From: an uncultured Candidatus Saccharibacteria bacterium
GTDB lineage: Bacteria; Patescibacteriota; Saccharimonadia; Saccharimonadales; Saccharimonadaceae
NCBI GenBank assembly: GCA_963525845.1
Contig: CAURKU010000001.1
Coordinates: forward strand, 193,311 to 257,310
Length of the DNA stretch: 64,000 bases
Reading direction: 5' to 3'
Each line of letters starts with the position of its first letter. Position 1 is the stretch's first letter. The translations under genes and the position numbers were made by a program. The notes under the pieces are model-generated. The model was not told the DNA's origin and searched no databases. It saw only the letters and a list, made by a program, of their open reading frames with translations. Positions 1 through 64,000 of the stretch are shown one piece after another.

Positions 1-681
1 ATCAAATGGCACAATGGTCTTTGTTGCGCCGTGGGTCAGCTCAATATGAAGCTTAGGCAGTAGCTTCGCTTCCCCGTCTTCTAAAACAATAGGTACAAAT
101 ACAGCGAGTTTGTCAGCGATGATTGGCTCGGTTTGCTTAAATATGTCGACTATGGCTTGACAATGCTCCGAGTCGGCAAGTAGCTCATCAAACTCCGTGG
201 TGGCTTTTTCGGTGAGTCGTTGTATGATGAGCTGCTGTTGTTCGGAGTTAAGCTTGCTGAATGATTCCCTCGATAACACTCGGTTGACTAGCCCACCAGT
301 ATCATAAATCAGCTCGGCGTAATCCGACGGCTCCTCTGGTTCTTGTTGGCGAACTTCCATAATGTGAGACAATTCCAAACTATCGCCGTTGTCGAGCGCC
401 AAGCGTACTGTGCGTTCGCCCAACTCTGAGCTGACTTCAAATCGTGCGACTGCTTCTGAAAATTGTTCGACGCCTAATGTAGGCTCGCCTTCACTGTTGG
501 TATGAGGGGTTATGGCGGTGATGTCAACCGGCTTGCTCAGTAAGTCAGGGGTGAATAGTTGATGGTTCAGGGTTGTCTGTAATGCCTCGTCTGATACATC
601 CAAGGTAGTGTAAGCCATGTCCATCAGACCGTCCAAATCAATTGGTCGCTTCTGGGGACTGGTAAATGACGCTTCACTCAT
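1..681 (-). CDS. Hypothetical acidic protein, runs off the left edge (MSEASFTSPQKRPIDLDG...)
   Basis: ATG at 681 lies 6 nt downstream of TGGTATAAT; N-terminal part translated by hand; absent from the ORF track, probably because no stop falls in the window. Confidence 0.65.
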   Translation of the reverse strand, partial: MSEASFTSPQKRPIDLDGLMDMAYTTLDVSDEALQTTLNHQLFTPDLLSKPVDITAITPHTNSEGEPTLGVEQFSEAVARFEVSSELGERTVRLALDNGDSLELSHIMEVRQQEPEEPSDYAELIYDTGGLVNRVLSRESFSKLNSEQQQLIIQRLTEKATTEFDELLADSEHCQAIVDIFKQTEPIIADKLAVFVPIVLEDGEAKLLPKLHIELTHGATKTIVPFD

Positions 682-783
682 GTATATATTATACCAGTGA
701 ATTACAGAAAAATCAATAGCAGTGAGCTCATTTAATGGAATAGTTGCGTTTTTGGCAACAATGTGATAATATGTGTAATTACT

Positions 784-1020
784 ATGGAACGCGAGAAGAG
801 CAATTTCACACCTGGTGGGCATGATGAAGCAAACGTAGATGCGACCTTTGATGACATTATGACTGGTGCAGGTCTAACTGGCGAAGATATGGCTACGGTC
901 CCTAGGAAGTGTCGAGATTGTCCAGTGCTAAAGCACAATCTTGGGGGAATAGCTTGTATGCGCCAAGAAGTACAAGAAGGCCTGAGTATAGATACTGAAC
1001 AAGTAAACAGCGTTTACTGA
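784..1020 (+). CDS. Small hypothetical protein with CxxC (CRDCP)
   Basis: ORF track 763..1020; ATG 784 taken as more likely start; TGATG overlap with next ORF. Confidence 0.5.
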   Translation: MEREKSNFTPGGHDEANVDATFDDIMTGAGLTGEDMATVPRKCRDCPVLKHNLGGIACMRQEVQEGLSIDTEQVNSVY

Positions 1021-1313
1021 TGATGAGAGAGGCGGGCCATGAGGCCTTGGTGTCATTGACAGATGACCAGATAGGTCAAATGGCTACTAGTGCTACAGCC
1101 CATAAACAAAGAGAGGTCATGGAGATATTAGACAGCTTTGACAGGCAGTCAGCTAAATTACAAGCTGGCGTAGACCGTCTTACCAGTCACTGCGCAGGGC
1201 CTCTTAAGATGCGCGGTTCACGGGATGGTAAGACGGTGACAGTAACTAGCTGTATGTCGGGTATAATAACCCATTCAGGTGAGACAGGATTTGCTGACGT
1301 ACACTACAGTTAG
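1020..1313 (+). CDS. Small hypothetical protein (possibly C-terminal half of the preceding ORF)
   Basis: 97-aa ORF, helical centre, two Cys near C-terminus. Confidence 0.5.
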   Translation: MMREAGHEALVSLTDDQIGQMATSATAHKQREVMEILDSFDRQSAKLQAGVDRLTSHCAGPLKMRGSRDGKTVTVTSCMSGIITHSGETGFADVHYS

Positions 1314-2639
<1,326 letters not shown>

Positions 2640-2645
2640 GTTGTG

Positions 2646-3197
2646 TTAAGTACGAATAGTGACGATGTCGTCGGCTTGTAGCTTGATGATGCGTGACGCG
2701 ACTGCAGTAGTCACTTCTCCACCGTCGACATAGACACTCACCATATCACCGAAGTATTTGATGGCTTCGGTGATATTTTTGGCTGGTGGCATGCCAGCTG
2801 GGTTGGCGCTGGGCGCAAATAAGGGGCCGGTTTGGTGGATGAGACGTGCTAAGTTGCCAGTGACCAGTCGAAAAGCTAGCGTGCCGTTTTGGTGGGCGGT
2901 ATGTGGAAAATCGTTGCTGGCTGATACAATGATGCTGGTCGGTCGTTCGGCATTAAGCTGCAGGTAGTGCTGACGTTGAGCGGCAGTTAAACCTGGGATG
3001 TCTGATATGTCGGCGACCAGGATGATGCAGGATTCGTTAGCTGGACGATGTTTAGTGCGATACAGGCGCTCCATGGCGCAGTGGTTAGTTGCGGCAGCAA
3101 CGATGCCGTAGATGGTGTCGGTTCTGAGGACGACCAATTTGGCACTAGTGAGTGCCTCTGACACATGGGGGTCGGATATGGTATTTGTGATGAGCAT
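2646..3197 (-). CDS. tsaC: Threonylcarbamoyl-AMP synthase (TsaC/YrdC family)
   Basis: TDTIYGI, K-x-R, APSANPAG, VDGG motifs. Confidence 0.88.
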   Translation of the reverse strand: MLITNTISDPHVSEALTSAKLVVLRTDTIYGIVAAATNHCAMERLYRTKHRPANESCIILVADISDIPGLTAAQRQHYLQLNAERPTSIIVSASNDFPHTAHQNGTLAFRLVTGNLARLIHQTGPLFAPSANPAGMPPAKNITEAIKYFGDMVSVYVDGGEVTTAVASRIIKLQADDIVTIRT

Positions 3198-3213
3198 TGA
3201 ATTTTACTAGAGG

Positions 3214-3501
3214 TTAACCGCCAAGATTGTCGATAATGGTTTGCATAAGACCTCTAGGAGTTGGCGGCGGTGTTTGGTCTGGTTCTTGGGTTGATGATGT
3301 TTTTTCAGTTGAAGGTGCTGAAGTGGGCTCGGTGTTGATGTGGATAGAATTAGCAGCGGTATCGGCCGCTTTATTTAACGCGACAGCTGTCGGGATGAAT
3401 AAAGCAGAGGTGATGGCTACTGCACCGACAACGGATGTGATGGTGTCTTTGAGTCCCCTTTCGTTCTCTGTTGATAGCTTTGCAAATTCTGCCAGATCCA
3501 T
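3214..3501 (-). CDS. Small single-TM hypothetical protein with Thr/Pro-rich tail
   Basis: Hydrophobic segment; TGATATAAT 6 nt upstream of ATG. Confidence 0.6.
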   Translation of the reverse strand: MDLAEFAKLSTENERGLKDTITSVVGAVAITSALFIPTAVALNKAADTAANSIHINTEPTSAPSTEKTSSTQEPDQTPPPTPRGLMQTIIDNLGG

Positions 3502-3530
3502 ATTTATATTATATCATATTTAGCCATAAC

Positions 3531-3566
3531 ATACAATTACTCCCGCCTGAGCGAGAGTAATTTGTA
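3531..3566. terminator. Hairpin downstream of rplK
   Basis: TACAATTACTC(C)CGC...GCGAGAGTAATTTGTA inverted repeat. Confidence 0.55.
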
Positions 3567-3584
3567 GTTGACGCGAGAAACTGA

Positions 3585-4010
3585 TTAGTCAGTGACTTCA
3601 ACACCCATGCTGCGAGCAGTACCGGCGATGATTTTAACGGCGCCGTCTGTGTCGATGGCGTTGAGCTGGTCTTTTTTGACTTCAGCGATTTCTTCCAGTT
3701 GAGCGCGGGTGATTTTACCAACTTTGTCGGTGTGTGGCTTGCCGCTACCCTTTTGGATGCCGGCTTTTTCGCGGATCATGTCGTCCACTGGCTGACCCAA
3801 TGATTTCCATGTGAAAGTGCGGTCTTCGAACACTTGAATGTGCACAATGACGTCTTTGCCCATCAAATCTTTGGTGGCGTCGTTAAATGGATTGATGAAA
3901 TCCATCATGTTTAGTCCCCACTGACCCAAGGTTGAACCAACTGGAGGCCCAGCGGTAGCGCGACCAGCTGGAATACGTAGTTTTAGATTTCCAATGACTT
4001 TCTTTGCCAT
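3585..4010 (-). CDS. rplK: 50S ribosomal protein L11
   Basis: MAKKVIG...PAGRATAGPPVG...GTARSMGV; start reassigned to ATG 4010. Confidence 0.97.
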   Translation of the reverse strand: MAKKVIGNLKLRIPAGRATAGPPVGSTLGQWGLNMMDFINPFNDATKDLMGKDVIVHIQVFEDRTFTWKSLGQPVDDMIREKAGIQKGSGKPHTDKVGKITRAQLEEIAEVKKDQLNAIDTDGAVKIIAGTARSMGVEVTD

Positions 4011-4098
4011 GATGATAAACCCTTTCAAAATTAGTTGAAGCGTATTGAAAGTGTGCGTAACATAGGTATTATACAAAAAAGTGTGGTATAATTCAAGC

Positions 4099-4650
4099 AT
4101 GAACGTGCGAGGCCCGCTCCCGATTAAGCGCATCATCAACGCGTTTGGTGCGGTGGGCTACACATTGCTCCTATTTGTTTACGCAATCATCTCCCTGTCC
4201 GCCGTAGTTTGGCTGATTCGTCGCGGTAAGTTCTTTGGACTGTCAGTGAATTTGCGCACCGCAGAACCATTGATACAGACAGCACCGACAGAACCAGAGC
4301 CGCTGATGGCGCAGTTGTTGAGTGCTGCGTTGGGGATTGCCACGGCGTTGGTGCTGGTCATCACTCTCACGGCCCTCACCTATTGGCTGGGACGTGGTGG
4401 GTCGCGGATGTTGAAGCGGTCAGTGCGGTTTTGTCAGTGTCCCGTCACCTTGGTGACGTTGTTGGTAGGCAAAGTGTTGGCTTGTGGCGTGGCGACGGTG
4501 CCAGTTTTATTGGCTGGTATTTTGCAGATGGGTAATCTGTGGGTGGTGATCATTTTGTTGGGATTTATCACTGTGGCGTTGATCATTTTTCTACTGCAGC
4601 ATTATCTGGCACACACCAGTGAAGTGGTACAAGCCAAAGACGTTTGGTAG
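4099..4650 (+). CDS. Multi-pass membrane hypothetical protein
   Basis: About 4 hydrophobic segments; TGGTATAAT 6 nt upstream of ATG 4099. Confidence 0.75.
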   Translation: MNVRGPLPIKRIINAFGAVGYTLLLFVYAIISLSAVVWLIRRGKFFGLSVNLRTAEPLIQTAPTEPEPLMAQLLSAALGIATALVLVITLTALTYWLGRGGSRMLKRSVRFCQCPVTLVTLLVGKVLACGVATVPVLLAGILQMGNLWVVIILLGFITVALIIFLLQHYLAHTSEVVQAKDVW

Positions 4651-4666
4651 TTTGATGCGCGATGCA

Positions 4667-5146
4667 TTATTTTTTGCGTGAGAAAAAGTGCGTGACTGCG
4701 TTGCCAATAATGATGCCGCTTGCCACGCCGCCAGCAATGGTCAAAGCTTTGACCGCCTCTTTGCCAATCTCTGAGAGCGCCAACATGCGAGCTATCTTTG
4801 GGTCTTTGATTTCAAGGCTGGTTGGGATTTCAGGTGGAGGAGTGTCGTCCTTTGGCGTCTGTGCCTCTTTTGATACGGTAGGTATGCTGTCGTATGTGGA
4901 ATTTATCATATTGGCCTGGTGTTGCCCCAGGGATATTGCAAAATTGGCAGCAAAATAAGCAGGCATACGTGAGAGGTCTTCTTCACATTCTTCTACGGAC
5001 TCCTCGTATAGTTGGTTTACATATAGTTTAGCTTGCGCTGGTATATCTGCCTGCTTTTCTGGAATACTGTCTGGAGCGATGGCATGTGCTGCAGCCATAA
5101 CTGCCTGTCTATCGCTTTCCATCAGATCGGCAAACCAAGCGAGCAA
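4667..5146 (-). CDS. Hypothetical protein with C-terminal membrane anchor (start uncertain)
   Basis: ORF ends in a hydrophobic stretch plus RKK; may be frameshifted from the upstream ORF. Confidence 0.55.
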   Translation of the reverse strand: MLAWFADLMESDRQAVMAAAHAIAPDSIPEKQADIPAQAKLYVNQLYEESVEECEEDLSRMPAYFAANFAISLGQHQANMINSTYDSIPTVSKEAQTPKDDTPPPEIPTSLEIKDPKIARMLALSEIGKEAVKALTIAGGVASGIIIGNAVTHFFSRKK

Positions 5147-5502
5147 AGATTCCTTTTGCTTTGGTGTTGTCGGTAATCTTGTAAATAATGGGTGGCGAGT
5201 TCTCGTAGTGCTGGGAGATACTGCATATTTAATAAGGTGCTGGACTTATTGAGGACACGCTGTTGCTCATCAATAGTCTGGTTGGCAGATAGTTTTCCAA
5301 AGGTTGTGATCAAACTATTTATGGCGACTAGATGTTTACGGGAGGCATCTGCTAACTCATTGCCATCAGGCTCACCTAGTGCTTCTAGCCATTCTTCTGA
5401 GGCTTTGGTAGCCTCCTGGGCAGTGTCGTCACCGGGCTGTACAATATTTTCGTTATTATTGGAGTTATCATCACTGGGTTGTGGCATTTCTAGTGTGCTC
5501 AT
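5122..5502 (-). CDS. Hypothetical protein
   Basis: 126-aa ORF, GGAGAGG SD-like sequence upstream. Confidence 0.55.
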   Translation of the reverse strand: MSTLEMPQPSDDNSNNNENIVQPGDDTAQEATKASEEWLEALGEPDGNELADASRKHLVAINSLITTFGKLSANQTIDEQQRVLNKSSTLLNMQYLPALRELATHYLQDYRQHQSKRNLCSLGLPI

Positions 5503-5558
5503 TGTAAAACCTCTCCACCCTTTTGATAATATATAAATTGGACTGTCTGGTCTACGTG

Positions 5559-6104
5559 TTAGACTTTTTTCACCTGCAAAGCGTCAAGTTCAACTGGAGT
5601 GTCACGTCCAAACATGCTGACCATGACACGGATTTTGCCTTTAATTGGGTCAATTTCGGCGATCGCACCGTCAAAGCCCTTGAACGGACCATCGGTGATG
5701 GAAACAACTTCACCCTCTGAGAAATCAATCTGGTGCTTTGGCTCTTCGACACCCATGCGCTTTTTGATTTTGGCAATTTCTTTGTCAGAAACTGGTGTTG
5801 GCGTAGTGTCGGCACCGACAAATCCAGTCACGCCAGGCGTGTTGCGGATGATGTACCACGTCTCATCAGTCAAATTCATCTCCACTAACACATAGCCCTG
5901 GAAGATTTTGGCTTCAACGACTTTGCGTTTGCCGTTTTTGATTTGGATTTGTTTTTCTTTTGGGACCATAACATCGAAAATTTTGTCTGCCATATCAACA
6001 CCGTTGATGCGCTGACGGATGGATTCTGCTACTTTTTCTTCGTAACCAGAATAAGTGTGAATAGCGTACCACTGACGGGTTGAGTCGTAACGATTATTTG
6101 CCAT
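5559..6104 (-). CDS. nusG: Transcription elongation factor NusG
   Basis: WYAIHTYSGYE, GYVLVEM, KOW motif GPFKGFDG, MFGRDTPVEL. Confidence 0.98.
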   Translation of the reverse strand: MANNRYDSTRQWYAIHTYSGYEEKVAESIRQRINGVDMADKIFDVMVPKEKQIQIKNGKRKVVEAKIFQGYVLVEMNLTDETWYIIRNTPGVTGFVGADTTPTPVSDKEIAKIKKRMGVEEPKHQIDFSEGEVVSITDGPFKGFDGAIAEIDPIKGKIRVMVSMFGRDTPVELDALQVKKV

Positions 6105-6122
6105 AAAAAACTCCTTTTACCT

Positions 6123-6449
6123 TTATTTCAAAATTTGCTCAAAGACCCAGTTAAATCCAGCGTCAAGTAATAAAATCAATGTGGTAAGCAGTAATGTGAA
6201 GCCAATCACGGTGCCTGTCATGATCCAGGTGTTGGCGCGGGTTGGCCAACGAACCAGCTTCAGCTCGGCCCACGCTCCCTTGAAATAACCAACAAATGAG
6301 TCGCGCATGCCTGAATCTGACTCAGTCTTGTTGACAGCACGTGCTGGTTTGGTGGTTGGTTTCTTTTTGATGGTTTTTTTAGGGGAATCATCCGTTGCCT
6401 TGATGCGGCGTACGGTAGTTTTCCCTGTCTGCTTACCCTTTTCTACCAT
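6123..6449 (-). CDS. secE: Preprotein translocase subunit SecE
   Basis: ELKLVRWPTR followed by a TM helix; directly upstream of nusG. Confidence 0.93.
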   Translation of the reverse strand: MVEKGKQTGKTTVRRIKATDDSPKKTIKKKPTTKPARAVNKTESDSGMRDSFVGYFKGAWAELKLVRWPTRANTWIMTGTVIGFTLLLTTLILLLDAGFNWVFEQILK

Positions 6450-6539
6450 GTGTTTCTCCCAAATTAAAAAGTCTGTTTTTCACAGACTGTCAAGTATAGC
6501 TTAGCACAAAAAATGCATGCATTGCAAGTTTGAGCGGTA

Positions 6540-7751
6540 TTATTGCTTTTTGGCGGGCTTTGCCGGTGGCAGGCTGAAGCTAAAAGTTGATCCGTGATTG
6601 AGACGGCTTTCTAGTTTGATGGTACAGCCGAGTTTGCGGGCTAGTTTGGCCGCCACGTACAACCCTAGTCCAGTACCGCTGGTTTCGCGGGTGCGATAAT
6701 CTTCGGCGCGGAAGAAACGGTCAAAGATTTTTTTCTGATCACTGCGCCCGATGCCGATGCCGGTGTCTTTGACACCAAAATAGACTTTGCCGCCGCTGCG
6801 TTTCATGATGAGGGTGATTGAGCCTTTTTGGGTATATTTGATGGCGTTGGTGATGAAGTTTTGTAATAACTCTTCAAGGTATAGCCGAGAGACATTGACA
6901 TTGCCAACGCCTGCTCTGACGTCCAGGTTGAATGCCAATTTTTTCTCTGTTGCCTGCGGCTCGTATTCGTGGCGGAGTTTTTCGGCCAGTTCAGTGACGT
7001 TGATGAGCTCTGATTCATCAGCAATACCACGCTCTGCGCGAGACAGCGTGCTGAGATCGTTGACGATGCGGGCTAAGAACATGATTTGTTTGTGGGCTTC
7101 GGCAAGTGAATCGTCCAATTTGTCGGTCATGCCGCGGTGCATCATGAGCTGAACGTTGGAGAGTGAAGCTTCGGCGATGGTGATGGGGGTGCGTAGTTCG
7201 TGGCTAATCACGCTGATGAATTCATCACGCTCTTCTTCTAGGCTTTTGACTCGCGTGATGTCACGCAAAATGAGTACATAGCCATCAGAAGTGAGCGTGT
7301 CGCTACCGCCCTGTACTGGCGCGAATGTAGCCGACAACCGCACACGGTCGCCGCCCTCAAGAGGCATGATGATGTCGTCACGGGTACGAATGGCTGGTGA
7401 TTTTCGCAGCTCTTTAAATACAGGAACTGGCTGTTTGTCGTTGGTTTCAAAGTTTAATAGCTCATCAATGTGCACACCCTGAATGCTGGCGTTGGTGTCA
7501 AGCAGACTCAAAGCGGCGGCATTGTAGAGGCTGATGATGCCGTGGGCGTCCATGCTGATGATGGCGTCAGTGAGGTTGTTCACCAGTGTCAATACACGGT
7601 CGCGTTCTAGCCGTTCACGGGAGCGACTGCGTCGTAGTTCTTGGCGTGACTGGTGCCGTCCGCGATAGGCGATGACGACGGCTGCTAGAAACATCAGCCA
7701 TGATATGACAAGCAAAATGATGATGGCATAGATAAGATTCCCTCCCTGCAT
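6540..7751 (-). CDS. Membrane-anchored PAS-domain sensor histidine kinase
   Basis: N-terminal TM, PAS-like region, H-box SHELRTP, N-box NAIKYT, DTGIGI, GTGLGL. Confidence 0.93.
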   Translation of the reverse strand: MQGGNLIYAIIILLVISWLMFLAAVVIAYRGRHQSRQELRRSRSRERLERDRVLTLVNNLTDAIISMDAHGIISLYNAAALSLLDTNASIQGVHIDELLNFETNDKQPVPVFKELRKSPAIRTRDDIIMPLEGGDRVRLSATFAPVQGGSDTLTSDGYVLILRDITRVKSLEEERDEFISVISHELRTPITIAEASLSNVQLMMHRGMTDKLDDSLAEAHKQIMFLARIVNDLSTLSRAERGIADESELINVTELAEKLRHEYEPQATEKKLAFNLDVRAGVGNVNVSRLYLEELLQNFITNAIKYTQKGSITLIMKRSGGKVYFGVKDTGIGIGRSDQKKIFDRFFRAEDYRTRETSGTGLGLYVAAKLARKLGCTIKLESRLNHGSTFSFSLPPAKPAKKQ

Positions 7752-7773
7752 ATGTACCAGTATAGCATAAGCA

Positions 7774-8460
7774 TTATACGTGTGGAGTATATTTTTTCAG
7801 GGCGTCGCGGTGTCGTTTATAGTGCGGGTCGATGGCGGCAACTTCGCACCAAAATGCTTGCGAGTGATTCATCTGGCGCGTGTGGCACAGTTCATGGATG
7901 AGGACGTAGTCCAATAGTTCAAACGGTAGATTCATGAGGGCGATATTTAGGCTGATAGTACCGTTTGAGGAACAACTGCCCCAGCGACTGGACGAATGTG
8001 TGAGTCGGGTTTTGTCGTAGTGAAAGCCGTGTTGCTCTGCTAAAAATTTGAGGCGGCGCGGTAAATAGCTTTTAGCTTCTTTGCGCAGGGCTTTGACGAC
8101 GTGGTCGCGAATGGATTGTTGAAACATGGGGTCGGTGAAATTTTGCTCGTCCGTTACCCTGACGATGATGGTAGTTCCGACGGTTTTGACAGCGGGTGCT
8201 CCCTGCTCCACTAGTAGGTTGTGACTTTTGCCAATTTGTTGAGGTGTACCGTATGAAAAATCACCTTGCTGTTCGGTGATGAGTTGGTGGATGCTGCGGC
8301 GTGACTGTTTGACGAGGAGTTTGGCGGAAGCCAGTGGCGCGTGAAGCGGCATGGTGATGCGGATGCGACCGTTTGGGGCGATACGCAAACTGACGCGACT
8401 AGCTAGGGCGCGCCTGGTGACAGTGATCTCGCCAAATTCAGGATCAGTGATGGTTGGCAT
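7774..8460 (-). CDS. YgjP/DUF45 (M48-like) zinc metallopeptidase family protein
   Basis: SRWGSCS, DYVLIHELCH, NHSQAFW. Confidence 0.9.
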   Translation of the reverse strand: MPTITDPEFGEITVTRRALASRVSLRIAPNGRIRITMPLHAPLASAKLLVKQSRRSIHQLITEQQGDFSYGTPQQIGKSHNLLVEQGAPAVKTVGTTIIVRVTDEQNFTDPMFQQSIRDHVVKALRKEAKSYLPRRLKFLAEQHGFHYDKTRLTHSSSRWGSCSSNGTISLNIALMNLPFELLDYVLIHELCHTRQMNHSQAFWCEVAAIDPHYKRHRDALKKYTPHV

Positions 8461-8472
8461 CTCGCTCCTTGT

Positions 8473-9027
8473 TTATTGAACCCGTACTCGTCCGCCAATT
8501 GACCGTGGCTGAGTACGTATAGAAGCAGCTGGACGGGTGGCATCGCTGAGTTTTTTCAAAAGTGTTTTTGCCTGCGTATTGTAGGTGTGACGACCACTGA
8601 TGACCATGTAAGGCTCGCTAGCATGCGGCGGTGAGAAAGTTCGTAATTTCTGTTCGAACAGCGCTTCATCGCCGTTGTGTGAACGAAGCCATCTGGCTCT
8701 GGACATGGCGGGGTCGGTCTGCACCCACACAAACAATGGCTTAAATCCAGCCTCACGAGCGACTTTGGCGATGTCGGAACGCCAAGCACGCTTTTCGGTG
8801 TTGCCGTCGAAAATGATTGTCTGTCTTGGCTTGAGTAACTCTCGAAGCAAATCGATTGCAGCTTTGTGAATCAGCGCGTCATCGCTCGACAATTCACGCA
8901 GCGTGTCACTGCTTAACATTGGCGCATTGAACATTTTGGCAAATTCAGTCGCAAACTGTGTTTTTCCCGCCCCCGGTGCGCCGACCATGATAATCAAGTG
9001 CGGCGAAGATAACTGCAATGGTTTCAT
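8473..9027 (-). CDS. P-loop kinase (AAA_33-like)
   Basis: Walker A GAPGAGKT, IIFDG; start ATG 9027 is 6 nt after TGGTATACT. Confidence 0.8.
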   Translation of the reverse strand: MKPLQLSSPHLIIMVGAPGAGKTQFATEFAKMFNAPMLSSDTLRELSSDDALIHKAAIDLLRELLKPRQTIIFDGNTEKRAWRSDIAKVAREAGFKPLFVWVQTDPAMSRARWLRSHNGDEALFEQKLRTFSPPHASEPYMVISGRHTYNTQAKTLLKKLSDATRPAASIRTQPRSIGGRVRVQ

Positions 9028-9103
9028 GAAATCAGTATACCACACGCCTGGTGAGAAAAAAACAGAGGGAAAACCTCTGCTATTTTATGGCTCTACGGCT
9101 CTA

Positions 9104-9179
9104 TGGCAGGGGAGACAGGACTCGAACCTGCGACACCCGGTTTTGGAGACCGGTGCTCTACCAACTGAGCTACTCCCCT
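9104..9179 (-). tRNA. tRNA-Trp (CCA)
   Basis: 76-nt cloverleaf AGGGGAG...GGTTCGA...CCA, anticodon loop CTCCAAA. Confidence 0.97.
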
Positions 9180-9336
9180 GTGTCTTGGCGTTATTTTACA
9201 TGATTTTTCCGTCCTCGGCAACTCATTTTGGGTGATTTGAGGAGGCTATCTGACAGGTCGCTGCGTGAAATACTCCTGAAAAACCGTGAAAAACTATTGA
9301 AAAAACATAAGCATCGTTTTATGATGAATAGTAGGT

Positions 9337-10548
9337 ATGAAAATATTGATGCTTGGGTGGGAATTACCTCCGCATAATAGCGGAGGGTTAGGCGTCGCAT
9401 GTTATCAGATGTCACGGGCACTAGCTGACTGTGGTGTGGATATTGATTTTGTTGTGCCCTACTCTGCCGAGCATCCGAATATTGATTTCATGAATGTGCA
9501 CGCAGCGACGCATTTGGAGGCATCAAAAGATGGTTTTGGCGCCTATGATGATTTGGGCACTTCGGACAAGCAAGCGCATGATTGCGGGCTGGGCGGTATG
9601 CGGGCGGTGCAGCGACGATATAACTGCTTTGTGAAAGAATTTGTCAAACAGCATCCTCCAGACGCTATCCACGCTCATGATTGGTTGACCATGGAAGCGG
9701 GCATCATCGCTAAACAGCAGTGCAATGCGCCTTTGATCGTGCATGTGCATGCGACCGAATTTGACCGTTCTGGTGAGAATGAAGGCAATCCATTGGTGCA
9801 TGAGATTGAGCAGCAAGGGTTGTTGATGGCTGACCGAATCATCGCCGTGAGTCACATCACCAAAGATATCATTGTCAAGAATTATCATATTCCACCAGAG
9901 AAAATCGAGGTTGTCTATAATGCCATCGACCTAGATGAGCTGCCGCCACATGAATATGACCAAGGAACCTATCAATACTTGGAAGACTTGAAAAAAGAGG
10001 GCTATATCATCGTTGGCGCGTTGACCCGACTGACGGTACAAAAAGGTTTGACCTATCTGATTCGGGCGGTGGCTGAGGCCATCAACCAGCACCAAAAAAT
10101 TGCATTACTGCTGAGCGGTAGTGGTGAGCAGCGCGACGAACTGGTTGCTTTGGCGGCACACCTGGGCATTAGTGACAAAGTGGTCTTTACGGGTTTTGTG
10201 CGCGGTCGGCAGTGGCGCGATGCTTACCATCTGATCGACGTGTTTGTCATGAGCTCAGTGTCAGAGCCATTTGGATTGACAGCGTTAGAAGCGGCGCATC
10301 ATGACACAGCCCTACTCATCAGTCGCCAGTCTGGTGTTGGCGAAGTGCTGCATAACATTTTACGATTTGACTATTGGGATACTAACAAATTGGCGCGACA
10401 GATCGTCATGTTGGCGCGCTCGCCTGCTCTTTTGGAAATTCTCAAGGAAGATGTCAAAACAGAATACGCCCAACTGTCCTGGCATGACGCGGCTCAGCAT
10501 TGTTTGAAATTGTACGAGCAGGCTCGAACAAAAGGCGGTGGTGCATGA
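9337..10548 (+). CDS. GT4-family glycosyltransferase (glycogen-synthase-like)
   Basis: WELPP..SGGLG, HAHDW, EPFGLTALEA; coupled to a GH57 gene. Confidence 0.88.
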   Translation: MKILMLGWELPPHNSGGLGVACYQMSRALADCGVDIDFVVPYSAEHPNIDFMNVHAATHLEASKDGFGAYDDLGTSDKQAHDCGLGGMRAVQRRYNCFVKEFVKQHPPDAIHAHDWLTMEAGIIAKQQCNAPLIVHVHATEFDRSGENEGNPLVHEIEQQGLLMADRIIAVSHITKDIIVKNYHIPPEKIEVVYNAIDLDELPPHEYDQGTYQYLEDLKKEGYIIVGALTRLTVQKGLTYLIRAVAEAINQHQKIALLLSGSGEQRDELVALAAHLGISDKVVFTGFVRGRQWRDAYHLIDVFVMSSVSEPFGLTALEAAHHDTALLISRQSGVGEVLHNILRFDYWDTNKLARQIVMLARSPALLEILKEDVKTEYAQLSWHDAAQHCLKLYEQARTKGGGA

Positions 10549-11741
10549 GCCGTCCAGCGATTACCCTGTACCTGCACGCTCACCAGCCATGGCGCGTTCG
10601 CAGTTATGGTGCACTCGACACTGCCAACCGTCATGATTATTTCAGTGGTGATGGCGACCAAAACAACAAAGAGATTTTTCTGAAAGTAGCCAACAAATCG
10701 TACCGACCGATGAATGCGCTGCTAGAAAAGCTACTACACGAATATCCAGAATTTTGTCTATCACTGAGTCTGTCTGGGGTGTTTTTGGAGCAAGCTGAGC
10801 AATTCGCGCCTGATGTGATTGAGAGTTTTCAGCGACTCGTGAAAACAGGACGCGTGGAGCTACTGGCTAGCCCCTATCATCACAGCCTGGCCTTTTTCTA
10901 CGATCAGTCTGAATTTGAGAAACAGGTTGCTCTCCATGCTGAGAAAATCAAACAGCTATTTGGCGTTTCGCCCAACGTTTTGGCAAACACGGAGCTGGCA
11001 TACAATGATGAGTTTGGGGCCTGGGCGGAAGCACACGGGTATGACGGTGTGCTGGCTGAAGGCTGGGACAAAGTGCTGGGTTGGCGCAGCCCAAATTATG
11101 TCTATCAACCAAAAGGCGCCACGCACACAAGGTTACTCCTAAAGAATTATCGCTTGAGTGATGATATCGCCTTTCGGTTTAGCAACAAAAAGTGGAGTGG
11201 CTGGCCACTGACGGCTGAAACTTACAGCTCATGGCTCACAGCATCGGGCGGTCCATTGGTCAATTTGTTCATGGACTATGAAACGTTTGGTGAGCATCAG
11301 TGGAAAGAACACGGCATTTTCACCTTCTTTGAGCGGTTTGTTGGGAAATGGATAACTGCTGGCGGTCAGTTTAATATGGTGTCGCAAGCTCTATCGAACG
11401 CACCAGTCGGAGACGTGAGTATGCCGGAAACTATCACTTGGGCCGACAGCGAGAGAGATTTGACAGCTTGGAATGGCAATGCTTTGCAACAAGAAGCTCT
11501 GCGCTATGTGTATCAGCTGGCGCCGCGAGTACTGGCGTCTAGCGATTCTCAGTTGATTAGCGATTGGCGTAATTTGCAAACCTCTGATCATTACTACTAC
11601 ATGTGCACCAAGTGGGCGTCTGACGGCGATGTTCATGCTTACTTTAGCCCGTATAATTCACCATACGAAGCTTCGCTGTATGTGATGAATGCTTTGCGGG
11701 ATATCTATTGGCGCTCGAGGCATGCTCATTCAACAATATAA
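10545..11741 (+). CDS. Glycoside hydrolase family 57 (alpha-amylase-like)
   Basis: HAHQP, NTELAY, DYETFGEHQ, WADSERD, SDHYYYM; ATGA overlap with GT4 gene. Confidence 0.92.
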   Translation: MSRPAITLYLHAHQPWRVRSYGALDTANRHDYFSGDGDQNNKEIFLKVANKSYRPMNALLEKLLHEYPEFCLSLSLSGVFLEQAEQFAPDVIESFQRLVKTGRVELLASPYHHSLAFFYDQSEFEKQVALHAEKIKQLFGVSPNVLANTELAYNDEFGAWAEAHGYDGVLAEGWDKVLGWRSPNYVYQPKGATHTRLLLKNYRLSDDIAFRFSNKKWSGWPLTAETYSSWLTASGGPLVNLFMDYETFGEHQWKEHGIFTFFERFVGKWITAGGQFNMVSQALSNAPVGDVSMPETITWADSERDLTAWNGNALQQEALRYVYQLAPRVLASSDSQLISDWRNLQTSDHYYYMCTKWASDGDVHAYFSPYNSPYEASLYVMNALRDIYWRSRHAHSTI

Positions 11742-11789
11742 AACCCACGGTTGTACACGTGGGTTTTTAATGATACGCGTGATAAGAAA

Positions 11790-12008
11790 CTAGCTTTTAC
11801 GAGCTTTAACTTCGTTACGACCAAGGTTTTTCTTGGTTTCGGTGTAGGTCGCGTGCTGACGAGCGATTGGGTCGTATTTACGCAGCGTCAACCTACCCTG
11901 GCCCTTAGTGGTGCGGTTTTGTGTATTGATTGTCGTGTAGTAAGTTCGGTGCTTGCTTTTGTTGCTCACCAAAGCGATCAACTTGCGTTTCGTATTCTTC
12001 TTTGCCAT
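11790..12008 (-). CDS. rpmG: 50S ribosomal protein L33, Cys-free type with C-terminal extension
   Basis: YYTT..N, LTLRKYDP, H..Y.E.K pattern. Confidence 0.9.
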   Translation of the reverse strand: MAKKNTKRKLIALVSNKSKHRTYYTTINTQNRTTKGQGRLTLRKYDPIARQHATYTETKKNLGRNEVKARKS

Positions 12009-12183
12009 AGTTTCCCTTTAACAATTTGTACTTAAACTTCGATTATACAATATAACAGATTATGCAAATTAGTTCAAGCAATTATCAAATGTTCATTCAT
12101 TGTGCTTCTGTAAAATATATGATACGGTAGTAATAGTAAGATATAACGCATCAGGTGGAGATGATGCAGTAAGGAGTGAGGGT

Positions 12184-13758
12184 ATGGCTAGACAGTCGTG
12201 GAGAACATATATAGCTCGCTTGAAGCAAGCAGCGACGACATCAAAACAAGCAACCGTAAAACATTTGGGCATTGGTATGATGGTGATGGCTATGGTGCTG
12301 CAATCAGTAGTTTTCTTCCAAGATTACGCACAAGCTGCGTCAGACGATATGATCCAAGGCGGTGTCGGCAGTAAAGAAGCAATTTTGGCGCATTATGACA
12401 AAAATACCAACAATTTCCGCGACGTACTAACCTACAATGGCATCACCAGAGCAGAATTGGCGAATATCTCTAGCACCAAGGTCCGCTACGAGGTTGATTC
12501 CTCTGCTCAGTCATGGGGTTGGACTTCACGGTTCTCTGAGGCTCAGGGTCAAAAAGCCCACACGGTTGCCGGACGCACCATTTACTCTCGTCCGCAGAAG
12601 TTGTGGGACAGTAGTTGGTACATGGGCTGGGAAGGCAGTTCGGCTACTCGAGGTAAATTCCGCATTATGTCTTCTTGTGGTAACTTGTTGACATATAGCG
12701 TGCCTCAAGCTGTTCCAGTGACGCCAACGCCGCAACCAAAACCGCAACCACAACCTCAGCCGCAGCCAGTTGCTACTTGTGACAGCTTGACTATCACCCA
12801 ACTGTCGCGTAACCGCTACCACATGAGCGCCAAGGCATCAGCCAAAAATGGCGCCACCATTCAATCAATCTACATCAGGGTGTATGACCCATCAGGCAAG
12901 CTTGTTGATGCCGGTGGTGTGACTGGTGACCAAACTGGCATGGGTGTTGAGCTCAAAACGCCAGGTACCTACAAAGTTCAAGCAACAGCAGTTACCAGCA
13001 TCGGTGAAGTAACCGGCCCTAACTGTACTGGTAGTTTCACAATTACTGATGACAATAAGCCAGAAGAGCCAAAGCCATCAGTCAGTATCACAAAAACAGT
13101 CAACAAACAGGAACACGCCAAGGTGGCGGTCAATACTGATTTCACCTATGAAATTACCGTCAAAAATACTGGCAAAACAGACCTGAAAGATGTTGTGGTG
13201 AGTGATACTGCTCCGCAAGGAGTGACGCTGTCAAACAGCAGTGCTGGTAAGGTCGATGGCGGTAAGTGGACACACACCATCGCTAACTTACCTGCTGGAC
13301 AGTCGCAGACGTTCTCTTTGACTGCTAAGTACGCAAAATTCATTGAGGGTAAGCACAAAAACACCGCTTGTGTTGACACACAGACCATCGCCGGCTCTCC
13401 AGACGCTTGTGATGACGCGACAACCGAAACCTACACGGTGACGACACCTCCAACGAATCCACCAACTCAACCAACACCAAATGAACCAAATAAGCCAACT
13501 CAGCCGACACCTACGCCATCAGTACCGAATGAGCCGAATAAGCCGACACCGACTGAGCCGACTACACCACCAACTACCAATCAAAATCAAACCACGCCTC
13601 CTGCTGCCACGCCGCAGCCGCAGCCAACTCCTACCGCGCCAACCACTAAGGAATTGCCTCTCACCGGCACTCTGAACACCGCTAGCGGCATCTTGGGACT
13701 TGGTGGACTGGTGAGCGTGACGTGCGCTTATGTGATGAGCCGACGCAGCTTGCGCTAA
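12184..13758 (+). CDS. Surface protein: N-terminal TM/signal, beta-sandwich and DUF11-like domains, Pro/Thr-rich stalk, LPxTG-type C-terminal anchor
   Basis: SD AGGAG before ATG 12184; ITKTV...FTYEITVKNTG..DL..VVVSD pattern; ELPLTG + hydrophobic helix + RRSLR. Confidence 0.82.
   Translation: MARQSWRTYIARLKQAATTSKQATVKHLGIGMMVMAMVLQSVVFFQDYAQAASDDMIQGGVGSKEAILAHYDKNTNNFRDVLTYNGITRAELANISSTKVRYEVDSSAQSWGWTSRFSEAQGQKAHTVAGRTIYSRPQKLWDSSWYMGWEGSSATRGKFRIMSSCGNLLTYSVPQAVPVTPTPQPKPQPQPQPQPVATCDSLTITQLSRNRYHMSAKASAKNGATIQSIYIRVYDPSGKLVDAGGVTGDQTGMGVELKTPGTYKVQATAVTSIGEVTGPNCTGSFTITDDNKPEEPKPSVSITKTVNKQEHAKVAVNTDFTYEITVKNTGKTDLKDVVVSDTAPQGVTLSNSSAGKVDGGKWTHTIANLPAGQSQTFSLTAKYAKFIEGKHKNTACVDTQTIAGSPDACDDATTETYTVTTPPTNPPTQPTPNEPNKPTQPTPTPSVPNEPNKPTPTEPTTPPTTNQNQTTPPAATPQPQPTPTAPTTKELPLTGTLNTASGILGLGGLVSVTCAYVMSRRSLR
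13438..13650 (+). repeat. Low-complexity Pro/Thr coding repeats (PNEPNKPT twice; PQPQP also near 12730-12768)
   Basis: Seen directly in the translation. Confidence 0.8.
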
Positions 13759-13782
13759 TCTGCAGATAACAATAAACACGAT

Positions 13783-13819
13783 AAAATCCGCGCCACAGAA
13801 CCGGCGCGGATTTATTTTT
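13783..13819. terminator. Bidirectional intrinsic terminator
   Basis: AAATCCGCGCC...GGCGCGGATTT between convergent genes. Confidence 0.85.
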
Positions 13820-13832
13820 GGTGGGCGAACAG

Positions 13833-14327
13833 TTACCGATAGTTACCAAAGCTTAACGGAAAATCAAAATCTGCTTGATTGAGCGTCGCCATGACGGATT
13901 GTAGCTCGTCTTTGCTGTTTGAGGTGCAGCGCACACTGTCGCCTTGAATCTGGGTTTTTACCTTGGGGTGTGCTTCTTTCAGGAGTTTAGTGATCTTTTT
14001 GGCGTTTTCTTGGCTGAGGCCGTCTTTGAACGGCACATCTTGCCAGGCGCGCATATTGGCGGCATTGTGCGCCCCGCCGAGGTCAAGCACCTTGCTGGTC
14101 ATATTGCGTTTGGCGAGTTGCCGGCCAATCATGTCAATGATTGATTGCACCTGAAATTCGTCTGCACCAATAACCTTGAAGCCTTTTTTGTCTGGCAGCC
14201 ATTCAACATCAGCTGGCGTCCCCTTAAAATCAAAGCGGTTGGCAATTTCCCGCACCACCAATTGATGAACGTTATTCATCTCTGGTTTGTTAAACGTGCT
14301 TTCTATATCAAAACTAAATTGAGCCAT
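13833..14327 (-). CDS. yajQ: YajQ-family nucleotide-binding protein
   Basis: SFDI, RFDFKGT, AKKITK, QIQGDSVR, DELQ, L.F.NYR. Confidence 0.92.
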   Translation of the reverse strand: MAQFSFDIESTFNKPEMNNVHQLVVREIANRFDFKGTPADVEWLPDKKGFKVIGADEFQVQSIIDMIGRQLAKRNMTSKVLDLGGAHNAANMRAWQDVPFKDGLSQENAKKITKLLKEAHPKVKTQIQGDSVRCTSNSKDELQSVMATLNQADFDFPLSFGNYR

Positions 14328-14403
14328 AATTCCTCCTGATAATTATTATAGCAAACGCTTTTCACCGACAGGATAATTTGGTATAATCAGCTGTGAGTAT
14401 AAC

Positions 14404-14479
14404 GCCGCGATAGCTCAGTTGGTAGAGCGCATCCATGGTAAGGATGAGGTCTCGGGTTCAAGCCCCGATCGTGGCTCCA
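14404..14479 (+). tRNA. tRNA-Thr (GGT)
   Basis: 76-nt cloverleaf, CATCC-ATGGTAA-GGATG anticodon arm, encoded CCA. Confidence 0.97.
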
Positions 14480-14564
14480 TGTTGATTTTGTAGAAAAGGT
14501 CACCTGAAAGGGTGGCTTTTGCATTATGCATTATCCATCTTGCCTATATGTAGTTATTTTTATC

Positions 14565-15863
14565 TTAATTACGTTTTATTAGCATTGTGATAAGCCTAAA
14601 TAAATCATCTGCCGATATGAATTCTTCACCCCTGACATTGGGGACTTTTTCTTGCGATTTGTCCAGCTTCTTTTCGCTAAAGAATTTTTCTGCTAGCTTG
14701 ATAAGTAAGTTATCCCGCTTGGTCTTGTCGGTAATATCCTCCAGATATGGACGCACTGCACTAAGCTGTAGCGACATATGTTCAGACTGTCGCTGAGCTT
14801 GGCGATGTTCTGTAGATTGTCTTGCGGCGTACGTGGCCAAGCTGCCTGAAGCTGCTAATACGGCTAGCTTTGCAACCAGCTTTTGCCAAGCCATATCACT
14901 TGCTGCTTCATGTGCAAGAATGCCTGCCCAGACAATTGCAACGATAACTGCTAAAGCTGTAACTATTTGCCACACAAGTGACGATATCCACTCGCGTTTT
15001 GCATTTTTCGAATAATCACTGATAAGTGCATCTTGGCTCACGATTCCAAGTAGTTTTTCTGCTCGTTTTCTTGCGTCCTCTGTCGCTTTGGCACTTTTCT
15101 CAGCAGCTATATTGATTGCGTTAGATTTCTCATCTGTTTCTTTCGCTAGCTTATTGAGGGTTGCATCAAGCTCACTCTGCTTGAGTGCGATAAGGTCTGC
15201 AAATTTTTCTGATCGCTCGATCTGGGCATCATTAAATGCTTTCGTCTGGTCTGTCGAAAGTTTATTTGCGGCTGATTTAACCGTTTCTAGCTGCTCGGCT
15301 AATTCTTCACTTTCCTTTGTGATGTCTTCCAACTTCTTTTCGACAACCGCTGTATTATTATCGATAATTTCTTTTGCGTCAGCTATTTTGTTGTCAATTG
15401 TGGTGTCGGCGAGCGAGCCCTTCTCTTCTATTTGACTAATAATGCCATCTACTATTGTTTTCTGACGTGCTGCGGAGCGTCGTAGACTGGTAATTGCGGC
15501 ACGCGCCTCTGGTATATTCATTGCCGGAACAACTAAGGGGATATGCTGCAATATCATGTCTACTCGTTCAATAGCATAGGATGATAGGTAGGTCGGCGAA
15601 GTGCCACCGCCCCAATCGTTCAGATACGAGTTGATGTTATGCAAATACGCAACTATACTAGAAAGTGCTGAGTAGTTAATAAGTCGAGGATCTGCGTTGT
15701 CGATAATAGCTTTCAATACCTCATTTACTGCGCGGATTTTATCAAGATAATCTCTATCCTCGATACTTAACTCAGCTTCTTTATATGAATCAAGGCGCAA
15801 GGTCAGATTTTCGCTTGCATCTGATAGCCCACTGTCTTTTAGTTTTTGTTCCCAAGGGTTCAT
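14565..15863 (-). CDS. Coiled-coil protein with two C-terminal TM helices, AT-richer than flanks
   Basis: 432-aa ORF, long heptad-like helical centre, two hydrophobic segments, SD GGAGGAG. Confidence 0.8.
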   Translation of the reverse strand: MNPWEQKLKDSGLSDASENLTLRLDSYKEAELSIEDRDYLDKIRAVNEVLKAIIDNADPRLINYSALSSIVAYLHNINSYLNDWGGGTSPTYLSSYAIERVDMILQHIPLVVPAMNIPEARAAITSLRRSAARQKTIVDGIISQIEEKGSLADTTIDNKIADAKEIIDNNTAVVEKKLEDITKESEELAEQLETVKSAANKLSTDQTKAFNDAQIERSEKFADLIALKQSELDATLNKLAKETDEKSNAINIAAEKSAKATEDARKRAEKLLGIVSQDALISDYSKNAKREWISSLVWQIVTALAVIVAIVWAGILAHEAASDMAWQKLVAKLAVLAASGSLATYAARQSTEHRQAQRQSEHMSLQLSAVRPYLEDITDKTKRDNLLIKLAEKFFSEKKLDKSQEKVPNVRGEEFISADDLFRLITMLIKRN

Positions 15864-16019
15864 CTCAAAATCTCCTCCATCAATGCCGCCTCACTGTGTG
15901 CATTTTTCTATTTCATTATACCACCTTATATTCACGACTATCTTTGATTTGGCAATCGGATGCAGCGAGAACTTGCACCTTTTGTGGCTTTAGGAATGAA
16001 GAACTATAGTATAAAAGCC

Positions 16020-16304
16020 TTATTTTTTGCTTCGTTTGGTTGTCTTTTTGGCTTCGTGCTTTGGTAGGATTGGCGCGATGAATGCGTCTAGCAGTGCCCA
16101 GGCGACGCCGTTGAAGATGTATACGACGGCGGTAAAGGCAGCGATGATCATGAGTACGCGTCCGAAGTCGCTGTTTAACAGAGACAAAAAGCCTGCTACC
16201 ACTGCCAGTGAGATGATAATCAAGAAATACGCCTGTTGCAGTTTGGTGCGCTGGTTTTTGTTGCTATTCCATTCGGTCAGGAATTGTTTGAATAATAAGA
16301 ACAT
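16020..16304 (-). CDS. Small two-TM membrane protein
   Basis: Hydrophobic helices, basic tail, TGCTATAAT 6 nt upstream. Confidence 0.75.
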   Translation of the reverse strand: MFLLFKQFLTEWNSNKNQRTKLQQAYFLIIISLAVVAGFLSLLNSDFGRVLMIIAAFTAVVYIFNGVAWALLDAFIAPILPKHEAKKTTKRSKK

Positions 16305-16407
16305 AATTAGATTATAGCATGTATATTATATTTAGTCAATGGGCAGAGGCTTGCTTGACGGAACTATGAGTAATCAAAAACCGCCTCGCGATGAGACGGT
16401 GTTTGAT

Positions 16408-16492
16408 TGGTACCGGAAGTAGGACTCGAACCTACGAAGCCTTACGGCGGGAGATTTACAGTCTCCTGTGATTGCCACTACACGATTCCGGC
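16408..16492 (-). tRNA. tRNA-Tyr (GTA)
   Basis: 85 nt with long variable arm, GGAGA-CTGTAAA-TCTCC anticodon arm. Confidence 0.95.
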
Positions 16493-16499
16493 ATGTGTT

Positions 16500-16576
16500 T
16501 GGAGCCGCTTCTCGGGCTCGAACCGAGGACCTACGGTTTACAAAACCGTTGCTCTAGCCAGCTGAGCTAAAGCGGC
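16500..16576 (-). tRNA. tRNA-Thr (TGT)
   Basis: ACGGT-TTTGTAA-ACCGT anticodon arm, encoded CCA. Confidence 0.96.
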
Positions 16577-16614
16577 ACTGCTGTGATTATAGCAAAAAAA
16601 AATAAGCTAAGCAA

Positions 16615-17283
16615 CTACATTACCAACTTTTTGGGCTGTTTTGGTTGACGGCGCTGACGCGGTACGGCGCCTTGGCTGTCTGGGACTAACATGGTCGCAG
16701 CTTTTTTGCGTAGGCCAGAGGCCAGCTCTGCTTGTCCGTTGTTGTCGTAAGCCTCGGCCAGAACAGTCAATGTCTGTGGAATTGGGTCAAGTTCGACTGC
16801 TTTTTCCAGCGCAGCGATCATCTTTTTACCATTACCCATTTTTTCTTGGACTTTGGCGTAGGCGATGTAGCGCGCCGCCAAATCGTCTTCCATCTCCAGG
16901 GCTTGCTCAAAAGCCAATGCTGCCTTGGGATAATTCTTTGTTTCGTAATAAATCAAACCGACATTGTGCAGGCTAGAGGCGCTTGGTTCCAAGCTCTGGG
17001 CGATCTCAAAGCACTCGATGGCGTCTTTGTAGGCCTGCTGCTTGGCGTACAGAATACCCAAACGGTTGTAAGCGGTGGCGTTCTTCTCATCAACACGCAA
17101 AATTGTCAGCAGCGCCTTCTCTGCCCTGAGATATTTGTTGTCGCGAATGGATTCTTGCGCAATAGCCCACAATTGATCGAGTTTTTCAGAAATCTTGGCT
17201 GGAAAATCTGCAGAATTTTCTTCGGAAGGTTTGTAGGTGATTGCCCAAATGATAATTGCTAAAATGAATATCAAACTTATCAT
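16615..17283 (-). CDS. Membrane-anchored TPR protein
   Basis: N-terminal TM; TPR patterns AYNRLGILY, LHNVGLIY, ALEKAVELDP. Confidence 0.88.
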   Translation of the reverse strand: MISLIFILAIIIWAITYKPSEENSADFPAKISEKLDQLWAIAQESIRDNKYLRAEKALLTILRVDEKNATAYNRLGILYAKQQAYKDAIECFEIAQSLEPSASSLHNVGLIYYETKNYPKAALAFEQALEMEDDLAARYIAYAKVQEKMGNGKKMIAALEKAVELDPIPQTLTVLAEAYDNNGQAELASGLRKKAATMLVPDSQGAVPRQRRQPKQPKKLVM

Positions 17284-17293
17284 ATCTGCTTAA

Positions 17294-18109
17294 TTATAGC
17301 ACAATTTTTAATAAAGCGAGGCGCGTATTGCCATTTGCCATGAGAGACTTCTCTGCTTCCAGTACTTTTTGCAGCGATTGGTGTACGGCTGGCGGTTGGG
17401 CGGCGTGTTTCAGCTGGAAATGGATGAAGCGCAGCAGGATGTCGATGAGCTGGAGGGCTTTGGTGCGGTCGGTGTAGTGCATGGCGCATTTTATGGCTGA
17501 GTATGAGCTGGGGTGCTCCAGAATATGCTTGGCGTCAGCGGCGATGGCTTGGCGCTCTGCCAGTTTTTTGGCGTTTTGGCTCAGTTCGGTGATGAGGAGC
17601 GGCAATCCAGCGGCGAGAAATGCTATTTGGCGCTTTTCTTGAGGCGTCAGTTTGACGTTTTCCAGTAGCTGAGCGTCCTGGCTAGCGGTGGTACGGTGGA
17701 GTGTCAGCTGCTGGCAGCGGGACTGGATGGTTGGGAGTAGATCTGTGCCGGCGGTAGTGATCAAGAGAAAATGAGTGTTAGGATTTGGCTCTTCCAATGT
17801 TTTGAGTAATGCGTTTTGTGCGGACTCGGTCATGAGGTTGGCTGGGTTGATGATGACGACGCGGCGGACGGAACTATGAGTGCGCAGCATGGCTGTCAGA
17901 TCGCGGATCTGTTCGGTTGAGATGGTGCTTTTTTGTGGCAGTGGGCTGACAGTGAGGACCTCTGATTGGCGGTGGTTTGCCAAGTAGTGGGCAGTTCCTA
18001 CTCTGTCCAGGCCAGGTTCGGCAATGATCATCAGTGATTGCGGTAAGCGGTTTGCTAATTGTTCTACCGTGGCTTGGTCATTGGTGGAGATGAGAGGCGT
18101 CTGGCTCAT
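17294..18109 (-). CDS. holB: DNA polymerase III delta-prime subunit, lacking the zinc module
   Basis: ISTEQIRDL, AQNALLKTLEEP, LLPTIQSRC. Confidence 0.88.
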   Translation of the reverse strand: MSQTPLISTNDQATVEQLANRLPQSLMIIAEPGLDRVGTAHYLANHRQSEVLTVSPLPQKSTISTEQIRDLTAMLRTHSSVRRVVIINPANLMTESAQNALLKTLEEPNPNTHFLLITTAGTDLLPTIQSRCQQLTLHRTTASQDAQLLENVKLTPQEKRQIAFLAAGLPLLITELSQNAKKLAERQAIAADAKHILEHPSSYSAIKCAMHYTDRTKALQLIDILLRFIHFQLKHAAQPPAVHQSLQKVLEAEKSLMANGNTRLALLKIVL

Positions 18110-19278
18110 TGGTCGCTCGGTTCTTCTATGTTGTTGGCGTACTCAGGAAATAGTTCAGTGAATACGCTGGGGATGGCTGCCTCAAAGATTCTTCGCTCAC
18201 CAGACGGCAGCGTGATTTCCAGTTTGTGGGCGTGGAGCATCAGACGGCTGGCATTTGGCTTGCCGTAGACGCGGTCACCGAGAATTGGTGTGTTTAGGTG
18301 CGCCATATGGACGCGCAGTTGGTGGGTGCGGCCGGTGGTGGGTTTAAGTTCAATCAGCGCCCGGGTGTCAGTTGCTGCCAGTACGCGGTAGGTCGTCTGG
18401 GCGGGCTTGCCGTTCGGGTCAACGCGGAAGGTGCTGGGCGCGGACGGGTTGCGGCCAATCGGTAGGTCAATCTTCGCGGCGGCTACTTTCGGTACGCCGT
18501 CGGTCACCGCTAGGTAGGTTTTTTTGGCGGTGCGCTGGGCGAATTGCCGCTGTAAATGAGCGGCAGCGTCAGCAGTTTTAGCGATGATGAGCACGCCCGA
18601 GGTGTCGCGGTCGAGCCGATGGACGATGCCCGGCCGGTCGGTGCCCGAGGCAAACGAAGTCTTGGGGCGAATAATTTCCGCCACGGTTGGTTCGGTCGAT
18701 AGTCCACCTTTGGCGTGGGTTAGGAGCCCGCTTGGCTTATTCACCACCATCACGTCATCGTCTTCGTATAGAACCGGCAGCTCTGCACTGGCCTGCTCCT
18801 GTTCTGGCAGCTTGACGGCGATCTCGTCGGTCTCGTCGACCTCGAACTTTGGCGCCGTCACCACGCGTTGGTTGACCGAAATGTAACCGGCTTTGATGTA
18901 CTTTTGCCAGAGGCTGCGCGAAATCGACGGGTCAAATGTCGTGGACAAGTGGATGTCCAGGCGCTGCTTGGTCGGTACAATTCGAAACATTATGACAAAC
19001 TTACCCTGAAATGGCGTCTCGGTGAAATTCGGGTCAAGCGGATTTGGTAAAATCTCCGCGTTGGCTGGCTTGTCAGGCCATAATTCGTCAATTGATTCCT
19101 CGTCAACAATCGAGCCGTAGAGTACGGCGAAGTACTGTTTGTTCAGGATGAATTCTGCCAGCAGGTGCGATTCGTCGGTCTGAATCTTCAGGTGGCGCAA
19201 GGCTTTAACGGGCGTGTTGTCATCCGCCAGGTGATATAATCTGGCGATCTTGAGGACGGTGCGCGCCGAAATTTTCAC
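18106..19278 (-). CDS. RluA/RluD-family pseudouridine synthase with extra N-terminal region
   Basis: S4 domain, NKPSGL, HRLDRDTSG, TGRTHQLRVH; GTG 19278 taken as likely start. Confidence 0.92.
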   Translation of the reverse strand: MKISARTVLKIARLYHLADDNTPVKALRHLKIQTDESHLLAEFILNKQYFAVLYGSIVDEESIDELWPDKPANAEILPNPLDPNFTETPFQGKFVIMFRIVPTKQRLDIHLSTTFDPSISRSLWQKYIKAGYISVNQRVVTAPKFEVDETDEIAVKLPEQEQASAELPVLYEDDDVMVVNKPSGLLTHAKGGLSTEPTVAEIIRPKTSFASGTDRPGIVHRLDRDTSGVLIIAKTADAAAHLQRQFAQRTAKKTYLAVTDGVPKVAAAKIDLPIGRNPSAPSTFRVDPNGKPAQTTYRVLAATDTRALIELKPTTGRTHQLRVHMAHLNTPILGDRVYGKPNASRLMLHAHKLEITLPSGERRIFEAAIPSVFTELFPEYANNIEEPSDQ

Positions 19279-19288
19279 GCGAGCGTTC

Positions 19289-20335
19289 CTATCTCCGCAG
19301 CCCCACGGCTGCCTGGACACGGTGCAAGGTTTCGTTAGCGACGATGTTCATGTCGCTCTCGCTGGACTCCAGTTTGCGTTCAATTGCCGGCTCATCAACT
19401 GCCGCCAGGCGCGCCTGGAAATTCGCCAAGAATTCCGCCACTTCATCAGCCACGATTCGCTTGAAATCGCCGTAGCGCTCCATACCGGCGTACTGGCTGA
19501 TGGTCTGCTCCAAGCTGACGTCTTTTCCGCTGTCTTGGCGTACCAGCGTCAAAATCTCCAGCAGATTGGAAATGCCCGGTTGGTTCTCACGGTCATATTG
19601 CACCTTGCCTAATGAATCGGTGGTGGCGCTCATGATTTTTTTGTGTGCTGCCTGCAGCTCGTCGCCAAGGAAAATGACACCCTTGCCGCTGTCGTCGGAT
19701 TTGCTCATCTTTTTGGTTGGGTTCGCTAGGTCTTTAATCCTCAGGCCCTGGTCGTTGCCGAAGAATTCATGCTGCTGGGCGACTGGTTTGGGCACGACGA
19801 ATAAGTCGCCAAATTTGCGGTTCATCCGCTCGGCGATGTCGCGGGTAAATTCCAGGTGCTGTGTCTGGTCGTCGCCAACCGGCACGTAGCTGGCGCCGTA
19901 GAGCAAGATGTCGGCGGCCATCAGGACTGGGTAGTTGAATAGGCCGACAGAAATCTGGTCGCCATGAAGCTTCTCGGATTTATCCTTAAACTGCGTCATC
20001 CGGCTCATCTCGCCAAACCCAGTGAAGCAGTCCAAAATCCACGCCAGCTCGCTGTGGGCCGGGACGCGACTTTGGCGGTATAGATGAATGGCCTGGTTAT
20101 CCAGCGGCAACCCCGCGGCCGTATAAATCCGGGCGTTGCTGAGGATGCTGTCATACAACTTGCTGTGGTCAATTGGCGTGGTGAAGCTGTGTAGATCCGG
20201 GATGAACAGATTGATATCAAAATCAGCCGAGCGGCGCTTCGCCATATCAACAATCGGTAAGATGGCGCCAAAATAATTGCCAATGTGAATATCGTTGTTG
20301 GCGCGTACGCCGGTGAGGATGACGGGTTTACTCAT
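19289..20335 (-). CDS. trpS: Tryptophanyl-tRNA synthetase
   Basis: HIGNY, YPVLMAADIL, VPVGDDQ.QH, KMSKS. Confidence 0.97.
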   Translation of the reverse strand: MSKPVILTGVRANNDIHIGNYFGAILPIVDMAKRRSADFDINLFIPDLHSFTTPIDHSKLYDSILSNARIYTAAGLPLDNQAIHLYRQSRVPAHSELAWILDCFTGFGEMSRMTQFKDKSEKLHGDQISVGLFNYPVLMAADILLYGASYVPVGDDQTQHLEFTRDIAERMNRKFGDLFVVPKPVAQQHEFFGNDQGLRIKDLANPTKKMSKSDDSGKGVIFLGDELQAAHKKIMSATTDSLGKVQYDRENQPGISNLLEILTLVRQDSGKDVSLEQTISQYAGMERYGDFKRIVADEVAEFLANFQARLAAVDEPAIERKLESSESDMNIVANETLHRVQAAVGLRR

Positions 20336-20351
20336 GGGTCTATTATATCAC

Positions 20352-21305
20352 TTATTCGGCGTAAGGTGTTTTACGAAATGCAGCAACAAAAAATGCCTCG
20401 GTCAGGGTGCCTGGCATCAGGCGCAAGCACTCGCCTAGATCATGCGTCAGGTCACGGTCGTTCCAGGATTGGACGGCGGGAGCGCGATTTGGCAGCGGAG
20501 CGATGTCGATTGGCACAAGGCTGGCGTCAGGCTGACGACGCAGTAGCCAGTCGACGACTACTTCGTTTTCTTCTGGCGCCATGGTACAAGTGCTGTAAAC
20601 AAGTGTGCCACCGGGCTTTACCAGTCGCCAAGCCTCGAGGATGAGGCGTTTTTGCAGATCACTTAGTCTCCGAATATGTGCTACCGACCAGCTGTCAAAC
20701 AGCGGGGCGTCACTCAGGTCCAGGCTCATCAGCCCCTCGCCGGAACATGGAGCGTCAAGCAGAATTTTATCAAATGCTTCAAGCTGACGGCGGGAGAGGT
20801 TTCTAGCATCAGCTAGCATATATTCGGCTGAAACATTGAGGCGTTTGAGGTTGGCCTGGAGCTTCATCAGGCGCGGTTTAGAATTGTCATTACAGACCAG
20901 GTCAGCTTGACCATTAGCTAGGGCTTGAATATGGCTTGATTTACCGCCGGGCGCAGCGCACAGGTCGAGGATGCGTTCACCAGCCTCAGGTGTAAGCGCC
21001 AGCACCGGCAGCCAACTGGCGGCATTCTGGATATAGCCGCGGCCGATGTCGGCGAGGTGTTGATAATCAGCGATGTGCTCGGGGATGATTTCATAGCCAT
21101 CTGGACACCAGGCAACCTGGCGAGTCAGCAGTTTGGGAGCGACTTCCTCGTCGACCAGCGGATTGAGCCGAAAGCTCTGGGTGCGCGTCCGTGTCAGCAT
21201 CGTCTCGACCTCGGCGCGAGACAAGTCACTCCATTTGACGGTACGAGTAATCCAGAGCTCACGCTTTCTCTGGCGCTCCTGAACTGGGTCTTTACGCTTG
21301 GCCAT
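20352..21305 (-). CDS. RsmB/RsmF (NOL1/NOP2) RNA m5C methyltransferase
   Basis: DLCAAPGGKS, DAPCSGEG, YSTCT..PEENE; start approximate. Confidence 0.92.
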   Translation of the reverse strand: MAKRKDPVQERQRKRELWITRTVKWSDLSRAEVETMLTRTRTQSFRLNPLVDEEVAPKLLTRQVAWCPDGYEIIPEHIADYQHLADIGRGYIQNAASWLPVLALTPEAGERILDLCAAPGGKSSHIQALANGQADLVCNDNSKPRLMKLQANLKRLNVSAEYMLADARNLSRRQLEAFDKILLDAPCSGEGLMSLDLSDAPLFDSWSVAHIRRLSDLQKRLILEAWRLVKPGGTLVYSTCTMAPEENEVVVDWLLRRQPDASLVPIDIAPLPNRAPAVQSWNDRDLTHDLGECLRLMPGTLTEAFFVAAFRKTPYAE

Positions 21306-22113
21306 AATCATCCCCAGTGACGTGCCGATTAATGGCCTGGACGACGAATTGACCGTAGCGTCTATCAATTTCATGGCTTGCTAATATTTTAGTGACGGCG
21401 ATGTGCTTTTGTTTTGCTAATTTTCGCAGGTTTTTATTGATGATGACTGGGTCGAATTGCCCGTAAAATATTTCAACTGGTATGGTCAATTCGGCAATTT
21501 CCGTCAGCGCTTTTTGGTTGACGATGGCCGCGTCCAAGGTGTCGAGAAAGATTGGCAAGTTTGACTCATCGACGAGAAAGCCGGGGTTGAATAGCTTATA
21601 TTTCTTGGCAAAATCACTGGCGATTACCTTGCCGAGGGCTGGTTTATCAATGATTTTTTGGTATAGCGCGCGCAGTTGGCGTTCAGCCAAACGATCCTTG
21701 CCCTGTTGGTGATAGAGCGGTGGACTACACAGAATGAGCGAATCGATCAATGAAGGGTAATATCGCGCCGCATGCACCGCTACCAGCGCCCCCAAGCTAT
21801 GACCAACCAAGATGATTCGTCCATCGACCTTCTGCTGCGCCAGGGTTGCAACCAGGGAATCGACTTGAGTTTTAACGTCATAGGTTTTCCAGTGCGGTCG
21901 CGGCGAATTGCCAAAACCCAGTAAGTCAATCGCCAGTACGCGAGTAGTTTTATCAATCCTACGGCGCCCTACGACTCGCTGCCACATCGCCGATGAACTT
22001 CCAATGCCATGGATTAAGACCACCGTAGCGCGAGGGTGTTTCGGCGTTTGAAAATCATGCACGTATAATTTATACGGTACGCGCAGCCAGCGATGGATAA
22101 GTCGGTCGAACAT
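21292..22113 (-). CDS. Alpha/beta hydrolase
   Basis: LIHGIG, DLLGFGNS, GHSLG nucleophile elbow. Confidence 0.88.
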   Translation of the reverse strand: MFDRLIHRWLRVPYKLYVHDFQTPKHPRATVVLIHGIGSSSAMWQRVVGRRRIDKTTRVLAIDLLGFGNSPRPHWKTYDVKTQVDSLVATLAQQKVDGRIILVGHSLGALVAVHAARYYPSLIDSLILCSPPLYHQQGKDRLAERQLRALYQKIIDKPALGKVIASDFAKKYKLFNPGFLVDESNLPIFLDTLDAAIVNQKALTEIAELTIPVEIFYGQFDPVIINKNLRKLAKQKHIAVTKILASHEIDRRYGQFVVQAINRHVTGDDYGQA

Positions 22114-22129
22114 AGTCTTAGTATACTAT

Positions 22130-22164
22130 GAAAATACTCCGCCTGCATGTGACGGAGTATTTTC
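22130..22164. terminator. Intrinsic terminator after rpsI
   Basis: GAAAATACTCCG...CGGAGTATTTTC. Confidence 0.85.
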
Positions 22165-22186
22165 GAGAATTGGTTTCTCCTCTGTT

Positions 22187-22585
22187 TTAACGCTTGGAGA
22201 ATTGTTCGCGCTTGCGGGCAGAACGTAGACCGTATTTCTTGCGCTCTTTCTCGCGTGGGTCACGCTTGAGCAGCTCAGCCTTTTTCAGGACTGGGCGCAG
22301 GTCAGCGTGAGCAGCCGTCAATGCTTTGGCGATGCCAAGCTTGATGGCGTCAACTTGACCAGCGAGACCGCCACCTTTCACCAAGATGGTAACGTCGTAT
22401 TCCTTTTGCTTGCTGACGATAGCCAGTGGGTCGGTTACTTCTGCCAGCAAGGTTTTGTTGCCATCCAAGTACTCAGCGGCTGCTTTGCCGTTGATGGTGA
22501 TGGTACCCTTGCCAGGAAGCAAGCGAACACTTGCTGAAGCGCTTTTGCGTCGTCCCAAGCCGTAGAAATAGGTATCAGTAGCCAT
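22187..22585 (-). CDS. rpsI: 30S ribosomal protein S9
   Basis: GRRKSA, GGG..GQ, QFSKR. Confidence 0.98.
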   Translation of the reverse strand: MATDTYFYGLGRRKSASASVRLLPGKGTITINGKAAAEYLDGNKTLLAEVTDPLAIVSKQKEYDVTILVKGGGLAGQVDAIKLGIAKALTAAHADLRPVLKKAELLKRDPREKERKKYGLRSARKREQFSKR

Positions 22586-22586
22586 A

Positions 22587-23018
22587 TTACTTTACCTCAA
22601 CTTTCTCTGGGGTTTGTGCTGTGTGAGCATGCTCGCTGCCAGCAAATACGCGGAGGCGCTTGAGGCGCTCTGCTTGCAATTTGTTCTTTGGCAACATGCC
22701 TTTAACAGCTTCTTCAATAATTCGTTCTGGGTGGCGTTCACGCATTTCTTTGAACTGCGTTTCTTTGATGCCGCCTGGGAAACCGCTGTGACGGTAGTAG
22801 TACTTGTCAGTTTCCTTGTAGCCAGTAACGACGGTGTTTGCAGCGTTGATAACCACGACGTAGTCGCCACCATCAACGTGTGGTGTGTAAGTTGGCTTAT
22901 ATTTACCGGTCAGATGTTTGGCAATTTCGGTTGCCAAGCGTCCCAGTGGCAATTCGCTCGCGTCAAACAATACCCAGCGGCGAGAAACGTCAGATGGTTT
23001 TTGTGAATACGTCTTCAT
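22587..23018 (-). CDS. rplM: 50S ribosomal protein L13
   Basis: LGRLAT, YTPHVDGGD, GMLPK; start reassigned to ATG 23018. Confidence 0.97.
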   Translation of the reverse strand: MKTYSQKPSDVSRRWVLFDASELPLGRLATEIAKHLTGKYKPTYTPHVDGGDYVVVINAANTVVTGYKETDKYYYRHSGFPGGIKETQFKEMRERHPERIIEEAVKGMLPKNKLQAERLKRLRVFAGSEHAHTAQTPEKVEVK

Positions 23019-23019
23019 C

Positions 23020-23406
23020 TTATTTCTCCTTCTTTGGCATTGGTTTGATGTCGTCGACAAACTCGATGATTGCCATTTGCGCGCCGTCGCCAACACGTAG
23101 GCGGGTTCGTTCAACGCGAACGTGTCCGCTGGTGCGGCCGCCGAGTTGCGGGGCGATTTCATCAACGAGCTTGTAAGCAGCAGCGCGGGTGCTGAGTGCT
23201 GCGATCACCTGGCGGCGGCTTGCCAAATCACCCTTCTTCGCCTTGGTGATGATTTTTTCAATGTGGCGCTTCAGCTCTTTGGCTTTCGGCAAGGTGGTCT
23301 CGATTTTGCCGTGCTCAACCAGGCTGGTCGCCAGGCCCTTGAGTAAGGCTCGTCGTTGATCACGCTCACGGCCGAACTTGCGCCCTTGATATCCGTGTCT
23401 ATGCAT
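23020..23406 (-). CDS. rplQ: 50S ribosomal protein L17
   Basis: IETTLPKAKE, GDGAQMAIIE. Confidence 0.96.
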   Translation of the reverse strand: MHRHGYQGRKFGRERDQRRALLKGLATSLVEHGKIETTLPKAKELKRHIEKIITKAKKGDLASRRQVIAALSTRAAAYKLVDEIAPQLGGRTSGHVRVERTRLRVGDGAQMAIIEFVDDIKPMPKKEK

Positions 23407-23408
23407 AG

Positions 23409-24329
23409 TTAAAACTCCAACTCCGCCATCTTGTCGCGTACTTCATCTAGCGCCTTTGAGCCAAAGCCTTTCAATTCTCGCAAATCTTGCTCGGTCAAAG
23501 TCACCAGGTCGCGAATCGTGCGGATTTCATTGTTAATCAGCGCGTTCGTCGTGCGGGCGCTTAGGTTTAATTCTTCGATGGATGTATCCAATTCAGCTTC
23601 ACTGTCTTCAGTGGTTGTGCCAAGCGCAGGTGCACTCACAACAGTGGTGCTGCCAGCCAAGGCTGTGTATTGGTTGACCAAGATGGCTGCAGCCTCTTCA
23701 AACGCCTCGCGTGGCGTCATGGTGCCGTCAGTTTCAATTGTCATGGTCAATTTGTCCAAGTTGGTCTCGTCGCCAACACGAGTTGGATCAACCTTGTAGC
23801 GTACGCGCAAAACTGGAGTGAAGACTGCGTCCAGAGCGATCATGTCTGAATGTAGGCGTGATTCGCTTGAGTCTTCGATGGTTTGGTAACCGCGACCAGC
23901 TTCTGCCACCAAGTCCATGATGACCGTTTTCTTTGGATCATCGATGGTAGTGATGACGTGGTCTGGGTTAACAACTTCTACTTCGCCGTTTGCTTGGATA
24001 TCGCCAGCGGTGATAACACCACCAGTTTTCTCCAAACGCAACTCAACTGGCTCGTCAGTATGAACGCGGAGTCGTACACCCTTCAAGTTCAGCATGATGT
24101 CAACGACATCTTCTTTGATGCCTTCAACGGTGGTGAACTCGTGTGTTGCACCTTCAATGCGGAAAGCGACGATTGCACCACCGCGGATGCTGGAGAGCAA
24201 GACGCGGCGCATTGAGTTACCCAACGTGTTGCCGTAGCCTGAGTGGAGCGGTTCAATCAGAAAGGTTGCACTGGTGTCAGAAACATCTTCGATGCTTGCC
24301 AGAGCTGGATTATAAATTGCTTTTGCCAT
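23409..24329 (-). CDS. rpoA: RNA polymerase alpha subunit
   Basis: EPL..GYGNTLGNSMRRVLLSS, HEFTT, alphaCTD. Confidence 0.98.
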   Translation of the reverse strand: MAKAIYNPALASIEDVSDTSATFLIEPLHSGYGNTLGNSMRRVLLSSIRGGAIVAFRIEGATHEFTTVEGIKEDVVDIMLNLKGVRLRVHTDEPVELRLEKTGGVITAGDIQANGEVEVVNPDHVITTIDDPKKTVIMDLVAEAGRGYQTIEDSSESRLHSDMIALDAVFTPVLRVRYKVDPTRVGDETNLDKLTMTIETDGTMTPREAFEEAAAILVNQYTALAGSTTVVSAPALGTTTEDSEAELDTSIEELNLSARTTNALINNEIRTIRDLVTLTEQDLRELKGFGSKALDEVRDKMAELEF

Positions 24330-24349
24330 AATTTTCCCTAACCCTTCTT

Positions 24350-24970
24350 TTATCGTGAGTAATACTCAACAATTAATTGCTCGTTGATATCAGCTTCTGC
24401 TTCTTCACGCTTTGGCTGTCCAGTGATCTCAATTTTCAATTTTTTGACATCACTCTTCATCCAGCTGAGCGGACCTTGAATTGAGTTGCTGACAACGTCG
24501 TCGATGTGCGTAAAGTATACTGACTTGGTACTCTTTGGACGCACTTCGATGACATCACCTGCTTTAACGCGAATTGATGGAATATCAACACGGCGACCGT
24601 TCAACAAGAAGTGACCGTGTCCGACTAGCTGGCGAGCAGCGCGGCGGCTGGTTGCAAAACCAGCACGGTAAACCACGTTGTCCAGGCGGCGTTCCAGCAG
24701 CTTCAACAGGTTCTCGCCTGCCAAACCTTCTTGGGCGCGTGTTGCTTCGTCCATCAGCCGAGCAAATTGCTTTTCAACCAAACCGTACAGGCGGCGAACT
24801 TTTTGCTTTTCGCGCAGCTGTGTGGCGTACAAACTTGGTTTGTTGTGTCGGCTGTGTGCGTGTTGACCTGGAATGCCAGATTTTCGTGCCAAAACTTTAT
24901 GTGCTTTTGGATGAAGCGCATAACCTTCGCGGCGGCTTTGCTTGACAATCGGTGAATTATCTCGTGCCAT
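24350..24970 (-). CDS. rpsD: 30S ribosomal protein S4 (Cys-free)
   Basis: QLREKQK, LERRLDNVVYR, IVEYYSR. Confidence 0.98.
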   Translation of the reverse strand: MARDNSPIVKQSRREGYALHPKAHKVLARKSGIPGQHAHSRHNKPSLYATQLREKQKVRRLYGLVEKQFARLMDEATRAQEGLAGENLLKLLERRLDNVVYRAGFATSRRAARQLVGHGHFLLNGRRVDIPSIRVKAGDVIEVRPKSTKSVYFTHIDDVVSNSIQGPLSWMKSDVKKLKIEITGQPKREEAEADINEQLIVEYYSR

Positions 24971-24972
24971 AA

Positions 24973-25362
24973 TTATGCCCTCCGTGCCTTTCGTGGACGA
25001 ACACCGCCGTGAGGCACGCCGGTTACGTCCTTAATGCTTTCTACTGAGATGTCGAAGGCGCCAACCGCACGAATAGCTGCGTCACGGCCCAAGCCGACAC
25101 CTTTGACGAAAACGTCAACTGATTTCAAACCATACTGCGTTTTCGCAGCTTCAGCAGCTTTTTCAGCAGCAACCTGTGAAGCATAGGCGGTGCCTTTTTT
25201 GCTACCACGGAAACCACATGCACCAGCTGATGAAGCGGTCAACACGTTACCCTTCTTGTCAGAAAAGGTAACAATGGTGTTGTTAAATGTTGCTTGAATA
25301 TGTAGCTGACCAGCTGGGACTGATCGGCGCTGCTTTTTCTTGGTAGATTTTGCGTCTGCCAT
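24973..25362 (-). CDS. rpsK: 30S ribosomal protein S11
   Basis: TFNNTIVT, DVTGVPHGG. Confidence 0.98.
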   Translation of the reverse strand: MADAKSTKKKQRRSVPAGQLHIQATFNNTIVTFSDKKGNVLTASSAGACGFRGSKKGTAYASQVAAEKAAEAAKTQYGLKSVDVFVKGVGLGRDAAIRAVGAFDISVESIKDVTGVPHGGVRPRKARRA

Positions 25363-25377
25363 TTCTTAGTCCTTTCT

Positions 25378-25764
25378 TTAGGTCTTACTTGCTGCTTTTG
25401 GTTGTGTACCGCCCACGGCGATGGCGCGACCCTTGCGAGTTCGTGCATTCGTACGAGTCCGCTGTCCGCGTGTCGGCAGTCCTGCTTTGTGGCGAAGACC
25501 GCGATAGGCGTTGATATCCTTCAAGCGCTTAATGTTGTTAGTTACCAAGCGCTGGAGATCACCTTCGACGGTGTATTCGCTGTCGATAATTTCGCGAATC
25601 TTGTTTTCTTCAGCCTCGGTGAGATCTTTCACCCGAGTGGTCGGCTCAATCTTAGCCGCCGCAAGGATGCTCGAAGCGTGCTTTGGCCCAATCCCATAAA
25701 TATAGGTGAGCGCGATTTGCACTTGCTTCTCTGTTGGGATAACTACCCCAGCAATTCGAGCCAT
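25378..25764 (-). CDS. rpsM: 30S ribosomal protein S13
   Basis: [21 protein letters not shown]. Confidence 0.98.
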
Positions 25765-25766
25765 GC

Positions 25767-25907
25767 TTAACCCTGCCTTTGCTTGTTCTTAGGTTTTTTC
25801 TTGTTGATGACGCGCAGTCTGGCGATGCGCTTGCCCTTTTTACGGCCAACGCGGCGCACGAGTACGTCATCGGGACTGATTTTTCTAACACTTGCACGAA
25901 CTTTCAT
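25767..25907 (-). CDS. rpmJ: 50S ribosomal protein L36, Cys-free, 46 aa with basic insertion (below ORF-track cutoff)
   Basis: Hand translation [46 protein letters not shown]; located between infA and rpsM. Confidence 0.93.
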
Positions 25908-25961
25908 AAAGTGCGTAAATCTCCCTTCCCGAGTAAACCCGAGATTAACGTTAATATTTGA

Positions 25962-26207
25962 CTAGCGACCCTGGTGTGGTCGGTCGTCACGTAGGCGGAA
26001 GCTGATTCGTCCCTTTGTAAGATCGTAAGGGGTCATCTCAACCTCAACCTTATCACCGGGCACCAGGCGAATATAGTGCTTGCGCATTCGTCCTGAAATG
26101 TGCGCGATGATACTATGGCCATTCTCCAGTTCCACCTTAAATTGAGTATTAGGCAGTGCTTCCACTACCTTACCAATCATTTTGATGACTTCCTTTTGAC
26201 TCGCCAT
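25962..26207 (-). CDS. infA: Translation initiation factor IF-1
   Basis: [22 protein letters not shown]. Confidence 0.98.
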
Positions 26208-26255
26208 AAGTTACAGTTGTCAATTATACAGCACGCAGCGCAGTTTGGCAAGAGG

Positions 26256-26298
26256 TATTTTCGTAAATTTATGTGCTATACGTATTATCTCACAACAT
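26256..26298 (+). repeat. Left boundary repeats of cop cassette: A (26256-26281) then B (26282-26298)
   Basis: A = TATTTTCGTAAATTTATGTGCTATAC; B = GTATTATCTCACAACAT. Confidence 0.9.
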
Positions 26299-26401
26299 TT
26301 CTTAGAATAGACTTTTTAAGTTTTTTATATCATTTCTACAAGTTTGTAAATTGCTATTTATAAATTATAATATTGTAAACTTTAACCTATTTTTTAAAAT
26401 T

Positions 26402-28630
26402 CTATTTAACTTTAAAAAATTTCAATCTTAAAGCATTACCCAAAACAGATACTGAACTAAATGACATTGCAAAAGCCGCTATCATCGGATCCAATTTTGG
26501 TCCATTGAAAAATGCATAAAATATTCCAGCGGCAAATGGTATTCCAAGTACGTTATAAAAGAATGCCCAAAATAGATTTTCCTTTATATTTGTGATTGTT
26601 GCTTTACTTAATGCTATTGCACCCGCAACATCTCTCAAATCGTTTTTAATTAAGACGATATCAGCGGATTCTATAGCAACATCTGTTCCATTTCCTATCG
26701 CAATTCCAACATTTGCCTGAGCCAGTGCTGGTGAATCGTTAATTCCGTCTCCAACCATTGCAACAAATTCATCTTTTTCCTGAAGTTCCTTTACTTTTTG
26801 AGATTTCTGATTAGGCAGCACTTCTGAAATTACATCATCTATTCCCACTTGTTTTGCGATAAATTTGGCAGTTTTTTCGTTATCTCCAGTTAGCATTACT
26901 GTCTTGATTCCCATTTTTTTCAGTTTTTCTATAGCTTCCTTGCTTGTTTCCTTGATAACGTCTGCAACTGCAACAAGTCCCGCCAATTCGTTATCAATCG
27001 AAATGTACATTGGCGTTTTTCCTTCATTTAACAAAATATCATAATCTTTTTGAGAAATTTCCACATTGATTTTTCGATTTTCCATCAATTTTCTATTTCC
27101 AATTTGAACTTCCTTGTCTTTAAATGTTGCACGAATACCGTAACCTGGCATTGCCCTAAATTTTTCATACGGCTTAATTTCAATATTTTTCTCTTTTGCT
27201 TTGTTTACGATTGCTTCTGCCAATGGATGTTCTGAATCATTTTCCACACTTGCAGCAATTTTTAACAATTCATTTTCATTATATTTCCCATAAGCAATCA
27301 AATTAGTCAGTACAGGCTTTCCTTTCGTAATTGTACCAGTCTTGTCAAAGACAACAGTTTTTATTTTATGCGCTGTTTCAAGGGCTTCCCCGCTTTTTAT
27401 AAGAATACCGTTCTCAGCCCCTTTTCCAGTTCCAACCATTATTGATGTAGGTGTTGCAAGTCCCAATGCACACGGACACGCAATTACAAGTACAGCGATG
27501 AAAAACGACAATGCAGTAACCAATCCACTTCCACTTAGAAACCAAGCAATTCCTGTAATTATCGCAATCCCAATAACAATCGGCACAAAATATGCCGACA
27601 CAATGTCTGCCATTCTAGAAATAGGAGCCTTTGACCCCTGTGCCTCCTCAACCAGCTTTATAATTTGTGACAAAACTGTATTTTTACCAATTTCAGTCGC
27701 CTCAAATCTGATACTTCCATTTTTATTTATACTTCCTCCAACAACCTTATCTCCAACTTTTTTGCTTACTGGCAAACTTTCTCCTGTCAACATTGACTCA
27801 TCAACAGAAGTCGCCCCTTCCACAATTCTTCCATCCACCGCAATTTTTTCTCCCGGCTTCACAATAACAATATCTCCAACTTTCAAGTTTTCAATCAGAA
27901 CTTCCTTTTCCGCTCCATTTTCAATAATTTTAGCCTTTTTAGGTTGAAGTCTGATAAGTTTTTTTATTGCCGATGAAGTTTGACCTTTTGTTTTTGCCTC
28001 CAGCAGTTTTCCAAACAAGATTAACGTAATAATTGCACCAGCCGACTCATAATATAAATCCATATGTGCTTCAGGATCTACAGTTACAATTCTAAAAGTT
28101 GCATAAATTCCATAGAGTACCGCCGCTGTTGCCCCAATAGCAATTAATGAATCCATTGTTGGAGATTTTCTTACTAAATTTTTAAATCCATGTGAAAAAA
28201 AATCTCTCCCAGCATAAATAATAGGCAAAGTCAACACAAACTGTGCCAACGCAAAATTAAGCGGATTTACCTTAGGATTCAAAAATTCAGGAAGTACTGC
28301 CCCAAGCATATGCCCCATCGAAATATACAAAAGTGGAACAACAAAAATAACTGCTAAAATTAATCGATTTTTCAAACTTGTTATTTTTTCTTGATAAAGT
28401 TCCACCTTTTTATCTTCTGTCATATCCTCAGCCAGTCCATACCCAGCCGACTCCACTATTTCCCTAATTTTATCAAAATTGTACTTCTTCTCATCATATT
28501 CAATATTCAATTTTTCAGTTGCAAAATTAACTGAAGCGTTAATATCATTATTTTTATTAAGTGCCTTTTCCACAGCATTGGCACAAGATGCACAGCTCAT
28601 TCCAGTTACTGTATAGTTTTTTTCTGCCAT
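26402..28630 (-). CDS. copA: Cu(I)-exporting P1B-type ATPase
   Basis: [31 protein letters not shown] and MxxSS motifs; SD favours ATG 28630. Confidence 0.95.
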
Positions 28631-28663
28631 AATCTTTTCCTCCTTCATTTAGCACACTATATC

Positions 28664-29131
28664 TTAAATATGCTTATGTCCGCTATGTTCGCAATTACAC
28701 TGCCCCTCCACACAATCACACAAAACTTCTTCCATAGCCGTCTTCCTCTTTTCCTCAACAGCCTTTAAAATCAAATCCAAGTCGTCAAAACTCAGTTCAC
28801 TGTTCTCAATAACTTTCCCTATCATTTCTCCAACTTTCGTTTTACAAATTTTATCAAAAGTTCCTAATATATAACTGTTAGCAACTTCCTTTTCTGTAAA
28901 ATCTGTCGAATAAATATACTTGTTCCCAATTTCCCTCTTTTTCAAAATATTCTTTTCCAGTAGCCGATTCAACAGCGTCTTTATTGTAGCCTGTTTCCAG
29001 TTCATTTTCTCACAAAGCACCTCTGTCATAAACTTGCTCGTAACTTCGCTATTTGCCCACACAACTCGCATTACTTCCCATTCTGCATCGGTTATATGCT
29101 GTTTTTTATCGATTCTGCAATTTTCTTTCAC
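28664..29131 (-). CDS. copY: CopY/TcrY-family copper-responsive repressor
   Basis: BlaI-type ITDAEWEVMRVVW, TIKTLLNRL; C-terminal CxC-x4-CxC; GTG start with AGGAGG. Confidence 0.93.
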   Translation of the reverse strand: MKENCRIDKKQHITDAEWEVMRVVWANSEVTSKFMTEVLCEKMNWKQATIKTLLNRLLEKNILKKREIGNKYIYSTDFTEKEVANSYILGTFDKICKTKVGEMIGKVIENSELSFDDLDLILKAVEEKRKTAMEEVLCDCVEGQCNCEHSGHKHI

Positions 29132-29149
29132 ATTCTTACCTCCTTTAAT

Positions 29150-29196
29150 GTTTACGTTTGTAATCTTTTTACATTATATAGTTTACAACAGTAATC
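29150..29196 (-). promoter_or_regulatory. cop promoter with two cop-box-like operators flanking TATAAT
   Basis: GATTACTGTTGTAAAC and GATTACAAACGTAAAC (each one mismatch from TACAnnTGTA) around the -10 at 29173-29178. Confidence 0.75.
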
Positions 29197-29222
29197 GTTT
29201 TTTGTATATTCTTGTCACATAT

Positions 29223-29264
29223 GTATTATCTCACAACATATTTCCATAAATTTATGTGCTATAC
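29223..29264 (+). repeat. Right boundary repeats of cop cassette: B (29223-29239) then A (29239-29264)
   Basis: B identical to the left copy; A matches 24/26. Confidence 0.9.
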
Positions 29265-29295
29265 TTGAGCTATCAAATTTAACATAAGGATTTTT

Positions 29296-29877
29296 ATGGC
29301 AAGTACGAAAAATCGGACAAAGTCTCAAACAAAAAAATCACAAGTTGAGCTGCTGGTACCCGTTTTGATTGGTGTGATAGCAGTGTTGATGCTGATTGTT
29401 GGTTGTTTGGTGTGGAAATTGAACTGTCAATCACCACACAAACCATACGCAGTGACGGAAAAGATTGGCAGCGGCTTCGTGAGTTTGGGCTCATTGGGCT
29501 TTCGTTTTGAGGGAAATAAGGCGATCGCTCGGCACGACGCGTCCGTAAAAGAAATTCGTGAGTTTCTGAAAAAAGAAAATGAGCGATCAGGTTGCAAAGA
29601 TAACAATGGTGCGGTCAGCGTGATCGCGTATTCTCAAGATGAAAAACAATTACTATTAGGTTCTGGTTGTGGCAACACGCTCGCGCGGATGTTTGCAGTA
29701 AAGAAAGACGATAGTTGGAAAGCAATTTCACCAACAAATCAGTTCAATTTGTTCGAAGTTCCAAGTTGTAAAATGACTGATGAAAATAATATCAGCAAGG
29801 AAATCGCGCCGGTTTGCCAGAATGAAAGTCGCGCTGCAGAGAATGCTCCCCTGACTTATTCTTACAGAGTACGTTAG
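29296..29877 (+). CDS. Single-TM hypothetical protein with Cys-containing external domain
   Basis: 193-aa ORF, N-terminal TM, AAGGA SD. Confidence 0.75.
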   Translation: MASTKNRTKSQTKKSQVELLVPVLIGVIAVLMLIVGCLVWKLNCQSPHKPYAVTEKIGSGFVSLGSLGFRFEGNKAIARHDASVKEIREFLKKENERSGCKDNNGAVSVIAYSQDEKQLLLGSGCGNTLARMFAVKKDDSWKAISPTNQFNLFEVPSCKMTDENNISKEIAPVCQNESRAAENAPLTYSYRVR

Positions 29878-29929
29878 TCTCGGTATTGTACCAAATAAAA
29901 ATCCCCGTTTCGTGCGGGGATTTAGTGTA

Positions 29930-31399
29930 TTATTTTTTGCGGAGTAATCGTCGCTTTTTTGGTGTGTTGGTTCCGAGATCGTCAGCGTCGAAGTCGTCAT
30001 AGGTTACCATCAATGCGCGCGAGCTAATTTGGCGAATGGATTCTAGCGCGACTGACACGATAATCAAGATACCTGTACCACCGATTGACAAGCGAGTGCC
30101 GGTCAGTCCCGTGATGTGATATATCAGATATTCAGCGACGAACGGCAAGATAGCGACCACGCCAAGTGCTAATGAGCCGAACAAGACCAAGCGGTTGACA
30201 GTGCGGCGGAGGTACTCTTCGGTTTGCTTGCCTGGGCGAATGCCTTCGATGAAGCCACCCTGCTTTTGCAAGCCTTCGGATATCTCAGTAGCGTCAAAAC
30301 TAAAGCCCGTGTAGAAGTACGTGAAGGCAATGACCAGGATGAAGTACAGAACAGGATAGATGAAGGCTTCAGCGGTGCTGCCGGTAAAACTGCCTGGGTT
30401 TGGTGCTTGGAACCAGGTGATCAAGGTGCTGGCGAGGGATTGTAGCCCTTCGTTGCCAGAAGCTTTCATGATTTGACCGATGAACTGTGGCAGGCTCAGA
30501 AAAGCCACGGCGAAAATAACCGGGATCACACCAGCGGCGATTAGTTTGACTGGCAGGATGCTTTTGATGCCGCCGTAGTTGCTGTTACCGTGGACACGCT
30601 TGGCGTAGTTGATGGTGATGACACGCTGTGCTTCGTTAATTTTTACCAGGAAATAAAGCACGACGAGCATCATAAGTAAGAGGAAGAATACTATCCAGAA
30701 CATGGTTGGGCTGACTGGCAATTGGAACCAGCCAAATACGCTCAGTGAGCCGTTTGAGGTGTCAAAGAGTGAACGGATGACTGTGGCTAGCATCTGCGGT
30801 AGTTGGCTGACGATTCCTGCAAAAATTAACAGAGAAATGCCATTTCCTACTCCCTGCTCGGTGATGAGCTCACCCAGCCACATCAATAAGACTGATCCAG
30901 CGGTCATGGCGACGACTGAGACTGTCCACTCCATGATGGTTGGATCGCTCAAGACGGTTGATCCGCCAGCCAAGATGGTTTGGCGTAAGATGAAGATGAA
31001 AGCGATTGATTGGACGATGGCCAGTGGAACGGTGATGCGACGTGTCCATTGCTGAATTTTGCGACGTCCAGTTTCGCCGTCGTCGTGGAGTTCCTTTAGT
31101 TTTGGAATGGCTTTTGTCAGTAGCTGGATGATGATGCTGGCGGTAATGAATGGGCTCAAACCAACCAATACCAAAGAAAAGCTCGCCAAAGCACCGCCGG
31201 ACAGAAGGTTAAGGAATCCTCCCAAGTCTGTGCTGCCTAACGCCGAGCTGATGGCTTGGCGCAACTGTGTTGGCTCAGCCAATGGCACTGGAATGTGCGC
31301 GAGTAATCGGTACACGACAATAATGCCGATGACAATCGACAAGCGCTTTTGCATATCTCTATTTTTCAATGACCGCCAAATGGTCTTCCAGCTAATCAT
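29930..31399 (-). CDS. secY: Preprotein translocase subunit SecY
   Basis: PFITASIIIQLL, WLGELITEQGVGNGISLLIF, GIRPG. Confidence 0.98.
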   Translation of the reverse strand: MISWKTIWRSLKNRDMQKRLSIVIGIIVVYRLLAHIPVPLAEPTQLRQAISSALGSTDLGGFLNLLSGGALASFSLVLVGLSPFITASIIIQLLTKAIPKLKELHDDGETGRRKIQQWTRRITVPLAIVQSIAFIFILRQTILAGGSTVLSDPTIMEWTVSVVAMTAGSVLLMWLGELITEQGVGNGISLLIFAGIVSQLPQMLATVIRSLFDTSNGSLSVFGWFQLPVSPTMFWIVFFLLLMMLVVLYFLVKINEAQRVITINYAKRVHGNSNYGGIKSILPVKLIAAGVIPVIFAVAFLSLPQFIGQIMKASGNEGLQSLASTLITWFQAPNPGSFTGSTAEAFIYPVLYFILVIAFTYFYTGFSFDATEISEGLQKQGGFIEGIRPGKQTEEYLRRTVNRLVLFGSLALGVVAILPFVAEYLIYHITGLTGTRLSIGGTGILIIVSVALESIRQISSRALMVTYDDFDADDLGTNTPKKRRLLRKK

Positions 31400-31555
31400 A
31401 CGTTTACTTTCCCCTCTGTCGTTTCAATATATAGAATTCTCTAACCAGTATACAGGAGTATCTGGCTAAATACCAGTGTTGAGCCCAAAAAAGCGCCAAA
31501 ACAGAACGCCCCGGCTAGCGAGGCGTTTTGTAGGTTACATAGAGCCTAAAGTATC

Positions 31556-32035
31556 TTATTTTTCGTCAGACTCGACGTCTTTTGCACTTTGGCGCAAAGG
31601 CGTTGCAACTTTCTCAAATGAGCCGCCGGCCTTTTCAATCGCTTTGACGACTGAAGCGGATGCAGCTTGTACTTTCAAGTCAACCTTGGCTTTCAATTCA
31701 CCGCGAGCGATCACCTTGACCGTGTGGAACGGTGTGGCGATGTAACCTTCGGTAAACAGCAGGGCGTTGTCAACGGTTTTACCGTCAAAGGCGTTCAGGT
31801 GATCCAAGTAGACTACCTGAGCTGGCGTGCGCAGGCTCTTGAAACCGCGAGCTTTTGGTACAGCCTGAGCCAATGGACGCTGACCACCCTGGAACATGGC
31901 GCGAAGCTTTTTACCAGTGCGGGCGTTCTGACCTTTAGTACCGCGACCAGCGGTTTTACCCTGGCCAGCAGCGATACCGCGACCAACACGCTTTTTATTC
32001 TTGTTTGCTGAAACTTGGAGATCATTGTATTTCAT
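31556..32035 (-). CDS. rplO: 50S ribosomal protein L15
   Basis: RVGRG...GKTAGRGTKGQ, FQGGQ. Confidence 0.97.
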   Translation of the reverse strand: MKYNDLQVSANKNKKRVGRGIAAGQGKTAGRGTKGQNARTGKKLRAMFQGGQRPLAQAVPKARGFKSLRTPAQVVYLDHLNAFDGKTVDNALLFTEGYIATPFHTVKVIARGELKAKVDLKVQAASASVVKAIEKAGGSFEKVATPLRQSAKDVESDEK

Positions 32036-32625
32036 TACTTAGCCTCCTTTTTAGCAGCTTTTTTGACTGGCTGAACGCCCAACCACTCTTCGCGTGGAAC
32101 GAGTGATTTCAATGCTTCAATAGTTGCATAGGCGATGTTCACCTTGTTGGTTGAACCAAGTGACTTGGTCAGCAGGTTGCGAACACCGGTCACACCGATG
32201 ATCTGTCGGACAACACCACCAGCGATGATACCAGTACCAGGAGCAGCTGGCTTGATCAGCACGCGGGCGCCTGAGAACTTAACTTCGCTGTCGTGTGGAA
32301 TGGTTTCGCCATTGAGTGGCAAAGTGATCAAATGCTTCTTAGCAACTGAGGTTGCCTTAGCGACAGCAGCTTGCACGTCGGCACCCTTAGCCACGCCAAC
32401 ACCGACCTTGTCCTTGCGGTTGCCGACAACCACCAACGCCTTAAAGCGGAAGCGGCGGCCACCTTTGACCACGCGGCTCACGCGGTCAATGTTGATTACC
32501 AATTCTTCAAACTCTTTTGGTGCGTCATCGCGCACATTTCGCCGGTCATCGCGGCGACCACCACGCGGACTGCGAGGCCGACGGCCTTCTGCGCGTGGGG
32601 TAGTATTTGCAGCTTGTTCTGCCAT
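32035..32625 (-). CDS. rpsE: 30S ribosomal protein S5
   Basis: KGGRRFRF, PAAPGTGIIAGG; start ATG 32625. Confidence 0.97.
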   Translation of the reverse strand: MAEQAANTTPRAEGRRPRSPRGGRRDDRRNVRDDAPKEFEELVINIDRVSRVVKGGRRFRFKALVVVGNRKDKVGVGVAKGADVQAAVAKATSVAKKHLITLPLNGETIPHDSEVKFSGARVLIKPAAPGTGIIAGGVVRQIIGVTGVRNLLTKSLGSTNKVNIAYATIEALKSLVPREEWLGVQPVKKAAKKEAK

Positions 32626-32626
32626 A

Positions 32627-32977
32627 CTAGAACTCCAATCCTTCTTGGCGCGCAGCATCAGCCAATGCCTTCAAGCGACCAGCGTACTGGCGGCCGTTGC
32701 GGTCAAAGACCACTGCGCTAATTTTACTTTTCTTTGCTTTCTTGGCAATTTCGGTACCGATGGTAGCACATTTTTCGCTCATCGTACCTTTTGCTTTGGT
32801 GCCAACGGTGGTTGCGGCAGCCAATGTTTTGCCTGCGACGTCGTCGATCAGCTGAGCGCTAACGTGCATGTTGCTGATGGTGACGGTTAAGCGTGGGCGC
32901 TCTGCAGTGCCTGAAACCTTAGCGCGAACGCGGTTTTTGCGAAGAGCTTGGTTGAGTAATTTCTTGTTTTCAGCCAT
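32627..32977 (-). CDS. rplR: 50S ribosomal protein L18
   Basis: GTAERPRL, VVFDR, AARQEGLEF. Confidence 0.97.
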   Translation of the reverse strand: MAENKKLLNQALRKNRVRAKVSGTAERPRLTVTISNMHVSAQLIDDVAGKTLAAATTVGTKAKGTMSEKCATIGTEIAKKAKKSKISAVVFDRNGRQYAGRLKALADAARQEGLEF

Positions 32978-32979
32978 GA

Positions 32980-33519
32980 TTACTTACCTGTCTTTCCTGC
33001 TTTGCGCAAAATTTGCTCGTCAGCATACTTGATACCCTTGCCCTTGTATGGCTCAGGCTTCTTCAGCGCACGGATTTCCGCAGCGACTTGGCCGACTTGC
33101 TGTTTATTGATACCGCTGACGATGATGGTCATCTTTTCGTTGGTAACGGTGATGCCCTCTGGGGCTTTGTATTTGACTGGGTGTGAAAACCCGAGCGCCA
33201 TTTCCAGTTCGTTGTTGCTGGAGCTCACGCGGAAACCGACACCATTGACCTCTAGGCGCTTCTCGTAGCCCTTGGTGACGCCGATTACCATATTGTTGAT
33301 TAGCGCGCGCATCAGACCGTGCTGGGCGCGAGCAGTTTTGGACTCATCCTTCGGATGAACCGTGACTTGTCCGTCTTCGACTTTCACCTCAACTGCTGGC
33401 GTGATGAATTGTGTCAATTCACCTTTCGGGCCCTTTACGACCACATCACCAGAGTCAACCGTGATTGTCACACCGGCCGGAATAACCACCGGCAGTTTTC
33501 CGATTCGACTCAGACTCAT
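32980..33519 (-). CDS. rplF: 50S ribosomal protein L6
   Basis: SRIGK, PEPYKGKGI. Confidence 0.98.
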   Translation of the reverse strand: MSLSRIGKLPVVIPAGVTITVDSGDVVVKGPKGELTQFITPAVEVKVEDGQVTVHPKDESKTARAQHGLMRALINNMVIGVTKGYEKRLEVNGVGFRVSSSNNELEMALGFSHPVKYKAPEGITVTNEKMTIIVSGINKQQVGQVAAEIRALKKPEPYKGKGIKYADEQILRKAGKTGK

Positions 33520-33604
33520 TACTCACCTTTCGTGTGATTTGATATTAACCCTGATATTTTAGCATAGATTAGGGGTGAAATGCAAGGTTTTTTGAGCGCT
33601 CTGC

Positions 33605-34135
33605 CTAGCTACCGTACGGGATGAGTAGAATAATCGCCAAGATGCCGAGAGTAATATATGTTACTAGGGCGGCTTTGGTCAAATACGGCTCTTTCATATC
33701 GTAGATTTTACGTACTTCGTAATAATCCCATAGCCGCCAGCCAGAGATCATTAAAAGAATGCCAGCGAAGATACTTAAATAGCCACTAACATCAATATGC
33801 CAAAGAAAGTTTGATGCATCAACTAGAGCGATGAATGTAGCTACTCCCATTGTCGACCAGAAGCGTGCCTGTGGCTTTTGTCCAACAGCAATAAAACAGG
33901 TGGCGGCGACCATGATCAACTCAACGAGAGGATTTTCCGCGAACAGTACCTGAATATAATAACTGGGGACTCCCTGCCTAGGGTCAGCACTGCTAATAAG
34001 CCAACCCACTCCATACAGTAGGGGCATCATAACGACGATAGACAACAAGAAGGGCAAAAAATCAACAATGAAAACATCTTTAACAGTTATTTCTGCTTGG
34101 TCTGATGTTTTTGTCATATGGAGGAAGCTACGCAT
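33605..34135 (-). CDS. Multi-pass membrane hypothetical protein inserted in the spc operon
   Basis: About 5 hydrophobic segments; TGCTATACT 8 nt upstream of ATG 34135. Confidence 0.7.
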   Translation of the reverse strand: MRSFLHMTKTSDQAEITVKDVFIVDFLPFLLSIVVMMPLLYGVGWLISSADPRQGVPSYYIQVLFAENPLVELIMVAATCFIAVGQKPQARFWSTMGVATFIALVDASNFLWHIDVSGYLSIFAGILLMISGWRLWDYYEVRKIYDMKEPYLTKAALVTYITLGILAIILLIPYGS

Positions 34136-34260
34136 ATGATTACAGTATAGCAAAATACGTTATACTAAAAGTTATATTAGGCGAGGGCTGACTGATCTTT
34201 AAGCATATAAAAATAAACGCCCTCATTATCAAGGACGCTTATTTTGTTTACTGCGATGTT

Positions 34261-34407
34261 TTAGTACACCTTCAACAGTAACTCACCGCCAAGTTTTTGA
34301 TTGGCTGCTTCGTTGATGGTGACGACCAGCACGCCACGAGGCTTAGCGTCCTCTAGTTTAACATCTGCGAGATAGCCGACTAATTGTTCGGCGATGACTT
34401 TTTTCAT
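34261..34407 (-). pseudogene. Internally deleted duplicate of rpsH (open 48-aa frame)
   Basis: Aligns to rpsH with 6-nt and 150-nt deletions. Confidence 0.9.
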
Positions 34408-34441
34408 CTTGCTACCTTTCTACCATGTTTAACTACTACTT

Positions 34442-34981
34442 TTACACGGTGGGTAGATTATTTATTTGGCTTTGTATAGCGGCCTGCAACTCTGCGCTTT
34501 CGCTTGCCCATGGAATGTGTCGTGTGAGTTCATCAACTGTTACAAATTTAGCATACCGTATCTGCTCTTCCTGTATTTGCTCTTCGTCCTCGTTCTGTTG
34601 ATGTAAGACATACTCATCGGCATTCTTATCAAGGTTCAAGCTAACCCGAAGTTGTAAGTACTCGTCATCATTTTTTAAGCTATCTGTTTCCAGGATATCG
34701 TAATAACCAAAGAACTTATACTGACTAGATACGCTGTCTGTATTAATTCCCGTCTCTTCTTCTACTTCACGTACAATAGTTTGCAAGTAGGTCTCGTGCT
34801 TATTTGGTTTTCCACCGGGCAGCTGCCACTTTCGACCATCCTTAGAGACGATGGCTATTTTATTATCGTGAGTAAAAAGCCAAGCATATACCTGATTTAT
34901 TGGAAGAGCCTGATCTTCCAGGCGAATTTCTTTACCATCTTTCCAAGTGCGTGCTTTAATAGTTTTTCTTATGGTGTCCAT
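34442..34981 (-). CDS. NUDIX hydrolase
   Basis: LPGG...ET....IVREVEEETG Nudix box; AT-richer than flanks. Confidence 0.88.
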   Translation of the reverse strand: MDTIRKTIKARTWKDGKEIRLEDQALPINQVYAWLFTHDNKIAIVSKDGRKWQLPGGKPNKHETYLQTIVREVEEETGINTDSVSSQYKFFGYYDILETDSLKNDDEYLQLRVSLNLDKNADEYVLHQQNEDEEQIQEEQIRYAKFVTVDELTRHIPWASESAELQAAIQSQINNLPTV

Positions 34982-35173
34982 GATATCTACTTAAATTTAT
35001 TGCCTGGGTTAGCCAGCCTAGTCTATTATAATTTATATCCCCGGGTGTCAGAAAGTGTCCTGCGTCTTCTTTTATAGCACAGAGCGACAATTATCGCTAA
35101 ACTCCAATTATTAAGAGCACTCCCCATTTGAGGAGCGCTCTTAGGTTTCTGGCGTGATTGTGATGTCGGGAAA

Positions 35174-35575
35174 CTAGTACACCTTCAACAACAACTCACC
35201 GCCAAGCTTCGCCTTGGCTGCTTCGGCGCCAGTCATGACACCTTTTGAGGTTGAGATGAGTACCAGACCGCGGCCACTTTTCACCTTTGGAATCTCGCTA
35301 GCGCCGACGTAAACGCGACGACCAGGTTTTGAGACACGGGTGATCTCGTTGATGGTGCTGTTGGTACCTTCTTCGTTGATGGTCACGACCAGCACGCCGC
35401 GAGGCTTGGCGTCCTCTAGTTTAACATCTGTAAGGTAGCCGTTTTTGACTAATTGTTCAGCGATGACTTTTTTCATCTTGCTGGACGGAACACGAACTTC
35501 CGTCTTGCCAACCAGTTTCGCATTGCGAATGCGCGTCAGAAGGTCGGCGATTGGGTCTGTAGTTTGCATAGACAT
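35174..35575 (-). CDS. rpsH: 30S ribosomal protein S8
   Basis: DPIADLLTRIRN, SKPGRRVY, STSKGVM. Confidence 0.98.
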   Translation of the reverse strand: MSMQTTDPIADLLTRIRNAKLVGKTEVRVPSSKMKKVIAEQLVKNGYLTDVKLEDAKPRGVLVVTINEEGTNSTINEITRVSKPGRRVYVGASEIPKVKSGRGLVLISTSKGVMTGAEAAKAKLGGELLLKVY

Positions 35576-35595
35576 TGTCGAATCTCCTTTCCTTC

Positions 35596-35865
35596 TTACC
35601 AACTACTCTTTGTTATGCCTGGGATTTCACCCTTGGCTGCTTTTTCGCGGAAATTGATGCGGCTCAGGCCGAACTGGCGCATGTAACCACGTGGACGACC
35701 GGAAATGCTGTCGCGGTTCTTGTGCCGAGTTGGGCTCGAGTTGCGAGGCAGCTTCTGCAAACCGTCGAGGTCGCCAAGTTCTTTGAGCTCAGCGCGCTTC
35801 GCAGCGTATTTTGCGATCATCTTCAGACGCTTTTTGTCGCGAGCGACCATTGATTTCTTAGCCAT
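35596..35865 (-). CDS. rpsN: 30S ribosomal protein S14, long Zn-independent form
   Basis: 89 aa, [20 protein letters not shown], no Cys. Confidence 0.97.
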
Positions 35866-36449
35866 TACCTGACGCCTCCTTTCTTCTCAAACGGCATGCC
35901 AAATTTCTCGAGCAAGGCTTTTGAAGCTTCTTTGTTACCGTTCTTGATGACAAATGTTACCTGCAAGCCGTGCAAAATCTGTGTCTCCTCGAACGTCAGT
36001 TCTGGGAAAATTGACTGCTCGATGATGCCCAGGTTGTAGTTGCCGCCTTTGTCAAACTTTAGGCCGACGCCATGGAAGTCGCGCACGCGTGGCAGTGCTA
36101 CGTTGATCAAGCGATCCATGAACTCGTACATCCTGCTGCCGCGCAGCGTGACGCTCACACCGATTGGCGCACCCATGCCTTTACGGATGCTGAAGCCAGC
36201 GATTGACTTCTTTGCCTGGCGGGCAACTGGTGCCTGACCGGTGATCTTTTCAACGGTGTTTTTGACAATCTCAAAGTGACGCTTGTCATCTTTCTTCTTG
36301 CCGGTACCAACGCTCACGATGATCTTTTCCAAAGCTGGCACTTGGTGCACGTTCTTTAGATCTAGTTCGGCTTGCAGTTCCTTCAGGTATTTCTCCTGGT
36401 ACAAGGCTTTCAAGCGAGGAGCTGGCACGACGGTTTTCTTCTCTGCCAT
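35865..36449 (-). CDS. rplE: 50S ribosomal protein L5
   Basis: ITGQAP, VTLRG, LPRVRDF. Confidence 0.98.
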
Positions 36450-36769
36450 TATTTAATCTCCTTATTTTTTGCTTGGCGAGCGACGCGAGTTTTGCCGCCG
36501 TCAGCGTTCTTTACTAAACCAACCCGGCTGGTTTTGCCTGACTTTTCGTCGACAACCAGGGCGACTTTGCTGATGTCCATCGGTACGTGGATGTCTTTCT
36601 TGCCGCCTTTTGGATTGTACTGGCTTGGCTTGACGTGGCGGTGTCCGACGCCAACACCTTCGACCAGAACAGTCTGATCTTTGGTGCTAACTTTCAGGAC
36701 TTTACCAGTCGTGCCTTTGTTTTTACCAGCAATGATTTTTACGGTGTCATCTTTGTGAATACGAGCCAT
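36449..36769 (-). CDS. rplX: 50S ribosomal protein L24
   Basis: KOW IAGKNKG..GKV; operon position. Confidence 0.96.
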   Translation of the reverse strand: MARIHKDDTVKIIAGKNKGTTGKVLKVSTKDQTVLVEGVGVGHRHVKPSQYNPKGGKKDIHVPMDISKVALVVDEKSGKTSRVGLVKNADGGKTRVARQAKNKEIK

Positions 36770-37137
36770 TAGAGTACCTCCGGAGCCAGGCTGATGATCT
36801 TCATGTAGCCCATGTCGCGAAGCTCGCGTGGCACTGGGCCGAAGACACGGGTAGCCTTTGGCTGCTTGTCATCGTTGATAATCACCACGGCGTTGTCATC
36901 AAAGCAGATGGTTGAGCCGTCTTTGCGGTGGATTTGGTCGCGGGTGCGAACCACTACAGCCTTGACGACAGACTTCTTTTTGACGTTGCCGGTTGGGCTG
37001 GCGTCTTTGACTGAACAGACGATCACGTCGCCAACGCGAGCATAGCGGCGGCGGGTACCACCGAGGACGCGGATGCACAATACTTCTTTGGCACCCGAGT
37101 TGTCAGCTACCTTGAGGCGAGATTCTTGTTGGATCAT
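36769..37137 (-). CDS. rplN: 50S ribosomal protein L14
   Basis: [16 protein letters not shown]. Confidence 0.98.
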
Positions 37138-37445
37138 TTGTCGTCCTCCTTAGTCTCTTCCTCAGCTTCACCAGAAACTTCAGCCTTTAGTTTGATAGAA
37201 CCGCGAGACTTCTCGATCACCTTGACCAGCGTAAAGCTCTTGGTCTTGGAAATTGGGCGAGTCTCTTCGATTTGCACCTTGTCGCCTTCGCCTGCCTCAT
37301 TGGTCTCGTCATGAGCAGTGTATTTGCGAGTCACGGTGTACTGTTTGCCGTAGAGCGGATGCGTTTCGCGGCTGGTGACCGTCACAGTGATGGTCTTGTC
37401 GCGCTTGGCACTCGTTACGACGCCAATCAGTGTTCGTCGGGCCAT
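37134..37445 (-). CDS. rpsQ: 30S ribosomal protein S17
   Basis: HPLYGK, AHDE, RPISKTK. Confidence 0.97.
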
Positions 37446-37651
37446 TACTTGCTCTCCTTTTCGTTAATTTGTGTCAGCAGGCGTGCGATGTCCTTGCGGA
37501 GTGAACGCAGCGCTTTTGGATTAACTAATTCGCCAGCAGCGTGAGAACGTTTTGCTTGAAGCAGGTCATTTCGCTTTTCGGCGACTTCCTTCTTCAAATC
37601 ATCAACGGTCTTCACAACTGCTGCTTTTGCAGTTTTCTTTGCTTCAGCCAT
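37445..37651 (-). CDS. rpmC: 50S ribosomal protein L29
   Basis: RKDIARLLT; operon position. Confidence 0.93.
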   Translation of the reverse strand: MAEAKKTAKAAVVKTVDDLKKEVAEKRNDLLQAKRSHAAGELVNPKALRSLRKDIARLLTQINEKESK

Positions 37652-38064
37652 TATGCGTCCTCCCGCTTGATGAACTTACATTTGACTGGTAGTTTGTGGC
37701 TCGCTAGGCGCATTGCCTCACGAGCGACTTCCTCTGAAACGCCCTGCATTTCAAACATCACCGTGCCGGCCTTCACCTTGGCAACAAAGAACTCTGGATT
37801 ACCCTTACCACCACCCATCTTCAAACCAAGTGGTTTGCGAGTAACTGGGGTGTGCGGGAAAATTCGGATCCAAATCTTACCACCACGCTTAATGTAGCGG
37901 GTCATTGCCTGACGAGCAGACTCGATTTGGCGGGAGTTGATGCGCTCGTTTGATTGTGATTGCAGTGCAAAGTCGCCGAACGCGATGTAATTACCACGGG
38001 TTGCTTGACCACGGTTTTTACCGATGCGCACTTTGCGGTGCTTGGTTTTCTTTGGTAACAGCAT
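37651..38064 (-). CDS. rplP: 50S ribosomal protein L16
   Basis: QIESAR, WIRIFP, MGGGKG. Confidence 0.98.
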
Positions 38065-38700
38065 TTAGCGACTCCTTTCTCCCTTATAAATCCACACTTT
38101 CACGCCGATGATACCAGCTGGTGTCTGGGCGCGAGCACAGTGGAAGTCAATATCGGCGCGAAGAGTGTGCAGTGGCACAGAGCCTTCAATCACCTTTTCG
38201 CGGCGTGCCATTTCAGCACCGTTCAAACGACCAGCCACCTCGATGCGGATACCTTTGGCACCAGCACTCATGGTGTTTTGCGCGGTCATTTTGGTTGCGC
38301 GGCGGAAGTTGATACGGCGTTCCAACTGGCGGGCGATGTTCTCGGCCACCAATTTGGCTGCTAGTTCCGGTCGGCGTACTTCTTCAATGTTGATGCGAAC
38401 TGCCTGACCGACGATCTTCTCAACTTGCTTTTTCAATTCATTCACGCCAGCACCGCCACGGCCGATCACCACACCAGCTTTCGCCGTGTGAATGGTTACC
38501 GTGATCAAGTTGGCACTCCGCTCAATCTCAATGCGATTGATGGTTGGGCGTGAGGCAAATTTCTTCTCAATCAATTCGCGGATTTCGTGATCCTGGCGAA
38601 TTGCCTCCGCAAACTCTTTCTTATTGGCCGTAAACCAACGAGAGCTCCAGTTCTTGTGAACTTGTAGGCGGAAGTTGATTGGATTCACTTTTTGACCCAT
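38065..38700 (-). CDS. rpsC: 30S ribosomal protein S3
   Basis: MGQKVNP, GRLNGAEMAR, GVKVWIYKG. Confidence 0.98.
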   Translation of the reverse strand: MGQKVNPINFRLQVHKNWSSRWFTANKKEFAEAIRQDHEIRELIEKKFASRPTINRIEIERSANLITVTIHTAKAGVVIGRGGAGVNELKKQVEKIVGQAVRINIEEVRRPELAAKLVAENIARQLERRINFRRATKMTAQNTMSAGAKGIRIEVAGRLNGAEMARREKVIEGSVPLHTLRADIDFHCARAQTPAGIIGVKVWIYKGERSR

Positions 38701-39165
38701 TTACTTCTCCTCCTTTTTTGCCGTGGTTTCGGCGGCTTTTTTCGCTGCAGGCTTGGCAGATTTGGTCTCTGCTTTAGCCTTGGTCTCTGGTTTCTTCGCA
38801 GGCGCTTTCTTTGGCTTCTCGGTGCCAGTTACTTCAACCAAAATGTTTGACGTCTTTTTCTGGAATGGCAAGGCACGGCCGCGTGACGCTGGCTTAAAGC
38901 GGCGTAGGCGTGTACCAGTAGTAACGCTCAGGGTAGTGATCACCAGACTCTTGGCGTCCAAACCGTGGTTGTTGATGGCGTTTGCCTTGGCGCTGTCGAT
39001 TGCCTTTTTCACTGGCAAGGCAGCGCGTTTTGGCACATGCTCCAAGATAACCAATGCGTCAGCGACGGTACGGCCGCGTACTAGTGCAGCCACCAAGCTA
39101 ACCTTGCGTGGTGTTTGGTCAACACCTTTGGCGTAAGCGCGAACAGTATAAGTTGTATCAGCCAT
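38701..39165 (-). CDS. rplV: 50S ribosomal protein L22 with Lys/Ala-rich tail
   Basis: PRKV.LVA.LVRG, SAKANA, RGRA. Confidence 0.97.
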   Translation of the reverse strand: MADTTYTVRAYAKGVDQTPRKVSLVAALVRGRTVADALVILEHVPKRAALPVKKAIDSAKANAINNHGLDAKSLVITTLSVTTGTRLRRFKPASRGRALPFQKKTSNILVEVTGTEKPKKAPAKKPETKAKAETKSAKPAAKKAAETTAKKEEK

Positions 39166-39167
39166 GA

Positions 39168-39434
39168 TTACTTCTTATCCTTTCCGCCGTGCTTACGGAA
39201 CTTACGAGTTGGGCTAAACTCACCGAGTTTGTGACCAACCATGTTTTCAGTAATTAGCACAGGCACGTGCATCTTACCGTTGTAGACGGCGATAGTTCGA
39301 CCGACCATTTCTGGGGTGATGGTCGAAGCGCGCGCCCATGTTTTGATAACGGTTCGATCGTCAAGGCTGAGAGCAGCGACTTTTTTCGCAAGCTTCACAT
39401 CGACGAATGGACCTTTCTTTAATGAACGACTCAT
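39168..39434 (-). CDS. rpsS: 30S ribosomal protein S19
   Basis: [19 protein letters not shown]. Confidence 0.98.
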
Positions 39435-39440
39435 CGTGAT

Positions 39441-40280
39441 TTACCTCTTCCTCTTCGCGTCGTGACGCGTGCGTACGATTAATTTATTTGAGCCTTTGCG
39501 GCGGCGAGTTCGATAACCCAGCGTCAATTGGCCCCATGGCGTACGTGGTGCTTTACCAGTACCGTGGCGACCACCGTCACCACCACCATGTGGGTGATCT
39601 GCGGCGTTCATGACGACACCGCGCACGGTTGGGCGAATACCCTTGCGGCGGCGGCGACCAGCTGAACCGATCTTCACGTTCTGGTGCTGGACGTTACCGA
39701 CTGTACCGATGGCAGCGGTTGCCTCCAGGCGAACTTTGCGAACTTCACCAGATGGCAATTTGATAGTTGCGTAATTGCCTTCTTTGGCCATCAACTGAGC
39801 TTTGGCACCAGCGGCGCGAACCATTTGCGCACCTTTGCCGGCAGTGAGTTCAATAGCATAAATCATCGTACCAACAGGGATAGCAGACAGCGGCAGGCGG
39901 TTTGAGGCCTCAATTGGTGCTGTCTCACCAGTCTGAATCGTCTTGCCCTTGACCATTGAGGTGTCGGCCAATACGTAGTGGTACAAATTGTACTGATCTT
40001 TCACTCGAGCGATGCGGGCTGAGCGGTTTGGATCGTACTCAATTTCTTCAACCGTCAGAGTCAAGCCGCTCGGCAAATTGTGGTTCACCAAACGGTAGTG
40101 ACGGCGAACGCCACCGCCGCGATGACGCACGGTGATGCGGCCTTGGTTGTTGCGGCCGGCATTTTGCTTTTTGGCCTTGGTCAGACTTTTGAGCGGTTTT
40201 CTTGTCGTGATATCCGACAAGTCCTGGCTCGTCATGCCGCGACGAGCAGGAGTGGTTGGATTGTAAGCTTTCACTGGCAT
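39441..40280 (-). CDS. rplB: 50S ribosomal protein L2
   Basis: GRNNQGRIT, EYDPNRSA, DHPHGGG. Confidence 0.98.
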   Translation of the reverse strand: MPVKAYNPTTPARRGMTSQDLSDITTRKPLKSLTKAKKQNAGRNNQGRITVRHRGGGVRRHYRLVNHNLPSGLTLTVEEIEYDPNRSARIARVKDQYNLYHYVLADTSMVKGKTIQTGETAPIEASNRLPLSAIPVGTMIYAIELTAGKGAQMVRAAGAKAQLMAKEGNYATIKLPSGEVRKVRLEATAAIGTVGNVQHQNVKIGSAGRRRRKGIRPTVRGVVMNAADHPHGGGDGGRHGTGKAPRTPWGQLTLGYRTRRRKGSNKLIVRTRHDAKRKR

Positions 40281-40600
40281 TACTTGGTCTCCTCCATCTG
40301 CTGCTCTACTGCGTCAAACACATCGAGCTTATCGCCATCTTTCAGCGTCACGTAAGCCTTCTTCCAATCCTTGCGCGTGGTCGTGCCAGGATAGCGGTTC
40401 TTGCCTCGTGAGAAACGCACAGCTTTGCCGTCTTGTACCAAGGTCTTTACCTTCAGGACAGTAACGTCAAATTGCGCTTCAACTGCTGCTTTGATCTCGT
40501 TTTTATTCAGGTTCAGCGGAACGCGGAACACGTAGACACCATTGGCGCTCTGTGCATAGGCTTTCTCGCTGATGCGTGGGATAATTGTCATCTGTTTCAT
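40280..40600 (-). CDS. rplW: 50S ribosomal protein L23
   Basis: ISEKA, KKAYVTL. Confidence 0.96.
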   Translation of the reverse strand: MKQMTIIPRISEKAYAQSANGVYVFRVPLNLNKNEIKAAVEAQFDVTVLKVKTLVQDGKAVRFSRGKNRYPGTTTRKDWKKAYVTLKDGDKLDVFDAVEQQMEETK

Positions 40601-40601
40601 A

Positions 40602-41201
40602 TTACGCTTCCTCCTTACCCAGCCACTCAGTAATTACTGGCAGAGCTTTCGGGGTCATGACAATAGTATCCGCATTCAGAATGTGGTAGACGCTGAGGTA
40701 GTTCGCGCGGATTACCAATACGTTCTGAATGTTGTTTGTGGCACGCATCAATTCTGGCGTCTTTTCGTCGACGACGATCAGGACGCGGCGCTCAAACTTG
40801 TTGTCAGCTAGGAAGGTGGCGACTTCTTTGGTCTTGCCAGTCGTCTTGATATCTTTGACGACGATATTCTTCGCTTCATTTGCTACCGTCAAGGCTTGGC
40901 GAATTGCCACTTTCTTGGCGGTTTTAGACAATTTTTTGGTGTAGTTTTCGTTGCCGCGTGGGCCAAAGACCACACCACCACCGCGCCAGATTGGGTTACG
41001 GGTTGAACCGAAACGTGCTCGACCAGTTCCCTTTTGCTTCCATGGCTTTTTACCACCACCGGAAACTTCACCACGTTGCTTGGTGGTTGCACTTGCCAAA
41101 CGAGCGTTGGCCAGGTAGCTATCGTATGCCAATTTCAACAGTTCGTGATTTGGCACTTCAACAGCAAAAATGTCTTTAGGAAGTTTGGTTGATTCAGCCA
41201 T
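40602..41201 (-). CDS. rplD: 50S ribosomal protein L4
   Basis: KPWKQKGTGRAR, GGGVVFGP. Confidence 0.98.
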   Translation of the reverse strand: MAESTKLPKDIFAVEVPNHELLKLAYDSYLANARLASATTKQRGEVSGGGKKPWKQKGTGRARFGSTRNPIWRGGGVVFGPRGNENYTKKLSKTAKKVAIRQALTVANEAKNIVVKDIKTTGKTKEVATFLADNKFERRVLIVVDEKTPELMRATNNIQNVLVIRANYLSVYHILNADTIVMTPKALPVITEWLGKEEA

Positions 41202-41815
41202 TACTTGTTACCTCCTAAAATAATCAGCCCTTTTCGTGGCCCAGGCACAGCGCCCTTCACCCCGATCAGATTGGTCTCTGGATCAACATATGCCACTTCC
41301 AGGTTCTTGACGGTAACGCGCTCGTGGCCCATGTGGCCAGCCATCGTCTTACCCTTGAACACTTTTTGTGGATACATCGAGCCAATTGAACCTGGCTTAC
41401 GAGTATTACCTTTACCACCGTGCGTCTTGCGGTGACGCTTAAAGTTGTGGCGTTTAATGGTTCCAGCGAAACCTTTACCTTTGCTGGTTCCGGTCGCATC
41501 GACAAAATCGCCGACTTCGAACGCGGAAACGTTGATTTCATCGCCAACTTTGAGCCCCTCAGGGATCTCGTCGACGCGGAATTCCCGAATGTGTTTCGGG
41601 GCCACTTGGGCTGGCTTGACGTGTCCAGCCACGGCCTTGCTCAGGTTCTTACCCTCTCCATAAGCGACCTGTACCGCATTGTAACCGTCGGTTTCGACAG
41701 TCTTCACCTGAGTCACGGTGACAGGGCCGGCTTGGATCAGCGTCACCGGAATGGCTTTGCCGTCTTCAGCCAAGAGCTGGGTCATACCAAGTTTGGTACC
41801 GAGAAGTGTTTTCAC
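41201..41815 (-). CDS. rplC: 50S ribosomal protein L3
   Basis: KLGMTQ, SKGKGFAG, KGAVPG. Confidence 0.98.
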   Translation of the reverse strand: MKTLLGTKLGMTQLLAEDGKAIPVTLIQAGPVTVTQVKTVETDGYNAVQVAYGEGKNLSKAVAGHVKPAQVAPKHIREFRVDEIPEGLKVGDEINVSAFEVGDFVDATGTSKGKGFAGTIKRHNFKRHRKTHGGKGNTRKPGSIGSMYPQKVFKGKTMAGHMGHERVTVKNLEVAYVDPETNLIGVKGAVPGPRKGLIILGGNK

Positions 41816-41962
41816 TTTTCCTCACTCCCACTTAAATACTCCTGATGACGTGCGGTTTCTGGGTTCTGAGTGAGGCGTTTGTGATAAGCGTCCCATCATA
41901 ACCAGACCTGCTCATTCATCAAGGAGAACAGTTGATATTACGCGTAATAGAAATTACCTTGT

Positions 41963-41993
41963 AATTCTAGCACAAAACATTGGTTAAAGTCAA
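41963..41993 (-). promoter_or_regulatory. Sigma70-type promoter for the rplC operon
   Basis: TTGACT-N18-TAGAAT with TG extension. Confidence 0.7.
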
Positions 41994-41998
41994 GTAAA

Positions 41999-42331
41999 TC
42001 AGATCATCACGCCCACTGGCGTAAATGAGGTCAGAATTGCCATTAAAATGAGGGTAACGTACCAAATTTTGCGGTTAAATTGATACTGTTCAATCTTCAG
42101 AACCAGTAACAGTGCCACGAACAAGCCAACTGGCACTGCCTGCACAGTGAAAGCGCCTAACTCAAAGGGGTTCTTTAGACGTAGCCACAACGCACTAAGG
42201 ATGACAAATATCACCAATTTCAAAAAGAACGTGCCGTCATTTTCATAAATTCGCTCGCGTCCTTTGCGACTAAACAAGGCGCTGGACTTTGAGCGGTTGC
42301 GAGCGTAGGTGCGAGATTTTTGTTTTGTCAT
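41999..42331 (-). CDS. Small three-TM membrane protein between rpsJ and rplC
   Basis: Basic N-terminus and three hydrophobic segments. Confidence 0.75.
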   Translation of the reverse strand: MTKQKSRTYARNRSKSSALFSRKGRERIYENDGTFFLKLVIFVILSALWLRLKNPFELGAFTVQAVPVGLFVALLLVLKIEQYQFNRKIWYVTLILMAILTSFTPVGVMI

Positions 42332-42401
42332 AAGCTTGATGAAAATTATAGCATAAAAAATCCGCCCCGTTCAAGAGGCGGAAATTTCTGACATGGTAAA
42401 A

Positions 42402-42719
42402 TTACATACGAATTTCAGCGTCAACGCCAGCTGGCAAGTTCAAGTTCTGCAAGCTATCGATGGTCTTTGGCGTTGCGTTAGTGATGTCGATCAACCGCTT
42501 GTGAACGCGGCGCTCGTAGGTCTCACCACCCATTTTGTACACGTGTGGGCTTTTTACCACTGTGTAGGTGCTGCGGCGAGTTGGCAGCGGCACTGGGCCA
42601 GCAACGTTCGCGCCGGTGCGAATTGCAGTGTCAATGATTTGTTTTGCTGATTGGTCGATGACTTTGTGGTCATACGCCTTCAGTCGGATGCGGATTTTAA
42701 TCCCGGTATCTTGAGCCAT
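42402..42719 (-). CDS. rpsJ: 30S ribosomal protein S10
   Basis: [24 protein letters not shown]. Confidence 0.98.
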
Positions 42720-42814
42720 GGCTCCTCCTTTTGTACAATCCCGTAACCTCTAATTGCCATATTTTATGAACAACTGAGTTCTCGAGACAAATTATTATTA
42801 ACTAGGCGATTATA

Positions 42815-43759
42815 TCAATTTTCCTGGGCTTTATCAAGATGAGCAATCATCTCGCCGATGATCGCAGCGGAGTTGTTCAGCGACTGCTTCTCGCGCTCAG
42901 TTAGTGGATAGCCCGTCAAAATTTTCACGCCGTCACAACAAATGATCGACGGCAAGCCCAATACGACATTGTCCAGTCCATATTCACCCTCAGCCAGTGA
43001 ACAAACTGGATAGACCGTGCGCGTTGACCGACGCAATGCTGAGACGATTTTAGAGACGACAAAGCCAATGGCAAAATACGTCGATTTCTTCGTCTCAATC
43101 ACTCGGTAGGCGCGGTCACGGATTTTCTGCTCAATGCCCTCAATCATCTCCTCCGTAAAGCCCGGATATTCTCGAATAGGCACTTCACCAATCTGCGCGG
43201 TCTCAATGGTTGAGAACGAAGAATCACCATGCTCACCCAGGATGTAAGCATCGACGGCCTTACTGTCAACATTCAACGCATCTGCCAAGTATGATTTCAA
43301 CCGCGAGGTGTCCAGTGTTGTTCCCGTGCCAAACACTCGGGTTTTTGGTAGTCCCGACTCTTTCAACGCTACGTAGGTCAAGACATCGACTGGGTTGCTG
43401 ACGACCACCAAATACGGCTTGGCGCCACCAGCCATAATGTTTTTGACAATGTCACGCATGATACTGGCATTGACACCGACCAGCTCCAGCCGCGTCTGAC
43501 CTGGTAGCTGTGGCGAGCCGGCGGTGATGACCACGATGTCATCGTCGTTGATATCAGCATAGTCACCCGTGCGCACCACCACGTTGCGGTCAAGCCCCAT
43601 AGCGTCGTTGATATCCGCCGCCTGACCCCACGCTAAATCCGCATTACGGTCAATCAGCACAATCTCCTCAATCACACTGCGCAGCGCACAAGCATACGCC
43701 GTCGTCGCGCCAACCATTCCGCCGCCACCAATAATCACCAATTTCTGTTTATTCACCAT
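42815..43759 (-). CDS. ldh: L-lactate dehydrogenase
   Basis: GGGMVG, ITAG..Q.PGQTRL (Gln at the specificity position), NPVD, LDTSR, GEHGDS. Confidence 0.9.
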   Translation of the reverse strand: MVNKQKLVIIGGGGMVGATTAYACALRSVIEEIVLIDRNADLAWGQAADINDAMGLDRNVVVRTGDYADINDDDIVVITAGSPQLPGQTRLELVGVNASIMRDIVKNIMAGGAKPYLVVVSNPVDVLTYVALKESGLPKTRVFGTGTTLDTSRLKSYLADALNVDSKAVDAYILGEHGDSSFSTIETAQIGEVPIREYPGFTEEMIEGIEQKIRDRAYRVIETKKSTYFAIGFVVSKIVSALRRSTRTVYPVCSLAEGEYGLDNVVLGLPSIICCDGVKILTGYPLTEREKQSLNNSAAIIGEMIAHLDKAQEN

Positions 43760-43791
43760 ATCTCCTTTTTGTGTTAGATGTATTGTCTATA

Positions 43792-44388
43792 CTATTTTAC
43801 CATAGGTACCATGTCGTTAGGACCGGGGTTGAGGTTACAGGACTCCTCGAGGCCAAAGCCTTCTCGTGCTCGACCTTGATCCATGGCACGGATATTATAC
43901 CCACCAGTAGCGTTCGGATTGGCATCTACAAAGTAATAATGAATCTCTCCCTCAGGGAGCTGGCGTGGAATACACATATGAGCGCCGCCATTGTCATTTT
44001 CTTTCCAGCCATCACGAGGATACCCTTTGCCCTCACAGCGCGTGGAATCAACCTCTGCGGCAACTTTATCCCAACCACTACTAATTAGTGCGTCTTCCCA
44101 AGACAATGCATACTCTTTGTCCTGGAAACACACGACCAAGTTTTCGTCGTCAGAGAACCCGGCTGTATTTTCTATGTTTGGATATTTTGACGAAGCCTCA
44201 GCCTCAAGACCATCATCAACTGGAGAGGTGTCTTCCGTGCTGACAACTTCTGGCTGCGTAACATGTTGCTGTTCGTCCGCTGGTTTTTCGCAGCCGACTA
44301 GGCTTAACGACAGTGTACCAGCTGCCGCCACAGCTGCAGCTCGCCTCCACCAAGAAAAACCGTATTCTAACCCCGCTTCTCTGTTCAT
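43792..44388 (-). CDS. Putative exported/lipoprotein-like hypothetical protein
   Basis: Signal-like stretch ending LSLVGC; SD AAGGAG before ATG 44388. Confidence 0.65.
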   Translation of the reverse strand: MNREAGLEYGFSWWRRAAAVAAAGTLSLSLVGCEKPADEQQHVTQPEVVSTEDTSPVDDGLEAEASSKYPNIENTAGFSDDENLVVCFQDKEYALSWEDALISSGWDKVAAEVDSTRCEGKGYPRDGWKENDNGGAHMCIPRQLPEGEIHYYFVDANPNATGGYNIRAMDQGRAREGFGLEESCNLNPGPNDMVPMVK

Positions 44389-44524
44389 ATGATTACTCCT
44401 TATTTGGTTAATGTTACCCTCTCCCGACCCTTTACCCATTACCATACCAATGCGGTTTATGATTGTCAATACAAATAAAATACCCCCGATGATCGAGGGT
44501 ATTTTGGGTAATCTGCCAGAGTGA

Positions 44525-45709
<1,185 letters not shown>

Positions 45710-45885
45710 TTGTAGAAGTTCTCCTTATTTAATTATTATTTCACGCGGGTATGACCAATTAAAGGCTCCACGGCGTATGCGCTTAATTATAGCGGGTTTT
45801 ATAATATTTCGCAAGGAAATCGTCCCTGATTTTATAAATTGCACCATTCTGGAGGCTTGCGTGAACATCGCTGGCTTGAGCCATG

Positions 45886-47577
45886 TCACAAAACGTCTTC
45901 ATCGCTATGCCGCGACAGACCAATGATGTCGCGAGCGCGCACCAGATAGAACATATCATTTTCGCGGTCGCCAATCATCAGTACTGGCTCACCAAAACTA
46001 AGTGGCAAATCCGTGACTTTTGTGATGTTTCCGTCAAACCTCGACGGATCATCCAGCTCTGGGTTCCATACCGCCAACCGATCCGCCCGCAGGGTGAACG
46101 GCTCAGTACCCTTATCATCACCGACTTCTTGCAGCGGAGCATCGTTCCACGAGACAACGTTCAGCAGGTCGCTTGGCAAACAACGATACGCCATGACCGT
46201 ACACTCGCCGTCAAAGTCATGCGGGTTGTCGATGAATCCCAAGATACTGTGCGCCTCATCATCATATTGTTTCAGTATCTCAAGCTGCTCTTCTAGAGAA
46301 AACTGATAGAAAGCCTCCTCGAACACACCTCCAGCGTCCTCAGCAATGTTATGTAACTCATCAACGGCAAATTGTAGATCTTCTGCGTCACTCTCTAAGT
46401 TTTCAAACCGTAATAACTTGTCACGACTAGGGATTACATAGACACTTCGCGACTGGCTACTTGAATAATCAAACACACCTACCTCAATCACCGCGTGAAA
46501 GGATTCGTCATATTTAACAAATTTTGCCTCACTGACATATGCCCTATCGCTGTCGACAAACTCAAGCTTCAAATTGCCATCCGTACCACTTGGCGCCAAC
46601 ACAAAACCCGACAAGCTGACGGCATCAAGCTCACCAACATACGGCAATGCATTATTTAGCGTCTGGACATGTTCGCGCAGTGCATCCGGGAGATCAGCTT
46701 CCTCAGTGTATGAAAGATCAGTCGCCAGCTGCCACGCCAACTGCTGGAATTCCTCAGTAAAGACTGTTTCGAACAAATCAGCACCGTCCTCAAACCCTTC
46801 TTCATCAGTTGGCATGATATCAACCATATCTTTCACATCAACCCAAAACAGCACTGACTGATCTTCTTTGTCGAACATTTCCAGGACTGGTCGATTGCCG
46901 CGCCAGGTGAAAATTGGTAGGTCAGCAAATAGGACTTGAGTATCTGCGTCAACATCAACGCCATATTCATTAGCTCCGACCCTCCGAGCGTATGCCCTAC
47001 ACTCCACCCGCACCCCAGTACCGCAAATTACTTCATCTAGTACCGTGTTCAAGTCACCTATCAGCTCTCGCCTGGACGCAGCGTCTTGAATATCATTAGC
47101 CTTGACGACTTCTTCGGTCTTGTCAACATAATGGCGCAATTTGCGGACATGACGTGGTACACCACTGGTGTCGGGCAATAGCTCTGCTGTTACGATCGCT
47201 TGCCGGTCAATTGGAAAATAATAGTCCATTGCCTCATCACGCTGCACTGTACGCACGCATAACGCCGCCATCTCGTTGGTGTACGTGGCAAACGGCACTG
47301 ATTCATCAGGGCCAATCTCCACTGACGTCACCACGTCCGCCACGCCCTCAACTGCCCGTAGCTCATATGTATCATCACTCGCGGCTTGAGCATACCCAAT
47401 CACCCGCACCCGCTCACCTTCAATTTCGTCAGTACGCATCACTCGCTCAACATCACCTAGCGCCCCAGCCTCTTTCTCGCTGCCAAGTTGCATATTAGCC
47501 ATGGCAATTTCTTGCCAATCATCCGTCGACAATTGACCCAAGAGATTGACACCGGTCTCTACTTGTGGTGATTTCAT
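45886..47577 (-). CDS. Large acidic hypothetical protein with apparent internal duplication
   Basis: 563-aa ORF; no family recognised. Confidence 0.75.
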   Translation of the reverse strand: MKSPQVETGVNLLGQLSTDDWQEIAMANMQLGSEKEAGALGDVERVMRTDEIEGERVRVIGYAQAASDDTYELRAVEGVADVVTSVEIGPDESVPFATYTNEMAALCVRTVQRDEAMDYYFPIDRQAIVTAELLPDTSGVPRHVRKLRHYVDKTEEVVKANDIQDAASRRELIGDLNTVLDEVICGTGVRVECRAYARRVGANEYGVDVDADTQVLFADLPIFTWRGNRPVLEMFDKEDQSVLFWVDVKDMVDIMPTDEEGFEDGADLFETVFTEEFQQLAWQLATDLSYTEEADLPDALREHVQTLNNALPYVGELDAVSLSGFVLAPSGTDGNLKLEFVDSDRAYVSEAKFVKYDESFHAVIEVGVFDYSSSQSRSVYVIPSRDKLLRFENLESDAEDLQFAVDELHNIAEDAGGVFEEAFYQFSLEEQLEILKQYDDEAHSILGFIDNPHDFDGECTVMAYRCLPSDLLNVVSWNDAPLQEVGDDKGTEPFTLRADRLAVWNPELDDPSRFDGNITKVTDLPLSFGEPVLMIGDRENDMFYLVRARDIIGLSRHSDEDVL

Positions 47578-47648
47578 ATAGTTGTATCGTATACCTCTAC
47601 GAACTAAACTTCAAGCATAATCGTCGCTCCATGCGGTATACTATAACC

Positions 47649-49616
47649 ATGAGCAAGAAAACCCTGGTTGAGCTTGATCCGTGGCTGGCGCCGCATGAAC
47701 CCGTCATCAAGGCGCGCGAGGCGTATGTTTCGTCGACGCTGCGGAGGGTTTTGGACGGTAAATCGCCGGCAGATTTCGCCTTGGGGTTTTTACATTTTGG
47801 CTTGCATCAGACAGCGGCGGGCTGGACGTTTCGTGAGTGGGCACCGAATGCTACGCGCATAGTGATGGTTGGCGATTTTTCTGACTGGCAGGAGCGCGAG
47901 GAGTTTGCCCTACAGCCTGGCACACATGGTGAATGGAGTGTTGATTTGCCGGGGAGCGCACTGCACCACGGGCAGAAATATAAATTGCGCGTCTATTGGC
48001 CAAATGGCGACGGTTGGCGTTTACCGTCATATGCCACCTACGTCGTCCAGGATGATGATTCGGTGGATTTTTCGGCCGTCGTTTGGCGGCCTGATGAGCC
48101 GTATCAGTGGCAACATGACGTTCTGCCTGCACCAAACGTACCGCTTATTTACGAGGCGCATGTTGGTATGAGCAGCGAGGAGGAAAAGGTCGCCAGTTTC
48201 AATGAATTTACCGCGGGCGTCCTACCACACATCAAACAAGCTGGCTACAACACCATCCAGCTGATGGCCATCGCCGAGCACCCGTACTACGGCAGCTTTG
48301 GTTATCATGTTAGTAATTTTTTCGCGGTGTCGTCACGGTTTGGCACGCCCGATGATTTCAAACGGCTGGTGGACACGGCGCACGGTTTAGGGCTACGCGT
48401 CATCATCGACATCGTCCACGCTCATGCCGCTAAAAATGAGGTCGAGGGCCTCGGCAATTTCGCGGGCAGCCCGACGCAATATTTCAAGGCTCACGACCAT
48501 CCAGCCTGGGACTCGCGGTTGTTTGATTATGGCAAGCCGGAAGTGCTGCACTTTTTAGCCAGCAATTGCCGCTGGTGGCTGGACGAGTACCACGTTGATG
48601 GCTTTCGATTTGACGGTGTGACCAGCATGCTGTATCACGACCATGGCTTGGGCAAAAGTTTCACCAGCTATGATGATTATTTTGGCGACGATGTTGATAA
48701 GGACGCACTAGTCTATCTCAAACTGGCCAATGACGTCATTCACGCCGTTCGCCCCGATGCTACGACCATTGCCGAGGAAATGAGTGGGCTACCGGGCTTG
48801 GCGGCGCCGACAGAACACGGCGGCCTGGGCTTTGATTATCGCTTGGCGATGGGCGCACCTGATCTCTGGATTAAAACGCTGAAGGAAAAGCGCGACGAAG
48901 ATTGGGACTTGGGCGAGCTGGCACATACGCTAAGTTCGCACCGCCCAGAGGAAAAAGTCATCACCTACGCCGAGAGTCATGATCAAGCCTTGGTCGGCGA
49001 CAAAACGCTGATTTTTCGCCTGATCGACAAAGCCATGTACTGGCACATGGACAAAGCCGACCCCGACCTGACCGTGGAACGCGGCATAGCCCTGCACAAA
49101 CTTATCCGCCTGCTGACCGCTGGGCTACACGGCGGCGGCTACCTCAACTTTATGGGTAATGAATTTGGACACCCCGAGTGGATCGACTTTCCGCGTCAGG
49201 GCAATGATTGGTCGTTCAAGCACGCGCGGCGCCAGTGGAGTTTACGCGACAATGGCTTTCTCAAATACCAATGGCTCGGTGAATTTGACGCGAACCTGAT
49301 GAAACTCATCAAAACCGTTGACGTCCCCGGCATTCACTACCTCACCATTCGTCAAGATGACCACGTAGTTAGTTTTATGCGCGGTGACCTGCTGTTCATC
49401 ATCAACTTCTCACCCAGTCAGTCACAAACGGACTATGCACTGCCAGTAGTGGCTGGATCATACCGAGTAGCCCTCAGCAGCGACGACCAGCAGTTTGGCG
49501 GTCACGGACGAGTCCAACAAAACCAGCGATATTTCACCACACCAGGGGCGCATGGCGACAATGTACGGGTATATCTACCAGTGCGCAGTGGGTTGGTTCT
49601 GTGTAGAATTGACTAG
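47649..49616 (+). CDS. glgB: 1,4-alpha-glucan branching enzyme (GH13)
   Basis: FREWAPNA, YEAHVGM, HPYYGSFGY, GFRFDGVTSM, IAEEMSG, ESHDQ. Confidence 0.95.
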   Translation: MSKKTLVELDPWLAPHEPVIKAREAYVSSTLRRVLDGKSPADFALGFLHFGLHQTAAGWTFREWAPNATRIVMVGDFSDWQEREEFALQPGTHGEWSVDLPGSALHHGQKYKLRVYWPNGDGWRLPSYATYVVQDDDSVDFSAVVWRPDEPYQWQHDVLPAPNVPLIYEAHVGMSSEEEKVASFNEFTAGVLPHIKQAGYNTIQLMAIAEHPYYGSFGYHVSNFFAVSSRFGTPDDFKRLVDTAHGLGLRVIIDIVHAHAAKNEVEGLGNFAGSPTQYFKAHDHPAWDSRLFDYGKPEVLHFLASNCRWWLDEYHVDGFRFDGVTSMLYHDHGLGKSFTSYDDYFGDDVDKDALVYLKLANDVIHAVRPDATTIAEEMSGLPGLAAPTEHGGLGFDYRLAMGAPDLWIKTLKEKRDEDWDLGELAHTLSSHRPEEKVITYAESHDQALVGDKTLIFRLIDKAMYWHMDKADPDLTVERGIALHKLIRLLTAGLHGGGYLNFMGNEFGHPEWIDFPRQGNDWSFKHARRQWSLRDNGFLKYQWLGEFDANLMKLIKTVDVPGIHYLTIRQDDHVVSFMRGDLLFIINFSPSQSQTDYALPVVAGSYRVALSSDDQQFGGHGRVQQNQRYFTTPGAHGDNVRVYLPVRSGLVLCRID

Positions 49617-49774
49617 GGCTTAGCGACGTACTGAAACATAAACAAACAGCATACTTGACTTTTTACTATTGTATGATACTATGCAAATAGCTTTTCATTC
49701 GTCGTGAGGCGTTTGAAAAGAGTACTTGTCCAATTGCATCTTTTTTTCTGAGTTTTCGAGAGGAGGTGAAGAAG

Positions 49775-50032
49775 ATGTGGTTCTTGCTGGGGGCAGCGTT
49801 ACTGGTCGTGGTGCTACTCATAGTAGTAGCGCTGTTGCGACGGATTGTACGTCGTAAGAGCACGTGGAATGCCACGCTGCTGGTCGTGGTCCTGTTGGCC
49901 ATCGGGCAATATTGGGTTCTTCCGCTCAAGGGAAATGCCCATGAGCTGCAAGGCGGTTTTGCCATTATGGCGGGACTGAGCCTGTTTAGTGTCCTCACGT
50001 CATTTTCATGGGGACGCAACCCGGGCAAATAA
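49775..50032 (+). CDS. Small three-TM membrane protein (85 aa)
   Basis: SD GGAGG 8 nt before ATG 49775; promoter TTGACT-N16-TACTAT at 49655-49682. Confidence 0.7.
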   Translation: MWFLLGAALLVVVLLIVVALLRRIVRRKSTWNATLLVVVLLAIGQYWVLPLKGNAHELQGGFAIMAGLSLFSVLTSFSWGRNPGK

Positions 50033-50144
50033 CTTGCCCACCGAAAATAGTTCGCCGAATCGGCTCAACCTGATTGAGTGCCTTGTGGCATTCTCGGGTC
50101 GACCAAGCCCGATTCAGCTTGAGCCAGTTCGGTGGGCTATTTTC
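50023..50144 (+). ncRNA. Candidate structured RNA (three-way junction on a long stem)
   Basis: 31-nt arms 50043-50073 and 50114-50144 pair with four G-U wobbles; two internal hairpins. Confidence 0.5.
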
Positions 50145-50150
50145 ATTTCA

Positions 50151-50303
50151 TTGACTTTTTTGTAAATATGTGCTATATTATGAGTTAGCCTGTTCGGCAC
50201 CTCTCGTGAGGTCGCTAACTGCGCTTCGCCGTCAAGCCAGATGCTTGGTGGCTTGAGGCGCGGAAAGGCCGCACCTCACACTCTCCGAAAGGAGGTGGGC
50301 GCA
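50151..50303 (+). promoter_or_regulatory. Promoter (TTGACT-N17-TATATT) and structured 5' leader with occluded SD
   Basis: Several hairpins; SD lies inside CTCC-GAAA-GGAG at 50283-50294. Confidence 0.6.
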
Positions 50304-50531
50304 ATGCCCGCCATCAAAAAGGTTTCCCTGATTATTATCGCTGGGGCTCTAGCCATTCCGGCTTTGGCCGGGATGGCGGTTCAGCTCGATGAAGCCTTCC
50401 CATCCATTTTTTATACAAAATGGATGGCGGGGTTGGAAGTCGGCACTATTATAGGCGCCCTCGCTGCGGCGGCCTTCTGGCCGTCTTCACCTCCTACCCC
50501 TCCTCTCGCCTCTGACGAAGAGGAGGAGTAG
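50304..50531 (+). CDS. Small two-TM membrane protein (75 aa) with Pro-rich/acidic tail
   Basis: SD GGAGG before ATG 50304; two hydrophobic segments. Confidence 0.65.
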   Translation: MPAIKKVSLIIIAGALAIPALAGMAVQLDEAFPSIFYTKWMAGLEVGTIIGALAAAAFWPSSPPTPPLASDEEEE

Positions 50532-50607
50532 ACCCGGAGAGTAAGGTGCTCCGCGCCAGCAGAGGCGCGCGTTAAGAAATGTCTGTAAAATCGCGGAAAC
50601 TCCGCGT

Positions 50608-50631
50608 CCCCACGCACGTCGTGGGGTTTTT
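50608..50631 (+). terminator. Intrinsic terminator
   Basis: CCCCACG-loop-CGTGGGG followed by a T run. Confidence 0.75.
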
Positions 50632-50668
50632 CTTGGCAAAAATTTGATAAAGTTTGATACACTAATTA

Positions 50669-52075
50669 TTGATGAACAAGATCAATAAAAAAGTACCAAA
50701 AATCTTACTACAGTCACTCGGCAAAATTGCTCGCCTTCCCTTGCCAATTCCTGCGCAAGTGATCGAAAAAATTGACGAGAGTTTGACGCCGAATATGCGT
50801 GCCTTGCGGCTGGTTCTGACCATCTCCGAAAAACTCCTCAGCATGGGCGTGTCGGCGCGAGACGTGGTGCATATGATGCTTGGCATCACCAGAACTTACT
50901 GTAAACAGCCAGTTCACATGGACATCAGCTCAACGCTCATCACCGTGTCGCAAGACCGCGGCATCAACCGCGAACCACTGACTTTGATTCGTGCCATCAC
51001 CTTGGTGGATGTCAATTACCAGACCATCCAAGCACTGCAGACCCTGTCCCGCGAAATCCGCTACCAGCATATTCACCTGAGCGAAGCCGAGGAGCGACTA
51101 GAAAAGATCATCAATCCTGAAAAACGTCATCCCCGATCTCTCGTCGCCCTATCAGGCGGCGCGTTGAGCGCTGGTGTGGTGGTTATGTACGGCGGTAGTT
51201 TACAGATGGCACTCCTGGCTATGGCGGTCGGCACACTCAGCACGGCTGCCATGCGTCTGTTGTGGCGTGTCGGCGTGTCGGTATTTTTCACACAGATCAT
51301 CATGTCACTCTGTATCACACTCATCGCCACTGCTGTTGTCTGTGTCAATACCAAGTTTAATTTGGCATTCAATCCGACACTGATTGTGATTGGTGGAATC
51401 GTCCTATTGGTGGCAGGTATGATGATCGTTGGTGCGTTTCAGGATGCAATTGATGAATATTATGTTACAGCAAACGCCCGACTGTTGCGAGTGCTAATGG
51501 CAACCGGTGGTATCGTGGTTGGCGTAGCTATTGGCCTTCATATTGCCACCAGATTGGGTATTAGTTTTCCAACCACCCCAGACCGTTTGACGTTGGTGGA
51601 TAATTATACGCAGTACATCGGTGCGGCAGTCATCGCTTCAGCATTTGTCATTGGCAATCACGCGCCATTCTTTGGCACTATCTTGGCTGGCATCGTGGGA
51701 GCTAGCGGTTGGGGGCTATTTCAGCTGTTGACTGACGCCGGCTGGGATGTATTACTGGCGAGCGGTGCAGCAGCTGCAGCCATCGGTTTGGTAGCAACCT
51801 TCATGTCCCGACTGTGGCGCATCCCGTCTTTGGCTATCATCGGCGCGGGCATTGTGCCGCTGGTACCAGGTTTGTCGCTGTACAATGGCTTGATGGGCAT
51901 CATCAGTCAGGCGCCGTCAGACCCAGGATACGTTGTCGCTTTGGCAAGCTTGGCGAGAGCCGTCATGATTGGGTTCGCTGTTGCTGTAGGTGCGTCATTT
52001 GGTAATGCCATTGGTCGTCCAATTCGCAGTCAAATCAGGAAGCTTTTTGTTGGGGTACCGACGACTGCAGAGTAG
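50669..52075 (+). CDS. ThrE-family (threonine/serine exporter-like) membrane transporter
   Basis: Soluble N-terminal domain then about 10 TMs; LVAG...AFQDAI and GIVPLVPGL.LY motifs. Confidence 0.82.
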   Translation: MMNKINKKVPKILLQSLGKIARLPLPIPAQVIEKIDESLTPNMRALRLVLTISEKLLSMGVSARDVVHMMLGITRTYCKQPVHMDISSTLITVSQDRGINREPLTLIRAITLVDVNYQTIQALQTLSREIRYQHIHLSEAEERLEKIINPEKRHPRSLVALSGGALSAGVVVMYGGSLQMALLAMAVGTLSTAAMRLLWRVGVSVFFTQIIMSLCITLIATAVVCVNTKFNLAFNPTLIVIGGIVLLVAGMMIVGAFQDAIDEYYVTANARLLRVLMATGGIVVGVAIGLHIATRLGISFPTTPDRLTLVDNYTQYIGAAVIASAFVIGNHAPFFGTILAGIVGASGWGLFQLLTDAGWDVLLASGAAAAAIGLVATFMSRLWRIPSLAIIGAGIVPLVPGLSLYNGLMGIISQAPSDPGYVVALASLARAVMIGFAVAVGASFGNAIGRPIRSQIRKLFVGVPTTAE

Positions 52076-52688
52076 CAGTTGACGCGTGAACAGCTTGCTG
52101 GGTGAATTTGCTAGTCAGATAGAACCATAACGCCCCAAGTCCACCAGCAGCGGCCTCATAGACCACGAACGAAAATTCTCGGTGCACAAATCCTTGAACA
52201 CAGGCCATGACGGCAGCCACTGACAGCCCTAGCATGATGCTTTTTTGCTGGCGTGTGAACAAACTGGTGGTAAATGGCAGCATAAATGCGTAGAATGCAA
52301 AGATGATGATGGATAGGCGTGAAAAGATGTAGTGCAGCCCGTGCTGGGTGTCATTAGGGAATATAGCTATGGCCATGCCACAAAAAGCTATGGTTCGCAG
52401 TGCTACCAAGCTCAGCCTGGCAGCAACCACTGCCTCAGCCTGCTCCAAAATGCCAGACATCGACTCCGCCAAGCACCACATGATGACTGCCATCATAGCG
52501 ATGGAGATATTAAACACAAACGAAGACAATTCACCGCGCTCACCCAGGGCGCTGAAGCTCCAGTTTACCCATTGTGGCTCTGAAGTTAAACATGCCGACA
52601 GAGCGATCCCCACCAGGAAAACGAGTGTCATCCAAACAGTCAACCTGGCTGGCGCAAGCTTCTGGGTTGACAGAATGAATGATTTCAT
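52035..52688 (-). CDS. DUF998-like multi-pass membrane protein
   Basis: FSALG, FN, IFP...LH pattern with about 6 TMs. Confidence 0.65.
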   Translation of the reverse strand: MKSFILSTQKLAPARLTVWMTLVFLVGIALSACLTSEPQWVNWSFSALGERGELSSFVFNISIAMMAVIMWCLAESMSGILEQAEAVVAARLSLVALRTIAFCGMAIAIFPNDTQHGLHYIFSRLSIIIFAFYAFMLPFTTSLFTRQQKSIMLGLSVAAVMACVQGFVHREFSFVVYEAAAGGLGALWFYLTSKFTQQAVHASTATLQSSVPQQKAS

Positions 52689-52742
52689 GAATACATTATA
52701 CCATATGAAAAACCCCGGCTGTTGACCGGGGCTTTTTGATGA

Positions 52743-54833
52743 TTATTTGTTGCGCTTTTCGATTATCTCTTGAGCAACATTTGGTGGAACTTCCTCGTAC
52801 TGAGCTAGCTCCATGGTGCTGGCTGCACGACCCTGCGACATCGAGCGGATGTCTGAGGTGTAGCCGAACATATTTGCCAGCGGCACAAAGGCCTTGACCA
52901 ATTTGGCACCGCCCATCAAATCTTCCATGGTGTCGATGCGACCACGGCGTGAGTTCAGGTCGCCGATGATGTCGCCCATGAACTCTTCTGGGGTGGTGAC
53001 TTCGACTTTCATGACTGGCTCAAGCAGGATTGGCGTTGCTTGTTTGATACCTTCGCGGGCTGCCAATGAACCTGCCAATGAAAAGGCTAGTTCTGAGGAG
53101 TCGACATCATGGTATGAACCATCATATAGAGTCGCCTTGACGTCAACCACTGGATAGCCAGCGATGACACCGCCTTCCAAGGTTTCGCGAATACCTTTCA
53201 TGACAGCTGGGCGGTACTCTTGTGGCACCACACCACCCTTAATTTCGTCAACAAACTCAAAGCCTTTACCAGCCTCGTTTGGTTCAAAGCGTACCCAGAC
53301 GTCACCATACTGACCACGACCACCAGACTGCTTGGCGTGCTTACCCTGGACTTCAGCCTTACCCTTGATTGATTCGCGGAAGGCCACTTGTGGCTCACCG
53401 ATGTTCGCTTCAACCTTGAACTCACGCTTCATACGGTCGATCAAGATATCGAGGTGCAACTCACCCATGCCGGACATGATAGTCTGACCAGTCTCTTCGT
53501 CAGTGTGAATGCGGAAGGTTGGATCTTCCTCAGCCAATCGTTGCAAGGCCAATGCCATCTTCTCTTGGTCAGCCTTTGATTTTGGCTCAACGGCGATGGA
53601 TACTGGTGGTTCTGGGAATTCGATGCTTTCCAAGGCGATCGGGTGCGCTGGATCAGTCAAGGTATTACCGGTACCAGTATTCTTCAAACCAACCACCGCA
53701 GCGATGTCACCAGCAGCGATCTTGTCGATTTCCTCACGCTTGTCGGCGTGCATTCGCACGATACGACCAATGCGCTCTTTGTCGCCAGTCGTGGTATTCA
53801 GGACGTAGCTACCAGAGTTCAAAACACCTGAGTAAACGCGGATGAAGATCAATTTACCAACAAATGGGTCGGTCGCAATCTTGAAGGCCAATGCACTCAT
53901 CGGTTCTTTGTCATCTGGTTTGCGGCTCACTTCGTCGCCAGTCTTTGGATTTTTACCCCAAATTTCGTCAACGTCCAGCGGACTTGGTAAGTAGTCAACC
54001 ATCAGGTCAAGCACCTTCTCGACGATGACACCGCGGCCGTCACCACCAGTCACCAAGAAGAAGTCACCAGCCAGCACGCGCTTACGCAAGGCAGATTTCA
54101 GCTCGTCGATAGTAATCGCCTCTTCACCTTGGTCGAGGAACTTCATCATCAATTCGTCGTCAGCTTCAACGGCATTTTCCACCAACAAACTGCGGGCATT
54201 TTGACATTTTTCTAACATGTCTGCTGGGATTTCACCCTGCACCAACTCATGATCAGAAAAGTCAGTGTAGGTGTACGCCTTCATGTCGACGAGGTCAACC
54301 ACACCATTGATGGTCTTTTCAAAACCAATCGGGATGTGAATTGGGAATGCTTGCTTACTCAAGCGGTTATGGATTGATTCCAGAGATTTCCAGAAATCAC
54401 CACCAGTTTGGTTGATCTTGTTAACGAAGCAAATGCGTGGCACGCCATATTTGTTAGCCTGGCGCCACACCGTCTCAGACTGCGCCTCAACACCCATCTT
54501 ACCGTCAAACACCGTCACCGCACCGTCGAGGACTCGAAGTGAACGCTCCACCTCAGCGGTAAAGTCAATGTGCCCTGGGGTGTCGATGATATTGATCTTG
54601 TGATTTCTCCAGAAACAAGTCACCGCTGCCGAGGTGATGGTGATGCCACGCTCTTTCTCCTGCGCCATCCAGTCAGTGGTGGCACCGTCGCCGTCACCCT
54701 TCACCACACCGATTTTGTGAGTCAAGCCGGTACGGTACAAAATACCCTCAGTTGTCGTTGTTTTACCGGCGTCAATATGGGCAATAATACCAATATTTCT
54801 AAAATTTTTCAGCGGAACATTCGTCTCTGCCAT
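52743..54833 (-). CDS. fusA: Elongation factor G with atypical G4/G5 motifs
   Basis: [42 protein letters not shown]. Confidence 0.98.
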
Positions 54834-54954
54834 AATTTTCCTTTATATTACGTTAATTTGTCGAGATCTTTGGTCAATTTTTTGGCACCAAAAAACTACT
54901 CTTGTTGCCAATTATACCAGATAGTCACAGAAAATAATAGCTCGATTTTATGGT

Positions 54955-55650
54955 TTAGTTCTCAGAATTTTCTTGGCAATAGCCCAGTAGGTCATCCCAG
55001 CTAACTCCAGCATTAGCCTCGTGCCTCATTCTGTATGCGTCACACTCTTGCAGTTTGTGGTTAGCATTGCGCAGAAAAATACCGAGTCCAGTCCTGGCAA
55101 GACCCTGCAGTCTGATATTCGGTACTGCCTCGTCCAGCCAGTCTTCAATTGTTTCAGTTAGCCCTGGGTCAATCAATGCCAGGCCGTAGCTAGAGTATTC
55201 AACCTGTCCCCTCGCTGCTTCGTGTAGCCTCACAAGATCATCAAACTCGGGCTTCGGGCTCTTTGGAGGCTCGAATCCACAACCTTTAAGCCCCTGTGGA
55301 ACGAGCTCCTTGGGTGCTATATTAGCCTCAAGCAATTGTTCTCGACACAGACCAAGTCCGATGGTCGCACCAATGTTCGTGACCACCATTACCTCCTCAA
55401 CCCCATACGTTGGTTCACCAGTAGACAGATCACGTGGGTTCAGAAGAACTCCCAGACCGCCAGCCACCCTATGAATCATTTCTTGAGCACTGTGTCGCTG
55501 TGAAATATCTTCAAGGATATGCTGAAGCCCACTTTGCCCGGGATGGGTCGCCTCAAAAGCTGCTATATCCTCCTGCATTCGCTGGGCGGCACCAGTAAAA
55601 TCAATATAGCAATTATTCTTTCGGTCGGGTGAGAATTGTTGTTCATTCAT
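54955..55650 (-). CDS. Hypothetical protein inserted between rpsG and fusA
   Basis: 231-aa ORF, TGATATGAT 6 nt upstream. Confidence 0.7.
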   Translation of the reverse strand: MNEQQFSPDRKNNCYIDFTGAAQRMQEDIAAFEATHPGQSGLQHILEDISQRHSAQEMIHRVAGGLGVLLNPRDLSTGEPTYGVEEVMVVTNIGATIGLGLCREQLLEANIAPKELVPQGLKGCGFEPPKSPKPEFDDLVRLHEAARGQVEYSSYGLALIDPGLTETIEDWLDEAVPNIRLQGLARTGLGIFLRNANHKLQECDAYRMRHEANAGVSWDDLLGYCQENSEN

Positions 55651-55734
55651 CTTTTGATCATATCATAATTACACATAAAATGCAAATCCACCCCAGATTG
55701 CCTGGAGCGGATGATGTCTTGCATGCTCAAATAA

Positions 55735-56214
55735 TTAGCCGCGAGCAAAGTGCGCAAAGGCGCGGTTGGCTTCGGCCATCTTGTGGGTGTCTTCCTTCTT
55801 CTTGAAGGCAGCACCAGCTTCATTGTAAGCATCAACGATTTCTAGCGCCAAACGCTGTGAGTAAGGCATACCGCTACGAGCGCGGGCTGATTGTACCAGC
55901 CAGCTAAATGCGTAGTGCAACTGACGGTGTCCCTGGACTGGGAACGGAATCTGGTAGTTAGCACCACCGACGCGGCGGCTTTTCACTTCAAAGTTTGGGC
56001 TAACGTTTTTCAATGCTTTTTCAAACACTGCCAACGGATCTTCTGAATCCAATTTCTTCGCAGCAGTTTCCAGGGCGGTGTAAACAGCACGCTCAGCTGC
56101 CAATTTCTTACCGTCCAGCATTGACTTATTGATCAAACGCTGCACCAACACGCTTTGGTAGCGGCGGTCAGGCTTAAGTTCACGTTGTAGTTTTTTGGTA
56201 ACTTTACGAGGCAT
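55735..56214 (-). CDS. rpsG: 30S ribosomal protein S7
   Basis: EVKSRRVGGANYQ, MAEANRAFAH. Confidence 0.98.
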   Translation of the reverse strand: MPRKVTKKLQRELKPDRRYQSVLVQRLINKSMLDGKKLAAERAVYTALETAAKKLDSEDPLAVFEKALKNVSPNFEVKSRRVGGANYQIPFPVQGHRQLHYAFSWLVQSARARSGMPYSQRLALEIVDAYNEAGAAFKKKEDTHKMAEANRAFAHFARG

Positions 56215-56216
56215 GA

Positions 56217-56630
56217 TTACTTATCCCCTTTCTTGGTACCGTACTTCGAACGGCCCCGCTTGCGGTTGTTGACACCCTGAAGGTCCAACGCACCACGGAC
56301 GATGTGGTAACGCACACCCGGAAGGTCAGGCACACGGCCACCGCGGATCAAGACCACAGCGTGCTCCTGCAAGTTGTGACCTTCACCACCAATGTAGGCC
56401 CAGACTTCGTAGCCGTTGTTTAGTTTCACGCGGGCAACTTTACGCAAAGCTGAGTTTGGTTTCTTTGGTGTCTTGGTCGTCACACGCACACAAACACCAC
56501 GCTTGAGCGGTGCATTTTGGTCGTAGTAACGCGTTTTCAGGGCGTTGTGAATGCGACCCAGTGCTGGCGACTTGGACTTTTTCTTGGCCGTTTGGCGCGG
56601 TTTGCGCACCAACTGGTTGATTGTTGGCAT
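56217..56630 (-). CDS. rpsL: 30S ribosomal protein S12
   Basis: [28 protein letters not shown]. Confidence 0.99.
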
Positions 56631-56815
56631 CCAATTTCTCCTTGGTTGATTTACTAATACTGGCGATATTCGCCTGTTTTACGGCTTGGATTCAGCAACT
56701 CCGCCCCGTGTCTTTACCTTTTCTGCCGAGCATTCGGTCTGTACACATTCAAACCACCGCTTGCTCCGAAAAGAGGAAACTCTGGGATAATTCTACCACA
56801 CTTGATCTAAAAAAT

Positions 56816-57763
56816 CTACTGGATTTTGACGTGCGCATCAATCTCTTCTAGAACGCCCTTCCACCAGGCCATATTATCTTGGGAAGCGTGGACTGAATCC
56901 ATAATCTTAAAGCCCATCACTGACATACCAGCCGCGCCCAATCGTTGCACTAATCGTTCATTATCTTTAATGGGACTTACTTTATCGGCATCAGTGGCAC
57001 TCACCGTAACCACTGCTTCGCGCAGCGATCGATGCCTGGCGCTTATCAAATCACTGATAATATCATTTTTAGGATGGGTGATAGCTCGAGGATATTGCCA
57101 CAAACCAGCTGGCCGTTGCAGTACCATTTTTGGTAGTAGTAATGGGTCTTCGTCGCGGCATCGAGCTGCCCAATCAGGATTTGCAGCGATAGTCTCTGTC
57201 AATTTATCACCACCGTGAGCAAGAAAACGCATGGCTAATGTGGCCATGGTTTTAGCCTGACTAGCCTTTTTACTTATCACCGGCGTTTCAAGTAAGTCTA
57301 GTTGCGATAAGCTCACTTCCCCTGGTGCATGTTTTGCGGCTGATGCTGCCAAATGCGAACCTAGTGAATAACCAACCAGTCGCTTCACGTCACCAAAGCC
57401 CTTTTGGTCGAGCGCCGTACCTATAGCATCCCATTGCAGCATTGAGACCTTCCGCAGGTCACCCTCTTTCAAGGCCTGTTTAACTTCTAAGCTCATAGGG
57501 TCTGCTTCTGGACTTACCCCTGGATTATCCACTGCGACTGCCAGTCCTTTGATATGATCCGCCAAAACCTCCGTTCTTACTTGCTGCTTTGCTCGCTCAC
57601 CGTAGTCTGACCATTGTGAAAAAAGCACGGCAACCGGCGATCCACCATCCGAAAGCGTAGAATCCGCCAGATAAACAGGCCCTCTCAGCTCACTGTCAAC
57701 CTGTTGAGGTGGCTGAACGACATCCATATCAATGGGCCCAATCTGTGCAAGCAACTCACTCAT
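56816..57763 (-). CDS. Divergent alpha/beta-hydrolase-fold protein
   Basis: VDNPG, GYSLG elbow, candidate catalytic Asp (DKVS) and His (VHAS). Confidence 0.65.
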   Translation of the reverse strand: MSELLAQIGPIDMDVVQPPQQVDSELRGPVYLADSTLSDGGSPVAVLFSQWSDYGERAKQQVRTEVLADHIKGLAVAVDNPGVSPEADPMSLEVKQALKEGDLRKVSMLQWDAIGTALDQKGFGDVKRLVGYSLGSHLAASAAKHAPGEVSLSQLDLLETPVISKKASQAKTMATLAMRFLAHGGDKLTETIAANPDWAARCRDEDPLLLPKMVLQRPAGLWQYPRAITHPKNDIISDLISARHRSLREAVVTVSATDADKVSPIKDNERLVQRLGAAGMSVMGFKIMDSVHASQDNMAWWKGVLEEIDAHVKIQ

Positions 57764-57857
57764 ATCTCGCTATTATACCATAAATTGTCGTAATATACAA
57801 TTCTCCCCTCTGTTGTAGAGGGGAGAATACTGCACGGTTGATAGAGCTACTTAGTGA

Positions 57858-60800
57858 TTAGATCTCTGAGAATTCTTCAGCCAATTCTTCAGTGTTATCT
57901 TCAGCTAACTCTTCGTCTTCTTCGACCACACCGGTTCCTACTGGGATCTTGCGGCCGATGATGACGTTTTCTTTGAGGCCATGCAAGTGGTCAGCGCGAC
58001 CAGATACGGCAGCGTTGATCAGCACACGAGTGGTGTCTTGGAAGGACGCAGCAGATAGCCATGAGTCGCTCCAGATGGACACCTTGGTGATACCGAGCAG
58101 CAGCTGAGTGTAGCTGATGAGGTTCTTACCCTCAGTAGCCAGTTGCTTGTTGGTGTTCACTACCGCAGCCTTGGAGACGATGTCGCCAGTCACAAAGTCG
58201 CTATCACCCGCATCTTCGATTTGGACGCGACTGAACATCTGGCGAACGATGATCTCCAGGTGCTTGTCGGCCACGTCTTGACCCTGAGCAGCGTAAATGC
58301 GCAGCACTTCGTTGATGATGTAGCGCTGAGCAGCCTCAACACCCTTCAGACGCATCAAATCATGCAGGTTCAATGAACCAGCTGTCAAGCGGTCGCCGGC
58401 CTCGACGACGTCATTAGCTTTGACAACCAACTGCATGTTGCCTGGGATTTCGTAACGAGCTGGTGCACCAGCCTCAGCAGCGATCACCAAGGTGTCTTCT
58501 GCTGTCTCAACCACGCCGTCAAATGGCGCGATCAGCGGGCGAGTGTCGCCTTCGCCAGTTGCCAGCACATCGCCAGCTTTGACGCTTGAACCGGCCTTGA
58601 CCACGATGGTTCGGCCGTCTAGCGGCAAGCGCTCAACTTTACCAGATTCTGGGGTAACCTGGACTATATACTTTTTGCCATCTTCCCAAACATCAACTAA
58701 CCCGGCAATTTCCGTAACAAACGCCTGACCCTTTGGTGTACGCGCCTCGAACAATTCTTCAACACGCGGCAGACCCTGGGTGATGTCACCACCGGCCACA
58801 CCGGAGTTGTGGAAAGTACGCAAGGTCAGCTGAGTACCTGGCTCACCGACTGACTGAGCAGCGATGACACCGACTGGCTGATGATTACCGACCAATTTAC
58901 CAGTTGACATATCAACACCGTAGCTGCGCTGCGGGATGCCGTTGAGGTTGTTGGTTGACAGGACTGATTGAATCTTGACGCTCTGGATGCTTTCATCATC
59001 ATCAATCGAGTCAGCGATTTCCCGAGTGATCAATTCGTCCTTGTTGACATGACCTGGAATCGTCTCAGCGGCGTAACGACCAGCCAAGCGGTTCGAGAAG
59101 TCGATCATCGTTTCCTCAGTTTCTGAACGGTAGATTGCGTAACCTTCGTCGTCACCTTCAACATCCTCAACCGTGAAGACGTCCTGTGCCACGTCGACCA
59201 AACGACGAGTCAGGTAGCCTGAGTCAGCGGTCTTCAGCGCGGTGTCGATCAAACCCTTACGCGCACCACGGGTTGCCACAAAGGCCTCAAGACTGGACAG
59301 ACCACCGGTGTAGGAGCTACGGATTGGCAGCTCAATCTCGTGGTTGGTTGCGTCCATCTGGATACCGATCATGGCGCTCGCAAGCTTCACGTTGGAAATA
59401 TCACCACGAGCACCAGAGTTGACCATCATGGAAATACTGGTGTCCATGTGCGCCAATTGATCCTTCAAGAACGCAGTGATCTTATTGTCGACGTTTCGCC
59501 ACGCGCTGACTGTCAAGCTGTAGCGCTCTTCCTCAGTGATCAAACCTTGGTCGAACTGCTCAGAAATCAAAGCCGCCTTGGCGTCGCCCTCAGCCACAAA
59601 CTCAGGAATTTCGTCGAAGTGCACGTAGTCGGTCATACCGGTTGATACGGCCGCAGTTGTCGCGAAGCGGAAGGCTTGACCCTTCATGCGGTCAGCGATT
59701 TTAGCGGTTTCTTCAGCACCGTATTTGTTGAAGATTTGTGCCAATACTTTCTTCAGCTGCTTCTTGGTCTGAACGTTATTGTCGTACGGGAAGTCCTCTG
59801 GCAGGATCTCGTTGAAGAAGACGCGGCCCAAAGTTGTCTGACGTACCTTGCCCTTAGCAAAAATCCGGATTGGTGTTTGCAAATGAATGTCACCCTTGTC
59901 GTACGCCAGCTCTGCTTCATAAACCGAGCTAAACGCCTTGATATTGTCAGTCTGCGCCTGTGGCTTGTCGTACGTCAGGTAGTAGTTACCGAGCACGATG
60001 TCCTGCGAAATGTGCAAGACTGGCGCACCGTCAGCAGGCTTCAGTAAGTTAGCAGTTGCGCTCATCAAATTGCGGGCTTCAGCTTGCGCTTCTTTAGACA
60101 GCGGCAAGTGAACAGCCATCTGGTCACCGTCAAAGTCAGCGTTAAATCCAGCACAGACCAGTGGGTGAAGCTGAATCGCCTTGCCTTCAACCAAAACTGG
60201 CTGGAAGGATTGGATTGACAAACGGTGAAGTGACGGAGCACGGTTCAACAGAACGTATTTTCCTGCAATCACTGCGTCCAATGCGTCCCAAACGACTGCT
60301 TCGCCTGATTCGATCAACCGTGTCGCTGAGCGGATGTTGTGAGCAAATTCACCCTTGATCAGCCAGCTGATGACGAATGGTTTGAACAGTTCAAGTGCCA
60401 TTTGCTTTGGCAAGCCACACTGGTGAATCTTTAGTTTTGGACCAACGACGATAACTGAACGTCCGGAGTAGTCTACGCGCTTACCGAGCAGGTTTTGACG
60501 GAAGCGTCCCTGCTTACCCTTTAGCATGTCAGAAATTGACTTCAGGCGGCGGCGACCACCAGTCGAGCTGACGGCGCGACCACCACGAGCAGCAGCATTG
60601 TCGATCAATGCGTCAACGGCCTCCTGCAACATACGCTTTTCATTGCGCTGAATCACTTCTGGCGCATTGAGCTCAACCAATTTCTTCAAACGATTGTTAC
60701 GGTTGATGATGCGACGGTACAAGTCGTTCAAGTCTGAGGTAGCAAATCGACCACCACTGAGGGCGACCATCGGACGGAGGTCCGGTGGGATGACTGGCAA

Positions 60801-61694
60801 TACACTCAGCGTCAAGCTACTTGGCTTGATGCCAGCGGCGTGCATACTCTCCAGCATCTTCAGGCGCTTGAGAATTTTCTTCTCGCGCTGGCCCTTGGCA
60901 CTCTCAGCTTCTTCAGTCAATTCCGCAATCAGCTGCGGCAAGTCAATCTCATCCAGCAATGTCTTCAACGCTGAAGCACCCATGCCAACTTCAATGAGCT
61001 CATCGTATTCTTCTGGCAAGTTACGATAGTCAGTTTCAGACAACAGCGCGCCCTTGTTCAAACTGTCAAGCTGTGCCTTGCGCGTAGTGTATTTATCGTT
61101 CAATTCTTCAACTTCACGACTCTGTTCCTTAGCCAAAGCCTTGATGTCAGTGCCATCTTCTTCTGCCATTTTTTCGTATCGAATCTTGATGGCAGCACGA
61201 CCAGCTTCTGTCTCAGCTTCCAAGTCTGCAAGATATTGATCACGGGTTGCTTCATCAACCCTCAAAATGACATAGGTCGCAAAGTAAGCTACTCGCTCCA
61301 AGTTACGAACCGTCATGCCGAGCAATTGACTCATGGCGCTTGGCGTACCGCGCATAAACCAGATGTGCGCGACTGGCGCTGCTAACTGGATGTGACCCAT
61401 GCGCTCACGGCGAACGATTGACTTGGTGACGAGTTCACCATTCTTATCAACCGCCGCTTCGCGTGAACGAACACCTTTTAGTTTTGAGTCGTGTGGATTG
61501 ATGTCCTTGACCGGACCGAAAATTCGTTCACAGAACAAACCGTCACGCTCTGGCTTTTGAGTACGATAGTTGATCGTTTCTGGCTTAGTAACTTCACCGT
61601 GACTCCATTTCAGGATATCTTCTGGGCTGGCAACCACTAAGCGTACTGCATCAAAATCGCTAATGCCAGTAGCATTGAATGCAAATTGCGCCAT
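57858..61694 (-). CDS. rpoC: RNA polymerase beta-prime subunit, Zn ligands absent
   Basis: NADFDGDQM, GKRVDYSGRS, GEPGTQLT; SD AGGAGG favours ATG 61694. Confidence 0.99.
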   Translation of the reverse strand: MAQFAFNATGISDFDAVRLVVASPEDILKWSHGEVTKPETINYRTQKPERDGLFCERIFGPVKDINPHDSKLKGVRSREAAVDKNGELVTKSIVRRERMGHIQLAAPVAHIWFMRGTPSAMSQLLGMTVRNLERVAYFATYVILRVDEATRDQYLADLEAETEAGRAAIKIRYEKMAEEDGTDIKALAKEQSREVEELNDKYTTRKAQLDSLNKGALLSETDYRNLPEEYDELIEVGMGASALKTLLDEIDLPQLIAELTEEAESAKGQREKKILKRLKMLESMHAAGIKPSSLTLSVLPVIPPDLRPMVALSGGRFATSDLNDLYRRIINRNNRLKKLVELNAPEVIQRNEKRMLQEAVDALIDNAAARGGRAVSSTGGRRRLKSISDMLKGKQGRFRQNLLGKRVDYSGRSVIVVGPKLKIHQCGLPKQMALELFKPFVISWLIKGEFAHNIRSATRLIESGEAVVWDALDAVIAGKYVLLNRAPSLHRLSIQSFQPVLVEGKAIQLHPLVCAGFNADFDGDQMAVHLPLSKEAQAEARNLMSATANLLKPADGAPVLHISQDIVLGNYYLTYDKPQAQTDNIKAFSSVYEAELAYDKGDIHLQTPIRIFAKGKVRQTTLGRVFFNEILPEDFPYDNNVQTKKQLKKVLAQIFNKYGAEETAKIADRMKGQAFRFATTAAVSTGMTDYVHFDEIPEFVAEGDAKAALISEQFDQGLITEEERYSLTVSAWRNVDNKITAFLKDQLAHMDTSISMMVNSGARGDISNVKLASAMIGIQMDATNHEIELPIRSSYTGGLSSLEAFVATRGARKGLIDTALKTADSGYLTRRLVDVAQDVFTVEDVEGDDEGYAIYRSETEETMIDFSNRLAGRYAAETIPGHVNKDELITREIADSIDDDESIQSVKIQSVLSTNNLNGIPQRSYGVDMSTGKLVGNHQPVGVIAAQSVGEPGTQLTLRTFHNSGVAGGDITQGLPRVEELFEARTPKGQAFVTEIAGLVDVWEDGKKYIVQVTPESGKVERLPLDGRTIVVKAGSSVKAGDVLATGEGDTRPLIAPFDGVVETAEDTLVIAAEAGAPARYEIPGNMQLVVKANDVVEAGDRLTAGSLNLHDLMRLKGVEAAQRYIINEVLRIYAAQGQDVADKHLEIIVRQMFSRVQIEDAGDSDFVTGDIVSKAAVVNTNKQLATEGKNLISYTQLLLGITKVSIWSDSWLSAASFQDTTRVLINAAVSGRADHLHGLKENVIIGRKIPVGTGVVEEDEELAEDNTEELAEEFSEI

Positions 61695-61695
61695 C

Positions 61696-64000
61696 TTACG
61701 CATCCTCCTTTATTTCTTCTACTTCGTCAATGTCTTGTACGCTCATGCCCCCTTCGATTTCTCCAATATCATCGGATTCATCCAAGAAAGTTTCTGCTTC
61801 TTCGTCTTCAGACGTTACCGCAGGCGTGGTTTTGTCTTCAGGTCCACTGGACGCGATCACGTGCTCAGCGTCAACAACAGCTTCATCATCCACCAAGTCA
61901 ACCTTCAGACCCAATCCCTGGAGTTCCTTAACCAACACGTTGAAGGATTCTGGGAGTTTTGGACCGACGATTGGCTCGTCTTTGATGATTGATTCATACG
62001 CCTTGGCACGGCCATAGACGTCGTCAGACTTGATGGTCAGCATTTCCTGCAAGGTTGCTGCCGCACCATAGGCTTCCAGTGCCCAGACCTCCATCTCACC
62101 GAAGCGCTGACCACCATTCTGTGCTTTACCACCGAGCGGCTGCTGAGTGACCATGGTGTATGGACCAGTTGAGCGGGCGTGAATCTTGTCAGACACCATG
62201 TGGTGCAATTTGATCATGTGCATCACACCGACCGTGGTACGCTCTTCAAAGGCTTCACCGGTCCGACCATCAAACAATTGACTCTTACCGTCGCGTGCTA
62301 GCCCTGCTTTTTCTAGTTCATCAGAAATTGTTGCTGATGGCACACCGTTAAATGATGGAGTTGCGACGCGGTAGCCTAGCGCTCGTGCTGCCATACCAAG
62401 GTGCGTTTCAAACAACTGACCGAGGTTCATACGGCTTGGCACACCGAGTGGGTTCAAAATTACGTCAATCGGCGTACCGTCTTCCATGAATGGCATGTCT
62501 TCAACTGGCAGAACCTTTGCCACCACACCCTTGTTACCGTGACGACCAGCCATCTTGTCACCAACACCAATCTTGCGGAGCTGGGCTACAAAGATTTGAA
62601 TCTGCATCAACACACCAGCCTTCAAGTCGTGGCCATTCTCACGGCTAAAGATCTTGACGCCAACGACTTTACCGCCACCAGCATTATTCATGCGCTGTGA
62701 GGTGTCGCGAACGTCCTTGGCTTTTTCACCGAAAATGGCGCGGAGCAAGCGCTCCTCGGAACTGAGTTCCTGCTCACCCTTTGGTGTAATCTTACCGACC
62801 AAAACGTCACCGGCCTTGACTTCAGAACCAATTTGGACAATACCGTTTTCGTCCAAGTGACGCAGGCTTTCCTCCGACACATTCGGAATGTCGCGGGTAA
62901 CAATTTCCGGACCCAGCTTGGTCTCACGAACTTCAACATTGTAATCCTTAATGTTGATGGACGTCAGTGTGTCGTCTTGTACCAATCGGTTGGACAAAAT
63001 TACCGCGTCTTCCATATTGTAGCCACCCCATGGCATAAAGGCCACCAACAGGTTGCGTCCCAGTGCAATTTCACCTTCCGCAACTGAAGCGCCTTCGATC
63101 AGGACATCACCCTGCTTCACCTTATCGCCGCGCTTGATGCGAACTTTTTGGTTGTAGCAGCGGTCGTCATTGTTTTTGACGAAATGGCGGAGTTCATATA
63201 CTTTGACGCCATCGCTGTATTTGACATGAATTTCATTTGCATCAGCTTTGACTACTTCACCGTCACCTGACGCCAAGGTTAAGTGACCACTGTTTGCAGC
63301 AATGGACTTTTCGACGCCCGTACCAACAGTTGCTGGCTCCGGTGTGAGCAGCGGTACTGCCTGGCGTTGCATGTTTGAACCAGTCAAGCTACGGTCAATA
63401 CGGTTCTTTTCGATGAACGGCACCAGCGCAGCGGTTGACCCCAAAATCTGCTTGTGTGCTGCGTCCATGTAGGTAACTTGATCAGCATCAACCTGAGATG
63501 GCTGCATGTTGTTACGAGCTGACACACGCTCATCACGGAACGTACCGTCTTCGTTCAACACAGCACCAGCATCAGCGATCACCTCAGCTGCTTCCTGCGC
63601 CGCGTCCAGATAGACAACATCGTCTGTCACGCGACCATTCACAACCTTCAAGTATGGCGTTTCGATGAAGCCATATTCATTGACCCGTGCGTAGGTGGCG
63701 AGGTTTAGCACCAAACCAACATTGGCACCTTCTGGCGTCTCCACCGAACAGATACGACCATAGTGCGTTGGGTGAGCGTCACGAACGTCAAAACCAGCGC
63801 GCTCACGGCTCAAACCACCAGGACCCATTGAACTCAAACGACGCTTGTGGCTCAATTCAGACAGTGGGTTAACCTCGTCCATCAGCTGACTGAGCTGTGA
63901 GCTAGTGAAGAATTCACGAACTGCCGCCACCACTGGGCGAGCATTGATCAGCTGGCTCGGTGTTACGCCTTCCATGTCTGCCACGCTCATGCGGTCCATG
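61696..64000 (-). CDS. rpoB: RNA polymerase beta subunit (5' part outside the window)
   Basis: [29 protein letters not shown]. Confidence 0.99.

What the first reader, a model, noticed from the sequence alone, without database searches (positions are those of the whole stretch)
11790..35865. Coordinated loss of structural zinc motifs in ribosome and clamp loader
Seen: L33, S4, L36 and S14 in their core positions contain no Cys, and HolB runs from its degenerate P-loop straight to the ISTEQIR region without the usual C4 zinc module. The catalytic HExxH of the DUF45 peptidase is retained. Known: Cys-free paralogs of these r-proteins serve zinc sparing in Bacillus and Actinobacteria, often as Zur-regulated extra copies. 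Inference: together with RpoC this suggests constitutive removal of structural Zn, plausibly fitting an epibiont with limited metal uptake. General cysteine or oxidation avoidance is an alternative (EF-Tu has DMPG and NKMD).
Basis: partly seen in the sequence, partly recalled or inferred. Interest (0 to 1): 0.7.

Follow-up and report, generated by a model that had tools for sequence, protein, structure and literature searches.

The report
Zinc-free core machinery in Saccharibacteria
This tiny bacterium and its whole order have replaced or deleted the zinc-holding cysteines in their RNA polymerase, DNA primase, clamp loader and ribosomal proteins, so machines thought to need structural zinc appear to work without it.

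Summary
In this 0.76 Mb genome L33, S4, L36, S14, L31, L32, S18, DnaX, DnaG, NrdR and SecA have no Cys. RpoC has lost all 8 ligands of both zinc sites by substitution. DnaG's CHC2 is S,T,D,S. The DnaX and HolB zinc modules are deleted. RecR and LigA have lost theirs.

This is not general Cys avoidance. In 180 ortholog pairs with an outgroup of the same phylum, Cys density is equal (0.57% vs 0.56%), but clustered Cys number 76 vs 151 and isolated Cys 341 vs 254.

It is lineage-wide. The Cys-free beta' domain is in 29 of 29 other genomes sampled from the order and the Cys-free primase domain in 29 of 29. In the rest of the phylum, 20 of 20 and 20 of 20 keep the ligands.

Losses are stepwise, and DnaJ, PriA, UvrA and RadA keep their sites. 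No ZnuA, ZIP or CDF was found. A Fur-family/nicotianamine-synthase-like/COG0523 locus exists, in this genus only.

Best reading: constitutive zinc-independent machinery, probably zinc economy. The benefit is inferred, not shown.

The parts
11790..12008 (-). rpmG, ribosomal protein L33, 72 aa, no Cys, single copy
   Evidence: PF00471 at 9.8e-11. 0 Cys. No paralog by tblastn. The ingroup genome G027 still has 3 Cys (CDAC..C).
17294..18109 (-). holB, clamp-loader delta', 271 aa, N-terminal Cys module absent
   Evidence: PF13177 at 2.8e-26 and the NCBIfam holB model. Residues 50-137 align to E. coli delta' 75-164. Only C132 and C208 are present.
24350..24970 (-). rpsD, ribosomal protein S4, 206 aa, no Cys (not lineage-specific)
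   Evidence: PF00163 and PF01479. 0 Cys. S4 of outgroup G063 is also Cys-free.
25767..25907 (-). rpmJ, ribosomal protein L36, 46 aa, no Cys, with an 8-residue insertion; sits in the canonical infA-rpmJ-rpsM position
   Evidence: PF00444 at 2.2e-11. 0 Cys. NCBIfam: rpmJ_bact 25.1 bits (cut-off 22.7) and 'type B L36' 30.9 bits (cut-off 70). G027 has a 38-aa Cys-free form without the insertion.
35596..35865 (-). rpsN, ribosomal protein S14, long 89-aa form, no Cys
   Evidence: PF00253. NCBIfam NF006477 at 114 bits (cut-off 77). Outgroup G063 has the short form with 4 Cys.
57858..61703 (-). rpoC, RNA polymerase beta', 1281 aa, only C58, C429 and C517
   Evidence: Pfam Rpb1 domains 1-5. Cys positions.
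61440..61496 (-). beta' N-terminal zinc-binding domain (residues 70-88); the four ligand positions are P70, D72, V85, N88
   Evidence: Gap-free alignment to E. coli beta' (yeClCgkykrlkhrgviCekCg vs inPhDsklkgvrsreaaVdkNg). Same in 29 of 29 other genomes of the order. C-x-C..C-x2-C in 20 of 20 genomes from the rest of the phylum.
58923..59159 (-). beta' second zinc site region (residues 849-927); ligand positions are E849, T917, P924, S927
   Evidence: Alignment to PDB 8x6f chain D (edCgtdrg; ftCnarhgvCekCyg). Three-way alignment.
7774..8460 (-). YgjP-like (DUF45) metallopeptidase, HELCH kept (catalytic metal site retained)
   Evidence: PF01863 at 3.7e-46. HELCH at residue 189.
44525..45709 (-). 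tuf, EF-Tu with DMPG and NKMD (two commonly Cys positions are Met); not a zinc site
   Evidence: Same in ingroup G027. Outgroup G063 has DCPG and NKVD.

Best explanation
The order to which this genome belongs carries zinc-independent versions of protein modules that elsewhere hold a structural Zn(Cys4 or Cys3His) ion. Named relatives are labelled Candidatus Saccharibacteria, Saccharimonadales or Nanosynbacter.

Three routes are visible.

(a) In-place substitution of all ligands, with the surrounding domain kept and strongly conserved: both beta' sites, the DnaG zinc ribbon, RecR, LigA and L36.

(b) Deletion of the module: DnaX, HolB and the SecA C-terminus.

(c) Use of a Cys-free protein type: long S14, type B L31, and TopA with Cys-free C-terminal repeats.

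The losses accumulated stepwise. Some lie at the base of the order, and later ones lie in sub-clades. They hit clustered Cys selectively. Catalytic zinc enzymes and a subset of structural sites (DnaJ, PriA, UvrA, RadA, Fur-like) remain.

Inferred, not shown: the substituted domains fold through hydrogen bonds or packing instead of a metal. The net effect would be a permanently lower cellular zinc quota in abundant essential machines (ribosome, RNA polymerase, replisome). That would suit ultra-small epibionts that lack the usual zinc importers.
For: Ligand loss, residue by residue:
- beta' site 1: C,C,C,C -> P,D,V,N.
- beta' site 2: -> E,T,P,S.
- DnaG CHC2: -> S,T,D,S, at E=1.9e-30 to PDB 1d0q.
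- DnaX module deleted.
- RecR: C,C,C,C -> C,T,S,Y.
- LigA: -> Y,L,I,G.
- HolB N-terminal part 25 residues shorter.
- Zero Cys in L31, L32, L33, L36, S14, S18, SecA, NrdR, DnaX and DnaG.

Selectivity against outgroup G063 (241 reciprocal best hits):
- Clustered Cys: 151 in G063, of which 58 are kept here. 76 here, of which 52 are kept there.
- Isolated Cys: 254 vs 341.
- 25 proteins lost at least 2 clustered Cys; 9 show the reverse.
- Cys density is equal, 0.57% vs 0.56%. Fisher test on clustered vs isolated gives p=9e-10, though Cys within one site are not independent.
- Against the partial outgroup G064: 100 vs 39 clustered Cys, and 16 vs 4 proteins.

Lineage:
- Cys-free beta' domain in 29 of 29 other genomes of the order (19 of the same genus, 10 of other families), and in 80 of 80 named Saccharibacteria loci. 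That scan used the motif itself as a pattern, so it is biased.
- 20 of 20 genomes from the rest of the phylum keep the Cys.
- DnaG: 29 of 29 other genomes of the order are Cys-free, and 20 of 20 in the rest of the phylum are C-H-C-C.
- The replacing residues are themselves conserved (S..D..S in DnaG; P,D,V/I,N in beta').

Stepwise loss:
- LigA, NrdR, IleRS and L33 still carry Cys in ingroup G027.
- The LigA region is Cys-free in 30 of 30 best loci: this genome's own locus, 24 of the same genus and 5 of other families.

Zinc handling:
- No ZnuA, no ZIP above cut-off, no CDF.
- A Fur-family gene lies divergent from a nicotianamine-synthase-like gene, followed by COG0523 (CICC), with a second COG0523 (CVCC) nearby.
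Against: - No metal content, expression or fitness data exist here. The benefit is inference.
- Many Cys clusters survive. There are 73 CxxC motifs against 15.8 +/- 3.7 expected by shuffling, and zinc enzymes remain. These include class II aldolase, adenosine deaminase, M1/M41/M48/M50 peptidases and RNase J. The cell still needs zinc.
- The Fur-family protein is not assignable to Zur. The Zur model scores 23.9 bits and the Fur and PerR models score higher, all below cut-off.
- The nicotianamine-synthase-like gene was found in 0 of 120 other genomes of the order and in 31 of 60 of the genus. It therefore cannot explain the ancient, order-wide losses.
- The whole-proteome control rests on one complete and one partial outgroup genome.
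- Outgroup G063 itself keeps only 63 of 96 clustered Cys of G064. Some loss is therefore a wider trend in the phylum.
- S4 and Adk are Cys-free in the outgroup too.
Confidence: 0.6

Rival explanations
1. Protection from oxidants or electrophiles. Zn-thiolate clusters are easily oxidised, so the lineage removed them from essential machines to resist H2O2, HOCl or host-derived stress. Zinc saving would be a by-product.
For: The loss is specific to clustered Cys, which fits this reading as well as zinc economy. EF-Tu has Met at two positions that are Cys or Val in outgroup G063 (DMPG/NKMD vs DCPG/NKVD), and this is shared across the order.
Against: Isolated Cys are more numerous than in the outgroup, 341 vs 254. 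Thiol systems are kept: thioredoxin, TrxB, glutaredoxin, DsbA-like and VKOR. The redox-sensitive DnaJ and Fur-type sites are retained.
Confidence: 0.2
2. Neutral decay. In tiny, drifting genomes the zinc modules became dispensable and were lost by chance, with no selective benefit.
For: Some modules are simply deleted: DnaX, HolB and the SecA C-terminus. Outgroup G063 has also lost clustered Cys relative to G064.
Against: Outgroups of similar size (0.70 Mb) keep the sites. The substituted domains and the replacing residues are strongly conserved across 29 other genomes, which indicates purifying selection on a new state. The change is directional: 25 proteins lost against 9 reverse.
Confidence: 0.15
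3. Artefact or ordinary composition. The pattern would reflect low Cys content, mis-called genes or missed Cys-containing paralogs.
For: My own ORF caller did miss one gene, the Fur-family gene.
Against: Cys density equals that of the outgroup. The paralog search was six-frame and independent of gene calls. The key sites were read from alignments to solved structures.
Confidence: 0.03

Closest known systems
Cys-free ('C-') paralogs of ribosomal proteins L31, L33, L36 and S14 expressed under zinc limitation (e.g. the mycobacterial AltRP operon; PMC5912738 and PMC9825181, abstracts seen in the listing). The C+/C- scheme of Makarova et al. 2001 is recalled, not read.
   Same: The same proteins are in Cys-free form. 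L31 passes the NCBIfam 'type B' model at 121.7 bits (cut-off 86), and S14 is the long form.
   Different: Here they are the only copies, with no C+ partner. They sit in the canonical operon positions, so the state is constitutive and not a regulated switch. L36 looks like an in-place substitution of the operon copy.
Topoisomerase I C-terminal repeats without cysteines (Topo_C_Rpt, PF13368), as in Actinobacteria (PMC9369019, passages read).
   Same: TopA has three PF13368 repeats and no zinc ribbons. Outgroup G063 has 16 Cys in TopA.
   Different: This is known as an isolated feature of one enzyme. Here it is one of at least 20 parallel losses in one lineage.
DksA2, a Cys-free paralog of the zinc-finger RNA polymerase factor DksA in Zur regulons (PMC11672702, passage read).
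   Same: A zinc finger in the transcription apparatus is replaced by a metal-free fold.
   Different: DksA2 is an accessory factor and a paralog. Here the catalytic beta' subunit itself has lost both sites.
Metazoan mitochondrial Twinkle, whose primase-type zinc-binding domain lacks the cysteines (PMC4417153 seen only in the listing; details recalled).
   Same: A primase-family zinc ribbon without ligands.
   Different: As recalled, Twinkle has lost primase activity. Here DnaG is the only primase found, and its domain is conserved across the order, so it is presumably active.

Membership tests
Zur-regulated alternative (C-) ribosomal protein paralogs | Cys-free form of a normally zinc-binding ribosomal protein | tested here: met
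   0 Cys in L31, L32, L33, L36, S14 and S18.
Zur-regulated alternative (C-) ribosomal protein paralogs | Coexists with a Cys-containing primary copy | tested here: not met
   Six-frame tblastn with this genome's own (Cys-free) ribosomal proteins as queries found no second copy in the genome.
Zur-regulated alternative (C-) ribosomal protein paralogs | Repressed by Zur through an operator upstream | not tested
   The genes lie inside the main ribosomal protein operons. No operator search was done.
Canonical bacterial beta' zinc-binding domain | Sequence homology of the domain | tested here: met
   E about 1e-37 to E. coli beta' residues 3-118, without gaps.
Canonical bacterial beta' zinc-binding domain | Four Cys ligands (C70, C72, C85, C88 in E. 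coli numbering) | tested here: not met
   P, D, V, N at those positions.
DnaG CHC2 zinc ribbon (PF01807) | Domain profile match | tested here: met
   PF01807 at 2.1e-27. E=1.9e-30 to PDB 1d0q.
DnaG CHC2 zinc ribbon (PF01807) | Cys-His-Cys-Cys ligands | tested here: not met
   S, T, D, S at those positions. The whole 578-aa protein has 0 Cys.
Type B (non-zinc) L31 | NCBIfam NF002462 above its cut-off | tested here: met
   121.7 bits against a cut-off of 86.
COG0523 zinc metallochaperones | G3E GTPase domain with a CxCC motif | tested here: met
   PF02492 hits. CICC at 65 and CVCC at 93.
COG0523 zinc metallochaperones | Membership of the zinc-linked subfamily (ZigA/YeiR type), or Zur control | tested here: inconclusive
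   The ZigA model scores 42.5 and 36.7 bits against a cut-off of 600. A Fur-family gene is adjacent, but its metal is unknown.
Zur (zinc uptake regulator) | Fur-family fold with a structural CxxC..CxxC | tested here: met
   PF01475 at 1.3e-18. CIRC..CKNC and HHHH are in the sequence.
Zur (zinc uptake regulator) | Zur-specific model above cut-off | tested here: not met
   The Zur model scores 23.9 bits (cut-off 167). The Fur and PerR models score higher, and all are below cut-off.

The most novel reading that the evidence does not exclude
A whole bacterial order (Saccharimonadales-type Saccharibacteria) transcribes, primes, loads clamps, ligates and translates with metal-free versions of modules regarded as obligately zinc-bound in bacteria. 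This includes both beta' sites and the primase zinc ribbon. The loss was built up stepwise as a lineage-level zinc economy. It would be a natural experiment showing that these 'invariant' zinc sites are replaceable.

A bolder sub-reading: the conserved O-donor set in DnaG (Ser, Thr/Ser, Asp, Ser) now binds a hard metal such as Mg2+ or Ca2+. I give that sub-reading about 0.1.
Probability: 0.55. Interest if true: 0.85.

Novelty: new variant of a known kind. Interest (0 to 1): 0.8.

Why it matters
From recalled textbook knowledge, the beta' and primase zinc sites are treated as conserved structural features of bacterial transcription and replication. A large natural clade without them has four consequences.

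1. It shows which zinc sites are dispensable and what residues can replace them.
2. It gives a testable case of proteome-scale metal economy in ultra-small epibionts.
3. It supplies sharp sequence markers for the clade: INPHD..AVDKNG in beta', and LSPF..WHDFSS in DnaG.
4. It bears on zinc-based nutritional immunity. It also bears on any inhibitor, or annotation rule, that assumes these sites.

I found no paper reporting this in seven full-text searches. The library lacks most subscription journals, so prior mention cannot be excluded.

Tried and rejected
- General Cys avoidance: rejected.
- Hidden Cys-containing paralogs of ribosomal proteins: none found.
- ZnuA, ZIP and CDF importers or exporters: not found in this 99.9%-complete genome.
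- L32: only a weak Pfam hit, E=0.019. I accepted the 48-aa ORF as L32 because the G027 ORF matches at 71% identity (E=2e-12) and G064 weakly at 52% over 23 residues (E=0.005).
- The nicotianamine-synthase/COG0523 locus as the cause of the order-wide trait: rejected, because it is confined to the genus.
- The inverted repeat TGTCGCAAT-n10-ATTGCGACA, between the Fur-family gene and the synthase gene: not followed up as an operator.
- A second complete outgroup genome could not be had. Only 443,892 of 843,892 bases of G064 were obtained.
- I did not run structure or complex predictions. A confident model of a homologous fold would not show whether a metal is needed.
- I did not search other phyla for Cys-free beta' or primase domains. 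Whether other lineages share the trait is open.


Full report
**What was checked.**
The window is G000:C1:193311-257310 of a genome of 755,686 bases in 2 contigs. Its completeness is 99.93%. I called genes with a self-trained dicodon score, giving 802 ORFs. I scanned all of them against Pfam in six calls. Named relatives fetched later are labelled Candidatus Saccharibacteria, Saccharimonadales or Nanosynbacter. I therefore call the lineage Saccharibacteria. The order, family and genus levels are those reported by the genome search.

**The observation.**
- L33, S4, L36 and S14 have no Cys. HolB has only C132 and C208.
- HolB residues 50-137 align to residues 75-164 of E. coli delta'. The N-terminal part is therefore 25 residues shorter, and the Cys module is absent.
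- The DUF45 peptidase keeps HELCH. EF-Tu has DMPG and NKMD. Both genes lie outside the coordinates given in the finding.

**It goes much further.**
These proteins have zero Cys: L31, S18, DnaX (491 aa), DnaG (578 aa), NrdR, SecA (876 aa) and Adk. So does the 48-aa ORF taken as L32. RpoC (1281 aa) has three Cys, none at a zinc site. Alignments to solved structures give the details:

| Site | Change |
|---|---|
| beta' site 1 | C,C,C,C -> P70, D72, V85, N88, no gap |
| beta' site 2 | -> E849, T917, P924, S927 |
| DnaG C-H-C-C | -> S,T,D,S, in a domain matching PDB 1d0q at E=1.9e-30 |
| DnaX zinc module | deleted |
| RecR | C,C,C,C -> C,T,S,Y |
| LigA | four Cys -> Y,L,I,G |

TopA carries three Cys-free PF13368 repeats instead of zinc ribbons. 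No second copy of L33, L36, S14, L31, L28, S18 or L32 exists in six-frame searches.

**What is kept.**
- DnaJ keeps 8 Cys, PriA 8, UvrA 12, and RadA 4. PilB, PilD, NrdD and PheS each keep 4.
- The Fur-family protein keeps CIRC..CKNC.
- CxxC motifs number 73, against 15.8 +/- 3.7 expected by within-protein shuffling.
- Catalytic zinc enzymes are present.
- So the picture is a mosaic, not a zinc-free cell.

**Control for composition.**
I fetched one complete outgroup genome of the same phylum (G063, 699,981 bases). I also fetched one genome of another family of the same order (G027, 669,327 bases) and 443,892 of the 843,892 bases of a second outgroup (G064).

Proteome Cys is 0.68% in this genome, 0.60% in G027, 0.58% in G063 and 0.91% in partial G064.

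I aligned reciprocal-best-hit orthologs globally. A Cys was called 'clustered' if another Cys lies within 5 residues:

| Comparison | Reciprocal best hits | Clustered Cys, partner (kept here) | Clustered Cys, here (kept in partner) | Isolated Cys, partner vs here | Proteins losing >=2 clustered Cys vs reverse |
|---|---|---|---|---|---|
| G063 (outgroup) | 241 | 151 (58) | 76 (52) | 254 vs 341 | 25 vs 9 |
| G064 (partial outgroup) | 112 | 100 (34) | 39 (29) | 209 vs 157 | 16 vs 4 |
| G027 (ingroup) | 341 | 112 (74) | 98 (70) | 460 vs 482 | 10 vs 12 |

In the 180 G063 pairs that hold any Cys, total Cys is 417 of 73,652 residues here against 405 of 72,603 there. A Fisher test on clustered vs isolated gives p=9e-10. 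The Cys of one site are not independent, so that p value overstates. The depletion is specific to metal-type clusters.

A caveat: G063 keeps only 63 of 96 clustered Cys of G064. Part of the trend is therefore wider in the phylum.

**Distribution.**
- beta': the Cys-free domain (INPHD..AVDK[NK]G) is in 29 of 29 other genomes of the order with a fetched match. Nineteen are of the same genus and ten are of other families.
- beta', rest of the phylum: 20 of 20 genomes chosen across the ranking keep C-x-C..C-x2-C.
- beta', named records: 80 of 80 named Saccharibacteria loci are Cys-free. That scan used the motif itself as a search pattern, so it is biased.
- DnaG, order: all 30 loci are S-x2-[T/S/N/G]..D-x2-S. 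These are this genome plus 29 others, each of a different genus. One of them, G206, is an unpublished genome. Without it the count is 28 of 28 others.
- DnaG, rest of the phylum: 20 of 20 stretches are C-H-C-C.
- The replacing residues are themselves conserved, which argues for selection on the new state.

**Order of events.**
- In G027 the beta' sites, DnaG, DnaX, RecR, SecA, TopA, L31, S18, RecO and UvrC are already lost.
- G027 still has the LigA finger, the NrdR ribbon, two IleRS CxxC pairs and three Cys in L33.
- The LigA region is Cys-free in 30 of 30 best-scoring loci: this genome's own locus, 24 of the same genus and 5 of other families.
- Fpg here reads C..H..CxxC, where G027 has four Cys.
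- The losses therefore accumulated stepwise.

**Zinc handling.**
- No ZnuA, no ZIP above cut-off and no CDF were found.
- My ORF caller missed a Fur-family gene (PF01475, 1.3e-18). It lies divergent from a nicotianamine-synthase-like gene (PF03059, 7.4e-42).
- Downstream follow a COG0523 GTPase (CICC), a Cys-rich 180-aa ORF and a TerC/DUF475 membrane protein. A second COG0523 (CVCC) lies nearby.
- NCBIfam cannot say whether the regulator is Zur, Fur or PerR.
- The synthase gene is in 0 of 120 other genomes of the order and in 31 of 60 of the genus. It is a recent addition and not the cause of the old losses.

**Reading.**
- Shown: a selective, conserved, stepwise and order-wide loss of structural zinc ligands in core machinery.
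- Inferred: the domains fold without metal, and the change lowers the zinc quota of abundant essential machines in cells that lack the usual importers.
- Rivals: removal of oxidation-prone Zn-thiolate sites, and neutral decay. The first is hard to separate with sequence alone. The second fits poorly with the conservation of the substituted domains and with equally small outgroups that keep the sites.

**Literature.**
Seven full-text searches found no report of this in Saccharibacteria or Patescibacteria. Known parallels are:
- C- ribosomal paralogs (abstracts seen);
- Cys-free TopA repeats (PMC9369019, passages);
- DksA2 (PMC11672702, passage).

The statement that the beta' and primase ligands are otherwise conserved in bacteria is my recollection, supported here only within this phylum.

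Noticed in passing
window 26402-29877: A lower-GC island (0.43-0.44, against about 0.48 for the genome) sits inside the ribosomal protein operon between infA and secY. It holds a CopA-like P-type ATPase with an HMA domain (748 aa), a Penicillinase_R/CopY-like repressor (155 aa, 7 Cys) and a 193-aa ORF with 6 Cys. The adk and map genes that usually sit here are elsewhere (L001). It looks like an inserted copper-resistance cassette.
   Followed up: no
window 33605-35127: Three ORFs are inserted between rpsH (S8) and rplF (L6): 182 aa and 48 aa with no family, and a 179-aa NUDIX hydrolase.
   Followed up: no
L009:11951-17384 (G000:C1:164971-170404): A Fur-family gene lies divergent from a nicotianamine-synthase-like gene. 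It is followed by COG0523, a Cys-rich 180-aa ORF and TerC/DUF475, with a second COG0523 nearby. The 70-bp divergent spacer holds the inverted repeat TGTCGCAAT-n10-ATTGCGACA. The synthase gene is in 31 of 60 other genomes of the genus and in 0 of 120 in the rest of the order.
   Followed up: partly
L026:14388-17575: LepA (EF4) appears split. An N-terminal part (286 aa) and a C-terminal part (320 aa) are separated by two ORFs, one of them DUF6994.
   Followed up: no
L009:54-2552: There is a full CysRS (503 aa), plus a separate 101-aa ORF that matches only the first ~56 positions of the CysRS catalytic domain.
   Followed up: no
L031:13596-15354: A COG0701/ArsP_1 permease is paired with a TIGR03943 subunit. 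Its best NCBIfam names are SaoE and SO_0444 Cu/Zn efflux, below cut-off. It is a candidate metal transporter of unknown direction.
   Followed up: no
L019:18149-19189 (PheS) and L038:15421-17229 (ThrRS): These proteins have clustered Cys that outgroup G063 lacks: PheS C269, C272, C279, C282 and ThrRS C75, C78. Gains of Cys clusters therefore also occur (9 proteins against G063).
   Followed up: no
window 44525-45709: EF-Tu has Met in DMPG and NKMD in this genome and in G027. Outgroup G063 has DCPG and NKVD.
   Followed up: partly

Follow-up and report, generated by a model that had tools for sequence, protein, structure and literature searches.

Both structural zinc sites of the β' subunit are regarded as fixed in bacterial RNA polymerase (RNAP). 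The first lies in the N-terminal zinc-binding domain (ZBD; ligands C70, C72, C85 and C88 in E. coli), and the second is a Cys4 site between the bridge helix and the trigger loop, which in E. coli β' is required for assembly. Zinc-free forms of otherwise zinc-binding proteins are familiar from the ribosome, where the C- forms of L31, L33, L36 and S14, in which the Cys4 ribbon of an abundant protein is swapped for a metal-free version, serve as Zur-controlled back-ups under zinc starvation. For the E. coli ZBD, one preprint (10.1101/2020.01.02.893370) describes contacts of K74 and K87 with spacer DNA, reduced σ28-dependent transcription in a mutant with the four Cys changed to Ser, and a ZBD-deletion strain that was unobtainable. 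DksA2, a zinc-independent paralogue of DksA, is found in Zur regulons according to PMC11672702. It resembles the present case in being a part of the transcription machinery, in the replacement of a Cys4 zinc site, and in its tie to zinc limitation.

The locus described here lies in a window of 64,000 nucleotides, the whole stretch of DNA that was analyzed. Its RpoC belongs to a common family with the β' subunits of E. coli, M. tuberculosis, B. subtilis, C. difficile and Thermus, sharing with them the five Rpb1 domains, the NADFDGD motif, the rpoB-rpoC operon, the length of the ZBD and its basic DNA-contacting residues. It differs from them in that the eight ligand cysteines are replaced and about 10 further ZBD positions are clade-specific. 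Unlike the C- ribosomal systems, it has no paralogue, the existing gene itself having been altered, and whereas DksA2 is a regulated accessory paralogue, the Zn-less RpoC is a catalytic core subunit present in single copy. We consider it likely, with a probability of roughly 80% judged from sequence, that the gene encodes the functional and sole β' of a Nanosynbacter-like Saccharibacterium, in which side-chain packing has replaced both zinc sites.

rpoC and its zinc segments

The reading frame of rpoC comprises 1281 open codons; with an alternative upstream start, the ATG at 61703, the protein would be longer by MRK and its gene would run into the end of rpoB, which lies directly upstream (Table 1). 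All five Rpb1 Pfam domains (PF04997, PF00623, PF04983, PF05000 and PF04998) were matched in order, with E values of 4e-70 to 2e-7 and each above its curated cut-off, and β' chains in the PDB aligned with E=0 at 45-52% identity. The gene is single-copy in the source genome, which is 99.93% complete in 2 contigs. The three peptides quoted in the first-pass annotation of this DNA were all found in the translation, and its central claim, that all eight zinc ligands are replaced, was borne out by HMMER alignment and a check of the codons: the positions are occupied by P67, D69, V82 and N85 at site 1 and by E846, T914, P921 and S924 at site 2 (numbering of the present protein, P0001; at site 1, adding 3 gives the E. 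coli numbers C70, C72, C85 and C88). The protein contains exactly three cysteines, C55 (FCE), C426 (QCGLP) and C514 (LVCAG), the same three motifs that had been listed as retaining Cys, and none of them lies within reach of site 1 or site 2 in the sequence.

Table 1. Features of the window, with coordinates counted from its first nucleotide.
Feature	Coordinates	Strand	Basis
rpoC (RNA polymerase β'), 1278 aa + stop	57858..61694	minus	ORF list + translation
rpoB 3' part, runs off the window	61696..63999	minus	Rpb2 domains 3, 45, 6, 7
Zn-less ZBD, residues 55-100, CERIFGPVKDINPHDSKLKGVRSREAAVDKNGELVTKSIVRRERMG	61395..61532	minus	gapless alignment to Cys4 ZBD of solved chains
First knuckle, P67-H68-D69 replacing C-x-C	61488..61496	minus	HMMER alignment, codon check
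Second knuckle, V82-D83-K84-N85 replacing C-D-K/R-C	61440..61451	minus	HMMER alignment, codon check
Site-1 codons P67; D69; V82; N85	61494-61496; 61488-61490; 61449-61451; 61440-61442	minus	
NADFDGD, catalytic Mg-binding motif, intact, residues 518-524	60123..60143	minus	translation + codon check
E846, first site-2 ligand position	59157..59159	minus	HMMER alignment, codon check
T914...P921..S924, site-2 ligand positions 2-4	58923..58955	minus	HMMER alignment, codon check
Site-2 codons T914; P921; S924	58953-58955; 58932-58934; 58923-58925	minus	
rpsN, ribosomal protein S14 long form, 89 aa, no Cys	35596..35865	minus	
rpmJ, ribosomal protein L36, 46 aa, no Cys	25767..25907	minus	PF00444, 44 bits
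rpmG, ribosomal protein L33, 72 aa, no Cys	11790..12008	minus	PF00471

At site 1, P, D, V and N stand opposite the cysteines of the CxC...CxxC motif of Clostridioides-type and mycobacterial chains, with no gaps over the site in the HMMER alignment. Among 40 non-redundant members of the order, the first knuckle reads P67 in 39, H68 in 36 (N or Y in the other 4) and D69 in all 40, and the second V82 in 37, D83 in 40, K84 in 39 and N85 in 33, with K in 6 and E in 1 at the last position; no conserved His/Asp tetrad is seen. The length of the ZBD is unchanged and K71 and K84 (E. coli K74 and K87) are retained, K71 being invariant in 71/71 sequences from the order and its sister orders. About 10 more positions carry clade-specific substitutions, e.g. 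W65I, Y68H, Y77S and V87E. Column conservation in the 40 members is 0.94 for the ZBD vs 0.78 for the whole of RpoC; the corresponding values for 31 non-redundant sister sequences are 0.90 and 0.74. The exact length, the kept lysines and a conservation above that of the whole protein argue that the Zn-less ZBD is a rebuilt rather than a decayed domain.

At site 2, E, T, P and S fall opposite the four cysteines in HMMER alignments to five solved chains, one of which shares its alignment register with E. coli chain 10ma_J. One MAFFT run placed the first of these cysteines (C5) opposite G847, not E846; neither residue is Cys. Local spacing, described at first as roughly kept, is preserved across the gapless site 1 and from C6 through C7 to C8, but C5 and C6 lie closer together than in the reference chains, by about 6 residues. 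Leftover Cys occurs at the first ligand position in 4/40 members of the order (in the column of G847 in the MAFFT run) and at 914 in 13/40, and at 921 and 924 in 0/40 each. The replacements across the order are confined to E/D, T/S/A, P/S and S, and the stretch 847-913 has a conservation of 0.645 vs 0.58 in the sister orders.

AlphaFold2 modeling of residues 1-420 gave a pLDDT of 56-66 for the Zn-less ZBD and of 50-64 for the ZBD of a control, a Cys4 sister sequence run with the same 77-row alignment. Since the control is also low, the modeling is silent on retention of the ZBD fold; a Foldseek search with the model confirmed the β' N-terminal fold only (TM about 0.58).

Distribution within and outside the order

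An RpoC alignment across Saccharibacteria, other CPR and outgroups had been proposed alongside the original claim; the comparison of the order with its sister orders came out in its favor. In the order, site 1 is without Cys in 56/56 readable loci (28+28), as are C7 and C8 in 56/56 (L021, which has no N-terminus, is omitted from the count at site 1 and L020, whose site-2 end is missing, from that at site 2), whereas all eight Cys are present in 32/32 sampled genomes from the sister orders of the class. The same state is found in 57 genomes of the order other than the source genome, the order being one that includes cultivated Nanosynbacter relatives, and in hundreds of protein clusters at 90% identity. 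Site 1 is likewise without Cys in 80/80 more species-representative loci named Saccharibacteria, Saccharimonadales or Nanosynbacter, a set that is biased because the Zn-less motif itself was one search pattern. In a tree of 83 RpoC sequences that was calculated after masking the zinc segments (residues 60-95 and 838-929), one exclusive clade with a support of 0.996 comprises the 44 Zn-less ones. To judge from these sequences, the Zn-less RpoC is an order-level trait that arose a single time, at the order's base. The RpoC tree and the distribution of characters point to different sister families for the order, and in one relative (G005) rpoC is interrupted.

Outside the order, no loss of site 1 was found (150 cluster representatives, one class; 27/64 discordant rows inspected, omitting most 'xCCC' rows and those without the N-terminus or the site-2 region, namely P0195, P0230, P0247, P0249, P0155, P0157, P0172, P0159, P0222, P0265 and P0266). 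Apparent site-1 losses in P0182, P0187, P0233, P0248, P0255 and others proved to be alignment shifts caused by insertions, the Cys being present.

Site 2 alone has been lost naturally and independently in β' of the Verrucomicrobiota class Opitutae. Among 119 relatives of P0167 from this group (the records include Rubellicoccus peritrichatus, Cerasicoccus arenae, Ereboglobus luteus, Opitutales and Puniceicoccales), the site-2 segments contain no Cys in 86, one in 30 and two in 3. The replacements resemble those of the order, with P/S at C7 and A/S at C8, and in some sequences the first site-2 segment still has a Cys. However, unlike the RpoC of the order, the ZBD keeps four Cys in 119/119, and one zinc should therefore still bind. 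Loss of site 2 only was also seen in P0163, P0189 and P0210, which are 50%-identity cluster representatives of unassigned taxon.

It had been cautioned that wide occurrence together with a prior description would remove the novelty. The occurrence is indeed order-wide, but no paper on a β' without zinc ligands was found in a literature search whose coverage left subscription journals mostly outside, and the natural loss of both β' zinc sites is apparently unreported in print.

Proposed replacement of the metal and alternative readings

As both zinc sites are replaced, the polymerase is predicted to carry no structural zinc, while the catalytic Mg site is untouched. The early suggestion of a naturally zinc-free RNAP gains support from the lack of any nearby Cys, the lack of a conserved ligand set and the fixation of the trait across the order. 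We consider it likely that at site 1 the metal core gave way to a hydrophobic pair, P67/V82, and a polar pair, D69 with N85 (K85 in some members), that the roughly 10 neighboring positions were altered in step, and that purifying selection then froze the new sequence, leaving a ZBD that would still work at the RNA-exit and upstream-DNA face. The idea that polar or salt-bridge substitutes took the place of the ligands would thus fit D69 with N/K85 but not the P67/V82 pair. At site 2, the last two ligands would have been lost in the ancestor of the order and the first two would have decayed later in some lineages, which would account for the one or two leftover Cys in some families.

Zinc, or another metal, might instead be held by a site rebuilt from non-Cys ligands (H68, D69, D83 and N85; E846 with hydroxyls). 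His/Asp zinc sites occur in many proteins, and with D69 and D83 invariant in the order and H68 in 36/40 the sequence makes a weak carboxylate/imidazole site conceivable. However, half of the four ligand positions are filled by P67 and V82, residues that are unable to coordinate a metal, H68 is N/Y in 4/40 and N85 is K/E in 7/40, and the Lys found at 85 in some members points to salt bridging with D69 in place of metal binding. D83 shows the same invariance in the sister orders that keep Cys4 (31/31) and so is not a new ligand, and the residues available at site 2 are limited to those listed above; we regard a rebuilt metal site as highly improbable. Error in sequencing, assembly or alignment, a pseudogene, or a contaminating fragment has a negligible probability: no support was found beyond the single interrupted rpoC in the relative mentioned above, against an uninterrupted frame, a sole rpoC in a nearly complete two-contig genome, a gapless HMMER alignment, and the same state in the other genomes and clusters of the order.

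The loss might also be degenerative, relaxed selection and drift in a small-population, reduced-genome symbiont having left the ZBD as a remnant in decay, its roles in termination control and partner binding being no longer required. Site 2, with its variable replacements and leftover Cys, looks as decay predicts, DnaG, LigA and S14 have lost their zinc sites in a patchy fashion within the class, and Rho (Rho_RNA_bind) was found in 0/121 genomes of the class, so that one ZBD-related process may be missing. Yet these 121 include the Cys4-keeping orders, and because Rho is equally missing where all eight Cys are kept, its absence does not explain the loss, and we rejected it as the lost partner behind the change in the ZBD. 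The ZBD is, moreover, free of indels, more conserved than the protein as a whole and still equipped with K71 and K84, and the stretch 847-913 is no less conserved in the order than in the sister orders. Degeneration thus appears very unlikely. A 315-aa ORF downstream of rpoC (P0288) was considered as a compensating subunit and discarded, having no Pfam match and occurring in only 2/121 genomes; it was not found in the same-genus genome sampled.

Zinc sites in other proteins of the order

Several other zinc proteins of the order are without Cys. L36 is Cys-less in 15/15 own-order loci vs a CxxC..C..H pattern in 15/15 sister-order loci, and L31 has no Cys in 19/19 own-order sequences vs four in 30/30 sister loci (the L31 of genome G061 was not resolved by the search pattern). 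L33 has none in 10/10 own-order loci, nor has DnaG in 9/9 own-order loci and the source genome. C- forms of L31, L33, L36 and S14 co-occur with the Zn-less RNAP in the order. In the source genome, L31, L33 and L36 gave one match each, all Cys-less, and pairs of C+ and C- paralogues are absent, rpoC and these three each being represented by one Cys-less copy; as the sole copies found, the ribosomal proteins would be constitutive and not a regulated back-up. The cell is not zinc-free, since the source genome keeps Cys-rich zinc modules in PriA, RadA, UvrA, DnaJ, NrdR, a ComF-like protein and a Top1-type ribbon.

The idea that all zinc proteins switched strictly together across the order was rejected, because S14, DnaG, L33 and LigA deviate from the RNAP pattern. 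The long form of S14 is found in seven sister families that keep the RNAP zinc, DnaG is Cys-less in 7/7 loci from six such families, sister families f27 and f28 already have a Cys-poor L33, and the LigA zinc finger is present in 8/17 own-order genomes. These patterns indicate that zinc losses are recurrent and not strictly coupled.

Given the Cys-less L31, L33, L36, S14 and DnaG, we read the change in RNAP as one of the steps by which abundant information-processing proteins came to do without structural zinc. We tentatively propose, at a little below even odds, that the whole order would do without structural zinc in transcription (both RNAP sites), translation (L31, L33, L36 and S14) and priming (DnaG), that this core zinc was removed stepwise as episymbiotic life brought chronic zinc scarcity or exposure to oxidants, and that the order has a multisubunit RNAP that is naturally free of zinc, the first of its kind, with a ZBD remodeled for metal-free folding. 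As to the cause, chronic zinc scarcity may be the driver, a view we hold and doubt in equal measure; drift with compensation seems rather doubtful, and avoidance of oxidation-sensitive zinc-thiolate sites unlikely.

If this reading is right, a lineage that replaced both β' zinc sites would show the metal to be a dispensable scaffold. The approximately 14 coordinated substitutions would be an evolved solution for folding a zinc ribbon without zinc, in a lineage that has cultivated members, and the finding would also matter for the ligands and factors docking there. The linked ribosomal and primase losses raise the question of whether zinc supply or zinc-thiolate oxidation can reshape the gene-expression core of reduced-genome symbionts.

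Two candidates were set aside during the survey: a 605-aa CxxC protein taken for DnaG is a beta-lactamase-family protein, the real DnaG having been found separately, and a 48-aa L32 candidate had no Pfam match at E<=1e-4. No ZnuA or ZIP zinc importer was found in the source genome, and one FUR-family gene is present (C1:165010-165354).

RpoC of the window and its zinc-ligand positions

The window encodes the only rpoC copy of its genome (two contigs totalling 755,686 bases; completeness 99.93%). Its product, P0001, comprises 1278 aa translated from the ATG at 61694, contains all five Rpb1 domains of bacterial β', is matched by solved β' chains at E=0 and is 94% identical to its nearest named relatives, which are labelled Candidatus Nanosynbacter and Candidatus Saccharibacteria oral taxon 488. 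The first-pass annotation had claimed that all eight zinc-ligand Cys of β' are replaced while only other Cys remain. HMMER alignments to solved chains bear this out, and the replacement is confirmed in P0001, whose three Cys lie at positions 55, 426 and 514. At the N-terminal zinc-binding domain (ZBD, site 1), P67, D69, V82 and N85 stand opposite the CxC...CxxC ligands of Clostridioides-type and mycobacterial β' chains in a gapless alignment of residues 14-165; the E. coli chain is aligned in register, so that adding 3 to a P0001 position gives the E. coli residue, and these positions are C70/72/85/88. At the second Cys4 site (site 2), E846, T914, P921 and S924 occupy the columns that hold the four cysteines in each of five printed chains, and one of these chains shares its alignment register with the E. 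coli chain 10ma_J; the first ligand moves to G847 in one MAFFT run, which leaves the conclusion unaffected. The codon coordinates of the ligand positions were verified.

Coordinates of the features discussed (window positions, or positions on contig C1 of the same genome where so marked)
Feature	Coordinates	Strand	Remarks
rpoB	61696-63999	minus	upstream of rpoC; runs past window edge
rpoC open frame	57858-61703	minus	1281 codons; after rpoB
Catalytic NADFDGD motif of P0001	60123-60143	minus	codon coordinates
P0288	56819-57763	minus	315-aa ORF between rpoC and rpsL; no Pfam family
Unassigned ORF	54958-55650	minus	231 aa, 5 Cys; between rpsG and fusA; no Pfam family
CopA-like heavy-metal P-type ATPase (HMA domain, 748 aa) and Penicillinase_R/CopY-type repressor (155 aa, 7 Cys)	26405-29131	minus	between infA and secY, within the ribosomal-protein gene string
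L36 gene	25767-25907	minus	46 aa, no Cys
DnaG zinc ribbon	C1:677711-677983		outside window; all CHC2 ligands gone ('LSPF...WHDFSSG')
Candidate NAD-ligase	C1	minus	717 aa; no Cys past residue 168
FUR-family gene	C1:165010-165354		only one in the genome

Distribution of zinc-less β' subunits

RpoC was aligned across Saccharibacteria and outgroups and scored at the eight positions, as the first-pass annotation had suggested; the sampled members of Saccharimonadales, the order of this genome, proved Zn-less (lacking the site-1 Cys and the last two site-2 Cys), and those of the other orders of the class (sister orders) keep eight Cys. A first set of 29 rpoC loci (19 congeneric, 10 belonging to other families of the order) showed P/D/V/N-type site-1 residues in 28/28 loci with a readable N-terminus and no Cys at the last two site-2 ligands in 28/28 loci with a readable site-2 end. 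The class sample added 28 further genomes of the order, all Zn-less in the same manner, and 32 genomes of 19 other families, with all eight Cys present in every one (32/32). When sequences of >90% identity were removed, 40 sequences of Saccharimonadales and 31 of sister orders remained. The former read P67 (39/40), H68 (36/40; N in 2, Y in 2) and D69 (40/40), and at the second knuckle V82 (37/40), D83 (40/40), K84 (39/40) and N85 (33/40; K in 6, E in 1); of the site-2 Cys, the first persists in 4/40, the second in 13/40 and the third and fourth in 0/40. A FastTree phylogeny of 83 β' sequences, calculated over 822 columns with both zinc segments masked, united these 40 sequences and P0122-P0125, four deep representatives of 50%-identity clusters, in one clade without other members (support 0.996). 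A single loss in the ancestor of the order is the simplest history.

A one-genome-per-species scan of 80 further loci, labelled Saccharibacteria, Saccharimonadales, Saccharimonas or Nanosynbacter, found site-1 Cys absent in all 80 (PDVN 63, PDIN 15, PDVS 1, PDVK 1); the Zn-less motif was among the search patterns, and the count therefore shows breadth, not frequency. Two loci labelled Dongiaceae bacterium and Candidatus Dormiibacterota bacterium (L253 and L306) have Saccharibacteria-type Zn-less rpoC N-termini at 80-85% identity and are probably mis-binned contigs. In one same-genus genome a TGA interrupts rpoC around residues 105-123 (G005:C1:339180-339548), which reflects either misassembly or a genuinely disrupted gene.

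For bacteria at large, an automated read of the best 150 of 28,765 matches among 50%-identity cluster representatives gave all eight Cys in 86. Among the 27 of 64 discordant representatives that we inspected, site 1 was truly absent only in P0122-P0125, which fall within the Zn-less clade; P0134, a fragment truncated at its N-terminus, has no Cys at site 2, and the remaining apparent site-1 losses were shifts caused by insertions. Site 2 is truly lost and site 1 kept in P0163, P0167, P0189 and P0210. The named relatives of P0167 (Opitutales, Puniceicoccales, Rubellicoccus, Cerasicoccus, Ereboglobus) are Verrucomicrobiota; 119/119 relatives (P0289-P0407) keep the four ZBD Cys, and none has more than two Cys across the two site-2 segments. 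Opitutae β' has lost site 2 in an independent event, with replacements similar to those of Saccharimonadales but, unlike that order, with the ZBD Cys4 kept. Site-2 loss is therefore recurrent in bacteria; within the sample examined, loss of the ZBD site, hence of both sites, is confined to Saccharimonadales.

Conservation of the zinc-less ZBD

Several features suggest that the Zn-less ZBD was rebuilt, not decayed. HMMER found no ZBD indels relative to Cys4 homologs, and mean column conservation in the order is 0.94 at residues 55-100 versus 0.78 at residues 20-960 (0.90 versus 0.74 in sister orders). About ten non-ligand ZBD differences from the sisters are fixed (W65I, E/Q66N, Y68H, G70A/S/N, Y77S, K78R, G/D79E, V/I80A, V81A and V87E), and K71 is invariant in 71/71 sequences. 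The E. coli equivalents of K71 and K84, K74 and K87, touch promoter spacer DNA on its non-template strand, and a four-Cys-to-Ser ZBD mutant transcribes less at promoters with weak -35 contacts (10.1101/2020.01.02.893370); attempts to obtain an E. coli ZBD-deletion strain did not succeed (10.1101/2020.01.02.893370, sigma28 preprint).

The former metal cavity is probably filled by P67 and V82, and D69 probably pairs with N85 (K85 in six members). Such packing and pairing agrees better with the data than does re-creation of a metal site, which is disfavored because two ligand positions hold residues unable to bind metal, because H68 and N85 vary, and because D83 is equally invariant in Cys4 orders. 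An AlphaFold2 model of residues 1-420 from a 77-row alignment gave ZBD pLDDT values of 56-66, with a hairpin at 80-90; a Cys4 sister sequence modeled with the same rows gave 50-64, so that the low ZBD confidence is generic and the model uninformative on the Zn-less fold. As judged from sequence, the reading of this enzyme as a zinc-free RNAP is well supported. No report of a β' without zinc ligands was found in a full-text literature search that covers a minority of subscription journals; the background literature includes a large RNAP sequence survey by Lane and Darst and mutational papers on the E. coli RNAP zinc sites.

Zinc sites of other housekeeping proteins and possible causes of their loss

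L36 is Cys-less in 15/15 loci of the order (KKISPDD...VINK) and has CxxC...C..H in 15/15 sister loci, the 30 loci being the top Pfam scorers of the L36 search. L31 (118 aa in this genome, no Cys) has 0 Cys in 19/19 sequences from 18 genomes of the order and 4 Cys in 30/30 sister loci. L33 (72 aa, no Cys) has none in 10/10 loci of the order; in sister orders, 15 loci have 3-4 Cys, family f27 has 1 (4 loci) and f28 has 0 (1 locus). S14 (89 aa, long form, no Cys) is long throughout the order (open frames of 89-169 codons), with long frames also in seven sister families and short ones (61-88 codons) in the remaining families. Among the DnaG loci surveyed (L224-L243), the ribbon has 0 Cys in 9/9 loci of the order and in 7/7 of sister families f29, f30, f33, f34, f37 and f39, and the CHC2 ligands are retained in 4/4 loci of f27, f28, f31 and f36. 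The LigA zinc finger (PF03119) was not found in this genome; its detection in 8/17 genomes of the order and 14/43 sister genomes argues for patchy, repeated loss. Cys-rich modules are retained in PriA, RadA, UvrA, DnaJ, NrdR, NrdD, a ComF-like protein and a Top1-type ribbon, and overall Cys content is 0.74%.

These comparisons suggest that, class-wide, abundant housekeeping proteins have repeatedly lost structural zinc in a process that is ongoing, and that the loss is most complete in Saccharimonadales, apparently the sole order with RNAP, L31 and L36 affected; this wider pattern is a more interesting lead than the RNAP change alone. We consider zinc economy the leading cause, with a probability of about 0.5, because no carriers of zinc ribbons are more abundant than ribosomes and RNAP and because a classical high-affinity importer was not found in this genome, a search of the whole assembly yielding neither a ZnuA-family binding protein nor a ZIP transporter. 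However, the losses are imperfectly coupled from protein to protein and many zinc modules are retained, which leaves room both for avoidance of oxidation-sensitive zinc-thiolate sites and for drift with compensation in small populations. Absence of Rho was rejected as a cause, Rho being found in 0/121 class genomes, Cys4 orders included. P0288, downstream of rpoC, was likewise ruled out as species-specific: it was found in only 2/121 class genomes, and the same-genus genome sampled was not one of them.

The L36 of this genome scores 37-44 bits (Pfam) versus 60-74 bits for the 38-aa Cys-less form in the rest of the order, and the L36 of this species has diverged further, with an insertion.
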